From the NCBI GenBank assembly GCA_963692865.2, contig OY843592.1, forward strand, positions 2,592,001 through 2,656,000: DNA of 64,000 nt, in the 5' to 3' direction. Under the pieces are notes generated by a model that did no database searches, was not told where the DNA came from, and saw only the letters and a program-made list of their open reading frames with translations. Positions 1-64,000 of the stretch are shown in pieces. The number at the start of each line of letters is the position of its first letter. The stretch's first letter is position 1. The stretch is from a bacterium (GTDB lineage Bacteria; UBA8248). A program made the position numbers and the translations under genes.

Positions 1-1111
1 CCAGAACGAGCAAAATGAAAATCACCAAAGCCGTTCCGGTAAAGTTGCCGATCACATGGCTTTGCCGGTAGATTTTCTCCAGGCTTTTGAGTTTAATGAT
101 TTGTCCCTCGCTCAACCGTTCTCCCTCGCGAACAATCATCTCCCCTTGCTTGAGAACCTCGGAGACAGGAGGAACGGCGGCCGCGACCTTTTCCCGGCTC
201 TCGAGCGTCGCCCTGTTATTGAAAGTCAACGTCGGCTGAACCATCTTCAATACTTGGGAGACCAGCAAATCACCAATGCGCCGAGGAATTCCGAGGGGCA
301 CCTTTCGGGCTTCTCGCTTGAGTAATTCATCGACCTGTCTGAGTTCCAGGGGGTTCATGGACGGGCTGAGTGAAACGCGATTTCCCGTTCTGATGTCGCG
401 CGCCGTAATCCCCTTCTCCGCATGGGTGGCGTACAATCTTTTATCGCTCACTATTTGGTGGGAATATGCCACCCGCAACAGCTTGGCGATAACCTCTCGA
501 ATCCAGTTTGCGAATCTCTCATCTCTCAGCCATGCCGCCAGTTCCTTTGGAACCGCGCCACCCACCAACCCATGGAACGCGCTCTCCGCTTTGATGAAGG
601 CAGTGGTAGCGTACATTTCCCGGTAAGCTTCCGACTCGGATAAAAGCGTCCGGCTCTTCTGCTTGGCCAGTTTTTTCAATTGCTCGGCTTTTACCCTCTC
701 GATCTCTTTGTCCACCGTTCGTTGAATGGATTCAAAAGCGCCATTCAGCCTGGCAAGGACGACCTGCGAAAGTTGGGTATCGATATCGTAACGCGGCAGG
801 ACTTTTTCTCTGGCTGCTTGGCGTTTCGCATTTGTTGCGATGGGGTCGACCACGCGCATATCCTGAGGGGCTTTGATATCCCTGGGGACGATATCGCCCA
901 CCTCAAAGGAAACGCGAGGCGCCGAAAGATCCGTTGTGAGCAGAAATGAGAGGACGACGGCGAGCGTTCCACCCAAAATCCATGGATAGGTACTTGTCTT
1001 GGTAAACGCCAAAACAAAATTCGCGATCGGGCGTCCCACCGACGCCAGCAGACGTAAAAAAATATTTTGGGGTTTCCCGGCAGATTTTCCGACGCCGGCT
1101 CGATGGATCAC
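1..1111 (-). CDS. 7TM-HD family membrane phosphohydrolase (PgpH-like), N-terminal part; runs off the window edge
   Basis: Absent from the ORF track because it has no stop in the window. Manual translation gives GGAGG then GTG at 1111, a TM segment, VGDIVPRDIKAPQD and QPTLTFN...LKQGEMIVREGERL, typical of the 7TMR-HD extracellular domain. Usual position downstream of phoH. Confidence 0.8.
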   Translation of the reverse strand, partial: MIHRAGVGKSAGKPQNIFLRLLASVGRPIANFVLAFTKTSTYPWILGGTLAVVLSFLLTTDLSAPRVSFEVGDIVPRDIKAPQDMRVVDPIATNAKRQAAREKVLPRYDIDTQLSQVVLARLNGAFESIQRTVDKEIERVKAEQLKKLAKQKSRTLLSESEAYREMYATTAFIKAESAFHGLVGGAVPKELAAWLRDERFANWIREVIAKLLRVAYSHQIVSDKRLYATHAEKGITARDIRTGNRVSLSPSMNPLELRQVDELLKREARKVPLGIPRRIGDLLVSQVLKMVQPTLTFNNRATLESREKVAAAVPPVSEVLKQGEMIVREGERLSEGQIIKLKSLEKIYRQSHVIGNFTGTALVIFILLVL

Positions 1112-1209
1112 GCGATCAACCTCCAGAATCCTTCAATGATGAAGGGATTGTGGACGTATCGGCTATATGAGCACGCCCGCGGCTATATAAGCACTCTTAT
1201 AGAGTTCGC

Positions 1210-2166
1210 TTATAGACTGTGGGCCTCGTATGCAGAAACGATTTTTCTCACCAAGTGCGTGCGAACCACATCTCGCTCACTGAAATAGACGAAACAAACT
1301 TCTTCTAAATCTCCCAGGACGTCTTGCGCATGAACCATCCCGCACCCGGAGGTTTCGGGCAAATCGATTTGGGTGATGTCCCCCGTTACAACCGCCTTGC
1401 TCCGGGTACCGAGACGGGTGAGGAACATTTTCATCTGCTCGGGCGTCGTGTTCTGCGCCTCGTCCAATATAATAAAAGAATCATTCAACGAGCGACCCCT
1501 CATATATGCGAGCGGCGCTATCTCTATCTCACCTCTTTGAATGAAACGCTCTACCCGCTCAAACTCCACCATATCGTTCAGAGCGTCAAACAGCGGCCTG
1601 AGATACGGATTCACCTTCTCCTGCAAATCACCGGGCAAAAATCCGAGTTTCTCGCCGGCTTCCACCACGGGCCTCGTCAACACGATGCGAGCGTATGCCC
1701 TCTCCAGTAATCCGGAAACGGCCATGGCCATGGCCAGATAAGTTTTCCCCGTTCCGGCTGGTCCGATCCCGAATGTTACTCCCTTTTCTCGAATCGCCTT
1801 GATATATTCGCTTTGAACCGGGCTCTTGGGAACGACGTATCGCTTCTTCGATGAAACCGAGATTCGATTCGTCACCAAAGAACGAAGCGTAACGTCTTGT
1901 TCCATCGCAACGGTCTGGGCCAGTGTTCTGACGTTCAAAGGGTCGAACCGAAACCCCTCGTCCACGCATTCCGTCAACTCGTCAAGGAACAATCCGGCCT
2001 TCTCGGCGGCGTCGGGCGGGCCTTCCACCACGAACCCCTCTGATGCAATTCTGATTTTTACGTCAAACGCCCTCTCCACGGCCTTGAGGGATTCATCCCG
2101 ATTACCAATAATATGAACCAACCTATCGGGCCCGGCCAGCGGGCTCGCAGACATCCTTGTCGCCAA
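1210..2166 (-). CDS. phoH: PhoH family ATPase
   Basis: GPAGTGKTYLA, RPVVEAGEKLGFLPGD, RGRSL and DEAQN motifs. Confidence 0.95.
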   Translation of the reverse strand: MATRMSASPLAGPDRLVHIIGNRDESLKAVERAFDVKIRIASEGFVVEGPPDAAEKAGLFLDELTECVDEGFRFDPLNVRTLAQTVAMEQDVTLRSLVTNRISVSSKKRYVVPKSPVQSEYIKAIREKGVTFGIGPAGTGKTYLAMAMAVSGLLERAYARIVLTRPVVEAGEKLGFLPGDLQEKVNPYLRPLFDALNDMVEFERVERFIQRGEIEIAPLAYMRGRSLNDSFIILDEAQNTTPEQMKMFLTRLGTRSKAVVTGDITQIDLPETSGCGMVHAQDVLGDLEEVCFVYFSERDVVRTHLVRKIVSAYEAHSL

Positions 2167-2295
2167 AAGATTCAGGCTCCCCGTATCTACATGGATCGGC
2201 TTTTCAAAATCGAAGTCCCATGCGCCGTTAAATCGTACGCCCCAGAATTTCAGGCGTCAACAAAAGAACTTTATTTTTGTTTCGCTTTTTATTTC

Positions 2296-3249
2296 CTACC
2301 CTCTCGGATGGCTCTTGTCCAAGAGTCCCCGCAGTTTTTGTCTGTCTACATGCGTGTAAACCTCTGTGGTCGAAATATCCGAATGTCCGAGCATCGCCTG
2401 GACGGCCCGCAGGTCGGCCCCGTGATTGAGCAAGTGGGTCGCAAAGCTGTGTCGAAACACATGAGGGCTCACGCCTTTTCCCACGCCCGCTTCCTTTGCC
2501 CATCTCTTGACCCTCGCCCAAAAAGCCTGACGGGTCATAGGCTCTCCCCGGCCCGTAATGAATACATAATCCGATTTCCGGGCGCGCAGTAGACTCAGCC
2601 GGGCGGTATCAAGATAATCCATAAGCATATTTTTAGCCGCATCTCCCATGGGGACGAGCCGCGATTTATCTCCCTTTCCATGAACGATGCAAAAACCCGA
2701 TTCAAGTTCAATTTGGTTGAGCTTGAGTCGAATGATCTCACTGGCGCGCATACCGGTGGCGTACAAAAGCTCAAGCATGGCCCTGTCCCGAATCGCCTGC
2801 GGCGTTTTGCCGTCGGGAGCCGACAAAATTTTGGACATATCTTCTTGCGAAAGCGTCTTGGGCAAACGCTTCCACTTTGAAGGCTGCGCAATATCCGCTG
2901 TAAAATCCTCCTTGACGTAACCATCTCTGAGCAACAACTTGGCAAGCGCGCGAATGGACGCCAAGTGCCGACGCAGCGTGGTGTCCGATTTCCCCTTCTC
3001 CCGCTTCTCTTTCAAATAACCGATGATGGTGTTCTTCGACCAGTTCATCGGCGAAACCTCCCCGTTTTCCTGCAGCCAAAAGAAAAGTGATTCGATGTCA
3101 CGCCCGTAACTCTCCACGGTATTCACCGCACGGCGACGCTCAATCAGAAGAAAATCCTTGAAAGTCCTCAAAATGCCGATCAGGCGCGCATCCAGCGAAA
3201 CCCCGTTATTCTTTTCGTTCCCTTCAGCCGAAAATTTTTCCTTCGTCAT
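2296..3249 (-). CDS. xerD: Site-specific tyrosine recombinase XerD
   Basis: RDRAMLELLYATGMR, HVFRHSFATHLLNHGADLRAVQAMLGHSDISTTEVY. Confidence 0.9.
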   Translation of the reverse strand: MTKEKFSAEGNEKNNGVSLDARLIGILRTFKDFLLIERRRAVNTVESYGRDIESLFFWLQENGEVSPMNWSKNTIIGYLKEKREKGKSDTTLRRHLASIRALAKLLLRDGYVKEDFTADIAQPSKWKRLPKTLSQEDMSKILSAPDGKTPQAIRDRAMLELLYATGMRASEIIRLKLNQIELESGFCIVHGKGDKSRLVPMGDAAKNMLMDYLDTARLSLLRARKSDYVFITGRGEPMTRQAFWARVKRWAKEAGVGKGVSPHVFRHSFATHLLNHGADLRAVQAMLGHSDISTTEVYTHVDRQKLRGLLDKSHPRG

Positions 3250-4949
3250 CGTCCGGCCCTCATCGCCCAGGACTTTCCCCGTGAGAAGCGGGTAAAGTGA
3301 CGCCAGGATGCGTAGGAGGAAGCATCGATTCTTTTCGCCATGAAAATATAAAACCCCGCGCCGAGAGACACCTCAAACGTCACCAACAACAACTTCAGCA
3401 CGGATGCTCCCTGCGAATCCCACAATTGAAGATGGACAAGCGGGAGGTGAACGAAATACGTGATCAATCCCGTCAAGACGCCAAGCGCGAGAAGCCTGCC
3501 CAGGGAATGGGTCAACTCTTTTTTGGGGAAATCGCTCCACTCCCGCATCAGTCCCCGCAACAACAATCCCGCATTCAATGCGCTCGAACACGACGTGGCA
3601 AGCGCGAGACCCACGAACCCGAAGGGAAACATCAAGGCGACGCTGAGCGCCACGTTCGCGAGAACGGCGAGGTTTGCGCATCGCATCGGGAAGCTCGTGT
3701 TCAAGCGGGAGTGAAAGGTTCCCGCCAAAAGTCTCGTGACTCCGAAAAACATCAACCCCGCCGCATACGCCCGCAGGGCGGCTGCGGCCGCGGCAGTATG
3801 GTTTTCCGTAAAGGCGCCCCGCTCAAAAATAACTTCCATGATCGGATGGGCGAGGGCGATCAGGCCGAATGTGGCGGGAATGGTGATGAACAGGGTCAGA
3901 CGCCCCGCCTCAAGCATGGCGTTTCGCTCGGAACCGCCGGACTTGGCATTCCCTCTGTTTTTCGCCGCATAGTCGGACAAAACCGGCAAAACGGCGGACA
4001 CCACCGCGAGGCTCAAAATGCCGTGAGGAAGTTGAACCACCCGGTTCGCGTAGTAGAGATAGGAAATGGAGCCTTCGGCCAGGAACGAGGCCAGCCATCG
4101 ATCAACGAGAACATTGACATGAAAAACAACGCCTCCAAAAGCCGCCGGCCCCATCAGCGTCAAGCATCTGCCGACGCCCTCCGTCCGCCACGGAATAGAG
4201 GGAAGCGGTAAAATCCGCAACTTCCCCATAAAAGGGAGTTGGAAGAAAAACTGCGCGGCTCCGCCGATTACGACGGCCCACGCGAGCCAACGGATGGCTC
4301 CCGCCCTGTTTACCCAAAAATCCGCAGCCAAAAGGGCGGTGATGATAACCACGTTCTGCAGCGCGGGCGCGAAAGCGGGCACGAAAAAGCGGCGCGCCGC
4401 GTTCAACATGCCGGCCGCAACCGCCCACAAGCCGATAAAAATGATGAATGGAAACATAATCTTCGTGAGTTGCGCCGCAAGGCGCAGTTTCTCCGGGTTG
4501 CTCGAAAAACCGGGCGCCAGCGCTCTCATCAAAGGTTCCGCGAACCAAATCCCAATCGCACAGCCCGCGCTCCCCGCAAAGATGAGAAACACCAACATGC
4601 CGCCGGCGAACCTCCGGGCCTGCCTGACTCCGGACCGCTCGCGAACATCGGAGTAGACGGGAAGAAACGAGGAACTCAACGCCCCTTCCATGAACATGCG
4701 CCTGAAGAGATTGGGAATCGCGAATGCGACGAAAAAAGCATCGGCCATCATCGCGGCGCCGAAGAATTTGGCGATGAGCAAATCACGGAAAAAACCCGCA
4801 ACCCGGCTGATGAGAGTCGCCAGACTGACGTGACCCGCAAACCTGGAAATGTTCTCCTCTGCCGGAAAATCCCTGTCTTCTTCTACCGGCGCGGCAGCAG
4901 AAACCTTTTTTTCTTGTCCTGGACGAGAGGATTCAGGTGGCGTGGTCAC
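3246..4949 (-). CDS. murJ: Lipid II flippase MurJ (MviN)
   Basis: SRVAGFFRD, PNLFRRMFMEGA, YYANRVVQLP; polytopic membrane protein. Confidence 0.93.
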   Translation of the reverse strand: MTTPPESSRPGQEKKVSAAAPVEEDRDFPAEENISRFAGHVSLATLISRVAGFFRDLLIAKFFGAAMMADAFFVAFAIPNLFRRMFMEGALSSSFLPVYSDVRERSGVRQARRFAGGMLVFLIFAGSAGCAIGIWFAEPLMRALAPGFSSNPEKLRLAAQLTKIMFPFIIFIGLWAVAAGMLNAARRFFVPAFAPALQNVVIITALLAADFWVNRAGAIRWLAWAVVIGGAAQFFFQLPFMGKLRILPLPSIPWRTEGVGRCLTLMGPAAFGGVVFHVNVLVDRWLASFLAEGSISYLYYANRVVQLPHGILSLAVVSAVLPVLSDYAAKNRGNAKSGGSERNAMLEAGRLTLFITIPATFGLIALAHPIMEVIFERGAFTENHTAAAAAALRAYAAGLMFFGVTRLLAGTFHSRLNTSFPMRCANLAVLANVALSVALMFPFGFVGLALATSCSSALNAGLLLRGLMREWSDFPKKELTHSLGRLLALGVLTGLITYFVHLPLVHLQLWDSQGASVLKLLLVTFEVSLGAGFYIFMAKRIDASSYASWRHFTRFSRGKSWAMRAGR

Positions 4950-4976
4950 TAAATTCCTGACACCGGGGCGGTGAGC

Positions 4977-5004
4977 TTGACAACCCTTTGTTCCGTGGTA
5001 TTTT
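4977..5004 (+). promoter_or_regulatory. Putative sigma70 promoter of rpsT
   Basis: TTGACA (4977-4982), 16-nt spacer ending TGG, then TATTTT (4999-5004), upstream of rpsT. Confidence 0.5.
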
Positions 5005-5067
5005 ACCGGGGCTGCGAAACAGCCTCAAGAGAAACTTTTTAACCATATTCACGGAGAAAGAAATAAA

Positions 5068-5322
5068 TTGCCTCATATCCATTCGGCCAAAAAGCGCAAT
5101 CGCCAGAACATCGTCCGCCGCGCCAGAAACCGCGCTATTCGAACGCAGTTTCGCAACACCATCAAACAGGTTTTGAATAGCGAAGAAGACCCCGGAGAGT
5201 TGCTGAAAAAAGCCCAGTCGCAATTGGACCGCGCGGCCGCCAAAGGAATTATCCACAAAAAAACGGCGTCGAGACGCGCAGGAAGACTGGCCAAGCGAGT
5301 CCATGCGGCATCTTCCAAATAG
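5068..5322 (+). CDS. rpsT: 30S ribosomal protein S20
   Basis: SAKKRNRQ...LDRAAAKGIIHKKTASRR; GGAG RBS and TTG start. Confidence 0.95.
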   Translation: MPHIHSAKKRNRQNIVRRARNRAIRTQFRNTIKQVLNSEEDPGELLKKAQSQLDRAAAKGIIHKKTASRRAGRLAKRVHAASSK

Positions 5323-6366
5323 CTAGGCAACCTTGTGCGTTCCGCTTCTTGAGGAACGCACGTCCACCAGAAACAACTCCAGCGTCTGACGAGCGACCTT
5401 CATATCGCTCGTTCGTTTGAGTTTGCGGTCCACCTGAAGCAGTTTCCGGTACAAATCGCGCAAAGAGGCGGAACGCAACCCCCTCACCTGATTCTCAAGC
5501 CTTTTCGCCACAAAGAGTGGCAAACCCAGCACCTCAGAAATACCCTGGGCGCCTCTGCCACTCCGAATCAAGGCCTTCGAAATCGTCCAACGCCGAACCA
5601 AGTTGCGCAGCAGCCCGATGAACACGACGGGGTGTTCGGTTTCCATCATCCGGCGCAAGAGAACGAGGGTTCCGCCCAAGCTCCTCTGGTTGAGCGAATC
5701 ACTCAGCTTATAGAGCAACTCCTCTTTGGAATAGCCGACTATTTCACGAATCTCCTCCGCGCCCGCGACTGTTCCCGGCATCAGATAGGAAGCGACCTTC
5801 TCGAGCTCTTTGCTGAGCCTCATCATGGAGGGTTTGACCATTTCGACCAGCATATCGGCGGCCTCCGGCCGCAACTCAAACCCCAACCTCGAGGCGCGCC
5901 CGTGAAGCCATTTCTTTAACTCCTCCCCCTCCAGGATGTCCACCCGGCAAACCACGCTCGCCTTCACGAGGCGTTGGAAGAAAACGGTGCGCCTGTCAAC
6001 GCTTTCCACGCAAAAAACCAGAACCGTGGACGCGGACGGGCGATCGAGATAAGAGAGAAAGAGGGCTTCATCCCTCTCGCCGGGCCTGGCGAAATTGAGG
6101 ATTTCGATGAGGCGCTTCTCCGCCACGAATGGCAGCGTTTGGGCAATGGTCATGATTTCGGATCCATCGGCCTCCGCCCAGTCGAAGCGGTCATGGTTGA
6201 AATCATCCGGCCCATCGCCAAAAACCTTGCGGCGAATGACGCGCAGATATTCATCCCGCAAAAAAGAGTCCTTGCCTTCCAAAAGGTATAGGGGTTGCGT
6301 CGGCGCGTTTTGCGCATCGGAGAGCGCCGCCAGGGAACTCTTCGGCTTCTTGCGGCTCGCGGCCAA
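5323..6366 (-). CDS. holA: DNA polymerase III delta subunit
   Basis: LYLLEGKDSFL, TLPFVAEKRL, ELEKV; follows lptE. Start reassigned to TTG 6366 because the ORF-track extension overlaps lptE. Confidence 0.85.
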   Translation of the reverse strand: MAASRKKPKSSLAALSDAQNAPTQPLYLLEGKDSFLRDEYLRVIRRKVFGDGPDDFNHDRFDWAEADGSEIMTIAQTLPFVAEKRLIEILNFARPGERDEALFLSYLDRPSASTVLVFCVESVDRRTVFFQRLVKASVVCRVDILEGEELKKWLHGRASRLGFELRPEAADMLVEMVKPSMMRLSKELEKVASYLMPGTVAGAEEIREIVGYSKEELLYKLSDSLNQRSLGGTLVLLRRMMETEHPVVFIGLLRNLVRRWTISKALIRSGRGAQGISEVLGLPLFVAKRLENQVRGLRSASLRDLYRKLLQVDRKLKRTSDMKVARQTLELFLVDVRSSRSGTHKVA

Positions 6367-6367
6367 G

Positions 6368-6904
6368 CTAAAAGCCCTCCAACACGAGACTGACGACGTC
6401 TTCTGACAGAGAATCGGCCACTCGTCGATTAGCGCCCGAGCGGTTCGCGTCGCTCTGCGCGATGGATGAGGAAACCGCAAATTCGGCGTATGCCTCCAAA
6501 TCCTGATTGATGAGCAATTTTTTTCGCTCCTTGTCCCGCAGCCGTATTCGCGAGCGCACAACAACGCGGTATTGCTTTGCCCTGTCGGCGCGAGTGAAAC
6601 CAATCGGAAAGAGACGATACTCGCGCAAAACACCCTCAAGCGCGATGTCGGCATCGGGAGAGTCGGAAACCCGAAGGCGACCGTCCCGCAAGAATCTTCC
6701 CCTCACCGTTTTCGTCACGACGCGGCCAAGGCCCGGTACGTCCGTCTGGTTCAGAAAGGGAGGTATCGAAATTGTGCGCGCGCCTTTCAGGTTCGCGGGG
6801 CGTCGGGTTCCCTCGAGTTCATAGCCGCAACCCGCCGCCAGAAAAACACTCAGCAAGAGGAGGAAAGCGAATCTGCGAAACACCCTCAAAAACGACTTTT
6901 TCAA
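6368..6904 (-). CDS. lptE: LptE-family lipoprotein (LPS assembly)
   Basis: Lipobox LAAGC followed by GY, IPPFLNQT; lptE-holA synteny. Confidence 0.8.
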   Translation of the reverse strand: MKKSFLRVFRRFAFLLLLSVFLAAGCGYELEGTRRPANLKGARTISIPPFLNQTDVPGLGRVVTKTVRGRFLRDGRLRVSDSPDADIALEGVLREYRLFPIGFTRADRAKQYRVVVRSRIRLRDKERKKLLINQDLEAYAEFAVSSSIAQSDANRSGANRRVADSLSEDVVSLVLEGF

Positions 6905-7455
6905 ATGAAAATCTCCACGGAGAGTTCACGATTCTTCACACGGCTAAAAGCAATTTGCTCGCTCAGCGCAATCAGCTCGTCGTATCTCTCACCATCCGGT
7001 TCGCAAACAAGAATATCGACATCCCAAGGGGTTCCGATGACACCCCGTATCGCACCGTTCATGATCTCCGTGGCCACGGGCGCGTAATCATCCGGAAGAT
7101 GCGCGAAGCCGGAAACCTGCATCGACAAATTTTTCGCCGAAGTCTTCATCATTCTGCCGAAAATTTCCTTTGCGCACCGGTAGAGCTTGGTCAGGGTCAA
7201 GTTGTCCAAAGAACCCAATCCTGCGAACAAAACATATTCAGGCGCGAGTCGTCCCTTCGTGGCCAGCATCGCTTGCGACTGCCATGCGCCGCTCAGTTTG
7301 CCCTGCTGCACCAGACGGCTCGCCTCGCTCTCCAGCAAGCGGTCGATTTCTTCCAATCGTCCTTGAAACGGAAAATCCTCCACCGCAAACATGGAAACAG
7401 CGGCGAAACTTTTTACCTCATCCAGTCTTTGGGGAAACAGGCGAAGACGTATCAC
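6901..7455 (-). CDS. Stand-alone peptidase M17 (leucyl aminopeptidase) N-terminal domain protein
   Basis: GKLSG...MLATKGRLAPEYVLFAGLG resembles the M17 N-domain; no catalytic domain present. Confidence 0.6.
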   Translation of the reverse strand: MIRLRLFPQRLDEVKSFAAVSMFAVEDFPFQGRLEEIDRLLESEASRLVQQGKLSGAWQSQAMLATKGRLAPEYVLFAGLGSLDNLTLTKLYRCAKEIFGRMMKTSAKNLSMQVSGFAHLPDDYAPVATEIMNGAIRGVIGTPWDVDILVCEPDGERYDELIALSEQIAFSRVKNRELSVEIFI

Positions 7456-7456
7456 C

Positions 7457-7870
7457 CTAGACCACCATTTTTTCTCGGTGGAGACGATCCAGGATACCGT
7501 TCACGAAACCCGGAGCATTTTCGGGTCCATATCGTTTGGCCAGGCGAATTGCTTCATCCATCGCGACAGCGGGCGGGACATCAGGAACAAAATACATTTC
7601 GCAAACGCCCAGGCGAAGAATGCTTCTCGATACGGCGTCCATGCGTTCGATCGGCCAACTCGCGCTCGCCTCGGTGAGCAAATCGTTAATTTGTCCGTCT
7701 TTTCCCAAGATGATCGACACCAATCTGTCGGCGAACATTCTTGAATTCTCATCCGCCGGATGCAAGCGCCAATAGCGCTCGACCTCCTCCGGCGAAAGAC
7801 TTCCGGTACGATCCATATGATAAAGAATTTGAAACGCGAGTTCTCGCCCCGCCTTTCTGCTCTCGGCCAT
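7457..7870 (-). CDS. nusB: Transcription antitermination factor NusB
   Basis: RELAFQILY, WPIERM, DEAIRLAKRYG, FVNGILD. Confidence 0.95.
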   Translation of the reverse strand: MAESRKAGRELAFQILYHMDRTGSLSPEEVERYWRLHPADENSRMFADRLVSIILGKDGQINDLLTEASASWPIERMDAVSRSILRLGVCEMYFVPDVPPAVAMDEAIRLAKRYGPENAPGFVNGILDRLHREKMVV

Positions 7871-8370
7871 TACTTCCCCTCTTCCAGAGCGCCGCTCCCA
7901 TCCTCATCCATTTTCGAAAAGAGATTCGCCATCTCCACGGCCGCCAGGGCGCCCTCGTACCCCTTGTTGCCCATCTTCGTTCCCGCGCGCTCGATGGCCT
8001 GCTCAATGGTATCCGTTGTGACGACGGCGAAAATGGCAGGCACCCCCGTCTGAGCGCCCACTTGGGCGATGCCCTTCGTCGCCTCGGCGCACACCAGATC
8101 GTAGTGAGAGGTAGCGCCCCGTATGACGCAGCCCAGGCATACGATGGCATCGTATTTTTGCGATTTCGCCATCCTCATCGCGGCCGCCGGAAGCTCGAAC
8201 GAACCCGGCACCTGCACGTGCGCAATATCCGGTTCGGACACGCCGCATTGGCGCAAAGCCGTCTCGGCCCCTCGCACGAGGTGCGTCACAATGAAATCGT
8301 TGAACCGGGATGAAACCAAACCTATCCGCAAACCCCGCCCGTTCAGGTCGCCTTCCACCGGATTGCCCAT
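7870..8370 (-). CDS. ribH: 6,7-dimethyl-8-ribityllumazine synthase
   Basis: [27 protein letters not shown]. Confidence 0.96.
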
Positions 8371-8389
8371 TCCCTCTCCAAATCCCTTC

Positions 8390-9622
8390 TCATGGACGCT
8401 GCAAGTAGGATTCCTTGCCGTCCTTCCTCTTTTTTTGCAAAAACGGCAAGGAAGGCTCCATATTCACCGCCACCCTGTCTTCAAGTTCGAGGCCGTAGCC
8501 TTCGAGCGCTACAATCCGGCGCTCGTCATTCGTCATGATCCGGATCCGGCGCAAGCCCAGGTCCACGAGAATCTGGGCGCCTATGCCGTAATCGCGCAAC
8601 CCTTCGAACGGCGCGCTCTTGACCCCGATTTTCTGCTCCATCGCGCGCGCGCCGACCGCCATCTTTTCTTTTCGGGTGAATTCTTCTCCCATCGAATCGG
8701 GTTGCAAGAAAACCAACACTCCCTTGCCCGCTTCGTGAATTTTAGCCAGCGCGTTTCTGATCCTGTCCGGACAATCAGAGCGCAAAAGCGCCAACAGATC
8801 CCAGATGGCATTCACCGGCTGCACCCGGATGTGGGTGGGTTCATCCGGGTCCAATTCGCCCATCACCAGAGCGGCGTGAATCCTTCCGCTGCTTTGATTG
8901 TGGTACGCATACACCTTGAAAGTGCCGAACGCCGTCGGCAACTCGGCCTCCTCGACACGCTCCACGAGACGATCGTGCCGCATTCGATAAGCGATGAGAT
9001 CCTTGATGGTCACAAGAGACAGGTTGTTTTTTTTCGCTATTTTTCGCAGGTTCGGAAGACGCGCCATCGAGCCGTCTTCATTCAAGACCTCGCAAAGTAC
9101 GCCCGCCGGCTGAAGACCGGCCAGGCGGGACAAATCCACCGTGCCCTCCGTGTGCCCCGCTCGCCTGAGCACGCCCCCCGGCTGCGCCCGCAACGGGAAA
9201 ATGTGGCCCGGCGTCACCAGGTCCGACGGCCTGGCATCCTCTTGTATCGCGGTTTGGATGGTGTGAGCCCTGTCGAAGGCGCTGATGCCCGTCGTGACGC
9301 CTTCGCGCGCTTCTATGGAAACAGTGAAAGCCGTGCCGAAAGCGGAGCCGTTCTCGCCGCTGGGCACCATCATGGGAAGCCCCAGAGATTCCACTTTCTC
9401 GGGCGTGAGCGCGAGACAAACCAAACCGCGCGCGTGTTTCGTCATGAAGTTGATCGATTCGGGCGTTACTCTCTCGGCCGCCAGAATGAAATCGCCCTCG
9501 TTCTCGCGGTCCTCGTCATCCACGAGAATGACGATGCGACCCTCTCGAATATCGCCAATCGCCTCTTCAATCGTAGAAAAAGGAGTCTCGTCGTAATCCT
9601 TTTTCTCCCTCGGCTCAGGCAT
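8390..9622 (-). CDS. ribB: DHBP synthase fused to a degenerate GTP cyclohydrolase II-like domain (RibBA/RibBX type)
   Basis: [27 protein letters not shown] and GHTEG are intact. The C-domain has [10 protein letters not shown] but lacks the full Zn-binding Cys motif. Confidence 0.9.
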
Positions 9623-10265
9623 AGCCTTGCTCCCTCAGTTTTTCCATCGTGATGCCGTCCTTAGACCTCGATTCCGCGTGGGGAGCGAGCAGCTTTTCCA
9701 CGTATTTCCCAATCAAATCCGCCTCCAGGTTCACGGCGCCGCCGTCCTGCTTCTCCGTAAGAGTCGTCTGCTCACTCGTATGCGGAATAATCGACACCGA
9801 AAAAGTTTCGTCATCACACGCCGCCACCGTCAAGCTGATCCCATCGACCGCGATAGAACCTTTATAAACGACATAGCGCATCACCTCCACCGGGGCTTCG
9901 AACGTGAGCCAAATCGAATCGCCCTCGTTTTTTCTGCTCCTGATCCTGCCCACGCCGTCGACGTGGCCGCTCACGAGGTGCCCGCCCAGACGTTCTCCCA
10001 GCGCCATGGCGCGCTCCAGGTTGCATCGGTCGCCGACGGCCAGTTCTCCCAAATTCGTACGCCTGAGCGTTTCGACGGACAAATCGGCCTCGAATTTTCT
10101 CTCGTCGAAATCCACCACCGTGATGCAAGCGCCGTTCAAGGCGATGGAATCGCCGATCTTCACGCCGTCCAGAACGCCCGGCGCCTCAATGGCGATTCGC
10201 GCGCCCCTGGCGTCTTTTTTCACTGAGCGAATCGCGCCGATGGTCTCGATGATTCCACTAAACAC
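9615..10265 (-). CDS. ribE: Riboflavin synthase
   Basis: MFSGII N-terminus, GDSIALNGACITV, GGHLVSGHVDG, KGSIAVDGISLTV. Confidence 0.96.
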   Translation of the reverse strand: MFSGIIETIGAIRSVKKDARGARIAIEAPGVLDGVKIGDSIALNGACITVVDFDERKFEADLSVETLRRTNLGELAVGDRCNLERAMALGERLGGHLVSGHVDGVGRIRSRKNEGDSIWLTFEAPVEVMRYVVYKGSIAVDGISLTVAACDDETFSVSIIPHTSEQTTLTEKQDGGAVNLEADLIGKYVEKLLAPHAESRSKDGITMEKLREQGYA

Positions 10266-11415
10266 CCGCCCAATCCTCTATGTCTTCCCAAATTGGTTTT
10301 TTGAAATATCCTTGAATCAACAAATCATCGCCAATAACTTCATGTGTTACATTAAATAACCCGGGCAGAGATTGCAATTCCTCCGCATCAAGGCCCGATA
10401 TCGCGCCCGGCGCCTCATGATCCCCCACAATCAAGGGGGCCAAGAAGTAAAGGAGACGATCCGCCAAACCCTCCCGGATGAAGGAGCCGTGAACCCGCCC
10501 GCCGCCTTCCACGAGGATATGACGAACGCCGCGGCTTCCCAACACCCCCAACAGCGGAGCGAAAGAAACGCGGCCCTGTTGATCCGCTTCCACACGGATG
10601 ACTTCCGCGCCCGCTTCGCGCAACGCCTCTTCCCTGACGGGGGGCGCCGCGTTCGTAGTCGCAACGAGGGTGGAACTCCCCTGCAGAGGAGCGAGAATAC
10701 GGGCGCGAGAGGGCATCCTGAGCCTGGAATCCAGAACAACCCTCGCCAATGGCTTTCCCGCAACTCCATCAGGCCTCGCCGTAAGCAGTGGGTCGTCCTC
10801 GAGCACTGTCTCCACGCCCACCAGGATGGCGTCGACTGTGTTTCTGAAATGATGGCCCGCGTTTCGCGCCGCCTCGCCCGTTATCCATCTGCTCCGCCCG
10901 CTTCGGGTGGCGATTTTTCCGTCCAGACTCGCGGCGGCCTTCAAGGTAAGAAAAGGCCGGCCAAACCGCCACCAGTGGAAATAGGCCTCATTCTGGCGCA
11001 CCGCCTCCTCAGCCATGATGCCCGTTTCCACCCCGACGCCATGCGCGCGCAGGTGTGCAAATCCCTTGCCGGACACTTGCGGATTCGGATCCGAAACGGC
11101 TGCGATAACGTGAGAAACGCCCGCGGCCACCACAAAGGGCGCGCAGGGGGGGGTTCTGCCCTGGTGAGAACACGGCTCCAGGGTGAGGATCAAAACGCCT
11201 CCTCGCGCCCGATCACCCGCTTCCTGCAGCGCGAGGACTTCCGCATGCGGCTCCCCTGCCTTTCGGTGCCAGCCTCGGCCGACTATCTCACCATGGGCGT
11301 CGAGAACGACCGCGCCGACGAGCGGGTTGGGGCTCGTCCTCCCCTCCGCGCGCGCCGCGAGAGAGAGGGCTTCGGCCATCAACTCGTTTTTCCGCTCGGC
11401 GGAGAGGCGAAACAT
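10258..11415 (-). CDS. ribD: Bifunctional pyrimidine deaminase/reductase RibD
   Basis: PNPLVGAV, HAE, LEPCSHQGRTPPC, SLDGKIA, VEGGG; start reassigned to ATG 11415. Confidence 0.95.
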   Translation of the reverse strand: MFRLSAERKNELMAEALSLAARAEGRTSPNPLVGAVVLDAHGEIVGRGWHRKAGEPHAEVLALQEAGDRARGGVLILTLEPCSHQGRTPPCAPFVVAAGVSHVIAAVSDPNPQVSGKGFAHLRAHGVGVETGIMAEEAVRQNEAYFHWWRFGRPFLTLKAAASLDGKIATRSGRSRWITGEAARNAGHHFRNTVDAILVGVETVLEDDPLLTARPDGVAGKPLARVVLDSRLRMPSRARILAPLQGSSTLVATTNAAPPVREEALREAGAEVIRVEADQQGRVSFAPLLGVLGSRGVRHILVEGGGRVHGSFIREGLADRLLYFLAPLIVGDHEAPGAISGLDAEELQSLPGLFNVTHEVIGDDLLIQGYFKKPIWEDIEDWAGV

Positions 11416-11431
11416 CAAAGAGAAATCCCGC

Positions 11432-14089
11432 TCAATGGATTTCGACCGTCTGGTATGAGCCGTGCGTGATGGCCGCCTGGGCGGCGGCGAGCCTCGCAAT
11501 CGGCGCCCGATACGGCGCGCAGGAGACGTAATCCATTTTCACCATGTGGCAAAATTCAACCGAGGTGGGTTCTCCGCCGTGTTCTCCGCAGATGCCCACC
11601 TCGAGGTTCTCCCGCCTGGCCCGGCCGCGCTCGATGCCGATTCTCACCATCTCGCCCACGCCCTCGCGATCGACGGCCACGAAAGGATCTCGGGGAATCA
11701 AATCCTTCTCGATGTATTTGGGCAGGAACCAGCCCGCGTCGTCGCGGCTCAAGCCATAGGTCAACTGCGTGAGGTCGTTCGTGCCGAAACTGAAGAATTC
11801 CGCGCTGTCGGCAATCTCTCCCGCCAGGAGGCAAGCCCTGGGGATTTCGATCATCGTGCCGGTGAGATATCGCGGCGTTACGCCTTTTTCTTCGATCACC
11901 TTCTGAGCGACCTCGTGCACGATGTCGCGGTTGAACTCCCATTCCCCGATGCCCGAGGTGAGCGGAATCATGATCTCGGGCAGCACGTCCACGCCTCGCG
12001 ATTTCATCTCGCATGCCGCCTCGATGATGGCGCGCACCTGCATTTCGGCGATTTCAGGATAGGTGACCACCAGACGACAGCCGCGGTGGCCAAGCATCGG
12101 GTTTTGCTCTTCGGTCGCTTCGGTGGCGTGGCGCACCGCGTCGAGGCCCACGCCCAGCAGCCTGGCCACGTGCTCCATGTCTTCTTCCGTTTTGGGCAAG
12201 AACTCGTGAAGCGGCGGATCCAGCAGCCGGATCGTCACGGGCCTTGCCTTCATCACTTCGAAGATGCCGATGAAATCCTCGCGCTGCATGGGCAGGAGAT
12301 GATCGAGCGCATCCCGCCTCCCTTCCTCCGTGGCCGCCAGAATCATCGCGCGCACGTAGTCGATGCGCTCGCCCTCGAAGAACATGTGCTCCGTGCGGCA
12401 CAGGCCGATTCCCTCGCAGCCGAATTTGACGGCCGCCTCGCTGTCCGTCACCGTGTCGGCGTTGGCGCGAACGCCCAGGGTCCTGATCTCGTCCGCCCAT
12501 TCCATCAGGGTGGCGAAATCTCCCGAAAGCTCGGGCTGTTTGAGTTTCGCCTCGCCCAGTATCACCTCACCCGTGGCGCCGTTCAGGGAAATAAAATCCC
12601 CCTCCAATACCGTCTCGCCGTTTACGTGGATCACCTTCTCATCCGCCTTGACGTTCAGGGCGCTGCAGCCCGTAACGCAGCATTTGCCCATTTGCCGGGC
12701 GACGACGGCCGCGTGCGAGGTGAGCCCGCCGCGCGCCGTGAGGATGCCCTGAGAAACGTTCATCCCGTTGATGTCCTCGGGGCTCGTCTCCTGACGCACG
12801 AGAATCACGGGTTCTCCCGCTTCGGCCCGCTCCACCGCATCCGCCGCGGTGAAGACCACCCGGCCCACGGCGGCGCCCGGCGACGCGGCCAGACCCGTGG
12901 CGGCTACCTTCAAATCCCCCTCCGCGTCGATCATCGGATGGAGCAACTGATCCAGGCTGTCGGGCTCCACCTTTTGGAGGGCCGCCCGCCTGTCTATCAC
13001 GCCTTCCCGCACCAACTGGATGGCGATTCGCACGGCCGCCGCCGCCGTTCGCTTGCCGTTTCTCGTCTGAAGCATGAACAGGCGTCCGTTCTGGATCGTG
13101 AACTCCATGTCCTGCATGTCTTTGTAATGGGCTTCGAGCTTTTCGGTAATGCTTTCAAACTCGGCGTAACACTCGGGCATCTTTTCTTTGAGGACATCGA
13201 TGGGCTCGGGCGTCCTGATGCCCGCCACCACGTCCTCGCCCTGGGCGTTGAAGAGAATCTCGCCATAGAGGGCGTCCTCGCCGGTCGCCGGGTTTCGCGA
13301 GAAGGCGACCCCGGTGCCGCAATCCTCGCCCATGTTGCCGTAGACCATGCACTGCACGTTCACGGCGGTGCCCCAGTCGTGGGGAATATGGTACAGCCTG
13401 CGGTAGGTGAAGGCGCGGTCGTTGTTCCAGGATTTGAACACCGCCTCTATGGCCAGACGGAGTTGCTCGTAAGGGTCCTGGGGGAAACCCGAACCCGTTT
13501 TTTCTTTGACGAGGGCGGCGTATTCGTTCGCCAGTTCGACCAGGTCGTCCGCCGTCAGGTCCAGGTCGGACGCTGCGCCCTTGCGCTGTTTCATCGCCTC
13601 GATCTTCGATTCGAAATCGTGGTGATCCATCTCTAGAACCACGTTGCCGAACATGTTGATGAACCTGCGATAGCTGTCGTACGCGAAGCGGCGGCTGCCC
13701 GATTTTTTCTCGAGGGCGGCGACCGTCTCGTCGTTCATCCCCAGATTCAGGACGGTATCCATCATGCCCGGCATCGAGTCGCGCGCGCCCGAGCGCACGC
13801 TCACCAGAAGCGGATTTTCATCACCGCCGAACTGCGCCCCCATCGCGTCTTCCAGACGCGCCATCTGCTCCTTCACGCCCTCCCAGAGGCCGTCGGGAAA
13901 TGTCTTTTGCCTCAAATAATCGACGCAAACCTGCGTGGTGATGGTAAAACCCGGCGGCACGGGTATGTCCAGGCTCGCCATCTCCGCCAGATTCGCTCCT
14001 TTGCCGCCCAGCAAGTTGCGCATTCCGGCGTCGCCGTCGGTTCGCCCCGCGCCAAAGGAATAAATCATCTTCTCCGCCATCACCTGCAT
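11432..14089 (-). CDS. ppdK: Pyruvate, phosphate dikinase
   Basis: GGKGANLAEM, GGLTSHAAVVAR (phospho-His), GIGLCRTEHMF, FSFGTNDLTQ. Confidence 0.97.
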   Translation of the reverse strand: MQVMAEKMIYSFGAGRTDGDAGMRNLLGGKGANLAEMASLDIPVPPGFTITTQVCVDYLRQKTFPDGLWEGVKEQMARLEDAMGAQFGGDENPLLVSVRSGARDSMPGMMDTVLNLGMNDETVAALEKKSGSRRFAYDSYRRFINMFGNVVLEMDHHDFESKIEAMKQRKGAASDLDLTADDLVELANEYAALVKEKTGSGFPQDPYEQLRLAIEAVFKSWNNDRAFTYRRLYHIPHDWGTAVNVQCMVYGNMGEDCGTGVAFSRNPATGEDALYGEILFNAQGEDVVAGIRTPEPIDVLKEKMPECYAEFESITEKLEAHYKDMQDMEFTIQNGRLFMLQTRNGKRTAAAAVRIAIQLVREGVIDRRAALQKVEPDSLDQLLHPMIDAEGDLKVAATGLAASPGAAVGRVVFTAADAVERAEAGEPVILVRQETSPEDINGMNVSQGILTARGGLTSHAAVVARQMGKCCVTGCSALNVKADEKVIHVNGETVLEGDFISLNGATGEVILGEAKLKQPELSGDFATLMEWADEIRTLGVRANADTVTDSEAAVKFGCEGIGLCRTEHMFFEGERIDYVRAMILAATEEGRRDALDHLLPMQREDFIGIFEVMKARPVTIRLLDPPLHEFLPKTEEDMEHVARLLGVGLDAVRHATEATEEQNPMLGHRGCRLVVTYPEIAEMQVRAIIEAACEMKSRGVDVLPEIMIPLTSGIGEWEFNRDIVHEVAQKVIEEKGVTPRYLTGTMIEIPRACLLAGEIADSAEFFSFGTNDLTQLTYGLSRDDAGWFLPKYIEKDLIPRDPFVAVDREGVGEMVRIGIERGRARRENLEVGICGEHGGEPTSVEFCHMVKMDYVSCAPYRAPIARLAAAQAAITHGSYQTVEIH

Positions 14090-14140
14090 CCTCCCGCGCC
14101 TTTCGCGCGTCTGAAAAAAGTCATGGGTGACCGGAAACAG

Positions 14141-16342
14141 CTACGATTGTTTCGTCGCCCTGGATTGAATTATCGTAAAATCCGCGTTCGCCGAAAACAG
14201 CGCGCCCACGCCGGCCATCAGCGCAAGGCGATTCTTCCGCAAGGCGGCGTCCTCGGTCATCACCATCACCTCATCGAAAAAATCATCCACCACGGGGCGA
14301 ATTTCCGCGATGGAGGTATTCGCTGAAACATAGGCCTCCTCCAGGGAGGCGGCGTCTCCCGCGGATACGTTCGCCAACGCGTCTTTCACCGACTTTGAAA
14401 CAGCACCCAAGGATTTGCTCAGCCTTTTCTCGGCGTCATCTACAAGAATATCCTCATCCAGGCTGTCCGCCGTATCATGTTCACCGCCCTGATTCGCCTG
14501 CCGGATGATGTTGCTCACCCGCTTGAAGGTCGTCGTGAGCGGCTCGAAGGTTTCTTCGCTCGAAGCCAACCGCTCCAGCGCGCGGAGCCGCGCCCTCGCG
14601 TCTATCACGTCGCGCCAGCCCGTGTCGCCTCCCGCCGCCAGCACCGCCTCCACCAGGTCGCCTCGCGCGCCGCCGCGCGAAAGACAGGCGGACACCCGGT
14701 TGCGCAGAAAACCCAAAACTCTTTCAACCGCCTCGCCCCGGTCTTTGAACTTATCCTCAAGGGGTTCGCTTGCGACTTCCACCCATTCAGGGAGGGAGAT
14801 TCTGAAACCCTTGTCTTCCAGGATGAGCAGAATCGCATTGGCCGCGCGTCTGAGCGCATAAGGGTCCTCCGAGCCGCTGGGCAGGTAGCCAAGCCCCACC
14901 ATGCCGACGATGGTGTCCATGCGGTCGGCAAGCCCGACGACGGCCCCCGCTAGGCCTACGGGTAAATCGTCTCCCTCGCCCCTGGGGAGATAATGCTCGT
15001 ATATGGCGCGGGATACCGCCTCGTCCCTGCCCTCGCGTTCTGCGTAGCGCCGCCCCATGACGCCCTGTAGCTCCGGAAACTCATAGACCATGCCGCTGGT
15101 CAAATCCGCTTTACACAGAGACGCCGCTTCGTCCACGGAGCTCGCCAACGCGGCATCTCCCGGCGCAATCTTTTCGCACAGCCAAGCGCCCAGGCGCCTG
15201 AAACGCTCCACCTTGTCCCAACTCGTGCCCAGCCTCGGGTGATAGACCACGCCCTTCAACGCCTCCGCCATGTCGGCGAGGGGCTTTTGGAGGTCTTGCC
15301 GCCAATAAAAATCCGCGTCCTCCAATCTCGCGCGCACGACACGCTCGTAGCCCTTGCGCACCACGCCCATATCCTTCGCCCGCGTGTTGCTCACGCCGAT
15401 GAAGGAGGGAACGAGCCGCTCTCCACCCTTCTCCTTGAGGGCAAAACACCTTTGGTGTATTTCCAGGGTGGAGATGATGACCTCGCCCGGCAGGTCCAGA
15501 AACTTCTCATCGAACCCGCACGCCACCGGAAACGGCCACTCCACCAGGTGCGCCACCTTTTCCACCAGGCGCTCCACGGCCTCTTCGTCCGCCGCGGGTT
15601 CGCCTCCTTGCGATTCAGCCGCTTCGAGAATGCTCGCTCGAACCATGGGGATGCGCCCGCCACCGCTCCCGTCATCGACGATGGGCTCTACATTATTCTC
15701 ATGTAAGGCATGAATATATTCCTGGAAATTACTGATATTTAGGTTATTGCTTCCATGAAACCTGTGGCCATTCGTGATCGATCCAAAGCGCGGAAGAGAT
15801 GCGCCCTCACTCAATGCGGGACCGTCGACGCGCTCCTGCCCATAAAGCGCCAAAACCCATTGCACGGGCCGGACGAAGGAAAACTTGCCTGCCCCCCAGC
15901 GCATGGATTTAGGGGACGGCAACTCCTGGACGAGTTTCGTCAGCAAAGGCCCCAAAACGGCTTTGGCCTCATCCCCCAAGTCTTCTCTGAAATACATCAG
16001 GCGCGCGCCCTTGGGCGTATCCACCTGTTTGAGTTCGGACACCTCTGCGCCATTCGTCCTCGCGAAGCCGAGGGCCGCTTTCGTCGGATTCCCGTCTTCA
16101 TCGAATGCGTTCTTGACGGGAGGACCCAGGATTTCTTCTTGAAGCGGCTGCTGGCGCTCCGCCAAATCGGCCACGTGCAGGACGAGCCGTCTGGGCGTTC
16201 CGAACGTCTCCAGATCCTCGCAGGCGAGGCGCGCCTCTTCAAACGCCGCCTCGGCTCGAACCTTCAGCGCAGCGAGCATCCCCGGCATATAGATGGAGGG
16301 AATCTCCTCGGTCCCGATTTCAAAGAGCAGTTCTTTGCCCAA
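14141..16342 (-). CDS. glyS: Glycine-tRNA ligase beta subunit
   Basis: LLFEIGTEEIP, TPRRL, MRWG, EFPELQGVMG, NRLAL. Confidence 0.96.
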   Translation of the reverse strand: MGKELLFEIGTEEIPSIYMPGMLAALKVRAEAAFEEARLACEDLETFGTPRRLVLHVADLAERQQPLQEEILGPPVKNAFDEDGNPTKAALGFARTNGAEVSELKQVDTPKGARLMYFREDLGDEAKAVLGPLLTKLVQELPSPKSMRWGAGKFSFVRPVQWVLALYGQERVDGPALSEGASLPRFGSITNGHRFHGSNNLNISNFQEYIHALHENNVEPIVDDGSGGGRIPMVRASILEAAESQGGEPAADEEAVERLVEKVAHLVEWPFPVACGFDEKFLDLPGEVIISTLEIHQRCFALKEKGGERLVPSFIGVSNTRAKDMGVVRKGYERVVRARLEDADFYWRQDLQKPLADMAEALKGVVYHPRLGTSWDKVERFRRLGAWLCEKIAPGDAALASSVDEAASLCKADLTSGMVYEFPELQGVMGRRYAEREGRDEAVSRAIYEHYLPRGEGDDLPVGLAGAVVGLADRMDTIVGMVGLGYLPSGSEDPYALRRAANAILLILEDKGFRISLPEWVEVASEPLEDKFKDRGEAVERVLGFLRNRVSACLSRGGARGDLVEAVLAAGGDTGWRDVIDARARLRALERLASSEETFEPLTTTFKRVSNIIRQANQGGEHDTADSLDEDILVDDAEKRLSKSLGAVSKSVKDALANVSAGDAASLEEAYVSANTSIAEIRPVVDDFFDEVMVMTEDAALRKNRLALMAGVGALFSANADFTIIQSRATKQS

Positions 16343-16351
16343 AACGACCCC

Positions 16352-17325
<974 letters not shown>

Positions 17326-17329
<4 letters not shown>

Positions 17330-18534
17330 CCGAGAAACTCCTTATGTAGTACGCGCACCGCATTCTCGGAATCCGCCTGGCAAACCACGACGGATATGGA
17401 AATCTCGGAAGTCGAAATCATCATGATGTTGATGCGGCTTCTCGCCAAGGCGGAGAAAACGCGCGCCGCCACGCCGGCCTGGCTCTTCATGCCCACGCCC
17501 ACGACGGAAACTTTTGCAATGTCGTCGTCGCGGGAGATTGCGGCGCCGCCGAAGGATTCATTGGATTTGCGCATGATTTCTTCGGCTTGCCCGGCCATGT
17601 CGCTGTTCACCGTGATGGAGATGTCGGTCAGAGCGTTTTCGCTCACGTTCTGGACGATCATATCCACCATGATGGATTTTTCGGCCAACTGGCCGAACAA
17701 AGCGGCGGCGATTCCGGGCCTGTCGGGCACGGCGCCAATCGTGAGTTTCGACTGCTTCGAATCGCAACTCACGCCGCGAACGGCGGGGGACTCGATTCCC
17801 GTCGACTCTGGAATGATCAATGTTCCCTCTCCTTCATCAAACGCGGAGCGGACGACGAGCGGAAGGGCATACTTCGCCGCCAGATCCACAGAGCGCGCCT
17901 GCAATACTTTCGCGCCCAGGGACGCGAGTTCCATCATCTCCTCGAACGATATCTGCTCCATGCGCTTCGCGTCGGGGACAAGGCGCGGGTCGGCAGTGTA
18001 CACCCCGTCCACATCGGTATAAATCTCACAGCGGTCCGCTTCAAGCGCGGCGGCCAAGGCCACGGCGGTAAGGTCGGAGCCTCCGCGCCCGAGCGTCGTC
18101 TCCTCATCGAACTCGTCGACTCCCTGAAAACCCGCCGCGACGACCACCTTTCCCTCGTCGAGTTCCTTGAGAATCCTCGCCGGGCGGATGGAGCGTACGC
18201 GCGCGCGCGTATGGGCTCCCTCCGTCAGAATGCCCGCCTGCCCGCCCGTCAAGGATATGGCGGGGATTCCGGCCGCATCAAGGGCGATGGCCAGAAGCGA
18301 ACTCGCAATGCGCTCCCCGGAAGTGAGCAGCAAATCTATCTCCCGCCCCACCGGCTGGGGCGAAAGCTCGTGCGCGAGGCGAATCAGTTTGTCGGTTTCG
18401 CCCGCCATCGCGCTCACCACGACGATGATGCGGTCCCAAGAACTTCTCGCCGACGACACCCGCTTGACCACGGCGCGGATCTTGTCCAGATTCGCAACCG
18501 ACGTGCCGCCGAATTTCTTTACGACCAGACTCAT
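17326..18534 (-). CDS. lysC: Aspartate kinase
   Basis: [21 protein letters not shown], two ACT domains. Confidence 0.96.
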
Positions 18535-18543
18535 TTTATCCCA

Positions 18544-19824
18544 TTATCCGCCGAGCAATCGTTTTTTCACCGCATCGAGCGTATAGACGCGCCCTGCATG
18601 CCCCAGTTCTTCGGAAAAACCGACGCCTGAATTTTTTCGCGTCCCATCGCCTCCGCGAAACATATTCAAAAGGGCGGCCAATCCGCCCGAACGCTTCGGC
18701 GGAGTGAAATTCTCCCCATCGAAATCCGTCATGGCGAACGGGACGGCATCGGCGATCCATTCCTGGGATTCCACGCTGAAGCCACAATCCACCGCCACGA
18801 GGATGCGGCAGGGGCCGCTCAACTCTTCCAACAGGGGCGACATGAACCCGGCGTCGAACCTTTCGATGGACTCGATTTTATCCTCAGGCTCGCGCCACGG
18901 GGATGTGTCGGCCGCATCCTCGATCACAAAAACGAAATCATGTCTCGAAAGCGCCTCGCTCACCGCGGCGGATGCCTTCTCCCCCGGCTCATATACATCC
19001 GCACCCCCCAGTTTGGCAAAGCCCTTTGCGAGTTGCGAGTCGGTGATCAACGCCGATCTCCTGCCTCCCGTTTTTTCCGACATCCGCTCGACCTCTTCGG
19101 CGAGACCCCCGCCCCAAAGCCAGGCGGAGTTCGCCGCGAACATGCGGGTTTGCGCCTTTTCCCTCAAACCCGCGTGGGTGGAGAGCACCATCTGGGAATC
19201 ATTGACGAAATGAACGAAACGACGCGCCTCCTCCGCTACCGGCATATGCTCCCCGATGGGTTTTCCGGTGATCGCATACGGGGGCGAGAAACCGCGAAAG
19301 GATTCTTGCGAAAGCGGCGCGCCCTCGCGCTGATAAAAGAGAAGCGCCTCGCAGCCGCCCAGGGATTCGAAGCGGAAAGATTCGCCCTCATCGGGCGGCA
19401 TATGCCTTTCCAGATAGGCGATGAGTTCACGGTTCTCCTCGTCCGTGACGCCGAAGCCGGTCGGGTCCAGCATGACGACGCTCGTGGCGCCGGGCTTCAG
19501 GCAGACGAAGTTCAGCCGGAAAACCGCCTCCCCCGCCCTGGGGAGAAGGTCGGCGGCAGCGGACAGCATAAGGCCGGAAGACAGGGCGTCTGAGAAGCCG
19601 AAAAATTTCTTGAGAAACCCATCCAGGGAGGGATGCTCCTCACCGGATGCGAGAGACCATACGCCCGAAAATCCCGAACCCGCCAGGCGGTCCAGCGCGG
19701 GCGTACGCGCCCTTTGCAAAGGCGTTTCACCTCCAAAATCCGCCACCGGCCTGTCTGCGAGGCCGCGCGCGAGAACCATCAGGATTTTCCGCATCGGGAA
19801 TTGATCTCTTGTCAGCGTGATCAC
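18544..19824 (-). CDS. ApgM-like protein (cofactor-independent phosphoglycerate mutase / proposed homoserine kinase family) with degenerate metal ligands
   Basis: GLADRP...GETPLQRARTPALDRLA, FRLNFV, ANSAWLWGGG, KIESIERFD; lies between hom and lysC. Confidence 0.75.
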   Translation of the reverse strand: MITLTRDQFPMRKILMVLARGLADRPVADFGGETPLQRARTPALDRLAGSGFSGVWSLASGEEHPSLDGFLKKFFGFSDALSSGLMLSAAADLLPRAGEAVFRLNFVCLKPGATSVVMLDPTGFGVTDEENRELIAYLERHMPPDEGESFRFESLGGCEALLFYQREGAPLSQESFRGFSPPYAITGKPIGEHMPVAEEARRFVHFVNDSQMVLSTHAGLREKAQTRMFAANSAWLWGGGLAEEVERMSEKTGGRRSALITDSQLAKGFAKLGGADVYEPGEKASAAVSEALSRHDFVFVIEDAADTSPWREPEDKIESIERFDAGFMSPLLEELSGPCRILVAVDCGFSVESQEWIADAVPFAMTDFDGENFTPPKRSGGLAALLNMFRGGDGTRKNSGVGFSEELGHAGRVYTLDAVKKRLLGG

Positions 19825-21149
19825 ATGAAAGCCATGCCGTCCGATTCCACTCGAATGAGCGCGTAAGCAGGCTGCACCACGTCGAGGCGGGAAATCTCCT
19901 CGAGCGCGTTTTGCATGTTCGCCTCCGTCGCATTGTGAGTCAGCAACACGAGGCGGGCATAGCCGTCTTCGTCGGCGCGGCTCTTCTGGACGACGGTTTC
20001 GAGACTGATGTCGTGTTCGCCGAAAACGCCGGAGATGCGGCTCAACACCCCCGGTTTGTCCAAGGCCGCGAAGCGAACGTAGAAGCGCGTCGAAATTTCA
20101 CGGGGCGTCAGGATGTCGAGACGCGCGCGTTGATCCGGCAAAAACGCGGCGGTGGGGATCCGTGAGTCGCCCCCGTTCTTGAGCCATCTCGCCACTTCGA
20201 TGATATCGCCCACCACGGCGGAGGCCGTGGCCTCCGAACCCGCGCCTTTGCCGATGAAAACCTGCGGCCCGGCATTCACGCCCGAGACGGCCACGGCATT
20301 GTAGACCCCTCCCACCCGCGCCAGGGGGTGGCTTTCGGGGAGCATTGCCGGATGGACGCGAATATCGAGTTTTCCGTTTTTCTCGCGCGCCATGGCGATG
20401 AGCTTGATCCGGTAGCCGAGTTCCTTGGCGATGTCGATATCGGCGGACGTGATTTGTCGTATCCCCTCGGTGTGGTATTCCTCAACGTCCACGGGCGTGC
20501 CGTAGGCCAGGTTCGCCAGAATCGCTATCTTGTGAGACGCATCGACGCCGTCGATATCGAAAGCCGGGTCGGCCTCGGCATAGCCGAGTTCCTGCGCACG
20601 CGCGAGCGTTTCTCCGAAATCCGCGCCCATCTCCGTCATACGGCTCAGAATATAGTTGCACGTTCCGTTCAGGATGCCGGCGAGCCTCTCGATTTTATCC
20701 GCAGCGAAGGCCTCGCGCAGGTTTCTGACTATCGGAATGCCGCCCGCGACGGACGCCTCGAAACCCAGCGGGCAGCCGGCCCTCTCCGCCGCGGCGAATA
20801 TCTCCTCACCGTGAACGGCGAGCACCGCCTTGTTCGCGGTCACCACCGGCTTTTTCTTCTCGATCGCCCGCAGGATGTGGCGTCTGGCGTCTTCCGTCCC
20901 CCCGATGAGTTCCGCGACCACGTGAACCTCGGGCGCGTCGATGACGGCCTCGAAATCCGTGCCCATATTCTCGGGCGCCACCCCGCGCGCCGTCTTCTTC
21001 TTGGCGAAAACGCTGCGATCCGCGATTCTGGAGACGCACACCTCCACGCCGAGGCGTCTTTTGATCAACTCCCGCTGCTCGTCGAGCAGATTCACCACGC
21101 CGCTTCCGACGGTGCCCAAACCCAGTATGCCGACGCAAATTTTCTTCAT
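19821..21149 (-). CDS. hom: Homoserine dehydrogenase
   Basis: GLGTVGSG, VVTANK, FEASVAGGIP, GILNGTCNYIL, C-terminal ACT domain; start reassigned to ATG 21149. Confidence 0.96.
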   Translation of the reverse strand: MKKICVGILGLGTVGSGVVNLLDEQRELIKRRLGVEVCVSRIADRSVFAKKKTARGVAPENMGTDFEAVIDAPEVHVVAELIGGTEDARRHILRAIEKKKPVVTANKAVLAVHGEEIFAAAERAGCPLGFEASVAGGIPIVRNLREAFAADKIERLAGILNGTCNYILSRMTEMGADFGETLARAQELGYAEADPAFDIDGVDASHKIAILANLAYGTPVDVEEYHTEGIRQITSADIDIAKELGYRIKLIAMAREKNGKLDIRVHPAMLPESHPLARVGGVYNAVAVSGVNAGPQVFIGKGAGSEATASAVVGDIIEVARWLKNGGDSRIPTAAFLPDQRARLDILTPREISTRFYVRFAALDKPGVLSRISGVFGEHDISLETVVQKSRADEDGYARLVLLTHNATEANMQNALEEISRLDVVQPAYALIRVESDGMAFM

Positions 21150-21175
21150 ATTCCTTCGACCCGATGAGCGGCGAA

Positions 21176-22378
21176 CTAGCTCGCCGCCCGCCTGGGCGCT
21201 TTCTCCTGAAACAGGGGTCGTAAGTTTCTGAGCGCCTGCCGCGTGCGGTGTTCGTTCTCCACGAGCGCGAAGCGCACGTGCCCGTCGCCCAACTCGCCGA
21301 AGCCGACGCCGGGAGAGACGGCCACCTCGGATTCGGTCAACAAGAACTTGGAAAACTCCAGAGAACCCATCTCTCGATAGGCCTGGGGAATCTCCGCCCA
21401 TACGAACATCGTGCCCCTGGGTTTTTGAATCTGCCAGCCGATTCTCTCCAACCCGTTGCACAGCACGTCGCGGCGATTCTGGTAAATCCCCCGAATTTCC
21501 TCTACACACTCCTGAGAACCGTTGAGCGCGATGATCGAAGCAATCTGGATGGGCTGGAACGCGCCGTAGTCGAGGTAGCTCTTGATGCGCCTGAGCGCGC
21601 CGATGATCTCCCTGTTCCCCACGGCGAAGCCAATCCGCCATCCGGGCATGGAGTAGCTCTTCGAGAGCGAGAAAAACTCCACGCTCACATCCTTGGCGCC
21701 CTTTACCTGCAAAATGCTGGGCGGTTCATAGCCGTCAAAGCCCAAATCCGCATAGGCGAAATCGTGGACAACGATGAGGTTGTATTCCTTCGCGAAGGCG
21801 ACGACTTTTTCGAAAAAATCAAGGTCCACGCAAACCGTGGTGGGGTTGTGCGGGAAGCTCAAAACGAGGATTTTCGGCCGCGGCCAAATCGGACGGATGA
21901 TATCGGTCATGTTTTCAAAGAAATCATCCCCCTGCGAGAGCGGCACGTGGACCACGTTGCCGTTCGCCAGTACCATGGCGTAGGTATGGATGGGGTACGT
22001 GGGGCTCGGCACCATGACCAAATCGCCCGGGTTCGTGATGGCCAACGCGAGGTGGGAGATCCCCTCCTTCACGCCGATGGTGACGATGGCCTCCTCTTCA
22101 GAGTCGATGTTCACGTCATAGCGGCGGCCGTACCAGTCGGCGATGGCCGTCCTCAGCCGGGTGATGCCCCGCGAAGCGCTGTAGCGGTGATTCCTGGGGT
22201 TCGTCGCCGCCTCCACGAGTTTTTCCACGATGTGCGGCGGGGTGGCGAGGTCGGGGTTTCCCATGCCGAAATCGATGATGTCGTCGCCACGGCGTCGAGC
22301 CTCGATCTTCAACTCGTCGACGCTCGCAAAGACATAGGGCGGCAGGCGCGTAATGCGCTGGAACTCATACACGTTCAA
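21176..22378 (-). CDS. alaC: Class I/II PLP aminotransferase, AlaC-like
   Basis: [34 protein letters not shown]. Confidence 0.85.
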
Positions 22379-22384
22379 AAATCC

Positions 22385-23431
22385 TCAACTGACCGGCAAG
22401 GATACCAGGCGGTGGGAGGGCGCCGGAACGTTCCGGCCCGAGCCGTCGGCCGTCATGAAGGCGCGGCCCTCGGGGTCTCCCTCCAATTTCCCCTCCCCCG
22501 ACTTCCGGGAAGCGTGCAAGGCCTCCTCCGCATTGTAGGAGCTTCTCACGAAAGGGCCGGCGAACACGTGCGCGAAACCCCTCGCCTCGCCCGCCAGCCG
22601 GTAGCGCGCGTAGACGTCCGGATGAACGTATTCGCGAACGGGGATCGACTTCTTCCTGGGCGAGAGGTACTGACCAATCGTCATTATCCGGCAATCGACG
22701 CTTTCAGCCCTCAAATCATCCATCAAGGAGAGCACGTCCTCTTCGGTTTCGCCCATCCCGACCATGACGCCGCTTTTCGTCACCATTTCCGGGTCAATCC
22801 CTCTCGCCATGCCGATGACGCGCAGGGAGCGTTCGTAATCGCCGTTCGGGCGCGTGCTCTTGAACAGCCGCCTCACCGTCTCGATGTTATGGTTGAACAC
22901 GTCCGGCCCTGCGCGGACCACCCGCTCGACCGCCTCGAAATCGCCCATGAAATCACTCACCAAAACTTCCACAGTGGTCTCGGGCAGCAAATCGCGAATC
23001 GCCTCGATGGTCGCCACCACGTGGCCGGCCGCGCCATCGGGCAAATCGTCGCGATTCACCATCGTAACGACCACATGCTTTAATCCCAAGTGTTTCGCGG
23101 CCTCCGCCACGTGCAGCGGCTCGTTTACGTCCAAAGGCTCGGGCGCGCCCTTCGTGACGGCGCAATAGCCGCAAGTTCTCGTGCAGACGTCCCCGCCAAT
23201 CATGAAAGTGGCCGTGTCGCGCGAGAAACACTCGAACAGGTTCGGGCAACGGGCTTCCTCGCACACGGTGTGCAGATGCTTGTTGCGCATCAGCGCCTTG
23301 ACCTCGTGCGCGCGGCTCGGGCTCGGCAAGCGTTTTACGAGCCAGGGCGGAAAGCGTCGAGAAGCCATCGAATCGTCTCCTGTCCCGGAAATCGGAAGGC
23401 TCATATTAGGAACGCGAAGCGCGGGTGTCAA
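22385..23431 (-). CDS. lipA: Lipoyl synthase
   Basis: CEEARCPNLFEC, CTRTCGYC, RSSY; the true start may be slightly downstream. Confidence 0.95.
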   Translation of the reverse strand: MTPALRVPNMSLPISGTGDDSMASRRFPPWLVKRLPSPSRAHEVKALMRNKHLHTVCEEARCPNLFECFSRDTATFMIGGDVCTRTCGYCAVTKGAPEPLDVNEPLHVAEAAKHLGLKHVVVTMVNRDDLPDGAAGHVVATIEAIRDLLPETTVEVLVSDFMGDFEAVERVVRAGPDVFNHNIETVRRLFKSTRPNGDYERSLRVIGMARGIDPEMVTKSGVMVGMGETEEDVLSLMDDLRAESVDCRIMTIGQYLSPRKKSIPVREYVHPDVYARYRLAGEARGFAHVFAGPFVRSSYNAEEALHASRKSGEGKLEGDPEGRAFMTADGSGRNVPAPSHRLVSLPVS

Positions 23432-23484
23432 GATTAAAGTCGTTTGTAGCTAATAAACCACAAAACATTGTATTCACGGATATT

Positions 23485-24363
23485 TTACATGGCTATAATT
23501 TTTGCACTTAGGGGTTTGACTCTCACTTGCATCTCGGAGAGCGCCTTTTGGGCCTCGGCCTTGTCCCGATAGTGCCCCACGCGGACGCGATACCATTTGC
23601 CCTTCGGGCCAAGATCCGCATTCTTGATGAAGGGCTGAAAGCCCGCATCCCTCAGCTTTCGCACGACTCGAAGCGCCACGTCGAATTTCTTGACCGAGAC
23701 GACCTGAATGGTATATCCGCCTTCCTTTGCCCAGGGTTTCGTCGTACGAGACGCCGCTTGTCCAGGTTTTTCCGCTTCGTGAACGGCTTTGTCCGTATTA
23801 TCGTTCTCCTCGTCGACTTTCTTTTCGGGAGCTTTCTCTACCGACGCAGTTTCCGGCTGGGGGGCCGGTTTCGGTGGGGTTTCCTTTTTCACCACGGGCA
23901 GCTTGATGGGCTCGATGGGCTGCTCGTCTTCCCGGGTCTCTTTCAGCAAGTCCTGATAAAATTTCGGTTTGATGGCTTCCGCGGGCTTGTTCGCCACCTC
24001 GATTTCAGTTTCGGGTTCGGGCTTTTTTTTCAGCGCGGCGGCCGCCTCGCGCTCCGCCTCTTTCTCCCCGTCCTTTTCAAGAACCTTACGCTCGGGCGCG
24101 GCCCCGGCCTTGGCCACCTCGCTCAATGCGTCATGCGCGCCCCAGAGGTAGCCGAGGCTGAAGGACCCGGCAACCGCCGCGAGGAGGATGAGCGCAAAAA
24201 CGCCCGCCTGCAGTTTGCCGAAAACAATCCTGTAGCGTTTCGCGGAAGCTCGGCGCCGGGACTTCATGGACTTCTCGATTCGCGGGCGGATGCTGTCTAC
24301 ATCTTCTCGGGAGCGGAGACTCCCAATAGATTCAAACCATTCCTCAAGACGACTTGCACGCAC
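23485..24363 (-). CDS. SPOR-domain membrane protein
   Basis: Single TM helix, charged/Pro-rich linker, YTIQVVS...WYRVRVG SPOR domain; follows argS. Confidence 0.85.
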   Translation of the reverse strand: MRASRLEEWFESIGSLRSREDVDSIRPRIEKSMKSRRRASAKRYRIVFGKLQAGVFALILLAAVAGSFSLGYLWGAHDALSEVAKAGAAPERKVLEKDGEKEAEREAAAALKKKPEPETEIEVANKPAEAIKPKFYQDLLKETREDEQPIEPIKLPVVKKETPPKPAPQPETASVEKAPEKKVDEENDNTDKAVHEAEKPGQAASRTTKPWAKEGGYTIQVVSVKKFDVALRVVRKLRDAGFQPFIKNADLGPKGKWYRVRVGHYRDKAEAQKALSEMQVRVKPLSAKIIAM

Positions 24364-25970
24364 TTCGCGAGGCGCAGACGGGCGCGGGTGAGTTCTTCGC
24401 CCTGGCCCAGGATGCGGTTGCGATTATAGTAGGCATGGAATTGTTTGGCGAGCGCGATGAGGCCGAACGTGACGTGGTGGGGTTCGGACCTCTCCGCCGC
24501 GGTGCGGACCACGTCGGGCCATTCGAGGAGATTCTTCATGAGCCGGCGCTCCTCGTCCAGCACGAGCACGCCGGGAGGCGGCTCATCGAGGCCATCGAAC
24601 GACTCGCCCTCCTCCTCCGCCTGCCTGAAAAGACTGCAGGCGCGCGCATGGGCGTATTGCACGTAATAGACCGGGTTCTCGCTGCTTTGCTCTTTCGCCA
24701 AATCGAGATCGAACTCCAGCGCCGCGTCCGCGCTCCTCATCAGGAAGAAAAAGCGGGCCGCGTCCACGCCCACCTCGTCCACCACGGTGGACAGTTCCTC
24801 GAACTCGCCCGCGCGCGTGCTCATCTGCACCGCCTCGCCGCCGCGGCGCAGGCTCACGAACTGAACGAAGAGAACGTCGAGCTTTTCAGGGTCATGGCCG
24901 AGCATCTCCATCGCCGCGCGCACCCGAGGCAAATACCCGTGGTGATCCGCTCCCCAGATGTTGATGTAGCGATCGAAGCCGCGCCCATACTTGAGATGGT
25001 GATAGGCGATGTCAGACGCGAGATAGGTCGGGCGGCCATCTTCGCGCACGACGACGCGGTCCTTCTCATCGCCGTACGCGCTCGAAGCGAGCCATTTGGC
25101 CCCGTCTTTCTCATAGAGTTTTTCGTTCGCTTCCAGATCGGCGACCGCCTCTTCCACCCTGTTGCCGTTTTCGTTGAACAAAGACGACTCGCTGAACCAC
25201 TCATCGAAGCGAACCCGGAACCCGGCGAGAGATTTCTGGATGTCCTCCAGAATCAAATCCTTGGCGATGACGCCCGCTTGCGAGAGAAGCGACTCTTCAT
25301 CTTCGAGCGCACCGACGCCCTCGCGGAACCTCGCGGATTTGACGATCTCGCGAATGTATTCCCCCTGGTAGGCGTCCTCGGGAAAGGGAACATCCTCTCC
25401 CTTCACGTCCTGCAAATAACGCGCGCAGGCCGATTTCGCCAGCGTCTCTATCTGGTTGCCCGCGTCATTGATGTAGTACTCCCGGTGCACGCGAAAGCCC
25501 GAAGCCTCCAGCACGCGCCCCAGAACGTCGCCCAGCGCGGCGCCCCGTCCATGGCCGACGTGAAGCGGCCCCGTGGGGTTCGCGCTCACGAACTCCAGGT
25601 GCACGGATTTTCCCGCTCCCGATTCGTTTTTTCCAAAATCATCCGGCGCGCAGAGAATGTCCGTGAGCTTCGCGCACAGGTAATCCCCGTCGAGATACAG
25701 GTTGATGAAGCCGGGCTTTTCGATCCGGACGTCTCTCAAGAACCCTTTGGGCGCCTCGAAGTGCCTGACGATTTTTTCCGCAATCAACAGCGGCGCCTTG
25801 CGCTCGGCTCTCGCCAGCGTCATCGCGATATTGCAGGAGAAATCGCCGAACGCCTCGTTCGGCGGCGTCTCGATGACGACCGGGGGCCTCTCCCCGGAGG
25901 TCAGGTCGCCCGCCGCGCGCGCGCTTTCGAATGCGTTCTCGAACATGGGGATCATCAGTTCTTTGAGCAC
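24297..25970 (-). CDS. argS: Arginine-tRNA ligase
   Basis: EFVSANPTGPLHVGHGRG, GADHHGY, MSTRAG, YVQYAHAR. Confidence 0.97.
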   Translation of the reverse strand: MLKELMIPMFENAFESARAAGDLTSGERPPVVIETPPNEAFGDFSCNIAMTLARAERKAPLLIAEKIVRHFEAPKGFLRDVRIEKPGFINLYLDGDYLCAKLTDILCAPDDFGKNESGAGKSVHLEFVSANPTGPLHVGHGRGAALGDVLGRVLEASGFRVHREYYINDAGNQIETLAKSACARYLQDVKGEDVPFPEDAYQGEYIREIVKSARFREGVGALEDEESLLSQAGVIAKDLILEDIQKSLAGFRVRFDEWFSESSLFNENGNRVEEAVADLEANEKLYEKDGAKWLASSAYGDEKDRVVVREDGRPTYLASDIAYHHLKYGRGFDRYINIWGADHHGYLPRVRAAMEMLGHDPEKLDVLFVQFVSLRRGGEAVQMSTRAGEFEELSTVVDEVGVDAARFFFLMRSADAALEFDLDLAKEQSSENPVYYVQYAHARACSLFRQAEEEGESFDGLDEPPPGVLVLDEERRLMKNLLEWPDVVRTAAERSEPHHVTFGLIALAKQFHAYYNRNRILGQGEELTRARLRLAKCVQVVLRNGLNLLGVSAPEKM

Positions 25971-26033
25971 GGAAGCCTCATCAAAGAATCATCGCCGAAA
26001 CGAAGGAACAAATACCGCCCCCGCGCGATTCCG

Positions 26034-26780
26034 TCAACGCGAAACGGCGGCGCGGCGCCGAGGCAGGGATTTTCCGCCATGATATTGCAGAAACGCCTCC
26101 GCGCACCCGATGATTTCAGACCCAAGGGATGCGGCGAATCGAATGGAAAAACATTTATCAGGCGTCAGGCGGAGGACCTCTCTCATCGCGGCGACGGAAC
26201 CCGCGCGCAGGCGCATCTCCCGCGCAGCAGGCTCCGGGCATCTCGCGCAGCGGAGCTCGCCCGTGGCGACATCGAAGCGCGCCGCCTCGCTTCCCGGTTT
26301 TTTCTCGCACGCCGCGCAGTAGTCGAGGCCCGGGCCGAGCCCCATCGTCTTGAGCAGCATCAGAAGGAATACCCCCTCCATGCCCGCCGCGCCCGCGCCC
26401 TTCTCCAGCGCTTCGAACGAGGACCTGAGCAAGAGATAGTGCGCGCTCTCGCCCTCGTCCACGCCCAACACCACATCGATCACCTTCAAGAGGCGCGACG
26501 CCACCCGCATGGCCTCGTAGTCACTCCAGAGCCTTTGGTAGACCCGTGTCGTCTCGCATTTTCGCATCGCGCCCAAACCCGAACCGCCGCGCCGGCTCCA
26601 TTCGATATGACTCACGCTCGCGGGTTCGAGTCCCACGCCCACCCTCGACTTCGCCGAGCGCACGCCCTTGGCCACCAGGCGCGCCTTGCCGTGGCCTTTG
26701 GTCAAAACCGTCACTATCAGGCTCGTGTTCGAGTATGGACGCGCGTTCAGGACGATGGCTTCGTCGCTCAGAATGGCCAA
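26034..26780 (-). CDS. recO: DNA repair protein RecO
   Basis: EAIVL...LTKGHGK...AKGVR OB fold; CAAC/CARC zinc finger. Confidence 0.9.
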
Positions 26781-26907
26781 GAAAACGCCTCCCGACAGGT
26801 CTTCTTTTTCAGGCCTTGACGAAATCGGGCGGATGAGAGATAGTTTGCGGCCTGAAAGATTCTATTTTCTGACGCCTTATACCGCAAACGGGAGGAACAC
26901 AACCAAT

Positions 26908-27096
26908 ATGCCGGGAGTAAAAGTACACGAAGGTGAATCCATCGACAAGGCTTTGAAACAGTTCAAGAAACAATGCGAAAAATCAGGCATTCTCACGGAA
27001 ATCAAAAAGCGCGAGTATTATGAGAAGCCCAGCGTGAAGCGCAAGAGAAAGATACTCGCCGCGCACAAAAAGCGCATGCGCGCCCAGAACCGCTAA
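26908..27096 (+). CDS. rpsU: 30S ribosomal protein S21
   Basis: GGAGG RBS; [21 protein letters not shown]...[12 protein letters not shown]. Confidence 0.95.
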
Positions 27097-28088
27097 GCCT
27101 GAACATTCTCATACCCGAGTTCGGAAAGCGCGGCGTCCTTCTGCCGCCAGTTCGGCTTGACGCGAACCTTGAGGCCGAGAAATATCCGCTCGCCGAGGCG
27201 CCGTTCGATCTCCTTTCTTGAAAACTCTCCGATTTTCTTGATCCGGCTGCCTCCCTTGCCCACCAGAATACCCCGCTGGCTCTTCCGCTCCACGAAGATT
27301 TCCGCCTCGACGCGCAACAGGCCCGAACGCTCGTCGCGCTCCATCTCGCGAACCCTCACCGCCACCGCGTAGGGAATCTCCTTGTGCAGCAGGCGGTACG
27401 CCTGCTCGCGAACGAACTCCTCTATCAGGAGCGCTTCGCTCACGTCCGTCGTCATGTCGGGAGAAAAGTATCTCGGTCCCTCGGGAAGCGCCCCGATGAT
27501 GTTCTCCACCAGCGGCCCCACGTTGTCCCCCTTGAGCGCCGAGACGGGATAGGCGCTCTTGAACCCCTCGTCTTCGGCGTATTTCGCCAGAACGGGCAGG
27601 AGCTTCGTCTTGTCCTTGATGCGGTCCACCTTGTTGATGACGAGAAACACAGGCACGCCCGCATCCTCGATGAGCGCGAGTGCGTTCTCATCCACCTCCC
27701 CTTCGGGGTCGTCCGTCATGAACAGGGCGAGGTCGGCGCCCGAGCAGGCGGCCTTCACCTCTTCGAGCAGAAAACGCCCGAGCTTCGAGGCGGGGCGCTC
27801 AAAGCCGGGCGTGTCGAAAAATGCCGCCTGCGCGCCCTCCGTGTTCAACACGCCGAGCAGCCTGCGCCTCGTGGTCCCGGGCTTACGGGTGACAATGGCG
27901 AGTTTCTCGCCGAGGATGCGGTTGAGCAGGGTGGATTTGCCCACGTTCGGGCGTCCGATGATGGCGATGAAGCCCGAGCGGAATCCTTCGGGCGTATCGA
28001 GGCGCTCCCCGGTGCTTCTCAAGATTTTATCGAGGTCGAGCGTGCGCGCGTCGCCCCGGGTTCGAGGTCTCTTTTTCTTCGGCGGCAC
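27093..28088 (-). CDS. era: GTPase Era
   Basis: [18 protein letters not shown] domain ILVGKGG. Confidence 0.95.
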
Positions 28089-28097
28089 CCGCGCGCC

Positions 28098-29882
28098 CTA
28101 CCGGAAGGCCCCGTCGATGCCAAGCTCCCTGAGCTGAAGGCGCTCGACCGAGGCCGGCGCGCCGGTCATCAGGCAGGTGGCTTTCTGGGTCTTGGGAAAC
28201 GCGATGACGTCGCGGATGGAGGGGGCGCCCGTCAAGAGCATCATGATGCGGTCCAGACCGAACGCGATTCCCCCGTGGGGCGGCGTGCCGAACTCCAACG
28301 CCTCCATGAAGAAACCGAAGCGCCGCTGCGCCTCTTCTTCGTCCATGTCCAGGGCGGCGAACATTTTCTGCTGCACCTCGCGCTGGTGGATCCGCCGGCT
28401 GCCGCCGCCGATCTCGTTCCCGTTCACCACCATGTCGTAGGCCTGGGAGCGGATGGCGCCGGGGTCGGAATCGAACAGCGGGGCGTCTTCGGGCACGGGC
28501 GCCGTGAAGGGGTGGTGAAGCGCGTGAAACCGCTTCTCCGCCTCATCGTATTCGAGCAGCGGGAAGTCCACGACCCAGCAGAAATCGAAATTCTGATCGT
28601 CGCGGGCGACGAGACCCAGCCGCGCGCCGATTTCTTCGCGCAGATGACCCAGCACCGACGCGCTCACCGCCGGGGCGTCGGCCACCATCATCAACAGGTC
28701 GCCGACCTCCACGCCCGCTCTCGCGCCGACCTCCTCCAACTGGCCGTCCAGGAAGAACTTGGTGATGTTCGATTCATACCCGTTTTCCGTCCGCTTCGCC
28801 CAGGCGAGGCCGCCCGCGCCCAACTCCTGGGCGCGCGCGATGATGCCGTCGATTTCTTTTCTCGACGCCGACGCCATGCCCGGCCCCGCCATGGCGCGCG
28901 CCACGCCGCCCTTCTCCACCGCGCCCCTGAACACCTTGAACTCGCTCGCCTGCGCCACGTCGGTGAAGGTGGCCAGCTTCATGCCGAAGCGCCTGTCCGG
29001 CCTGTCGGTTCCGTACTGCGCTATCGCCTCTGCGTAGGGGACCCGCTCGAAGGGGGTTTCGATCTCGACCTCGCCCACCTCTTTCCATATCCTGGCCACC
29101 AGACCTTCCATGAGGCCGAAGAAGGCTTCGCTGTTCAGGAAGGAGCACTCGATGTCGATCTGCGTGAACTCGGGCTGCCTGTCGGCGCGCAAATCCTCGT
29201 CCCGGAAGCATTTCACGATCTGGTAGTAGCGATCGAAACCCGCCACCATGAGAATCTGCTTGAACATCTGGGGGCTCTGGGGGAGCGCAAAGAAACTCCC
29301 GCGCGCGAGACGGCTCGGCACCAGGTAATCCCTCGCTCCCTCGGGCGTGCTCCTGGTGAGCACCGGGGTCTCGACGTCGACGAATTGGTTTTCCGTGAGG
29401 AAATTGCGGATCACCTGGGTCGCCTGATGGCGCCTGATGAAATTTTCCCGCAGGGCGGGCCGCCTGAGGTCGAGGTAGCGGTACTGGAGGCGCAGCGCTT
29501 CACCCGCGTCGGAATCGTCTTCTATCTCGAAGGGCGGCGTTCTCGCCTCGCTAAGAACTTCCAGCTTCGTTATCCGGACCTCGACTTCGCCGGTCGCGAG
29601 ATTGGGATTCGCCATCCCCTCGGGGCGTTCGAGAACAACCCCCCGGACGGCGAGCACCCACTCGCCGCGCACCCGCTCGGCGAGGGCGTGGGCCGCCTCG
29701 TCGTAAGAAGGATCGGCCACCACCTGGGTGACGCCGTAGCGGTCGCGCAGATCGATGAAGATCAATCCGCCGTGGTCTCGGTTCGACCCCGCCCAACCCA
29801 TGAGAACGACCTCGGCGCCGACGTCGGAGGCGCGAAGCGACCCGCAGTCGTGCGTCCTTCCTTCTTCCAAAAGCTCGCTCAA
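28098..29882 (-). CDS. aspS: Aspartate-tRNA ligase, probably non-discriminating (Asp/Asn)
   Basis: RTHDCG, RDHGG, LPQSPQ, FRDEDLRADRQPEFTQ, PPHGGIAFGLDR. Confidence 0.96.
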   Translation of the reverse strand: MSELLEEGRTHDCGSLRASDVGAEVVLMGWAGSNRDHGGLIFIDLRDRYGVTQVVADPSYDEAAHALAERVRGEWVLAVRGVVLERPEGMANPNLATGEVEVRITKLEVLSEARTPPFEIEDDSDAGEALRLQYRYLDLRRPALRENFIRRHQATQVIRNFLTENQFVDVETPVLTRSTPEGARDYLVPSRLARGSFFALPQSPQMFKQILMVAGFDRYYQIVKCFRDEDLRADRQPEFTQIDIECSFLNSEAFFGLMEGLVARIWKEVGEVEIETPFERVPYAEAIAQYGTDRPDRRFGMKLATFTDVAQASEFKVFRGAVEKGGVARAMAGPGMASASRKEIDGIIARAQELGAGGLAWAKRTENGYESNITKFFLDGQLEEVGARAGVEVGDLLMMVADAPAVSASVLGHLREEIGARLGLVARDDQNFDFCWVVDFPLLEYDEAEKRFHALHHPFTAPVPEDAPLFDSDPGAIRSQAYDMVVNGNEIGGGSRRIHQREVQQKMFAALDMDEEEAQRRFGFFMEALEFGTPPHGGIAFGLDRIMMLLTGAPSIRDVIAFPKTQKATCLMTGAPASVERLQLRELGIDGAFR

Positions 29883-29967
29883 GATTTCTTATCCCTCATT
29901 CATGTCCGCGCTTGAATTTTCGCATCCCTTCACTGGCGCGGGAGCCTATCCGCTTCGCATCAGGAAT

Positions 29968-31215
29968 TCAACCATCCTGCGCCCGCCTCTTCATTATACG
30001 GGAAAGCCAGACGATTCCGCCGAGACCGATCCAGACGGCCACGCCCACCGAGGCCCAGGCCGCCGTCCACTCGGTGGGGAGAACCTCGCCCCGGGAGCCC
30101 GGGTTCGTGATGTCGAGAATGTAGCCCACCTCGATGGAGGAGAGCGCGCCGAAGAGAAAACCGAACCCGGCGAGGCAGCCCAGCGCCGTGCCCAAGTGGC
30201 GCTTGGGGGCGATTTCGCTCATCACGACCAGAAAGACGGACGCATCGACGGCCATCGTCACCGCCCAGACGAGCGCCACGACGAGTAGAACCGGAATGGG
30301 CGCGTGGAACAGAAGGCCGATACCGAACGTCATCGCGCCGCTCAGGAACAGACTCCCCCCGATGCTCCGGAGACGACCGAACCTGTCCGCCGACCATGCG
30401 CCGATGAAATTCGAAAAGGCCGATATCGCGATCATGAACGCCAGCGCCGTCGCGGCGTTGTCCACGGCGCCTCCTCTCGGCAGGCCGTGCGCCACGAACG
30501 CCGAGGCGAGGAACGTGACGCCCCAGCCCCTGAAGGCGAACATCTCCCAGCGGTGCATGACGTAAGCGCCGATGAGCACCCAGCACCCGAGCGGCAGGCG
30601 CGGGAAGGAGAATCTCTCCCCTCCTCCCGATTCCCCCCTGCCGGGGTCGGGCGCCCAGAGCAGCACCATCATCACGCCGGCGACGGGGCCGAGCGAGCCC
30701 GCGGCGAAGGTGAAGCGCCAGCCGAAATCGGGAAGCAGATAACCCGTCAAAAACATCGAGACCGACACGCTGAAGGTGAAGAAAAAGGCGTAGCCCGAGA
30801 CCGTCTTCGCCCTGAGAGCAGGCGAGGCGTGCTCGGCCACGATGCGAAGACCCGGCCCGAACACGCCCGCAAGCCCCACCCCGCAGGCGCACCGCAGAAG
30901 CGCCGCCGTCCAAAGCCCCTCGGCGAAGAAGGGGAACATGAGGTTCGTGAGGCCCAGCCAGGCGGCCGAGAAGAGGTATATGGTTCTCGCGCTGAAATAG
31001 TCCGTCGCGCCGGTGAGAACGGCGGAGGCGACGACGTAGCCCACGTAAAACATGAAATAGATGAAACCGGCGTCCGCGTTGGTGAGGGACCACTCCGCCT
31101 TCAGAATCGGGATGGCGGTCGGGTAGTTGGCGTAGACGAGCATGATGGGAAGCTGGGAGAAACTCAGAACCCACAGGGACGCCTGACTGAGGCGCGCTTT
31201 TCGGGGATTTTCCAT
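29968..31215 (-). CDS. MFS transporter
   Basis: About 12 hydrophobic segments; GAWSADRFGR motif A. Confidence 0.85.
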   Translation of the reverse strand: MENPRKARLSQASLWVLSFSQLPIMLVYANYPTAIPILKAEWSLTNADAGFIYFMFYVGYVVASAVLTGATDYFSARTIYLFSAAWLGLTNLMFPFFAEGLWTAALLRCACGVGLAGVFGPGLRIVAEHASPALRAKTVSGYAFFFTFSVSVSMFLTGYLLPDFGWRFTFAAGSLGPVAGVMMVLLWAPDPGRGESGGGERFSFPRLPLGCWVLIGAYVMHRWEMFAFRGWGVTFLASAFVAHGLPRGGAVDNAATALAFMIAISAFSNFIGAWSADRFGRLRSIGGSLFLSGAMTFGIGLLFHAPIPVLLVVALVWAVTMAVDASVFLVVMSEIAPKRHLGTALGCLAGFGFLFGALSSIEVGYILDITNPGSRGEVLPTEWTAAWASVGVAVWIGLGGIVWLSRIMKRRAQDG

Positions 31216-31242
31216 GTATTCAGCGATTGGTTGGCTCTGCGC

Positions 31243-32256
31243 CTAGGCGAAGTCGTTTTCCCAGATGCGCTTCAAGCGCTCCATCTCGTCTTCTTCCAGC
31301 GGCTCGGCGCCGACGCAGGAGAGCGCTTCCGCGAGTTGCTCCTCGCCCGAGAAACCCACCAGGGCGCAGGAAACCTCTTCATGCATCAGGACGAAGCGGA
31401 GCGCCGCCTGCGCCAGCGCGCGTCCCTCGCGAACGAGAAACGCGAGCTTTTCGGCGCGCGCCGCGTCCTTATGGTATTCCGAGCCGAGGGACAGCGCCGG
31501 CGGACGTTCATCCAGAAAACCCAGCAGGTTCGGCTCCGCCGTCAGCGCGCCCAGCGCCAGGGCGCGAATCGCCAGCACTCCCATGCCGATGGACGCTGCG
31601 CGCTCGATGAGCAGCTTATAGTCCACCGCGCCGAAACCCTCGGGCACGGGATAGGCCGCGCTCGGGTTGAGCAGGTTGAAATACGCCTGCACCGCGTGGA
31701 ACTCGCCGCTCTCGACCATCTCGGCCAGCGAGTCGGGATGCCCGACCCCGGTGAAGCCGAAAAAGCGCACGAGGCCGCGCTCGCGCAATGCCTTGAAGCC
31801 GTCGAGCACGCCGCCTGAGCGAAATATATCGGAGAGATCGAACACCACCTCCCCCACCGGCCAGTCTCTCCCGGGCGCCACGTAGTTGTGGATCTGGATC
31901 AGATCGACATGGGGTCGATCCAGCCGCGCGAGGCTCTTCTCCACCGAGGCGACCACCGCCTCTTCGGGCGCTTCGCGCTCCTCGGCGGTGAGGCGGATCT
32001 TCGTCGTGAGGACGACGTCCGCCCCCAGTTTCTTGAGCGCGGCGCCCAGATTGGCTTCGGACTTCCCGTTCCCGTAGCCCATCGCCGTATCGAAGAAGTT
32101 CACGCCCCCGTCCAGCGCGCCGCGAACCGCGCGGAGCTGCCCCTCGTGGTCGTCGCCCACCATGAGGCGGCTGATCCCGCCCGTGCCGAAACCTATCTCG
32201 GACACCGGGACGCCCGTGCTCCCCAGGGCGCGCATGCGCATCGTCTGCCTCTCCAT
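31243..32256 (-). CDS. Aldo/keto reductase
   Basis: LGSTGVPVSEIGFG, FFDTAMGYG, TTK, DLIQIH; start reassigned to ATG 32256 because the upstream extension runs into repeats. Confidence 0.9.
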   Translation of the reverse strand: MERQTMRMRALGSTGVPVSEIGFGTGGISRLMVGDDHEGQLRAVRGALDGGVNFFDTAMGYGNGKSEANLGAALKKLGADVVLTTKIRLTAEEREAPEEAVVASVEKSLARLDRPHVDLIQIHNYVAPGRDWPVGEVVFDLSDIFRSGGVLDGFKALRERGLVRFFGFTGVGHPDSLAEMVESGEFHAVQAYFNLLNPSAAYPVPEGFGAVDYKLLIERAASIGMGVLAIRALALGALTAEPNLLGFLDERPPALSLGSEYHKDAARAEKLAFLVREGRALAQAALRFVLMHEEVSCALVGFSGEEQLAEALSCVGAEPLEEDEMERLKRIWENDFA

Positions 32257-32318
32257 AAAATTTCTCCATACGTCCGGGGCGAAGCCTACCACGAGCGGGC
32301 GAGCAGGCGAAGGAGAAC

Positions 32319-32433
32319 GGGGCTGTTGAAAAAAACCCCTTGTCGGGTACGTCCTTTTGCTTTTGATCGTCATTCCCCTGCCATGAAAACCAACCGCCCT
32401 ACCCCCCCTTGTCGAGGCTGTTGAAAAACCCTC
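32319..32433 (+). mobile_element. Two solo left ends of the GGGGCTGTTGAAAA element family
   Basis: GGGGCTGTTGAAAAAA at 32319 and GAGGCTGTTGAAAAA at 32414, with a truncated CGTCATTCC REP at 32368 between them. Confidence 0.55.
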
Positions 32434-32438
32434 TCCGT

Positions 32439-32660
32439 CTCATCCTGAGTAGCGGCGAAGCCGCGTATCGAAGGTCAATCACGACCAATGCGGGAGCGAT
32501 TGCCTCTCGCCCGGCGCGAGGCGTTCGATTCCCCTCGCCCTTCGATACGCCGCCTCCGGCGGCTACTCAGGGTGAGGGGGGAAGAATGCCGCATAAGCCA
32601 GGAACGAAAGCAAAATTCCTCATCCCGAGTAGGCGCGCTTGCGCGCCGTATCGAGGGACG
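32439..32660. repeat. REP-like palindrome cluster, family C (CTCATCCYGAG...GTATCGARGG)
   Basis: Inverted pair at 32439-32474 and 32539-32576; a third copy at 32619-32660 is identical to 38120-38161. Confidence 0.8.
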
Positions 32661-32717
32661 AATGCGCGCCCGGCGCATTTTGATGTAGGATAGGCGTATT
32701 CCTTACATGGAGAGAAC

Positions 32718-35243
32718 GTGCACCCCCTGCATCTGCTGGCGGTCGGTTACATAGCGGGTCTGTTGACGGGCGGGGTTTCCTTCGACTTCGAGCGGGGAGA
32801 CGCGGCGTCGACCCTCACCGCCGCGCTCGTGCCGGCCTTCTCGATCATCCTCGCCATGAGCCGCCGCATTCGCGGAAAGACCCAGGGGCTCCTCGCTGCA
32901 ACCCTCGTGTTCATGGGATTCGCCGCCTCTTTCGCCGTGCCCGCCCTCCACCGCCATGCGACGCCTGCGCATCACCTGCTGCGACAGGTTCCCTACGAGC
33001 GCATGAACCTCACGGGCCACCTCTCCCGGCCCGTGGAGCGAAACAAAAGCGCGTCGCGCAGGCCGCGCATATACCTCGAAGTGGAGCGCGCCCTCATCCG
33101 CGGCGTCGAGGTTCCTATGACCGGCGTCGTTCGGATCACGCTGGCCTCACGCCTCGAGAAAATCCCCGAGGTGGGCGACAGGCTTCTCATCCGGCGCGTC
33201 CGCCTGAGGCCTCCCGAGCGCTTCAAGAACCCGGGCGGGTTCGACTACCGCGAATTCCTGCGGCTGAGAGGCGTCCACGCCGTCGCCTACGGCTCCGTGC
33301 GCAACGTTCATCTTTTAGAACCGATGGAGAAACGGGGCTGGCGGCGGATTTTGTTCCGCTTCCGCGAGCGCATGAGCGCCCACATGCGCGCCGTCTACCC
33401 CGAGCGCGCCGCCGGCCTCATCGAGGCGATGACCATCGGCCTGCGGGACGGCATCGACACCAAACTCAAGGACGCCTTCAGGAAGTCGGGCGCTGCGCAT
33501 CTGCTCGCCATCAGCGGGCTTCACGTGGGCTTCATCGCCGCTTTTTTCTTCTTCGGCCTGCAAGGTTTTCTCCGCAGGCTTCCGCCCTGGGCTTTCCCCC
33601 TGCGACCGTTCGTGTTCACGCCGTCGAAACTCGCATCGCTCGGCGTCATCCCCCTCGTGATTCTGTTCGCGCTGCTGAGCGGCGCGCGGATTTCCACGGT
33701 GCGCGCCACCATCATGATCGTCACCTATCTCCTCACCCGGCTCCTGGAGCGGCCCGGATCGGCGATCCACTCCGTGCTTCTCGCCGCCCTGATCATCCTG
33801 CTGGTTGAACCCGGCTTCATCTGGGACGTGGGGTTTCAACTCTCCTTCGTTGCGGTGAGCGCCATCATCCTGGCGGCGGACAGGCTCCCGCGGCCCGAAG
33901 CGCGCCTGAGAATCCGGGAGAAGGAGTGGTGGCTCGCGCGCGCGCACCAACTCGCCGTCATCCAACTGGTCGTCACCGCGTCGATCACGCCGCTCACGGC
34001 GCTCCATTTCCATCAGGCGCATCCCATCGGCCTGATCGTGAATTTTCTGCTCATTCCGCTCGCCTCGCTTCTCGTGCCCCTCGCCTTCGCGGCGAGCGCC
34101 ATCGCCGCCCTCATTCCGGCGGGCGCGGGCGCGCTCCTGCTCCCCGCCGCGTGGCTCGCCGGCGCTCTCGCGCAGTTCATGATTCTCGTGTCGACCTGGT
34201 CCGCCTCCATTCCATGGGCCACGATCATTGCGCCGAGTCCCCAGGCCTGGCTCATCGCCTCCGTCTACGCACTCATGGCCCTGGCGTTGCGATCAAGGCG
34301 CGCGCGGCGGCGGCGAATCGCCTGGGCGGGCGTGTGCTGCCTGATTTTTTTCCTCCTGCTCCCCGGCGCCTCTACACAGGCCTCAGGGCCAAAGCGGACC
34401 ACGCTGCTTCTTCCCGACGCCGGTAACGTGGACGCCTTTTTCCTGCGCCTCCCCGACGGGAAAGGGCTGGCGGTCGACGCCTCAGGCAAACGGGCGGGCG
34501 GCTTCAACGCCTGGGGAAACGTGCTCGCTCCCCTGATGCGCCGGGAGAACGAGTTGAGCTGGCGCACGATGCTCAGCCTCTCCAGATATCCCAAAGAGCA
34601 ACTCGCTGCGAACGCGTTCGCCACAGGCATACGGATCGAAAACCTGCTTCGCATAGGCGACCTCAGGACTTCCGCGCCGTATCGCTCCCGTCTCAGCAAG
34701 CGGCGCCGCTCTCCCCGCGCCATATGGCGGATGAGCGGAGGCGCAGCGCGGGTTTCCCTGCATTCGTGGAGAGGAGGCGCGATGGGTTTCGAGGTTCAAA
34801 ACCCGGGTTCGCGCTGGCTGCTCATGCTGCGCTCCAGATATCCGGCGTTCGACGCAAGGTGGTTTCGAGGCAAGAGATACGACCTCGTGCGCCTGCCCGA
34901 GAGCCTGCTCAGAAAACGGGAAGTGCTCGACTGGCTGGAGGCGCGTCCGCCCCGCGCCGTCGTGGCCGCTCCCCAGAGGGTGGAATGGATGCGGACCGGC
35001 CTTTGGCGCGAAACGAGGAGAAGGCAGAGAAGACTGGGGGTCTATCGCCCCTGGCGCGGGGGAATGCTGCGCGTTCGGGCGGGCGGCGGGGCGGCTGGCG
35101 CGCGTCTTTTAATCGAGCGATTCCGCGCGCCCGAACCCTGGCCCGGGAGCGGCGCCGCTCGGTGGGTCGCGTTTCGAAGGAGTCTCGCGCCTGGATTATC
35201 AAACCGCGGGAAGATAAATCGACGGGTCGCCTACACCAGGTGA
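32718..35243 (+). CDS. comEC: ComEC/Rec2 DNA uptake channel
   Basis: NPGGFDY, AHLLAISGLHVG, RATIM, GFQLSF; the C-terminal MBL-like domain is degenerate. Confidence 0.9.
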   Translation: MHPLHLLAVGYIAGLLTGGVSFDFERGDAASTLTAALVPAFSIILAMSRRIRGKTQGLLAATLVFMGFAASFAVPALHRHATPAHHLLRQVPYERMNLTGHLSRPVERNKSASRRPRIYLEVERALIRGVEVPMTGVVRITLASRLEKIPEVGDRLLIRRVRLRPPERFKNPGGFDYREFLRLRGVHAVAYGSVRNVHLLEPMEKRGWRRILFRFRERMSAHMRAVYPERAAGLIEAMTIGLRDGIDTKLKDAFRKSGAAHLLAISGLHVGFIAAFFFFGLQGFLRRLPPWAFPLRPFVFTPSKLASLGVIPLVILFALLSGARISTVRATIMIVTYLLTRLLERPGSAIHSVLLAALIILLVEPGFIWDVGFQLSFVAVSAIILAADRLPRPEARLRIREKEWWLARAHQLAVIQLVVTASITPLTALHFHQAHPIGLIVNFLLIPLASLLVPLAFAASAIAALIPAGAGALLLPAAWLAGALAQFMILVSTWSASIPWATIIAPSPQAWLIASVYALMALALRSRRARRRRIAWAGVCCLIFFLLLPGASTQASGPKRTTLLLPDAGNVDAFFLRLPDGKGLAVDASGKRAGGFNAWGNVLAPLMRRENELSWRTMLSLSRYPKEQLAANAFATGIRIENLLRIGDLRTSAPYRSRLSKRRRSPRAIWRMSGGAARVSLHSWRGGAMGFEVQNPGSRWLLMLRSRYPAFDARWFRGKRYDLVRLPESLLRKREVLDWLEARPPRAVVAAPQRVEWMRTGLWRETRRRQRRLGVYRPWRGGMLRVRAGGGAAGARLLIERFRAPEPWPGSGAARWVAFRRSLAPGLSNRGKINRRVAYTR

Positions 35244-35251
35244 ACCGAACC

Positions 35252-35646
35252 GAGGTTGTTGAAAAAGCCCCTTCACGAAAATCCTTCATTCGCGGAGGCG
35301 GCCTTTGATCGTCATTTCGGCGCACGCCGGAATCCAGAGCCGAGGAGGAAGGCAACAGCACCGGACAGCCCCAAAAACAACAAGACAAAAACAATAAAGC
35401 CAAAACCAAATTCCCTGGATTCCGGCGTGCGCCGGAATGACGGCGGGGACAAGCCCCTGGGAGAAGAAAAGCGGGGTCATCGGATGGCCCTGCGCAGGGC
35501 GCGATAGTTCTGTAGCAAGACAAGCCTTTTGGGTTGTCCTGCCCTCCGTGGTTGTCCTTTGTCAGGACAGGCACGGAGGCCTGTCCCTACGGTGAATAAT
35601 TCAACGATCGGGATTCCCTCCCCGACGAGGGATTTTCAACAGCCCC
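35252..35646. mobile_element. 395-bp MITE-like element with REP cargo
   Basis: Left end GAGGTTGTTGAAAAA, right end TTTTCAACAGCCCC. Direct repeat GAACC at 35247-35251 and 35647-35651. Contains a CGTC-REP pair (35310-35336, 35416-35442) and GTAG-type REPs (35512-35590). Confidence 0.8.
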
Positions 35647-35702
35647 GAACCGGGCGGGCCGCCTGCTCCCGGTGATACAAGCCCCCGTGGAACGGCCCCG
35701 AA

Positions 35703-37406
35703 TCAGTCGCCCGCGTCGGGCGGGGGCGCCGTGGCGGCCCCGCCCCGGAAGGACTTCACCGTCCGCGTCCAGCGGGAGGAAAGAACCTCCCGGTCGATGG
35801 GGCAGTCGATGACGTGGACGCCGCCCCCCGCCTGGGATTCGCGGATGGCGCTCGCCAACTCCTCCGCCGACTCCACGCGCCGGCCATGCGCGCCGAACGC
35901 GCGCGCGAGGGCCGGGAAATCGGGGTTGTTGAGCGAGGTGGCGATGTAGCGCTCGCCGAACACGTGTTTTTGCGAGTGCCTGAGCGCGTTGTATTCCCCG
36001 TCGTTGAAAATGAGATAGGTGATGGACAGATCGAGCGCCATAGCCGTGGCCAGTTCGCCGCAGACCATGGTGAAGCTGCCGTCGCCCACGACGGCGCACA
36101 CGGGCCGCTCGGGCGCGCCCAGCTTCGCCCCGATGGCCGCGCCCACGGCGTAGCCCATCGACTGGTAGGCTTCGGAGAGCAAAATGCTTCTCGGGCGGTG
36201 GACGACGAACGCCTGCTCCATGAGCCAGCTCTGGGTGGCCGAGGAATCGGAGACGAAAATCGTATCCGGCGAGGCGTTATCGCGCAGCGTCTTCATCACG
36301 AACAGACCGTGAAAGGGCGGCTCGGCGGGCTGCGCCAGAAACGAACGGAGCCTCTCCTCATAGCGCCTTTTCCCTTCGCGCACGCGGACGTGACCTTCAG
36401 AAAGCGCGGCGTCCTCAGCGTCGGCGATTCTCCTGAGCAGGCCATCGAGCGCGGGCTTGAGATCGCTCACCAGGCCTTTCGACGCCGGGTAATTCCGCCC
36501 GACCCGCTCGGGGTCGATGTCTATCTGCACGAGATTCTTCGGCATCGGCGCCTTGAAGTAGAAGGTGGCGAACTGCCCGAAACCCGTGCCCAGAGCCAGA
36601 CACAAATCCGCCTCTTCGAGCATCTCCTCACAGCCCAGGAAATGCGCGAGGCCGAAGGAGAGCGGATCGGCTTCGGAGAGAATCCCCCGCCCCTTCACGG
36701 AAGTGACGACGGGCGCGCCCAGTTTCGACGCCAGAAGCTGCACCTCTCTCTCGCAGCGGGCGGCCACCACGCCGTTTCCCGCGTATATCACGGGGCGCCT
36801 GGCGGCCAGGAGCGACTCCGCGATCTCATCGAGCGCGCGCTCGTCCACGGGCGGCGGGGGCGGCGGCCCCTCGAACTCGGGCGCGATGATCACCCGCTCC
36901 TCTTCGGCTTGAAAGAGGTTCGCCTTCATCACCACCTGCGCCGGGCCGGGCCTTCCCGCCGCCGCCCAGCGGAACGCCGCCTCGACGGCGGGCGCGATGC
37001 CCGCGACCGAATCGGGCGTGAACGCCTTTTTCACGCAGCCCGCGAGCGCCTTTTCCATGTCCACGTCGTGGATGGCGCTTCTGTCCCGCATGTTGTCTGC
37101 GAGCGTGGCCGTCACCGCGACGACGGGCGCCGCGTCCTCGAATGCGGAGCGGAGCGCGGTGGCGACGTTCGTGCCGCCCGGCCCCGGCACGGTGAAGACC
37201 ACGCCCGTCCTGCCTGAAACCTTGGCGTAGCCGTCCGCCGCGAAGCCCGCCCCCTGCTCGTGGCGCGTGACGACGGGCGTCGCGCCAGCGCCGTCGATCA
37301 TCGCGTCGTAGACCGGCAGCGTGAGCGTGCCCGGAATGCCGAAAATGTATTCCGCGCCGTTCGCCTGAAGCGCATCCAGCAGGACCTGCGATCCGTTTCG
37401 CGCCAC
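35703..37406 (-). CDS. Thiamine diphosphate-dependent enzyme (acetolactate synthase-like superfamily)
   Basis: FGIPG, RHEQGAGFAADGYA, GPGGTN, GDGSF...NDG ThDP motif; GGAG RBS before GTG 37406. Confidence 0.9.
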   Translation of the reverse strand: MARNGSQVLLDALQANGAEYIFGIPGTLTLPVYDAMIDGAGATPVVTRHEQGAGFAADGYAKVSGRTGVVFTVPGPGGTNVATALRSAFEDAAPVVAVTATLADNMRDRSAIHDVDMEKALAGCVKKAFTPDSVAGIAPAVEAAFRWAAAGRPGPAQVVMKANLFQAEEERVIIAPEFEGPPPPPPVDERALDEIAESLLAARRPVIYAGNGVVAARCEREVQLLASKLGAPVVTSVKGRGILSEADPLSFGLAHFLGCEEMLEEADLCLALGTGFGQFATFYFKAPMPKNLVQIDIDPERVGRNYPASKGLVSDLKPALDGLLRRIADAEDAALSEGHVRVREGKRRYEERLRSFLAQPAEPPFHGLFVMKTLRDNASPDTIFVSDSSATQSWLMEQAFVVHRPRSILLSEAYQSMGYAVGAAIGAKLGAPERPVCAVVGDGSFTMVCGELATAMALDLSITYLIFNDGEYNALRHSQKHVFGERYIATSLNNPDFPALARAFGAHGRRVESAEELASAIRESQAGGGVHVIDCPIDREVLSSRWTRTVKSFRGGAATAPPPDAGD

Positions 37407-37626
37407 CTGAAACTCCTCCGGTTCCCTCGAAGATACAAAACCCGCCAAAGCTAGGCGGCATCCGCGCGCGTGTCAACTTCCACGCCCGTTTGCGCGCGGA
37501 GGGGGGATGGACTACCTTCTCGACTGTTTCATATCGGCAGACATCGTGGGGAACGAATGGATAAGTAGCCGGGGTTCGCGGGAGGCGGAGCCGACTGTTC
37601 GGGGTTGCGGAAAAAGCGCCTGACAA

Positions 37627-37914
37627 GGGTTGTTGAGAAAGTCCTGACGAACGAAGTTTGGCGCAACCGATGAAAGAGCAAGAACCACTCCCCCCTTGAG
37701 GGGGAGTCGATGAAGCCGAGCGGTTTGTGCGAAGGCTGAATCGGTGGGGGGTAAAACGTGTTTGATCGCCATTACGAATTATACCCCCCACCGAATCGCT
37801 TCCGGGCTTACGCCCTCAGCTCTTCGACTCCCCCTCAAGGGGGGAGTGAAATCTCCGCCCTCTTAGGTCGGCTCCATACGCAGAATCACGAAATCAGGGT
37901 TTTTCAACAGCCAC
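37627..37914. mobile_element. 288-bp MITE-like element carrying a family D palindrome pair
   Basis: Ends GGGTTGTTGAGAAA and TTTTTCAACAGCCAC. GACAA duplicated at 37622-37626 and 37915-37919. Cargo is an inverted pair of ACTCCCCC..GGGGGAGT hairpins (37686-37709, 37825-37848). Confidence 0.75.
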
Positions 37915-37978
37915 GACAAAGGGGGGTCGACAAGGGAGGTAGAAGCTATGCCCCCGACGAGGGATTATTGACGGCCCC

Positions 37979-38097
37979 GTAGGGACAAACCCCTCCTCGG
38001 GGTTGTCCTGCCCTCCGTGGTTGTCCTTTGCCAGGGTTTCGGACAGGCACGGAGGCCTGTCCCTGCGGTCGCCGCTCAGGGAGTTTTTCAACGGCCC
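37979..38097. repeat. GTAG-type REP doublet followed by a right TIR
   Basis: GTAGGGACA...GGACAGGCACGGAGGCCTGTCCCTGC (37979-38066), similar to 35512-35590; then TTTTTCAACGGCCC. Confidence 0.7.
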
Positions 38098-38119
38098 TCA
38101 TCGGTGGGATTCGGCCTCC

Positions 38120-38230
38120 CTCATCCCGAGTAGGCGCGCTTGCGCGCCGTATCGAGGGACGGACGAACCCCTTCGATACAAACGCTCTTTTCTCAGTCGC
38201 GTTTGACCTTCGGCGGCTGCTCAGGGTGAG
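38120..38230. repeat. Family C REP-like inverted pair
   Basis: 38120-38161 is identical to 32619-32660; 38169-38230 is the uninterrupted version of 52455-52724. Confidence 0.8.
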
Positions 38231-38305
38231 GAAGATGGGGGGGACGGCAGAACCTGCCCGGGCACGGCGAGGCGCAATACCGGTTCGCGGCCGGGCGGCG
38301 AGCGC

Positions 38306-39070
38306 ATGATGGAGAAATCGATGTTCAGCAGGCAAGCGGTAGACGCACTCAAGGAGGCGGAATCGGTGGCCGTCCTGACCGGGGCGGGCGTGAGCGCGGA
38401 GAGCGGCGTGCCCACCTTCCGGGGAGCGGGCGGCCTCTGGCGCGAGTACAGCGCCACCTCGCTGGCGACGCCCGAGGCCTTTCGCGCCGACCCCAGGCTC
38501 GTCTGGGAGTTTTACAACTACCGCCGCGAGGCGCTCGCGCCGCTCTCCCCCAACCCGGGACATTACGCCATCGCCTCGCTGGAAGAGCACGTCAAGCGCT
38601 TCACCCTCATCACGCAGAACATCGACGACCTCCACCGCCTCGCCGGGACGAGGGAGATCGTGGAGCTTCACGGCAACATCTGGCGCGTCCGCTGCACGAA
38701 CCCGGGCTGTGAGCGCTACACGCTCGCGTGGGAGAACCGGGACGTGCCGGTCGACCCCCTGCCCCCTCATTGCGAGGCGTGCGAGAGCCTTCTGCGGCCC
38801 CACGTGGTGTGGTTCGGGGAGATGCTCGACCCCGAGCAGTTGCGCCGGGCGCTGGTTGCGGTGGATGATTGCGATTACCTGATCGTGGCGGGCACGTCCG
38901 CCGCGGTGCAGCCTGCCGCCTCGATGCCCATGACGGCCTCGCGGGGCGGCGCGTTCGTGCTCGAGGTGAACCCCGAGCCGACGGACATCAGCCCGTACAT
39001 GAGCGAGGCGGTGCAGGAGCCCTCGGGCGCCGCCCTCCCCCGCCTGCTCGAAGCGGCCTTAGGAGGATAG
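38306..39070 (+). CDS. cobB: NAD-dependent protein deacylase (sirtuin, CobB-like)
   Basis: GAGVSAESGVPTFRG, TQNIDDLH, ELHG, RPHVVWFGE; the Y..R in FYNYRR is typical of desuccinylases. Confidence 0.92.
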   Translation: MMEKSMFSRQAVDALKEAESVAVLTGAGVSAESGVPTFRGAGGLWREYSATSLATPEAFRADPRLVWEFYNYRREALAPLSPNPGHYAIASLEEHVKRFTLITQNIDDLHRLAGTREIVELHGNIWRVRCTNPGCERYTLAWENRDVPVDPLPPHCEACESLLRPHVVWFGEMLDPEQLRRALVAVDDCDYLIVAGTSAAVQPAASMPMTASRGGAFVLEVNPEPTDISPYMSEAVQEPSGAALPRLLEAALGG

Positions 39071-39072
39071 CG

Positions 39073-40335
39073 ATGGCGCGGCCCAGGCTTACGGCGGTGC
39101 GCGGCGTGAGAGACATTCTGCCGGAGGAATCAAAACACTGGCATGGCGCCGAACGCCTGGCGCGCGAGATTTTCACGCGCTACGGCTACGGAGAGATTAG
39201 AGTGCCCGTGTTCGAGCGCACGGAGCTTTTCGCGCGCGGCATCGGCGAGGAAACCGACATCGTCTCCAAGGAGATGTACACCTTTGAGGACAAGGGCGGC
39301 GACTCCATCACCCTCCGTCCCGAGGCGACCGCCTCGATTTGCCGCGCCTACGTCCAAAACGGCCTCCACAACCGCGCGAGCGTCTCGAAACTCTTCTGCA
39401 TCGGCCCCATGTTCCGCTACGAGCGTCCCCAGGCGGGCCGCCTGCGGCAGTTCCACCAGATAGACGCCGAGGTGTTCGGCTCGGTGGACCCGGCGGTCGA
39501 CGCCGAACTCATCGTGATGCTCATGGAATTTCTGGACGCCATGGGGGTCGAGGGGCTGGCGCTCCAGATCAACAACCTGGGCGATGCGGAATGCCGCCCG
39601 GCCTACGCCGCCGCCCTCCAGGAGTATCTCAAGCAAGAAACGAAGCACCTGGGCGCCGAAACCGCCGAGCGGGTCGAGCGCAACCCGCTTCGTTTTCTCG
39701 ACAGCAAGGACCCGGATCACCAGGAGATCATCGCGCGCGCGCCGAGGATAGACGCCTTCTGGAACGAGCAGTGCGGTGAGCATCTGGAGAGCGTATGCCG
39801 CTTTCTGGAAAGCGCGGGCGTCGCGTATGAGATAAACCCGAGGCTCGTTCGCGGCCTCGACTACTACTGCCTCACCGTGTTCGAGGTGACGAGCGAGAGC
39901 CTCGGAGCGCAGAACGCGGTGTGCGGCGGGGGGCGCTACGACGGCCTCGTGGAGGAGTTGGGCGGCCCACCCACGCCGGGCATCGGCTTCGCGGTCGGCG
40001 TGGAGCGGCTCCTGCAACTGGCGGGCGAAAAGGCCCCCGCCCCGAAAGAAGAAGCGCAAGTCTACATCGTCGCGCTCGGCGACGCCGCGCAGGACCAGGT
40101 ATTCGAGCTCGCCACCGAGTTGCGCGCGCAGGGGGTTCGCACCGAACGCTCCTTCGGCGGGGGCAGCATGAAAAGCCAGATGAGGCGCGCAGACCGCTCG
40201 GGCGCGGCTTTCGTGCTCCTGCTCGGCGAGGATGAGGCCGCCAAAGGGGTGGTGAGCGTCCGCCACATGAACGAGAGCCGCCAGACCGAGGTGAGGCGCG
40301 AGGAAATATCGGATTATATTAAAGAGAATTTATAG
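39073..40335 (+). CDS. hisS: Histidine-tRNA ligase
   Basis: GGAGG RBS; LRPEAT, FRYERPQAGRLRQFHQ, LVRGLDYY, GGGRYDGL. Confidence 0.97.
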   Translation: MARPRLTAVRGVRDILPEESKHWHGAERLAREIFTRYGYGEIRVPVFERTELFARGIGEETDIVSKEMYTFEDKGGDSITLRPEATASICRAYVQNGLHNRASVSKLFCIGPMFRYERPQAGRLRQFHQIDAEVFGSVDPAVDAELIVMLMEFLDAMGVEGLALQINNLGDAECRPAYAAALQEYLKQETKHLGAETAERVERNPLRFLDSKDPDHQEIIARAPRIDAFWNEQCGEHLESVCRFLESAGVAYEINPRLVRGLDYYCLTVFEVTSESLGAQNAVCGGGRYDGLVEELGGPPTPGIGFAVGVERLLQLAGEKAPAPKEEAQVYIVALGDAAQDQVFELATELRAQGVRTERSFGGGSMKSQMRRADRSGAAFVLLLGEDEAAKGVVSVRHMNESRQTEVRREEISDYIKENL

Positions 40336-40365
40336 GTTAAATAACAATATCTTACAAATTGTTGT

Positions 40366-41313
40366 TCAAGTAGATTCAGAATCTTTGCAGAGCCATTCAT
40401 ACACGCTGACGACCCCCACTTCGCTGAATCCCAGACTTTGATAGAAGGCGCGCACATCCTCGTTATCGCCGGAAACGATGAGTTCGAGCGCCTCCGCGCC
40501 GCAATCCCGCGCTCTTTGGGCAGAGGTCTGGATCAGCAGGCGGCCCAGCCCTCTTCTGCGGTGAGCGGGCATGACGCCGATGTCGGGAATGTAGACGGCT
40601 TTATCGCCCGCAGCCAACCGGTTCGGGTCGACGGCCAGTATCGCCATCCCCGCGCCCTCGGGGTTTCCCGATTCGCCATTCAAAAACTCGAGGATGAACG
40701 AATTCTCAGGTCTAGTGTCCGGCGCGTCGTACCAGGCGGTGATCGTCTCGACCGTATGGGGCATGAAATTCCACATGTTCTCGAAAATCCCGTTGAAAAG
40801 CTCTGCAAGGTACTGCGCGTCGCCGGGCAGGGCCGCCGCTCGAATCCCGTAGCCCGAGGGCAGGAGCGGCTCCCCCAGCTCTTCGAGCGAGTCGTGCTTC
40901 AGGAAGCGGAGGTCGTGAACCTTCCGCCCCCCGCTCAGATACACGAAACGCCCCGGGAGCGAGACGGGCAGATACGCCCAGATGCCGCCCAGGCCGTTTT
41001 CCCGGGCCTCGGCGAGGGCCGCCTCGAGCAGATGACGCGCGTAGCCCGCCTTCCTGGCTTCGGGCCGCACGTAGAGCGCGTCGATGCAGGCCCTGCCCCG
41101 CGCCCGCGCCTCCCTGTTCACCACCATCCGGCAATAGCCCGCCGGATGCTCGTCACTCCCCTCGCCCGGCCAGGCCAGCCAGACCTTCGTGCCCGGCGCG
41201 CCGAACCCGCCGACCACCTCCTCGCGCGAAAGCCCGAAAGCCTCCGCCGCCAGGGCGGTCAGCGCATGGGTGTGCTGCGGCCCGACGGGCTCGACCCTAG
41301 CCGCGATGGACAT
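40366..41313 (-). CDS. Tandem GNAT acetyltransferase
   Basis: Two acetyl-CoA motifs: VRPEARKAGYA and VMPAHRRRGLG. Confidence 0.8.
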   Translation of the reverse strand: MSIAARVEPVGPQHTHALTALAAEAFGLSREEVVGGFGAPGTKVWLAWPGEGSDEHPAGYCRMVVNREARARGRACIDALYVRPEARKAGYARHLLEAALAEARENGLGGIWAYLPVSLPGRFVYLSGGRKVHDLRFLKHDSLEELGEPLLPSGYGIRAAALPGDAQYLAELFNGIFENMWNFMPHTVETITAWYDAPDTRPENSFILEFLNGESGNPEGAGMAILAVDPNRLAAGDKAVYIPDIGVMPAHRRRGLGRLLIQTSAQRARDCGAEALELIVSGDNEDVRAFYQSLGFSEVGVVSVYEWLCKDSEST

Positions 41314-41689
41314 GCACCTTCCCTTCGTCGATCATTTTCTCGAATTTTCTCATCAGCCAGCCCCGCACAACGGCCCGAACCGCGGGAACCATAAGCGCGA
41401 AGCCGGCGGCGTCGGTGAGAAGACCGGGCGTGAGCAGCAGCACGCCGCCCACGAGCACCATCGCGCCCTCGACCATCTCGGCGCCGGGGAGGCTCCCCGC
41501 CGCCATTTCCGCCTGGATGCGCGAGAGGGCGTAAAACCCCTGGGTTCTCGCCGCCCACGCGCCGAGCGCGCCCGTGAGAATCACGACCCCCAGCGTAGGC
41601 GCAAGGCCGATGGAGGTTCCCAGATCGATGAGAATCATCAGTTCGATGATGGGGATGAGCGTAAAGAGCAAAAACAGTTTGAAGATCAA
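41297..41689 (-). CDS. fxsA: FxsA family membrane protein
   Basis: IPIIEL...GGVLLLTPGLLTD. Confidence 0.9.
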   Translation of the reverse strand: MIFKLFLLFTLIPIIELMILIDLGTSIGLAPTLGVVILTGALGAWAARTQGFYALSRIQAEMAAGSLPGAEMVEGAMVLVGGVLLLTPGLLTDAAGFALMVPAVRAVVRGWLMRKFEKMIDEGKVHVHRG

Positions 41690-41836
41690 GGGGCCTCTCC
41701 TTCCTGGCGCGTTTCGCGGATTTTACCACGAGTCCGCGCGGAATGGATATATGAGAAATTTGCGCTCAGCGGGGAGAATAAAGGTATACGCTGGAAAAGG
41801 ATTATCAAGCGGAGCCATCTCTCATTGAAGGCGCCC

Positions 41837-41865
41837 TTGACGCATTTTGTCAATTATGACAACAT
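41837..41865 (+). promoter_or_regulatory. Putative TA promoter with palindromic operator
   Basis: TTGACG at 41837-41842; palindrome TTGTCA-ATTA-TGACAA at 41847-41862, just before the toxin ATG. Confidence 0.6.
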
Positions 41866-41871
41866 TTTCGA

Positions 41872-42222
41872 ATGAACGACGACACGCGGCCGATTGGGTG
41901 GATCAGGGCGGCACGCAAAACGTATGAGACGTTTCCCTTGAGCGTTCGGGATCGCTTCAACACTGCTCTGACGATTGCCGCAGAAGGCGGCAAGGCCGAC
42001 ATCGCCAAACCGCTGAAAGGACTTGGGTCCGGCGTCATTGAGATCGCGGTACGCTACCGGAGCGACGCCTACCGCGTCGTCTATGCTGTAGAGATCGCCG
42101 GAGCCTTGTGGGTGGTTCACGCCTTTCAGAAGAAGTCGAAGACGGGGATCAAGACCCCGAAGGCCGAGATCGATCTCATCCGGGCGAGATTGGGACGCCT
42201 GAAGAAGGAGTTGCGGCAATGA
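41872..42222 (+). CDS. Type II toxin, RelE/HigB-like (Gp49/DUF891 type)
   Basis: KPLKGLGSGVIEI, YRVVY, HAFQKKSKTGIKTP. Confidence 0.88.
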   Translation: MNDDTRPIGWIRAARKTYETFPLSVRDRFNTALTIAAEGGKADIAKPLKGLGSGVIEIAVRYRSDAYRVVYAVEIAGALWVVHAFQKKSKTGIKTPKAEIDLIRARLGRLKKELRQ

Positions 42223-42560
42223 ATGAACACGATTTCGAACTGGTCCGGGGAAGCGGAAACGTCTTCCGGGACTTCGATGACCCTCACGCGGATTTGAAAC
42301 AGGCCAAGGCGATCCTCGCCGCCCGGATCATCGCGGTGCTCGACGAACGCAACCTCACGGTGAGAAAGGCCGCGGGCATGACCGGTTTCGCCGCGGCGGA
42401 TTTCTCGCGGATACGCAACGCGGCTCTCGGGCGTTTCACGCTGGATCGGCTGATGAAGATGCTCGCCGCCCTGGACGGGCGCATCCGGGTTACGGTCCAC
42501 CTCGACACACGGCAAGCCGGGCAAGCAGCCGTGCCGGTCCCTGGCCGACAGATGGCATAA
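42219..42560 (+). CDS. XRE-family HTH antitoxin (HigA-like)
   Basis: ATGA overlap with the toxin; GSGNVFRD, HTH, RFTLDRL. Confidence 0.88.
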   Translation: MNEHDFELVRGSGNVFRDFDDPHADLKQAKAILAARIIAVLDERNLTVRKAAGMTGFAAADFSRIRNAALGRFTLDRLMKMLAALDGRIRVTVHLDTRQAGQAAVPVPGRQMA

Positions 42561-42673
42561 GCAGAGCGCCCCTTTTCAGGCCAGATGAAAAACCCTTATA
42601 AAGTCCCATAACGCATTTCATACATCCACGCGATGCGGCTACCGCGCTCGATGAGACGGAAGGAGGCTACGAC

Positions 42674-43735
42674 ATGGCATCCACGATGAAAGCAATGCGG
42701 CTTCATGAGCTGGGCGGCTCGTTTCAGCTGGAGGAGGTCCCGGTGCCCCAGCCGGGGCCGAACGACGCGCTGGTGCGCCTGAAGGCCACGGGCGTGGGCC
42801 TCACGCTGGTCATCATGCGCAATACGCCGGGCCTGGTGGATGAATACCCGAGAATCCTGGGGCACGAGATCGCGGGCGAGGTCGTCGAAGTAGGCTCCCA
42901 CGTCACGAACGTGGGCGCGGGCGATCACGTTACGTGCCATTTCTACCTCACCTGCCACAACTGCCGCTACTGCCGCAGCGGGCGCGAGACGCTCTGCGAG
43001 AATTTCCGGGGATACGTCGGCCTCGTCATGGACGGCGGCTACGCGGAATACGCCACCATCCCCGCCGTGAACCTGTGCAGGATTCCGGAGGGCGTGAGTT
43101 CGCTCGACGCCTGCGTGGCGGCGGACGCCATCTGCACGCCCTACCACAACTGCGTGGCCGAGGCGCAGATAAAACCCGGCGACGTGGTGGCTATCGTGGG
43201 CGCGGGCGGCGGCGTGGCGATCCACGCGGTGCAGATGGCCCAGGTGTGCGGCGGCCACGTGATCGGGATCGACGTGTCGGAGAAAAAGCTCGAAACCGTC
43301 TCCCGACTCGGCGCCTTCGCCACCCTGAACCCCGCGCAGACCGATACGGTGGAGGAAATCCTCGCGCTCACCGAAGGACGCGGGGTGGACGCCTACATCG
43401 ACTACGTGGCCACGCGCGAGACGCTCGAAGCGGGCGTGGCCAGCCTCGGCCGCGGCGGCAAGCTGGTGATCGTGGGCTACCGCCCGGCGGCGGCCTACAA
43501 CAACGTATCGCCCAACTTCACCGTGGACCCGCTCCAGTTCCTCACGTTCGCGCAGGAGATCCACGGCTCGCGCTATTGCTCGATGGAGGAACTCGGGCAA
43601 TCACTCATGCTGATTCAGCAGGGGAAGATCAAGCCCATCGTCACCGAGACCTTTTCGCTCGAGCAGACGGAAGACGCCTTTCAGGCGCTCATCGAGAACC
43701 GGGTGACCGGAAGGGCGGCGGTGGTGTTCGACTAG
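42674..43735 (+). CDS. Zinc-binding alcohol dehydrogenase family protein
   Basis: GHEIAG, CHNCRYC...C structural Zn site, GAGGGV. Confidence 0.88.
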   Translation: MASTMKAMRLHELGGSFQLEEVPVPQPGPNDALVRLKATGVGLTLVIMRNTPGLVDEYPRILGHEIAGEVVEVGSHVTNVGAGDHVTCHFYLTCHNCRYCRSGRETLCENFRGYVGLVMDGGYAEYATIPAVNLCRIPEGVSSLDACVAADAICTPYHNCVAEAQIKPGDVVAIVGAGGGVAIHAVQMAQVCGGHVIGIDVSEKKLETVSRLGAFATLNPAQTDTVEEILALTEGRGVDAYIDYVATRETLEAGVASLGRGGKLVIVGYRPAAAYNNVSPNFTVDPLQFLTFAQEIHGSRYCSMEELGQSLMLIQQGKIKPIVTETFSLEQTEDAFQALIENRVTGRAAVVFD

Positions 43736-43785
43736 CATTCACACGCGAAGACGCATTCGCATTCATACGATAAGGAGAAATCCAG

Positions 43786-44262
43786 ATGGTGGAAGCCGTG
43801 GACAAGGAAGTGATGGCCAAACAGGAGCGCCGCGTGCGGGCCACGCGCGCGGAAGGCTGCCGGGTGGAGTTAAAAGCGCGCAAGCACGCCTTCGTCGCCG
43901 ATGAGCCGGCGCAGGGCGGCGGGACCGACACCGGCCCCACGCCGCGCGAACTGGCGCTCGGCGCGCTTTCCGCCTGCATCACGGTCATCACGAACAAGGT
44001 GGCCGAGGGTCTCGACTTCAACGTGATCGCCCAGGAGGTCGAGGTTCGCGGCACGGCCGACCCCAGGGGCGCCAGGGACCCGGACAACGGCATCAGCCCG
44101 AACTTCGACTACGTGGAGGCGAAGATCCACCTGACAACGGACGAGCCCGACGAGCGCGTGGAGGAGCTCAAACGCCAGCATCACGGGCGTTGCCCCATCT
44201 CCGCGCTCTACCGCGAGAGTGGCTGCGAACTGGTGGAGGAATGGATCGTCAAGCGGCCCTGA
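43786..44262 (+). CDS. OsmC/Ohr family protein
   Basis: DEP..GG.DTGPTP.E, ALSAC, RCPI. Confidence 0.85.
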   Translation: MVEAVDKEVMAKQERRVRATRAEGCRVELKARKHAFVADEPAQGGGTDTGPTPRELALGALSACITVITNKVAEGLDFNVIAQEVEVRGTADPRGARDPDNGISPNFDYVEAKIHLTTDEPDERVEELKRQHHGRCPISALYRESGCELVEEWIVKRP

Positions 44263-44351
44263 GGGGAGTTGTTGAAAAAGTTCTCCAAGGGTAGTGATGT
44301 CTCGAAGAGCGCCGCCCAATGTGGGAAGGTGGTTTTGCTCCTCGTCTTTGA

Positions 44352-44381
44352 TCGTCATTCCGGCGAAAGCCGGAATGACGA
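44352..44381. repeat. Perfect CGTC-type REP hairpin
   Basis: TCGTCATTCCGGC-GAAA-GCCGGAATGACGA; preceded by a left TIR at 44265. Confidence 0.85.
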
Positions 44382-44428
44382 GCCAAGCAAGACCAAGATC
44401 GAGGTGGCGCGGCAAGCCGGACGTTATT

Positions 44429-44716
44429 TCAAACAATATCCTCATACAAATCAAGCCACTCCGGGTTCCCCTCCTCGATCAGTTCGAGCTTCCATGCCCG
44501 CCGCCAGTTTTTGATGCTCTTGTCACGAACAATCGCGCTCTCCATCGTTTCGTGGCTCTCATACCAGACCAAGGCGTGGACGCCGTAACGCTTCGTGAAA
44601 CTATTCGCCGAACCATTCTTATGTTGCCAGACTCTACGGAGGAGGTCGGACGTAACGCCGATATAGAGCGTGCCGCGACGCTCATTGGCGAGAATGTAGA
44701 CACAAGGCTGCTTCAT
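44429..44716 (-). CDS. Small stand-alone GIY-YIG nuclease
   Basis: CVYIL...LYIGVT.DL.RRV.QH, FTKRY, WKLELIE..NP.W.DL. Confidence 0.9.
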   Translation of the reverse strand: MKQPCVYILANERRGTLYIGVTSDLLRRVWQHKNGSANSFTKRYGVHALVWYESHETMESAIVRDKSIKNWRRAWKLELIEEGNPEWLDLYEDIV

Positions 44717-44741
44717 TTTTCCTGTTTTCTCGGTTTTTGAC

Positions 44742-44900
44742 CGTCATTCCGGCGAAAGCCGGAATCCATTCTGACTTTTGCCCCCGCCGCGCGGGTAGCC
44801 CCTCATTCTCTTCCCGCGCAGGCATTTCCGCCGCCGATCCCCATCAGAGGCTCTCGTCTGTGGCCAGGGAAAATGGATTCCGGCTTTCACCGGAATGACG
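44742..44900. repeat. CGTC-type REP inverted doublet upstream of the GIY-YIG gene
   Basis: CGTCATTCCGGCGAAAGCCGGAATCCA (44742-44768) and its reverse copy (44874-44900). Confidence 0.85.
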
Positions 44901-44981
44901 AACCTCAAGAACCGGGGCGAGAGGTACGGCAAGCCGAGATCGGGGAGTGGTGCGGTAAGCCGGGCCGCGGTTTTGTCGATC

Positions 44982-45425
44982 TTACTCCACCTTCGCCTTC
45001 ACGTTCTTTGCGAACTCGGCGAAAATCCTGTTCGCCTGGTTCTTGATGACGCTGAAGCCGAGCGAACCGAGTTTTCCGAACACGTCAACGCTCGAATCGA
45101 TGCGCACCCTGGTTTCGTTCTCGGAGAGGGCCTCGAGCGTCACCTCGTTTTTCTGCTTGAGGCTCGCCGCGATCTTCGAGTCCTTCCCCTCCCCCACCGT
45201 GCGGATGTACTCGGGCGCGCGCACTTCCTCGATGTTGACCTGAAGCTGAAAGCTCGCCTTCAGGAAACTGACCTTCTGCTCGACACGCACGCCGTAGGTC
45301 GCGTCGTCTATTTTCTCCACGTCCTTCACGCCGGGCACGCAGGCGGCGAACTCCTCGACCCGCCAGATGAAGTCCCACACCTTCTCCCGGGGGGCGGCGA
45401 CGGTAATCTCTTGGTTGAATTCCAT
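44982..45425 (-). CDS. CoxG/SRPBCC family protein
   Basis: APREKVWDF, ACVPG, GKLGSLG. Confidence 0.85.
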   Translation of the reverse strand: MEFNQEITVAAPREKVWDFIWRVEEFAACVPGVKDVEKIDDATYGVRVEQKVSFLKASFQLQVNIEEVRAPEYIRTVGEGKDSKIAASLKQKNEVTLEALSENETRVRIDSSVDVFGKLGSLGFSVIKNQANRIFAEFAKNVKAKVE

Positions 45426-45535
45426 GTCGTGTGTCCTTTTTGCTCGGTGTAACGCGAAATGATAATCGAACGAGGGTATGATTCTAGCAATACGAGAACT
45501 TTTACTCCACAGAGCCTTGGCCTTAAGGAACGACG

Positions 45536-46216
45536 ATGGCGGCCGAATCCCTCATCCTCTTCGCCAAACCGCCCCTGCCGGGCCGGGTGAAGACGCGCCT
45601 GGCCCGTAGCTTGGGACAGGAAGGCGCCGCGCGTCTTTATGCGTGTTTCCTGCGAGACGCCGCCGAGACGGCGCGCGCGATCGGCGAAGCAAGGCCCGGC
45701 GTCTCCCTCGTCTGCGAGTGGGCGCTTGAGCGCGGGGAATCGCTCGAAGATTTCCCCCTCACGGACTGGCTGCCCGGCGCCTTTCTCCACCGCGCGCAAA
45801 CGGGCGCGGACATCGGCGCGCGCATGTCGGCGGCTCTGGGGCGATGCCTCGCGGCCGGGGAGCGCGCGGTGCTCATCGGCACGGATTTTCCCGATCTGCC
45901 TCACGAGGTTCTTTTCGATGCGTTCGAAAATCTGACGAGTAAAGATGAACCGAGAATCACGCTAGGCCCCGCGGCGGACGGGGGCTACTACCTGATCGGG
46001 ATGAGCGGGTTCTTCCCCGAAATGTTCACCGGCATACCCTGGAGCACGAGCGAGGTACTCTCCCGTACAATGGAGAGAGCGGGCGCGCTCGGCATCGGGA
46101 TTTCCCTCCTCCCCGAGTGGCGCGACGTGGACGAGGCGGATGATCTGGAAGACCTGAAGCGCCGCCTCTCCCGTGACGACTCGCGCGCCCGGCATACGCG
46201 GGAATGCCTGCGCTGA
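45536..46216 (+). CDS. DUF2064/TIGR04282-family glycosyltransferase-like protein
   Basis: FAKPPLPGRVKTRLA, LIGTDFPDL, GPAADGGYYLIG, IPWST, DVDEADDL. Confidence 0.88.
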   Translation: MAAESLILFAKPPLPGRVKTRLARSLGQEGAARLYACFLRDAAETARAIGEARPGVSLVCEWALERGESLEDFPLTDWLPGAFLHRAQTGADIGARMSAALGRCLAAGERAVLIGTDFPDLPHEVLFDAFENLTSKDEPRITLGPAADGGYYLIGMSGFFPEMFTGIPWSTSEVLSRTMERAGALGIGISLLPEWRDVDEADDLEDLKRRLSRDDSRARHTRECLR

Positions 46217-46296
46217 TTCGCATCCAACGTTTGCGCCGCGCGGCTCAAGATGAAAGGATTGCGCGTCTGGTTCCGCCGAACGATGAGGGCAGCGCA

Positions 46297-46929
46297 TTGC
46301 CGAACCAATCCGTCGTAGAAGCCACTTACACCTATTGCGTCCACTGAGCCTGGTGCCTGATCGCGACCGGGCGGTTGCGAAATCTGACCGAGCGGGCGGG
46401 CGGGCGCCTCGCCGTCCGCTACCGCGCCTTTCTCCTCTCGCCCGAGCCGGATACCCGCCCGGCGCGCAAGGAGGCCATCATGGGCCACTGGACGATGGCG
46501 AAGAGCCACCCCGGCGGCGAGGGGATCAACCACGAACTCATGGCGCGCCGCGAATTCCCCTACCCCCATTCCACCCCCGGCGCTATCGCGATAAAAGCCT
46601 TCGCCGCCCAACTCCCCGAGCGCGAGGGAGAGTACCTCGAAGCCGTGGAGCGGACGCACCTGGTCGAGTGCAGGAACATCGACGACGCCGACGTGCTCGT
46701 TGCCGCCGCCGAGCGGCTGGGGGCGGAGCCCGCGATGATGCGCGAGGTCATGGCCGACCCGGATATGGAAAAGCGCGTCCGGGCGGATCACATCGAGGCC
46801 GTGAACGCAGGCGTACAGTCCACGCCCACGGTCGATTTTTCCGGCAGATACAGAATCACGGGCGCGCAGCCTATGGAGGTTTTCGTCAAAACCTTCGAGC
46901 GCGCCATGGCCGAGACTGCGGACGCCTAG
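46297..46929 (+). CDS. DsbA/FrnE-like thioredoxin-fold protein, predicted selenoprotein (UxxC)
   Basis: Extending ORF 46375 upstream gives TTG 46297 ...TYTYCVH-TGA-AWC-LIATGRL. The TGA (46345-46347) sits at the first Cys of the CPWC motif. C-terminal GVQSTPT cis-Pro motif. Confidence 0.8.
46361..46380 (+). promoter_or_regulatory. Putative bacterial SECIS hairpin
   Basis: TCGCGACC-GGGC-GGTTGCGA stem-loop; its G-initiated apical loop begins 21 nt after the in-frame UGA. Confidence 0.65.
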
Positions 46930-46936
46930 CCCCACC

Positions 46937-47833
46937 ATGCGCGAACGCCGGCGTCTCCGGGCAATCATACCCTTGTCGGCGGTGCTGTTGCTGACGGCGG
47001 GGTGCGAGAACGTCCGCGCCCTCTTCACCCCCTGGGAGAAAAAGGAGCCCGGGGCCCAATCCAACCCCCCTCAGAAGGAAAAAACGGAGGAGCCGCATTT
47101 TTTCCGCGTTTTGACGCTTCCCGACTACGGCACGGCGAAGGAGGCGTATGACAAGACGGCCATTCTCGGGATTCCCTTCCACAAGGTGGCCCGGGAGTTC
47201 AAGGAAAAAGCGGTCGCAATCCGCAATGCGCAGCCTTCCGAGTTGAGCGTCGGCGCGCGGGCCGAGGCGCGGGACTTGAAGCTCGGGGCGACGTCGGGAA
47301 TCATCGAATCGGACGAGGGGTTTTCGATTCTCCAGAAAACGACGAGCGCGCTTTATGAACGCGCCCTGAGGCTCATGGAGAAGAAAAGAGACGAGGCCGC
47401 GCTCGAGCTCATCCGCCGCGATCTGGAAATCAACCCCGGAAAGGTGGAGGCCTGGCTCGCCCTGGCGAAGATGATGGACGAGGCGGGCGACCCGGATGAG
47501 ACGCTCGCCGCTTACGAGAAGGCCCGCGAACTCGCCCCCGAGGACCCCGTCGTCTCCAACAGGTACGCCAAATACCTGGTCTCCCGGCGCCGCTACGAAG
47601 AGGCGGAAAAGGCGCTCCGGGCGGCGGAGAGATTATCGCCCGAAGACACAGGGGTTCTCCTGAACCTCGCCTCCCTGCTCGTCTACCTGAACAAGGAGCC
47701 GGATTTCGCATCGCGCCTCATCGAGCGCGGCTCACGGGGCGACCCCGGCCGCGAGGCGTGGTACCGCCTCTCGGGCGTGATCCGGAAAAGGCGGGAACTC
47801 GGCATCGCGCCGAAAGCGAAGGGGGTGAATTGA
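46937..47833 (+). CDS. Lipoprotein with a parvulin-like region and TPR repeats
   Basis: Lipobox LTAGC; LKLGATSGIIESDEGFSIL resembles a rotamase; TPR-like helices ending in xP. Confidence 0.7.
   Translation: MRERRRLRAIIPLSAVLLLTAGCENVRALFTPWEKKEPGAQSNPPQKEKTEEPHFFRVLTLPDYGTAKEAYDKTAILGIPFHKVAREFKEKAVAIRNAQPSELSVGARAEARDLKLGATSGIIESDEGFSILQKTTSALYERALRLMEKKRDEAALELIRRDLEINPGKVEAWLALAKMMDEAGDPDETLAAYEKARELAPEDPVVSNRYAKYLVSRRRYEEAEKALRAAERLSPEDTGVLLNLASLLVYLNKEPDFASRLIERGSRGDPGREAWYRLSGVIRKRRELGIAPKAKGVN
47763..47831 (+). repeat. 69-bp direct repeat, copy 1 (3' end of the TPR gene)
   Basis: 68/69 identical to 48810-48878. Confidence 0.9.
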
Positions 47834-47919
47834 GGGATCAAGCGCGCCCGAGAAGGGAGCGATTGCGCTTTTTGCGTAAGGACACAACCTGTTCTTACAA
47901 AAGGCGGTACGGTTTTGTT

Positions 47920-48218
47920 CGTCATTCCGGCGAAAGCCGGAATCCATTTGCGGATGCGGGTGAATGAACGGCGGCGTATCATTCCCCGCCGATGCGCAGG
48001 AACCCTGATGAAAGGCAAAAGGCATAAAAATGGATTCCGTCGAACCCTCCCGCCTTGGTCGGCTCCGACACAGGAATGACGGTGGTTTATCCGGAGCGGT
48101 TTAAGAAATTTCCAGGAACAAAAGATAGGCGACGAATACCGGGCGGACACGCCGCTCCGCCCCTACGGAACCCTGTTAATTGAATTGAAGACGTAGGGAC
48201 AGGCCCCTGTGCCTGTCC
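47920..48218. repeat. CGTC-REP doublet plus GTAG-REP pair
   Basis: CGTC units at 47920-47946 and 48031-48081 (loop expanded); GTAG units at 48141-48166 and 48193-48218. Confidence 0.8.
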
Positions 48219-48344
48219 GAAGTCGCAACCTGCGGGGCAGTCCCGGGGAGGAGCCGCAACTCCAAATGTTTGACATCAGATCCCAAAAAGGAATAATACG
48301 GAAATACCTGCCCCCGCCGTCCGGCGGGATTTAAGGGGAAAGCG

Positions 48345-48590
48345 ATGGCGCAGGGCATTATCGAGATCTTTGCGGAGTGGGATTCCGAGTCGCGCGTCTG
48401 GGTGGCGGAAAGCGAGGACGTGCCGGGGCTCGTAGCGGAAGCGCCCACGCCGGAGGAGTTGAATGAGAAGCTCCGCCTCCTCATTCCAGAACTGCTGGAG
48501 TTGAACGGCCATCTTCTGGACGGCGCCGCCCGGCCAAGACAGGCGAAAATGCGCTTCGGCGCGTTCGTGCAAGAAGTCCAGTTCGCCTGA
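48345..48590 (+). CDS. HicB-like antitoxin (DUF1902 type)
   Basis: AEWDSESRVWVAESEDVPGLVAEAPT.EEL...LIPELLELN; TTGACA-N16-AATAAT upstream at 48270-48297. Confidence 0.85.
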   Translation: MAQGIIEIFAEWDSESRVWVAESEDVPGLVAEAPTPEELNEKLRLLIPELLELNGHLLDGAARPRQAKMRFGAFVQEVQFA

Positions 48591-48593
48591 TCG

Positions 48594-48787
48594 GTGGGAA
48601 ATTACACGAGGAACTCAAGAAACTCCTGCGCGAGAACGGATGCTCCTTCGAGCGGCAGGGCTAGGGCGAGCATGAAATCTGCTACGGCCCGATAACATCA
48701 AAACGATTCCCTGTCGACAACGACATCAAGTCTCGCCACACGGCCAATGCGGTACTCAAACAAGCGGGTCTCGATAAAGCATTTTGA
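48594..48787 (+). pseudogene. HicA-family toxin pseudogene
   Basis: EELKKLLRENGCSFERQG*GEHEI...IKSRHTANAVLKQAGL; TAG at 48662-48664 and no canonical in-frame start. Confidence 0.8.
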
Positions 48788-48809
48788 ATGAACCTTGCGG
48801 TATGGCTTC

Positions 48810-48878
48810 ACCGCCTCTCGGGCGTGATCCGGAAAAGGCGGGAACTCGGCATCGCGCCGAAAGCGAAGGGTGTGAATT
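48810..48878 (+). repeat. 69-bp direct repeat, copy 2
   Basis: 68/69 identical to 47763-47831. Confidence 0.9.
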
Positions 48879-49108
48879 AGGGGGTTTAGAGGCGACCTTG
48901 CGCCTATAAATACGAGGCATAAAAAATCACTCCTCCCTTGGGGGCTGTTGAAAAGCCCTTGGCTCTGCGATTGGGCGTGTGGATATTGTCCGACCGGGAT
49001 GGGGAGAACCCGGGATGTCGGGACGCAGGAACTGCCCCTAACCGGAGAAACTCCCGCTTGGGTCCATGGCGGATGATCGACGCCTTGTCGAACCCTGTCG
49101 CGAAGCCT

Positions 49109-49765
49109 TTATTTGGCTTTTCCCGATTTATAGCTTATCAACTCTCCCGAGAAATCTCTCATTCTGGTCTTGTGCTCCCACTGATAAAACACGCTCGTCT
49201 TGAGAACGGGAGAAATGAACATATCCCTTTTGACGTACTCAGTCTCGCAGAAAATATGATAGGTATCGAAACTGCCCGCTGGCACGCTGACTCGAACCTG
49301 CTCCTTGACTTCACAATCCATTTTATTGCTCCAACTTCTGCCCGCGTTTCTGCCCGCGTCATTTGACCCCTTTGTTTCGTAGCGCCACTTCTTGCCGACT
49401 TTCAGGGGCCAGATTTCACCCTAGATCACTTTGATGGAGCCGGTTCCGCTGCTTCGCCTGCAATTCGTCCACTTCAGGGCTCGCACTGGAGCTCCTATGA
49501 AATCTGCATGGCTATCTATGGTGAAAATACAGCCTAGATTTGACTTGAAAGTAACCGTGGTTTCATCGGACGCCACGAGCGTCTGGGAGTAGTCGACTCG
49601 CCCTGTGCTCCAAGTTAATACGGTCCCGAGGGGCAATGTGGGCTTCGGCATCGGAGCGAGCGCGGCCGATACGGGCTTGATGTCGGCTCCCGACGCCGAT
49701 GGAGTATGGCCAAAGGCTCCGGTTGCGAATACGATCACGAGGCCTGCGACGATGATGCGTTTCAT
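49109..49765 (-). pseudogene. Exported hypothetical protein split by one in-frame TAG
   Basis: ORFs 49421-49765 and 49109-49321 are in the same frame. Read-through gives ...SIKVI*GEIWPLKVGKKWRY...VSVPAGSFDTY. Signal peptide and AGGAG RBS present. Confidence 0.7.
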
Positions 49766-50138
49766 GGAGCGACTCCTTTCTCGGTTAAAAATCCCGGACC
49801 GGGCAAGGCGACATCCCGGGTTCGAATTGACTGGTCATCCCTCGGCGTGATGGCCGCCCGCATTGCGGCGTCTCTCATGGACGAAACTCCTCCCCTTTTG
49901 CGGAGCATGTCGGCCGTATGAGTATCTCGGTCTCTCCCGCTTGTCGTCGACCTCCTGGCGCTCTGCGGGCAGCCCGAAACGGTTCGGCTTCTGTGGCTTT
50001 TGCGATGAATATGATGAGCGGGCATGGCTCCCGGCTTGTCAAACACGAGTGGATGGGCGGGGAGGCCGTCGTTTGAAGACGGCGGGCGAGGAATCGCCCC
50101 CTCGTGTCTTTCTTGCTCTCGGCAAACTTTCCCTCATC

Positions 50139-50498
50139 GGGGCTGTTGAAAAAGTCGGAGAGAGACAATTTGTTTGCAGGGGCCGCATGATATGTCAGCC
50201 ATATATGTCTAACCTACAATGCTATCGCGTTTTGCGTAGCAGGACAGGCACGGAGGCCTGTCCCTACGGTAGGCGGTGTTCTCTTCTCGGTACCCACGGC
50301 GAATTTGGTTTTCGTTCGTCATTCCGGCGAAAGCCGGAATCCATTTGCGGGTGCGGGTGAATGAACGGCGGCGTTTCATTCCCCGCCGATGCGCAAGAAC
50401 CCTGACGAAAGGCAAAAGGCGTAAAAATGGATTCCGGCTTTCGCCGGAATGACGGCGGTGGTTAATTCCGAACGAGGAGGGGCTTTTTCAACAACCCC
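50139..50498. mobile_element. 360-bp MITE-like element with REP cargo (no matching TSD)
   Basis: Ends GGGGCTGTTGAAAAA and TTTTTCAACAACCCC; GTAG REPs at 50176-50267; CGTC pair at 50317-50343 and 50428-50454. Confidence 0.7.
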
Positions 50499-50597
50499 TT
50501 GAGGGTCGGACTTCCCGAGGGGAATGGCCGACGGCAAGGCAAGGACGAAATCCGTTGCCGCGCCGCTAGGGAGAGCTTTTGATTTTCTTAGAATCGT

Positions 50598-50707
50598 CCC
50601 CCCACCGATTCGCTTGCGGGCTTGCGCCCTTAGCTCATCGACTCCCCCTCAAGGGGGGAGTGATTCTTCCTATCTCCTTGGCTGCCAATCCCCCTCAAGG
50701 GGGGAGT
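50598..50707. repeat. Family D palindromes
   Basis: CCCCCACCGA...CGACTCCCCCTCAAGGGGGGAGTG matches about 37783-37848; a second partial hairpin runs to 50707. Confidence 0.8.
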
Positions 50708-50828
50708 AATTTGCAAGCAGTCATCCCCTCCCCCCTTGGCCCCCCGCGCTCTTATGCGTCATAATGCCGCCATTCTCGAAGCACGCGAAGTTTCAAGCTG
50801 AACCGCTAAATCATGAGAGGGCAACCGC

Positions 50829-52181
50829 ATGAGCGCCGAGCTTTTGATCAAGAACGCGAAAATCGTGACGCCCACGGACACCTACGAGGGCTGCGTCTAT
50901 GTGGAGGGGGGGCGGATCGCCGCTATCACGCAAAAAGCCGAGGCGAATGCGGCGCGGGAGATTGATGCGGAAGGCCGCTTTCTGCTGCCGGGCATGGTGG
51001 ATGAGCACGTGCACATGATGGACCCGGGCTTCACCGACCGCGAAGACTGGACGACGGGAACCGAGGCGGCGGCCAGGGGCGGCATCACCACCGTGATCGA
51101 CCACCACCGGAGCGACCCGCTCGTCTACACGCGGGAGATTCTGGAGGATAAAACCGCCTACATCGACTCGCGCTCGGTGGTGGATTTCGGGCAGTTGGGG
51201 GGCCTGGACGTGGACAACCTGGAACACCTGCGCCCCATGTGGGAAGGCGGCGCGCTGGGCTTCAAGGGCTTCATGTGCGATCTGCACGGCGTGCCGGATC
51301 TCTCAGAAGGCGTGCTCTTGAACATCATGCGCGAGGTCAAATCCTTCGGCGGCACGGTGATGCTGCACTGCGAGAGCGACTCCATCCTCAATAAAGCAAA
51401 AGAAAAAATCGACGCCGATAACCGGACGGACTACATGTGTATCACCGACTGGCGAACCCCCGAGAGCGAATACGTGGCGACGCTGGACGCCGTGGCGCTC
51501 GCTGAACTCACCGGCTGCACCGTGCTCGTGGCGCACGTGAGCCAGCCCGTTCTGCTCGAGGCCATCCAGGCGGCGCGCGGGCGGGGCGCGCGGATATACG
51601 CCGAAAGCTGCCCCCAGTATTTCTATCTCGACCACTCGCATCTGGAAGAACTCGGGCCGTTCGTCAAGTTCACGCCGGTCATCCGCTCGGCGGAGACGCG
51701 CGAGGGCATGCGCGCGGCGCTCGGGCGCGGCATGGTGGATACCATCGGCACCGACCACTGCCCCTTCCCCCGCCAGCGGAAGGTGGACGGCCTCGAGAAC
51801 ATCCACGAGGCGCCCTTCGGGATACCGGGGGTCGAAACCACGGTGCGCCTGATGCTGAACGCCGTGAGCGAGGGCGTCCTGACCTTGAACCAGATGGTGC
51901 GCGTCTGCTGTGAGCAGCCCGCGCGCGTCTTCAACATCCATCCCCGCAAGGGCTGCATCCAGGTGGGCGCGGATGCGGACTTCATCCTCGTGGACATGGA
52001 GCAGGAAGAGACGCTGCGCGATACGGACATCGTCTCCAAGTGCAAGTGGACGCCGTTCGACGGCTGGAAGGTGCGCGGCGCGCCCGTGATGACGCTCGTG
52101 CGCGGCGAGGTCGTCATGGAAGACGGCGAGGTGACCGGAAGAGCGGGCTACGGCGAGACCGTCGAGCGGGCGGGGGGGTGA
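50829..52181 (+). CDS. Cyclic amidohydrolase (allantoinase/dihydroorotase-like)
   Basis: DEHVH, AAARGGITT, GFKGFM, HCE, GTDHCP. Confidence 0.88.
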   Translation: MSAELLIKNAKIVTPTDTYEGCVYVEGGRIAAITQKAEANAAREIDAEGRFLLPGMVDEHVHMMDPGFTDREDWTTGTEAAARGGITTVIDHHRSDPLVYTREILEDKTAYIDSRSVVDFGQLGGLDVDNLEHLRPMWEGGALGFKGFMCDLHGVPDLSEGVLLNIMREVKSFGGTVMLHCESDSILNKAKEKIDADNRTDYMCITDWRTPESEYVATLDAVALAELTGCTVLVAHVSQPVLLEAIQAARGRGARIYAESCPQYFYLDHSHLEELGPFVKFTPVIRSAETREGMRAALGRGMVDTIGTDHCPFPRQRKVDGLENIHEAPFGIPGVETTVRLMLNAVSEGVLTLNQMVRVCCEQPARVFNIHPRKGCIQVGADADFILVDMEQEETLRDTDIVSKCKWTPFDGWKVRGAPVMTLVRGEVVMEDGEVTGRAGYGETVERAGG

Positions 52182-52196
52182 GGGGCGAACGCGACC

Positions 52197-52431
52197 GGGG
52201 CTGTTGGAAAACCCCGCCTCGCCTGGAATTGACCAGCGCCGTCATTCCGGCGAATGCCGGAATCCAGAGCCGAGGAGAATGGCGACGCTCCGGTTTTTCA
52301 TCCCCTACTCATTGGCGGGAATACGGAAGAAATCAAAATACAAAGGCAAAATCCCTGGATTCCGGCATGCGCCGGAATGACGAACAAAACCACCCCTCCT
52401 CGTAGTGACAGCCCCGAGGAGGGGCCGTCAC
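52197..52431. repeat. Left TIR, CGTC-REP doublet and abutted variant ends
   Basis: GGGGCTGTTGGAAAA at 52197; REPs at 52240-52266 and 52356-52382; GTGACAGCCCC-GAGGA-GGGGCCGTCAC at 52405-52431. Confidence 0.7.
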
Positions 52432-52495
52432 CGCAAAACCATCAAACCCCCTTCCTCGCCCTGAGCAGCCGCCTTAGGTCAAACGCGACCGAGAA

Positions 52496-52699
52496 GGGGC
52501 TGTTGAATAGCCCCGTTCCGGGGTCGGGCGGACACGCAGGTCCGCCCCTGCATTTCGTTTCGCAGAGGTTGGCAGGTCAGACATATATGTCTGACATATC
52601 ATGCGACCCGTATTGTGAAGGCGACAAGCCAGGACCGCATGATATGCGGCCCCTACGGTGAGATGCCGATCTGCTCGCAAGGGGTTTTTCAACAGCCCC
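52496..52699. mobile_element. 204-bp MITE-like element inserted in a family C repeat
   Basis: Ends GGGGCTGTTGAATA and TTTTTCAACAGCCCC; GAGAA duplicated at 52491-52495 and 52700-52704; cargo of GTAG-type hairpins. Confidence 0.85.
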
Positions 52700-52999
52700 G
52701 AGAAAGGAGCGTTCGTATCGAAGGACGAAATTCGCGCCCGCCGCAGAGATGCGCTGTGTTTGACCCTCCCTCCCCCCGGTCGGGTCAAACCTTCGATACG
52801 TCCTTCGACAGGCTCAGGACTGCTCAGGACGAGGATTCGGGGCGCTCGTCGGGACTGGCCACCGCCGTCGTTCAAAGGCGAAAAAAGCCCTCCCGAAAGC
52901 GCGCATTTCCCCGCATTTGCGTTGGATGGATGGCGGGTATGACCCGCATTCCGGCTGGACAATCGGCTCGTCTGAAGGCGCAGGAATTTCTGGAAAATT

Positions 53000-53088
53000 G
53001 GATAAATTCGGATAAATTTGGATAAATTCACGGGGTTTTTCGATAAATTATCGAGGGGAATTGCGGGGAGTTGCGGGGTATTGCGCGG
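53000..53088. repeat. Two short arrays of 10-bp tandem repeats
   Basis: GGATAAATTY x3 (53000-53029), a further copy at 53041-53050, and WRTTGCGSGG x3 (53059-53088). Confidence 0.7.
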
Positions 53089-53236
53089 CCCGAAATCTCC
53101 CTCCCGCTGAAACTTCGGGAGGATACCACGGCCCGGGAAGCGAGTGAGCAACGGTAAATGCGGGGGATTGCGTCCGCAAAACCGGCGGGATTCCCATTTG
53201 AACTCGATTCGGGATATGGCACATAAATCATTGATA

Positions 53237-54274
53237 TTACTTTCGTTTCTTCTCCATCTCCAGGAGTTTTCTCTTGCGCTCCACCCCCCAGCGGTAGCCC
53301 GCGAGGTCGCCGTCCCCCCGCACCACGCGGTGGCAGGGAACGAGCAGCGCCACCGGGTTTTCGGCGCATGCGCGCCCGACGGCTCGCGCGCCTTTCGGAA
53401 GCTCCAAGTCCTCCGCAATCTCCTTGTATGTCGTTGTATTTCCATGAGGTATGGATTCAAGCCTCTCCCACACGCGGCACTGGAAAGCGCTCGCGCGCAC
53501 GTCGAGCGGCAAGGATTCTGAGGGCGGTTCACCCTCGGCGAGACGCGCGACGACATTCAAGTAACCCTTTAGATCAACATCATTACGACTCAGATTCGCA
53601 TGGGGATACTCGTTTTTCAGATCGGATACGAGTTCGCCGACTCGCGCTCCGATGCTCACGCGGCAGACCCCCTTATCGGTAGCCGCCACCAGCAGCCTGC
53701 CCAGCCTGCAAGTAGTGGTCCCGTAGCGAATCGAAACGCCCTCCCCGCCCTTCTTGTAGGCGGCGGGCGTCATGCCCAGATAACGCGATGCGCCCTCGTA
53801 CACCCCCCTGCTCGAGCCGTAGCCGGCCTCATAGCCGGCGCCCGCCAGGTCGCGCCCGTTTTTCAATAACTCCTTGTAATTCTGCGCCTTAAGAGACTCC
53901 AGATACCGGCGGGGACTCACGCCCAGGGCCCGCTTGAAGGTGCGCTGCAAATGGTGGGGACTCAGGTCCACGCACCGCCCCAATTCGGCAAGAGTCGGGT
54001 TTTCATCCGCATGTTCTTCGATGTAGCGAACGGCTTTTCTCACCTTCTCCAGCCGTGGATCGTAGCCCGCATCCTGCGGGGCGCACCTGAGACAGGGCCT
54101 GAACCCGCGCGCCTCGGCCATCTCGGGGAATTCGAATATCAACACGTTGTTTTTCCTGGGCTTTCGGCTCGCGCAGGAAGGACGGCAATAGATACCGGTG
54201 GTGCGAACGGCGTATACGAAACGGCCATCGGCCTTTACGTCGCGGTCGAGGATGGCTTCCCATCGAGCATTCAT
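53237..54274 (-). CDS. ada: Bifunctional Ada regulator / O6-methylguanine-DNA methyltransferase
   Basis: TTGIYCRPSC, FRPCLRC, AraC HTH, PCHRV; start reassigned to ATG 54274. Confidence 0.95.
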   Translation of the reverse strand: MNARWEAILDRDVKADGRFVYAVRTTGIYCRPSCASRKPRKNNVLIFEFPEMAEARGFRPCLRCAPQDAGYDPRLEKVRKAVRYIEEHADENPTLAELGRCVDLSPHHLQRTFKRALGVSPRRYLESLKAQNYKELLKNGRDLAGAGYEAGYGSSRGVYEGASRYLGMTPAAYKKGGEGVSIRYGTTTCRLGRLLVAATDKGVCRVSIGARVGELVSDLKNEYPHANLSRNDVDLKGYLNVVARLAEGEPPSESLPLDVRASAFQCRVWERLESIPHGNTTTYKEIAEDLELPKGARAVGRACAENPVALLVPCHRVVRGDGDLAGYRWGVERKRKLLEMEKKRK

Positions 54275-54444
54275 TTTTACCTTGCAACCTCCCTGAAGAA
54301 ATGAGCGATTACCTGTTCTTTCATAATGTAATCGCAACGCCGGGAGTCTTCTATCCGATTCTTGCCGTCAAATTAGATTTTCCATATCGGGAGTCAAATG
54401 TATAATAGACATAAATTCAAATAGATACAAGGATTGTCTAGATT

Positions 54445-56121
54445 TCATGTCCCCGATCGGAAAACGATTTTCCCGCCGACCATCGTGAGCAGGGGTTTGA
54501 TGTCCTTGATTCGATCCGCAGGTATCGTCATGTAATCACGGTCGAGCACGACGAGATCCGCCAGTTTGCCTTTTTCGATGGAACCCAGCTCGTTTTCCTT
54601 GAAAAACAGGTATGCGTTCGAGCGCGTGTGGGCGATAAGCGCGTCTTTTCTGGAAACGGTTTCGGCCTCCGAAAGCGCCCTCTCCCCGCCCAGATCCATC
54701 CCCGTCACGGCCCACCACAGGGAGAGCATCGGCTGATAAGGGGATACGACGCCGGCGTCCGTGCCGAGCCCCCAAATGGCCCCGCTGTCTTGAACTGTCC
54801 TGAGTGGCGGGAGCGAGAGCGCCCGTTCCCCATATCGTCGCCTCAGCGCGGACCCTAGAATCGTCATTTTGCTGTGCAGGGCGAAAGTCATCCCGAGGGC
54901 TTTAGCGCGCTCGATGTTTCTCTTCGAGATGAAATCCGCGTGATGAATCGACCAGCGCAGATTCGTTATGTTCTTTTTTTGATTTATCTTCTCGAAAATA
55001 TCCAGATACCGCGTAATCGTGGTATTGCGAAAGGCATGTTCGTGGATCGTCCATCCCCCATCCGCGGCCGCATGTGAAACTTTTGCAAATTCAGCATAAT
55101 CCTCATCCGGGAACCGCGAGGGCCTGAATACCGAATCGTGGAGAGGCGCGTACATATGCTCCCCAAGCGCGATATTCCCCATCATCTTTGCGGATTTGTC
55201 CGGGCGGGAGTTTCGAACCCTCTCTATCACTCTTTTGTTCGCCTCGGGAGTACGAACCCGGAAGCGAGGCGTGTGAAATATCCTTAAACTGAGACCGTTT
55301 TTATCAGCCAATCTTCGCTTGATCATTTCATAAGTCGCATCCCGGACCCCGCCGCCGCCTAATTCGAATACACTCGTCACGCCGGCACGGTTGAAATCCG
55401 CCATCAGTTTTTTGAGGCCCGACACGATTTTATCGTCGGTAATCTGAGGCAAATATCGGCGCCAGAACCGGAAAATGGCCCGGCGGCCACGAATAACGCC
55501 CGTGGGAGCGCCGGACTCGTTTCTGGCAATCCGCCAGCCTCCCGGGGCTTCAAAATCCTCATCGATGCCCGCCTTCTCCAGTGCCATGCTGTTCAGAATC
55601 ATGAACCGGTACGATTCCTGGATGAAAACCGGATTGTTCGGAGCGGCCCTGTCCAACTCCGCTCTCGTGAACAATCCCGGCTTATCCCGGAATTGGCCGG
55701 GACTCCACCCACCAATCGTGAGCACCCACTCTCCGCGTTTCAGCGATTTCGCTTTGGCGGAGATGATGGAAAGCGCTTTTTTGCGCGAAGTAACCCCGTC
55801 GATTCTCGCTTCATGGTCCCAGCGCAACGCATGGCGGATGAAATGTACGTGGTTATCAATGAGGCCCGGAATCAGCGTTTTGCCTTTCAGATCAATCACT
55901 TTCGTATTGGAATTCACCAGTTGCCTTATCTGGGAATTACTCCCCACGGACAAGATGCGTTCACCCTGGACAGCTACTGCCTGCCGGGTGGAAAAGTCCG
56001 CATCGACGGTTACAATTTTGCCGTTCACCAGGGCGATATCCGCCGATTGAGCGAATGCAGGGAACGGGAGAACTCCCCAAACCACGAAAATGATTGCGAA
56101 TACTCTAAATTTCAGAGTCAT
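54445..56121 (-). CDS. Exported amidohydrolase 3 family (YtcJ-like) protein
   Basis: Signal peptide ending AFA; PGLIDNHVH, GTD, GSIEKGKLADLVVLDRD. Confidence 0.88.
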   Translation of the reverse strand: MTLKFRVFAIIFVVWGVLPFPAFAQSADIALVNGKIVTVDADFSTRQAVAVQGERILSVGSNSQIRQLVNSNTKVIDLKGKTLIPGLIDNHVHFIRHALRWDHEARIDGVTSRKKALSIISAKAKSLKRGEWVLTIGGWSPGQFRDKPGLFTRAELDRAAPNNPVFIQESYRFMILNSMALEKAGIDEDFEAPGGWRIARNESGAPTGVIRGRRAIFRFWRRYLPQITDDKIVSGLKKLMADFNRAGVTSVFELGGGGVRDATYEMIKRRLADKNGLSLRIFHTPRFRVRTPEANKRVIERVRNSRPDKSAKMMGNIALGEHMYAPLHDSVFRPSRFPDEDYAEFAKVSHAAADGGWTIHEHAFRNTTITRYLDIFEKINQKKNITNLRWSIHHADFISKRNIERAKALGMTFALHSKMTILGSALRRRYGERALSLPPLRTVQDSGAIWGLGTDAGVVSPYQPMLSLWWAVTGMDLGGERALSEAETVSRKDALIAHTRSNAYLFFKENELGSIEKGKLADLVVLDRDYMTIPADRIKDIKPLLTMVGGKIVFRSGT

Positions 56122-56330
56122 ACGTTACCCCCTAATTTCAATAACTTAACTCTCATTTACAATATTAAGCATTTAGACGATGAGCAGTTCCATAAAACTC
56201 TCCCGAAATATGAGTGTAGCAATACTCCTATGGTGGTGATACCATATTCATCTTGCTCACCACTTACAGCAAATGCGAGCAAATGCGTAGTTGGAGAGAT
56301 GGTAATTCTCACTGCCGAGGAGGACCAAAA

Positions 56331-57332
56331 ATGAATACTTCCAACAATTCAAACCAGCAAACTCTCAGACCCAAAACAACCGTGGCGCCTGTTACAGTCA
56401 TTCGATTTGGCGAGATGATGCCTGATTGGGGCGAATATCATGAGTCGCATGCCGAGGGGAACCACCGCGCGATATATCGATACATCGGTGGCATTTCCGG
56501 TCAGAACCTTCGCTCTCCCCTTCCCGGCTGGGAATTTACTTGTGGCATCGCCATGGCTCCTCCCCAAAACGGCGCGCCGCTTCACGATCACCCGGATGAA
56601 GAGATTTTCATGGTCTGGGAAGGCGAGTTCGAGATTTTCTGGGAAGACTTTGATTCCAAGGAACTTAAAAACGTGATTCTGGGCAAATACGATCTTATCC
56701 GCGTGCCATCAGGTGTGATGCGCGGTTTCAGAAACGTCGGGAAAGATGACGGGTTCCTTCATTTCATCCACGGCCAGGGCGATTACCAATATCCCGTCTA
56801 TCCCGAGTCGCTGCAAGAAGGCTTGCCTGGTGGCGTAAGAACCGAAGCTTACGTCAACCAACCCGCCTATGACCCGGCCACCCAGTTGGTGCGTTTCGAG
56901 GAGTGTCCGCGCAACTGGAGCGTATATCACGAAGCGAAATTGCCTGAGGGAGTTCGGTCTCTGAGGCGCTACATCGGCGGCGTATCCGGTGATACGGATG
57001 AAGGCCCACCGCCTTCTTTATCCGAAGGAGAAATCGGGTACGCCATGGTGGAATGCGGCAATGGCCGCGGCGCGCCGCTACATGACCATCCCTGTGAGGA
57101 ACTTTTTATCGCGCTGGAAGGCAGGTGGGTCGTCTACTGGGCTGATGAGCGTGGCAGCATCCATCAGGCCGTTCTGGAACCATGGGATGCCTGCTGGGTG
57201 CCCACCGGCGTGCAGCGCGGTTTTCGGAATGCCGACAAAACCGAAGGCAAAATCCACATCATCCAGGGACAAGGAGCAACCCCCGCCCCGAATTATACGG
57301 AGGATTATTCTGCGCTTAAGGCAGAAGTCTAG
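56331..57332 (+). CDS. Bicupin protein
   Basis: Duplicated GAPLHDHPxEE and VPxGVxRGFRN motifs; GAGGAGG RBS before ATG 56331. Confidence 0.85.
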   Translation: MNTSNNSNQQTLRPKTTVAPVTVIRFGEMMPDWGEYHESHAEGNHRAIYRYIGGISGQNLRSPLPGWEFTCGIAMAPPQNGAPLHDHPDEEIFMVWEGEFEIFWEDFDSKELKNVILGKYDLIRVPSGVMRGFRNVGKDDGFLHFIHGQGDYQYPVYPESLQEGLPGGVRTEAYVNQPAYDPATQLVRFEECPRNWSVYHEAKLPEGVRSLRRYIGGVSGDTDEGPPPSLSEGEIGYAMVECGNGRGAPLHDHPCEELFIALEGRWVVYWADERGSIHQAVLEPWDACWVPTGVQRGFRNADKTEGKIHIIQGQGATPAPNYTEDYSALKAEV

Positions 57333-57372
57333 TTATTCGGCGGACTTGTTTATCTATATGAAAAGATTGCTA

Positions 57373-58500
57373 TCAATGTCCCTCACCCAATGGCAATTGA
57401 ACGGCTTCGCCCGTTTGGGAGGACAACTCCATCGCTATCGTCACCTCCAGGGTTTGACGCGCATCCTCAGCCGTGGCGTGGGTTGTCGGCCTCCCGTTGA
57501 TTACATGGTCCAACCAGCTCCTGGTTTCATCGCCCAGTGGACCCCAATAATCACCCGCCGCCCAGTCACCTGGAGTCGTGCTGCTTAAAAATGCCGTGTT
57601 GATATGGTGATCCGGTATATACGTGTGGGGAATTCCCTTGTCGGTGTAGAGCATCTCGTCCTTGTGATCCTCATCGAGCATTAAAACGCCATCCGTGCCG
57701 TAAATCTCCATTCTCACACTCTGCCCCAGCGCCGGATATTTTGCAGGCAGGGCGTAAAAAACGCCCAAATTCATCACGGCTCCATTGTCGAACGTTACGA
57801 TGGACCATGTGACGTCGTTCGCCGAATAGCCATGTTCCTTATATATTTTGCCGTTTCCACGGGCGACCACTTCCACCGGTCGGTGGCCTTCCATGAACCA
57901 GCAGGTCATATCCACCCAATACGTGAGCACGTCGAGCACGGGCGTTGCGTGCGGCGAGCGCTTGAGTATCTGCAGTCCCTGGGCGCGGGTGTTGCAGGTT
58001 CGGCCCGTGCCTGCGAGAATTTCACCCAGCCTTCCCTGGATAATCTGTTCTTTCGCCATCTGGTAGCGACGTTTGAATCGTTGGGCATATCCCACCCTGA
58101 GTTCAGTGCCTGTTCTCTCCGCAGCGGAGAGTATGCGGTCGGCATCCTCCAAAGTCAGGGAAATCGGTTTTTCCACCAACACGGGCTTGCCTAATTCCAG
58201 GGCATGGATAATGGAATCGGCATGATCGTGCTCGGGCGTGGACACGATAACAGTCGTGACTTCGGGGTGTTCAATCACTTCTTCATTTCTGCCGGTAGCG
58301 AGTTGGGCGCCTACTTCCGACCCCAATTCTTTCGCCCGCTCCTGATCGATGTCGGAGACCGCCAAAAACTCAAGAGACGGGTGACGTGAAACCAGATTCG
58401 CCCGCAAGGTTCCTATCCTGCCGGAACCCACGACTCCCACACCCAATGGTTTCTTGTTCATTTTCGCCCTCTGGATTTTCTTAAGAATTTCATCAGACAA
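57373..58500 (-). CDS. Gfo/Idh/MocA family oxidoreductase
   Basis: GVVGSGRIG, VSTPEHDH, VEKP. Confidence 0.88.
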   Translation of the reverse strand: MSDEILKKIQRAKMNKKPLGVGVVGSGRIGTLRANLVSRHPSLEFLAVSDIDQERAKELGSEVGAQLATGRNEEVIEHPEVTTVIVSTPEHDHADSIIHALELGKPVLVEKPISLTLEDADRILSAAERTGTELRVGYAQRFKRRYQMAKEQIIQGRLGEILAGTGRTCNTRAQGLQILKRSPHATPVLDVLTYWVDMTCWFMEGHRPVEVVARGNGKIYKEHGYSANDVTWSIVTFDNGAVMNLGVFYALPAKYPALGQSVRMEIYGTDGVLMLDEDHKDEMLYTDKGIPHTYIPDHHINTAFLSSTTPGDWAAGDYWGPLGDETRSWLDHVINGRPTTHATAEDARQTLEVTIAMELSSQTGEAVQLPLGEGH

Positions 58501-58542
58501 ATCGTCCCAAGAAAAGAGATGCCCCTTTCATTGGGACAAAGT

Positions 58543-58568
58543 AAAAACCGGCCTCCTGAGAGACCGGC
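58543..58568 (-). terminator. Intrinsic terminator after pnp
   Basis: Minus strand reads CCGGTCTC-TCAG-GAGGCCGG followed by TTTTT. Confidence 0.7.
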
Positions 58569-58592
58569 TCACGTATCAAAATCTGGGGTTCA

Positions 58593-60728
58593 TCAAGTCA
58601 CGGGCGCATAGAATTGCTTCCATTCCTCGGGCAACTCTTCTTCCGTCACATCCTTCATGGAGAGACGAATTCTCCCATTTCCTTCCACTTCTATGCATTT
58701 CACCAAAACCTTCTGGCCTTCTTTCAAGACATCACTCACTGAGCCGATTCTCTTCTTCGCAATCATGCTGATGTGGCAAAGGCCATCCGTGCCCGGGAAT
58801 ATTTCGACGAATGCCCCAAAATCCATGATTTTCCTGACAGTGCCATAGTAAATCGTGCCCTTCTCGGCTTCCTGCGTCAGTTCACGAATAATCTCTATCG
58901 CCCTAAGAGCAGCCGCCTCATCCGTGGATGAGATGAAGATGGTTCCGTCATCCTCAATGTCTACATCGGCTCCCGTCTCCTCGACAATTCCGCGAATCAC
59001 TTTCCCGCCAGGTCCAATTACATCCCTCACGCGGTCCTTGGAAACCTGCATCGTCATAATCCTCGGCGCGTAGGGGGAAATCTCTTCACTTGGCTGGGAA
59101 ATAACCTTGTCCATTTGATCCAGGACATGCATCCTCGCATCGTTCGCCTGCGCCAAAGCATCTCTTACAAGGCTCAATTGCAATCCTTTGATCTTGATAT
59201 CCATTTGAAGAGCAGTAATGCCATGACGCGTGCCACCCACCTTGAAGTCCATATCCCCTAAATGATCTTCCAACCCAAGGATATCCGTAAGTATTGCCGT
59301 TCTTCCTGTGGATTCTTCACTGATCAATCCCATGGCGATACCGGCCACCGGAGATGTTATCGGTACGCCCGCACTCATCAAGGCCAGACTGGCGCCGCAA
59401 ATGCTCGCCATGGATGAGCTGCCATTGCTCTCCGTGATATCGGACACCACGCGGATGGTATAGGGGAAATCTTCCTGCTCAGGCAATATCGCCTGCACGG
59501 CGCGAGAAGCCAGCGCACCATGGCCAATTTCACGACGGCCAGGACCGCGGTTCGGCTTCGCTTCACCAACACTAAACCCAGGAAAATTATAATGCAGCAG
59601 AAAAGTCCTGTCGGCCTTGCCGTCCAGCGTGTCTATCAATTGCGCTTCGGAGGCCGTACCGAGCGTCACAGTCACCAACGCCTGGGTCTCGCCCCGCGTG
59701 AACAGTGCGCTGCCATGGGGTCTGGCAAGGGGGGACATTCTGATGGTAATCGGCCTGACTTCACGAAGCCCCCGCCCATCCGAGCGCCTCCCTTCGTCTA
59801 AAATCAAACCGCGGAAAATCTCTTTTTCGATTTTGCCAAAATAATCAGAGACAGTTCCTCTGTCGGGAGACCCCTCTTCGTCTGTACAAAGAGAATCGAC
59901 CGCAACGGCTTTCGCCTCGTCAATTGCGTTATACTGCCCTGCTTTGTCGTGAATCTCGGCAGCCGCTTGTAGTTTCGGAACAACAATTTCACGAACCTTC
60001 CCCATGAGTTCCGCACCTTCTTCCTCAGGCTCGACTGCGCGTTTTGTTTTTCCGCATTCAGTCCTGAGTTCATCCTGCAAAGCGCACAACTCTTTAATGA
60101 CAGAATGGCCTTTTTCAAACGCTTCCATGTATACGTCTTCGGAAACTTCAAAACTACCGGCTTCCACCATGACTATTGCGTCTGATGTTCCGGCCATCAC
60201 GCAATTCAGGTCGCTGTCGATCTGCTGTTCGACTGTCGGGTTGACGACAATTTCGCCATCAATCCGTCCAACGCGCACGGCACCGATTGGGCCGGCGAAA
60301 GGGATATCCGAAATATGGAGAGCTGCGGAGGTGCCGTTGATCGCCAAAATATCGGAATCATTCAGCTTATCGTAAGACATCACCATGACCTGAATCATGG
60401 TCTCACAACGAAATTCTTTCGGGAAAAGAGGACGGATGGGCCTATCGATTAAACGACAAGTTAATGTTTCCCTCTCTCCAGGTTTTGCCTCGCGCCTAAA
60501 AAAGTTGCCGGGAATAATGCCCGCGGCGTAGAAAAATTCTCGATAATCAACAGTAAGTGGGAAAAAGTCCACTCCCTCACGAGGAGAATGCGAGGCGCAA
60601 GCCGTACACAGTACGCTGGTTTCACCATAATGCATCATTACGGCGCCACCGGCTTGCTTGGCTATCTCACCTGTTTCAAAAGCAAGTGTATAACCGTTGA
60701 TAGATGTGTCTTTGCGATACGGTGGCAT
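58593..60728 (-). CDS. pnp: Polyribonucleotide nucleotidyltransferase
   Basis: FFPLTVDYRE, RLIDRPIRPLF, RREIGHG, SNGSSSMAS, GDMDFKV, KH and S1 domains. Confidence 0.97.
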   Translation of the reverse strand: MPPYRKDTSINGYTLAFETGEIAKQAGGAVMMHYGETSVLCTACASHSPREGVDFFPLTVDYREFFYAAGIIPGNFFRREAKPGERETLTCRLIDRPIRPLFPKEFRCETMIQVMVMSYDKLNDSDILAINGTSAALHISDIPFAGPIGAVRVGRIDGEIVVNPTVEQQIDSDLNCVMAGTSDAIVMVEAGSFEVSEDVYMEAFEKGHSVIKELCALQDELRTECGKTKRAVEPEEEGAELMGKVREIVVPKLQAAAEIHDKAGQYNAIDEAKAVAVDSLCTDEEGSPDRGTVSDYFGKIEKEIFRGLILDEGRRSDGRGLREVRPITIRMSPLARPHGSALFTRGETQALVTVTLGTASEAQLIDTLDGKADRTFLLHYNFPGFSVGEAKPNRGPGRREIGHGALASRAVQAILPEQEDFPYTIRVVSDITESNGSSSMASICGASLALMSAGVPITSPVAGIAMGLISEESTGRTAILTDILGLEDHLGDMDFKVGGTRHGITALQMDIKIKGLQLSLVRDALAQANDARMHVLDQMDKVISQPSEEISPYAPRIMTMQVSKDRVRDVIGPGGKVIRGIVEETGADVDIEDDGTIFISSTDEAAALRAIEIIRELTQEAEKGTIYYGTVRKIMDFGAFVEIFPGTDGLCHISMIAKKRIGSVSDVLKEGQKVLVKCIEVEGNGRIRLSMKDVTEEELPEEWKQFYAPVT

Positions 60729-60760
60729 CAGATTGCTTCCCTCTGGGGCAAGACTTGCAT

Positions 60761-61030
60761 CTAGCGACGCAGGCCAAGGTCCTGGATGATCGTGCGGTAG
60801 CGGTTAATATCTTTCTCTTTCAAATAATCAAGGAGGCGACGCCGCTGACCCACGAGTTTCAAGAGGCCTCTTCGGGAGTGATGATCTTTCTTGTGGGTCT
60901 TAAAATGGTCTGTGAGGTAGGTAATACGCTCGGTTAGGATAGCTACCTGTACTTCTGGTGAGCCGGTATCGGTGTCATGCGTGCGAAATTTTTCGATAAC
61001 TTCCGATTTTCGCTCCTTTGCTAGGGGCAT
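60761..61030 (-). CDS. rpsO: 30S ribosomal protein S15
   Basis: [24 protein letters not shown]. Confidence 0.97.
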
Positions 61031-61156
61031 TTCTTTCACTTCCTCCACTGCTTATTTGTTGCTTTCGACCCTAATAAATGCAACCTCATGAATAAACGGG
61101 CGGATTCTATATGACTTTGCGAGCAATGTAAATACGAAGCATGCCCTCTCCTAACG

Positions 61157-62086
61157 CTAGGTGGCAAATACTTTTTCAGGCGCCACAAATCCCTGGTTTC
61201 GTTTTCGTTTGTTTTGGTGAACCATTTTCCCAACTGCCAATAACTCTCCAGGTTCATTCAGCATACGGACACGAGTATCTGCCGGCAAATCAACAACTTG
61301 GCGAACATCTTCCAGCCTGACCAGAGCACCATTCAACACCCGCACCTCCGCTCTCGGATGCACATAGACGGCAGGCAGATGTGCGAGAGCATGCGCCGGA
61401 CTCACCAGAATGTCTTTAAGACGTTTGTCTTTCGAATGATGTTGGGCATCTTCGAGAGAAACGGAGTCCGCCAGATCAAACGGGCCCAAAGCAGTCCGGG
61501 TAAGCGCTTGTAAACACCCGCCGGACCCCTGGTTGGCGCCAATATCATGACAAATAGAGCGGATATATGTTCCCCGAGAACATGTGACGTCAAAGGTAAG
61601 TTGAGGCCCATCTATTCTGATTGCTTTTATCCGAAATACCTCTATAGGCCGCTTCTCTCTTTCAATTTCCTTGCCAGACCGCGCCAATTCGTGCAGGCGC
61701 TTTCCGTTGGCCTTCAAAGCAGAATACATCGGTGGCATCTGTTTCGTCTTGCCCAGCATAGCGCTCAGAAGCTCTTGGGCTCGGGAAAGCGTAATGTCCC
61801 CTGGCTCAGATTCGGCCAACAATTTCCCCGTGACATCCTGGGTGTCCGTCACTCGTCCAAACAACATGACAGCTCGATACGTTTTCCGGCACGCCAGCAA
61901 ATATGAGAACAATTTCGTTGAATTGCCAATACAAATCGGCAAAACTCCTTCAGCCATGGGGTCAAGTGTGCCTGCATGTCCCACTTTTGTTTTTCCGGGC
62001 AGGAGTTTTCTTACTTCATCAACCATATCGTGTGAGGTAGGTCCATGCTTTTTCTTAAGATTCAAGACACCCGAGAGTTCCAACAT
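61157..62086 (-). CDS. truB: tRNA pseudouridine(55) synthase
   Basis: KVGHAGTLDP, PPMYSALK, CSRGTYIRS. Confidence 0.95.
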   Translation of the reverse strand: MLELSGVLNLKKKHGPTSHDMVDEVRKLLPGKTKVGHAGTLDPMAEGVLPICIGNSTKLFSYLLACRKTYRAVMLFGRVTDTQDVTGKLLAESEPGDITLSRAQELLSAMLGKTKQMPPMYSALKANGKRLHELARSGKEIEREKRPIEVFRIKAIRIDGPQLTFDVTCSRGTYIRSICHDIGANQGSGGCLQALTRTALGPFDLADSVSLEDAQHHSKDKRLKDILVSPAHALAHLPAVYVHPRAEVRVLNGALVRLEDVRQVVDLPADTRVRMLNEPGELLAVGKMVHQNKRKRNQGFVAPEKVFAT

Positions 62087-62456
62087 CTGATCCTTTCTCG
62101 AACTTACTTTTCATATCGGATAACAAACGTTCGATTTCATCGCTGTATGCCAAACTGCGGTCGATGAAAAACTTCAATCTAGGCGTATTTTTCAATTGCA
62201 ACCGCTCGGCAAGTTTCCTCTGAAGGAATCCACCGGCTCTCTCAAGTCCCTTGAAACTCTCTTCAGTCTCTTCAACATTCCCCTGGTTTTCACCGTAACG
62301 GCTAAAGTAGACCTTCGCAACTCTCAAATCCCGGGACACTTCTACCCGGGTGATCACAACACGTCGCAAACGTGGATCCTTCATATCCTTCATCACCATA
62401 TTCGCGAGTTCGGATTGTATGAGTTCCGCTACGCGCAGCATGCGAGAATCGTTCAT
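62055..62456 (-). CDS. rbfA: Ribosome-binding factor A
   Basis: KDPRL, VEVSRDLRVAKVY, TPRLKF. Confidence 0.93.
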   Translation of the reverse strand: MNDSRMLRVAELIQSELANMVMKDMKDPRLRRVVITRVEVSRDLRVAKVYFSRYGENQGNVEETEESFKGLERAGGFLQRKLAERLQLKNTPRLKFFIDRSLAYSDEIERLLSDMKSKFEKGSDVGTLGCLES

Positions 62457-62480
62457 CTTTTCAATTTCTCTCGATGGATT

Positions 62481-62765
62481 TCAAAAAATCTCAATATCAA
62501 AATCCGCCACAATCACCAAGCCAGTTCCCTCAAGGAAATTCAGGACTTTTCTCAACTGGCTATCTACAAATCGACCGTCATTGCTTACGACACTTACGCC
62601 GATACGACATCTCTGCCATTTGTCCTGAAAATCGACCTCAGCGACAGATACATTAAACCTTTGACGCAGGCGTGCCGTGATCGACTGAACTATCTTACGC
62701 TTTGCTTTGAGCGAACGGCATTCAGGTATCTGAACATCTATTTTCAGAAGACCAACAACAGGCAT
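62481..62765 (-). CDS. DUF503 (YlxP-like) protein
   Basis: SLKAKR, FNVSVAEV...DKWQ; conserved position between infB and rbfA. Confidence 0.88.
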   Translation of the reverse strand: MPVVGLLKIDVQIPECRSLKAKRKIVQSITARLRQRFNVSVAEVDFQDKWQRCRIGVSVVSNDGRFVDSQLRKVLNFLEGTGLVIVADFDIEIF

Positions 62766-62802
62766 GGGATAAAGATTTCAAAAAAAGTCCGAATAAATCA
62801 AC

Positions 62803-64000
62803 CTAAAGCGTCCGAGATACTTCTTCCGTAATATACGGCTCTATAATATCGCCTTGCTTGATGTCATTATAATTCTCAATTCCAATTCCACACTCATAAC
62901 CAGATTGGACTTCGCTCACATCATCTTTGAACCGTCTCAAAGATGAAATTTTGCCCGTATATATAACCACATTATCCCGGATGAGCCGCACACTCGAGTT
63001 TCTATGGATGTTTCCGTCTGTGACATAACAACCGGCTATCGTTCCTACATTGGGAACATGGAACAGTTCCCGGATCTCCGCGTGCCCACGCACCACTTCC
63101 CGCTCAACGGGTTCAAGTATTCCCTCGAGAGCTGATCTAATTTCATCAATAGCATCATAAATAACAGAATATAATCGAACATCTACTTTTTCATGTTTCG
63201 CTACTTCTCTAGCTCCTGGCGTTGGACGAACATTAAAACCCACGATAACGGCCGCCGAGGCCGCCGCGAGCATTACATCCGTTTCAGTAATGCCACCCAC
63301 CGCACTATGCAGAACCTTCACTCCCGCCTCATCATTCCCTAGCTTGCCCAAGGATTCTTTCAGGGCCTCTATGCTTCCCTGCACGTCTGCCTTTAAGATT
63401 AAGCTCAACTCTTTTGCTTGGCCTTCCTCAACACTTTCCATGAAACTTTCCAAAGAAACACGCGCAGAAGCCATAAGCACCGCCATACGTTCACGTTGTT
63501 GGCGCCTTGCGCTTATTTCTCTCGCCATCTTCTCATCTTCTAAAACCGTAAATGTATCACCAGCCTCAGGAACACCTGCGAATCCCAAAATTTCTACCGG
63601 TGTGGAAGGTCCTGCGACCTTCAATTTACGCCCTTGGTCATCTAATAGCGCGCGAACTTTCCCGCTCCATTTACCGGCCACGAAATTATCGCTCACATTC
63701 AAAGTACCTCGTTGCACCAAAACAGTAGCAACCGGACCGCGCCCCCTATCCAATTTCGCTTCCACGACAACACCACCGGCGAGCCGGCTGGGGTTAGCCT
63801 TCAACTCCATGAGTTCCGCCTGCAGGATGGCAAGGTCTAAAAGATCATCAATTCCGATATTCTCTTTTGCTGAAATTTCAGAATAAACCGTACTTCCCCC
63901 CCAATCTTCCGGAATTAAATCCAATGTCGAGAGTTGTTGTTTTACTCTGTCGGGATTCGCATCGGCCAAATCCATTTTATTCATAGCCACCATAATCGGA
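62803..64000 (-). CDS. infB: Translation initiation factor IF-2, C-terminal part
   Basis: NKMD, SAK, KADVQGSIEAL, SLRRFKDDV...ECGI. Confidence 0.96.
   Translation of the reverse strand, partial: PIMVAMNKMDLADANPDRVKQQLSTLDLIPEDWGGSTVYSEISAKENIGIDDLLDLAILQAELMELKANPSRLAGGVVVEAKLDRGRGPVATVLVQRGTLNVSDNFVAGKWSGKVRALLDDQGRKLKVAGPSTPVEILGFAGVPEAGDTFTVLEDEKMAREISARRQQRERMAVLMASARVSLESFMESVEEGQAKELSLILKADVQGSIEALKESLGKLGNDEAGVKVLHSAVGGITETDVMLAAASAAVIVGFNVRPTPGAREVAKHEKVDVRLYSVIYDAIDEIRSALEGILEPVEREVVRGHAEIRELFHVPNVGTIAGCYVTDGNIHRNSSVRLIRDNVVIYTGKISSLRRFKDDVSEVQSGYECGIGIENYNDIKQGDIIEPYITEEVSRTL

What the first reader, a model, noticed from the sequence alone, without database searches (positions are those of the whole stretch)
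35247..52704. Transposase-less TIR 'shells' that carry interchangeable REP cargo
Seen: about 14 copies of an end motif GGGGCTGTTGAAAA or its reverse complement. Left ends start at 32319, 32414, 35252, 37627, 44265, 48941, 50139, 52197 and 52496; right ends finish at 35646, 37914, 38097, 50498 and 52699. Three pairs are flanked by exact 5-bp direct repeats, all starting GA: GAACC (35252-35646), GACAA (37627-37914) and GAGAA (52496-52699). The interiors are not copies of one another. Each is a different mix of unrelated palindrome families (CGTC-REP, GTAG-REP, family D). Established: classical MITE families share their internal sequence, and REPs are normally linked to HUH (RAYT) enzymes that make no TSD. 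Inference: a DDE-type transposase acting in trans (the ends are reminiscent of IS5/IS1182-like elements) moves variable REP assemblies. The alternative is that REPs preferentially colonise these shells. Either way this is a two-tier mobile system.
Basis: partly seen in the sequence, partly recalled or inferred. Interest (0 to 1): 0.82.

Follow-up and report, generated by a model that had tools for sequence, protein, structure and literature searches.

The report
IS1182-derived MITEs built around REP hairpins
The repeated 14-base motif is the end of an IS1182-type jumping gene, and the short 'shells' are its gene-less miniature copies, which carry other small palindromic repeats inside them and mostly land in hairpin loops.

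Summary
The motif occurs 13 times in the window (0.5 expected) and 982 times in the 4.15-Mb genome. Inward-facing pairs 60-1000 bp apart are strongly enriched (257 pairs). Of these, 57 have exact 5-bp flanking duplications, against 4.8 by shuffled pairing.

The autonomous partner exists elsewhere in the genome: a 1514-bp IS1182-family IS in two identical copies, with the same ends and a 5-bp TSD.

The shells are therefore IS1182 MITEs. Interiors are not random:
- 139 of 257 fall into 28 ordinary families.
- Canonical end pairings keep their TSD (26 of 46). Odd combinations mostly lack one (18 of 170), so most are probably chimeras formed in place.

REPs really are cargo. For the main GTAG REP, 128 copies lie just inside an end and 13 just outside. 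Within families, REP arms are swapped exactly at GTAG/CTAC.

The REPs have their own enzymes: RAYT genes flanked by GTAG REPs, and an SsnA-like GIY-YIG gene flanked by CGTC repeats.

Insertions favour hairpin loops, including palindromes at the centre of other MITEs.

Verdict: a new variant of a known kind, of moderate interest.

The parts
32319..32332 (+). Solo left-type end (exact motif). Its subterminal sequence is unique in the genome, and no partner end follows.
32414..32427 (+). Left-type end of end type 3 (48 copies). It is preceded by CCCCCCCTTGTC, which is half of the preferred target palindrome. A GTAG-type REP follows at 32447-32474. No right end was found.
35252..35646 (.). 395-bp paired element with a GAACC TSD (35247-35251 and 35647-35651). 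Its mosaic interior holds an inverted pair of CGTC/SRM palindromes (35311-35333 and 35419-35441) and a family-D GTAG REP (35565-35590). No full-length relative exists in the genome.
   Evidence: absent from the orthologous site in G002, G006 and G008
37627..37914 (.). 288-bp paired element with a GACAA TSD. The left end is degenerate and the right end is type 1 (52 copies). The interior is the CACTCCCCCCTTGAGGG inverted-repeat module (37686-37708 and 37826-37848).
   Evidence: interior shared at 80% or more with 5 elements and at 50-80% with 19
37950..37978 (-). Probable decayed right-type end. It resembles the type-27 end at 35633-35646, with its subterminal CCCTCGTCGGGG. Identified by eye only.
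   Evidence: sequence read directly; not found by the motif scans
38085..38098 (-). Solo right-type end (2 mismatches) next to a family-D REP at 38041-38066.
44265..44278 (+). Solo left-type end (2 mismatches), followed by a CGTC/SRM palindrome at 44354-44379.
44429..44716 (-). 95-aa GIY-YIG ORF (SsnA-like), flanked by CGTC/SRM palindromes at 44354-44379, 44743-44765 and 44877-44899. It is the likely cognate nuclease of the 'CGTC-REP' cargo.
48941..48954 (+). Solo left-type end (exact motif), preceded by CACTCCTCCCTTG, which is a target half-site.
50139..50498 (.). 360-bp paired shell without a TSD (TCATC on the left, TTGAG on the right). It is a chimera of end type 7 and end type 0, a combination seen once in the genome. 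The interior holds a GTAG REP variant, a family-D REP (50242-50267) and a CGTC/SRM pair (50318-50340 and 50431-50453).
52197..52210 (+). Solo left-type end of type 0 (59 copies), with a CGTC/SRM pair at 52241-52263 and 52359-52381. No right end was found.
52496..52699 (.). Canonical 204-bp MITE (end types 8 + 4, a 16-member family) with a GAGAA TSD. It sits in the loop of the palindrome AAACGCGACC-GAGAA-AGGAGCGTT. The interior holds the GGGCGGAC..GTCCGCCC REP (52526-52547) and a GTAG REP doublet (52572-52656).

Best explanation
SHOWN.
- The motif is the terminal inverted repeat, GGGG[C/T]TGTTGAAAAA, of an IS1182-family insertion sequence. The IS is 1514 bp long, has one 480-aa DDE transposase gene and makes a 5-bp target duplication.
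- Two identical copies lie elsewhere on the same chromosome. Relatives are present in many copies in sister genomes.
- The short elements in the window are its non-autonomous derivatives (MITEs) or remnants of them.
- The genome holds about 980 such ends. They fall into about 25 recurrent 'end types', each a TIR plus a 30-60 bp subterminal module.
- Canonical MITE lineages pair two different end types around a central hairpin repeat. That repeat is a RAYT-type GTAG REP or REP doublet, a CGTC/SRM palindrome of the SsnA type, or a C-run/G-run palindrome.
- Canonical lineages have several to about 16 copies each, and most keep a TSD.
- Insertion favours hairpin loops and C-run/pentamer/G-run sites. 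These sites include the central palindromes of other MITEs.

INFERRED.
- The IS transposase moves the canonical lineages as whole units in trans, with their REP cores.
- Diversity arises in four ways:
  (a) replacement of REP arms exactly at GTAG/CTAC, probably by the REPs' own machinery or by conversion between copies;
  (b) exchange of end modules at REP boundaries;
  (c) nesting of one MITE in another;
  (d) juxtaposition, deletion and decay of ends in place. This last route gives most of the one-off shells, which lack TSDs.
For: - Motif excess.
- Orientation bias of neighbouring ends.
- TSD: 57/257 exact against 4.78 by shuffled pairing.
- Autonomous IS: two 1514-bp copies with TTGAG/CTCAA TSDs; Pfam DUF772 + DDE_Tnp_1_6 + DDE_Tnp_1; NF033551 at 345.5 bits, above the 270 cut-off; two full-length open copies plus fragments.
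- Relatives at 76-82% aa identity in unnamed MAG chromosomes have the same ends. They measure 1510-1529 bp (one truncated copy of 1365 bp); 17 of 38 have an exact 5-bp TSD and 30 of 38 lie in a C-run/G-run context.
- Relatives at about 60% aa identity on Sinorhizobium and Bradyrhizobium plasmids, annotated as IS1182 family, have GGGGCTGTTGAAGA and GGGGTCGTTGAAAA ends with exact 5-bp TSDs.
- Families: 139/257 elements in 28 families.
- End types and the combinatorial pairing matrix, with no homotypic pair.
- TSD by class: 26/46 canonical, 13/41 middling, 3/28 rare, 9/93 and 6/49 untyped.
- Cargo asymmetry, inner against outer side of an end within 120 bp: R1 128 v 13, R1b 97 v 11, CGTC/SRM 99 v 19, R3 48 v 8, R5 50 v 2, R8 46 v 8.
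- REP-arm cassettes and frame switches at GTAG/CTAC within families.
- Minimal 70-147 bp MITEs with one central palindrome.
- Hairpin targets: 16/57 sit in the loop of a stem of 7 bp or more, against 2.3% of random sites.
- Nesting: 116 same-orientation neighbours within 120 bp, at least 47 with the inner end preceded by CCCCCCTTGAG, CCCCCCTTGTC or CCCCCTGACAA.
- Empty orthologous sites in G002, G006 and G008, and an independent nearby insertion in G011.
- Genus-restricted expansion: 413 exact 15-mers here, 31-338 in 13 of 18 sister genomes, 0 in 5 sisters and 0-2 outside the genus.
- RAYT homologues flanked by the same REPs.
- SsnA-like gene flanked by CGTC palindromes at 3 of 3 loci.
Against: - No transposition was observed. 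Laying contigs of four runs gave only repeat-induced joints and no clean empty-site joint.
- Only 22% of pairs have an exact TSD, and 148 of 257 have 3 or more mismatches in the 5-bp flanks. Many shells may never have moved as units.
- Mean pairwise identity within the two largest families is only 0.83 and 0.885, so much of the amplification may be old.
- The 5+6 pairing has 7 copies and none has an exact TSD.
- Homologous recombination in shared REP cores would give the same apparent GTAG/CTAC breakpoints as enzyme-mediated exchange. Step (a)/(b) is therefore unresolved.
- The hairpin preference is partial: 41 of 57 TSD-bearing insertions are not in a stem of 7 bp or more.
- At the second orthologous site the whole intergenic repeat content differs between species, so no clean empty site could be read.
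Confidence: 0.78

Rival explanations
1. REP colonisation is the main driver. The shells are ordinary small MITEs whose hairpin-forming centres are repeatedly invaded and overwritten by RAYT-type GTAG REPs and SsnA-type CGTC palindromes. Cargo diversity would then reflect the activity of those single-strand enzymes, not capture by the DDE transposase.
For: - Within one constant frame the REP arms differ as cassettes that begin or end exactly at GTAG/CTAC.
- Minimal MITEs carry a single central palindrome, while larger relatives have that palindrome 'opened'.
- RAYT and SsnA-like genes with cognate flanking repeats are present.
- Five or more different subterminal modules abut the same GTAG REP.
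Against: - Each cassette variant of the 7+10 family exists in several TSD-bearing copies. Variants were therefore amplified after they formed, which needs the DDE route or conversion.
- One RAYT homologue has an internal TGA and another is partial.
- No REP insertion event was caught against an empty frame of the same lineage at an orthologous site.
- This rival is not exclusive of the best explanation.
Confidence: 0.35
2. Any two inward-facing ends define a mobile unit, so the transposase routinely moves arbitrary, variable REP assemblies, and most heterogeneous shells have transposed as such.
For: - Some non-canonical combinations do carry exact TSDs: 1+4 in 3 of 4 copies, 2+4 in 2 of 4, and the unique 35252-35646 element with GAACC.
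- In another IS1182 member, IS1272, an alternative IR mobilises a passenger gene as TnSha1 (passages of PMC4923244).
Against: - Rare and untyped combinations have exact TSDs in only 18 of 170 cases, against 26 of 46 for canonical pairs.
- 118 of 257 elements are single-copy, so there is no evidence that they ever multiplied.
- Outer pairs that enclose nested elements have TSDs in 2 of 35 cases.
Confidence: 0.2
3. The motif is not a transposon end. It would be a host-factor binding site, terminator-like hairpin (GGGGC..GCCCC) or structural motif of BIME-like REP clusters, and the flanking repeats would come from palindromic context.
For: - The motif with its following bases can form a short stem (GGGGC / GCCCC; logo).
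- It is confined to intergenic repeat clusters.
Against: - The same sequence bounds a transposase-coding IS, with TSDs, in this genome, in sister genomes and on rhizobial plasmids.
- The TSD excess survives a control that keeps the flanks' composition.
- Intact target palindromes carry the pentamer once.
- Sites are empty in relatives.
Confidence: 0.02
4. The elements are Tn3-family-derived miniature elements (TIMEs). This was suggested by the GGGG termini and the 5-bp TSD, both features recalled from memory.
For: GGGG start and 5-bp TSD.
Against: - The conserved end is only about 19 bp.
- The coding element bounded by these ends is IS1182 family, not Tn3.
- No Tn3-type partner was sought beyond this.
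Confidence: 0.01

Closest known systems
IS1182-family insertion sequences of Alphaproteobacteria (annotated copies on Sinorhizobium fredii and Bradyrhizobium plasmids)
   Same: About 60% aa identity to the transposase. Nearly the same termini (GGGGCTGTTGAAGA, GGGGTCGTTGAAAA). Length 1497-1513 bp. Exact 5-bp TSDs.
   Different: Here the IS coexists with roughly 980 ends and at least 257 paired miniature derivatives in one genome. I did not test whether the rhizobial hosts carry such MITEs.
IS1182-derived MITEs (ISMac2-related, 160 and 169 bp, Methanosarcina acetivorans; table passage of PMC3852290)
   Same: Short non-coding elements with the IRs of an IS1182-family partner.
   Different: Those are single homogeneous families of 7-14 copies. 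Here there are many lineages with REP or SRM cores, module exchange and nesting.
IS1272 / TnSha1 (IS1182 family, staphylococci; passages of PMC4923244; abstract of PMC5678879)
   Same: Insertion into hairpin or inverted-repeat targets. An IR-like sequence lets the transposase move extra DNA.
   Different: IS1272 is reported to cut in the stem, delete part of the target and make no TSD. Here the insertion is in or near the loop, with a 5-bp TSD.
REPINs and RAYTs (PMC3116915 and PMC2817692; search listing and start of abstract only)
   Same: GTAG-tagged palindromes occur as inverted doublets. RAYT homologues are flanked by their cognate REPs.
   Different: More than half of the copies of the main REP lie just inside DDE-type TIRs. 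The carrying units have TSDs, which HUH transposition does not make (the latter point is established knowledge, recalled).
REP dimers embedded in longer palindromes in Anabaena variabilis and Halothiobacillus neapolitanus (PMC3733652, section 7 read in full)
   Same: REP dimers are bracketed by inverted repeats, and no REP-free copies of the bracket were found. By eye, the H. neapolitanus bracket (GGGaaGCTT-GAAAaACC...) resembles the present TIR.
   Different: There the bracket was read as an insertion target, and no IS partner or TSD was reported. The resemblance was not tested here.
REP-targeting insertion sequences (Tobes and Pareja 2006, as cited in PMC3733652; ISPpu9, abstract start)
   Same: An IS that lands preferentially in extragenic palindromes.
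   Different: Those belong to other IS families (IS3 and IS110 by recall). Here the targets are largely palindromes carried by the IS's own MITEs.
NTS/SRM repeats and SsnA GIY-YIG ssDNA nucleases (PMC11893778, passages)
   Same: The 'CGTC-REP' CGTCATTCCGGCGAAAGCCGGAATCC matches the published NTS pattern CGTCATTCCCGCGMAVGCGGGAATCYRG in form. A 95-aa GIY-YIG gene is flanked by it at 3 of 3 loci.
   Different: Here about a third of the copies (99 of 319) lie just inside IS1182-type ends. Nuclease activity was not tested.

Membership tests
IS1182 family (autonomous partner, outside the window) | Transposase matches the family model above its curated cut-off | tested here: met
   NF033551 at 345.5 bits against a cut-off of 270. 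Pfam DUF772, DDE_Tnp_1_6 and DDE_Tnp_1.
IS1182 family (autonomous partner, outside the window) | Single transposase ORF bounded by terminal inverted repeats, with a length in the family range (about 1.3-2 kb, recalled) | tested here: met
   1514 bp, one 480-aa ORF, ends GGGGCTGTTGAAAAACCCC / GGGGTTTTTCAACAGCCCC.
IS1182 family (autonomous partner, outside the window) | Some members prefer palindromic or hairpin targets (Siguier 2015, as quoted in PMC4923244) | tested here: met
   30 of 38 IS copies in relatives lie between a C-run and a G-run. 16 of 57 MITEs lie in the loop of a stem of 7 bp or more, against 2.3% of random sites.
MITE | Short, non-coding, with TIRs matching an autonomous IS of the same genome | tested here: met
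   257 pairs of 60-1000 bp. The same 15-19 bp ends as the IS. Only the terminal 50 bp or less are IS-like.
MITE | Target-site duplication of the same length as the IS | tested here: met
   57/257 exact 5-bp repeats against 4.78 expected. The IS copies have 5-bp TSDs.
MITE | Multi-copy families that share internal sequence | tested here: inconclusive
   139/257 elements fall in 28 families, and 118 are singletons at 80% reciprocal coverage. The singletons are mosaics of shared modules.
MITE | Presence/absence polymorphism at orthologous sites | tested here: met
   The ComEC/TPP-enzyme intergenic site is empty in G002, G006 and G008. Only one site was resolved cleanly; the second was not.
REP / REPIN with RAYT (cargo) | GTAG-tagged palindromes, with a RAYT gene flanked by the same REPs | tested here: met
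   A RAYT homologue at C1:1531607-1532146 is flanked by 10 R1 REPs. A partial one at C1:861626-861928 is flanked by R8. The Pfam Y1_Tnp model itself found nothing in this genome.
NTS/SRM repeats with SsnA (cargo) | CGTCATTCC..GGAATC hairpin motif flanking a small GIY-YIG gene | tested here: met
   PF01541 at 55.3 bits. 3 of 3 loci are flanked on both sides within 200 bp. The motif was compared by eye with the pattern quoted.
Tn3-derived miniature elements (TIMEs) | About 38-bp Tn3-type IRs and a Tn3-family transposase partner (recalled) | tested here: not met
   Conservation ends after about 19 bp. The partner is IS1182 family.

The most novel reading that the evidence does not exclude
In this genus a DDE (IS1182) transposase has become the main disseminator of repeats that belong to other enzymes, namely RAYT-type REP doublets and SsnA-type CGTC hairpins. 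These repeats ride as the cores of MITE frames. The cores are exchanged as cassettes at GTAG/CTAC. The palindromes carried by the MITEs are also the transposase's preferred landing sites. The population therefore nests into itself, a self-made safe haven that lets about a thousand ends build up in a 4-Mb genome.
Probability: 0.3. Interest if true: 0.75.

Novelty: new variant of a known kind. Interest (0 to 1): 0.52.

Why it matters
REPs, REP mosaics (BIMEs) and MITEs are usually treated as separate kinds of small repeat with separate enzymes. Here one genome shows them physically combined. More than half of the copies of the main GTAG REP, and about a third of the CGTC/SRM copies, lie just inside IS1182-type ends. 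The carrying units bear DDE-type target duplications.

If the transposase really spreads these cores, there are three consequences:
- REP copy number and distribution need not reflect RAYT or Ssn activity.
- The old observation of REP dimers bracketed by unexplained palindromes in other bacteria gets a concrete explanation that can be tested.
- The system offers a natural series of frames and cores for testing what an IS1182 transposase needs at its ends and in its hairpin targets.

Practically, these elements break short-read assemblies of this lineage, because contigs end in them.

Tried and rejected
- Tn3-derived origin. This was considered because of the GGGG ends and 5-bp TSD, and dropped once the IS1182 partner was found.
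- 'No RAYT in this genome'. Pfam Y1_Tnp found nothing in G000 and only weak hits in 11 of 23 genomes of the genus. A RAYT protein taken from a sister genome then found three homologues in G000. The absence was a false negative of the model. A second Y1-like ORF from G006 found nothing in G000.
- 'CGTC repeats lack an enzyme and the GIY-YIG link is new'. The link is already in print as the Ssn family.
- Passenger-gene unit 48941-50498. Its flanks resemble the two halves of one target, but imperfectly. The inner segment of about 900 bp (49084-49982) is a separate 3-copy repeat that is not bounded by these ends. Its ORF has no Pfam match.
- A long TSD (about 30 bp) at 35252-35646. The two flanks are about 70% alike by eye but are not in register for a duplication. 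This was left unexplained.
- Read evidence. The look-up of sequencing runs gave four runs of one study that hold 79-87% of the words, and twenty small-share runs, mostly labelled sponge metagenome, which I did not lay. No habitat is claimed. The four laid runs are contigs that break in the repeats. The listed joints link different repeat copies, and no joint across 35252-35646 or 52496-52699 was among those shown; 155 more joints were not shown. No conclusion was drawn on mobility.
- The second orthologous site (51900-53300) has wholly different repeat content in G003 and G005, so no clean empty site could be read.
- 'Same insertion, different interior' in G005 and G003. The junctions match but the contigs end inside the repeat, so this is only a hint.
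- Literature. These searches found no description of REP doublets inside DDE-type MITEs: 'IS1182' + 'MITE'; 'repetitive extragenic palindromic' + 'insertion sequence' + 'target' + 'MITE'; 'IS1182 family' + 'palindromic'; 'REPIN' + 'RAYT' + 'MITE' + 'terminal inverted repeats'. Subscription journals and ISfinder were not searchable. Supplements are closed and I did not ask for them. The additional files of PMC3733652 and the supplementary data of PMC11893778 may list this lineage or such brackets.

Full report
**The observation**

The motif GGGGCTGTTGAAAA, with up to 2 mismatches, occurs 13 times in the window. Shuffles gave a mean of 0.51. The end at 37627 needs three mismatches. The three 5-bp direct repeats (GAACC, GACAA, GAGAA) are exactly where stated.

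The window is G000:C1:2592001-2656000 of a 4.15-Mb, 61% G+C genome in 8 contigs. The elements lie between ordinary chromosomal genes: ComEC, a TPP enzyme, HisS, an alcohol dehydrogenase and an amidohydrolase.

**Genome-wide test of the ends**

The genome holds 982 matches. A logo of 981 oriented ends gives GGGG[T/C]TGTTGAAAAA[G/C]CCC, after which conservation stops. The 12 bases outside the end are C-rich.

Neighbouring ends are strongly ordered. Of 292 +/- neighbours, 254 lie within 600 bp, against 43 of 289 -/+ neighbours. Among the 257 inward-facing pairs of 60-1000 bp, 57 have an exact 5-bp repeat immediately outside both ends. The mean over 200 shuffled pairings of the same flanks was 4.78. 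Shifting the assumed boundary destroys the signal. These are therefore real terminal inverted repeats with a 5-bp target-site duplication.

**The autonomous partner**

A search for longer pairs with matching flanks found two pairs of exactly 1514 bp. They are identical to each other over the element. Each carries one 480-aa ORF with Pfam DUF772, DDE_Tnp_1_6 and DDE_Tnp_1. The ORF scores 345.5 bits on NCBIfam NF033551, IS1182 family transposase, whose cut-off is 270. The genome has these two open copies plus fragments.

Relatives at 76-82% aa identity occur in many copies in several unnamed MAG chromosomes. They have the same ends and measure 1510-1529 bp (one copy is truncated to 1365 bp). An exact 5-bp TSD is present in 17 of 38, and 30 of 38 have a C-run to the left and a G-run to the right.

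More distant relatives (about 60% aa identity) are annotated as IS1182 family on Sinorhizobium fredii and Bradyrhizobium plasmids. They end in GGGGCTGTTGAAGA and GGGGTCGTTGAAAA and have exact 5-bp TSDs. The IS is thus an ordinary member of an alphaproteobacterial IS1182 subgroup. The system is 'transposase-less' only within the window.

The MITE interiors are not decayed IS. Only the terminal 50 bp or less match, and 0 of 257 elements are more than 40% IS-like.

**How heterogeneous are the interiors?**

At 80% reciprocal coverage the 257 paired elements form 146 groups. Twenty-eight groups have two or more members (139 elements; the largest have 17, 16, 10, 10, 8, 8, 8, 7 and 6). The other 118 elements are singletons.

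For the window elements:
- 52496-52699 is a typical member of the 16-copy, 204-bp family.
- 37627-37914 shares at least 80% of its interior with 5 other elements and 50-80% with 19.
- 35252-35646 and 50139-50498 have no full-length relative but are mosaics of modules found in dozens of other elements.

Clustering the 50 bp behind each end gives about 25 recurrent end types (59, 52, 49, 48, 41, 37, 36, 35, 27 ... copies) and 285 singletons. The pairing matrix is combinatorial. It has favoured partners (4+8: 15; 7+10: 14; 0+2: 10; 5+6: 7), many minor combinations and no homotypic pair.

The decisive point is the TSD rate by class:

| Class of end pairing | Exact 5-bp TSD |
|---|---|
| Four favoured pairings | 26 of 46 |
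| Middling combinations | 13 of 41 |
| Rare typed combinations | 3 of 28 |
| Pairs with one untyped end | 9 of 93 |
| Pairs with two untyped ends | 6 of 49 |

Within the favoured class the rates are 8/15, 10/14 and 8/10, but 0/7 for the 5+6 pairing. So the classical lineages look transposed as units. Most one-off shells look like ends brought together in place by adjacent or nested insertion, deletion or recombination.

**REPs as cargo**

Several palindrome families recur inside the elements. A directional test separates cargo from mere neighbourhood. I counted copies that lie within 120 bp on the inner side only, or the outer side only, of an end:

| Repeat | Inner side only | Outer side only | Total copies |
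|---|---|---|---|
| R1, main GTAG REP | 128 | 13 | 239 |
| R1b | 97 | 11 | 157 |
| CGTC palindrome | 99 | 19 | 319 |
| R3 | 48 | 8 | 99 |
| R5 | 50 | 2 | 124 |
| R8 | 46 | 8 | 126 |

Paired shells make up 1.7% of the genome but hold 30-47% of these copies.

Minimal MITEs of 70-147 bp consist of two end modules around one central palindrome. Larger ones carry REP doublets or 'opened' palindromes.

**Exchange of cores and frames**

In the 17-member 7+10 family the frame is constant, but the REP arms come in at least three versions. The versions replace each other exactly at GTAG/CTAC. Each version is present in several copies with TSDs.

In the 4+8 family most copies are uniform. The variants either carry a different arm cassette or switch to another end module exactly at CTAC.

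It also shows that the new combinations were later amplified. Whether the exchange is enzyme-mediated or is homologous recombination in the shared core cannot be told from sequence.

**The REPs' own enzymes**

The Pfam Y1_Tnp model found no RAYT in this genome. That was a false negative. A RAYT protein from a sister genome finds three homologues here:
- an open one at C1:17508-18005;
- one with an internal TGA at C1:1531607-1532146, flanked by ten copies of the main GTAG REP;
- a partial one flanked by the GGGCGGAC..GTCCGCCC REP.

The 'CGTC-REP' has the form of the NTS/SRM repeats recently tied to SsnA, a GIY-YIG single-strand nuclease (passages of PMC11893778). A 95-aa GIY-YIG ORF lies in the window at 44429-44716 (PF01541, 55.3 bits). 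It and its two paralogues are each flanked on both sides by this palindrome (3 of 3 loci). The cargo thus belongs to two other known repeat-enzyme systems.

**Targets and nesting**

Thirty-three of the 57 TSDs are TTGAG/CTCAA, GACAA/TTGTC or TTCTC/GAGAA. These are the loops of three recurrent palindromes.

Sixteen of 57 insertions lie in the loop of a stem of 7 bp or more, against 2.3% of random positions. Many others lie at CCCCCC-TTGAG-GG sites that are the ends of another inverted-repeat module. Hairpin targeting is reported for IS1272 and quoted for other IS1182 members (PMC4923244 passages; PMC5678879 abstract). In those reports there is no TSD.

The preferred palindromes are themselves mostly inside MITE frames (R5: 50 inner, 2 outer). 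There are 116 same-orientation neighbours within 120 bp. In at least 47 of them the inner end is preceded by CCCCCCTTGAG, CCCCCCTTGTC or CCCCCTGACAA. The MITEs therefore nest into each other.

**Mobility and distribution**

At the ComEC/TPP-enzyme intergenic site:
- the sister genomes G002, G006 and G008 have 29-42 bp where the window has the 395-bp element;
- G011 has an independent insertion nearby;
- the closest genomes, G005 and G003, share the window's junctions, but their contigs end in the repeat.

A second site was uninformative, because all repeat content differs between species.

The exact 15-mer occurs 413 times here. It occurs 31-338 times in 13 of 18 sister genomes, 0 times in five sisters and 0-2 times outside the genus. 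Mean identity within the two largest families is 0.83 and 0.885, so much of the expansion is not very recent. Laid contigs gave no usable evidence of empty sites.

**Comparison with what is known**

IS1182-derived MITEs are on record (table in PMC3852290). So are REP-targeting ISs, REPINs with RAYTs, and SRM repeats with SsnA. REP dimers bracketed by unexplained palindromes were noted in A. variabilis and H. neapolitanus (PMC3733652, section 7). By eye, the H. neapolitanus bracket resembles the present TIR.

My four literature searches found no description of REP or SRM cores carried in DDE-type MITE frames with cassette exchange and self-nesting. The library lacks many journals and ISfinder, and supplements were closed.

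**Verdict**

The finding is real. Its enzyme assignment is correct. The 'two-tier' idea is partly right. It is best filed as a new variant of known kinds, IS1182 MITEs combined with REP and SRM repeats, and not as a new class. Interest is moderate.

Noticed in passing
window 44429-44716 (-), with palindromes at 44354-44379, 44743-44765 and 44877-44899: A 95-aa GIY-YIG ORF (SsnA-like) is flanked by CGTC-type palindromes. Its two paralogues (G000:C1:1265-1549, and the frameshifted C1:7762-8048) are flanked in the same way. This matches the published Ssn/SRM association.
   Followed up: yes
window 49084-49982; copies at G000:C1:3814412-3815310 (97.9%) and C1:439767-440504 (82%): A segment of about 900 bp is present three times in the genome. 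It carries a 114-aa ORF (49421-49765, -) with no Pfam match. One copy directly abuts a 206-bp MITE. It is not bounded by the IS1182-type ends.
   Followed up: partly
window 35220-35251 and 35647-35683: The roughly 30 bp on either side of the 35252-35646 element are about 70% alike by eye (GGGTCGCCTACACCAGGTGA.. against GGGCCGCCTGCTCCCGGTGA..). Sister genomes without the element have the segment once. The two copies are not in register for a simple long TSD.
   Followed up: no
L061:1136-1714 (-) (G006) and many sites in G000: Residues 91-124 of a sister genome's RAYT hit dozens of intergenic sites in G000. This part of the RAYT ORF looks like a translated REP, that is, a REP inserted in frame in the RAYT gene.
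   Followed up: no
G000 whole genome; genus: The Pfam Y1_Tnp model (PF01797) misses the RAYT homologues of this genome entirely and scores only 22-40 bits in sister genomes. Family-based 'no RAYT' calls in this lineage are therefore unreliable.
   Followed up: yes
window 37686-37848, 50640-50708; genome-wide: A separate inverted-repeat module has ends CACTCCCCCCTTGAGGG...CCCTCAAGGGGGGAGTG and a conserved interior of about 200 bp. It is the commonest landing site of the IS and MITEs. Both IS copies of this genome sit in its left end. Its own origin and enzyme are unknown.
   Followed up: partly
window 34800-53200 in runs X21-X24: Short-read contigs of the runs that hold this genome break at nearly every repeat cluster, and word depth rises 10- to 200-fold there. 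These repeats limit assembly of this lineage.
   Followed up: no
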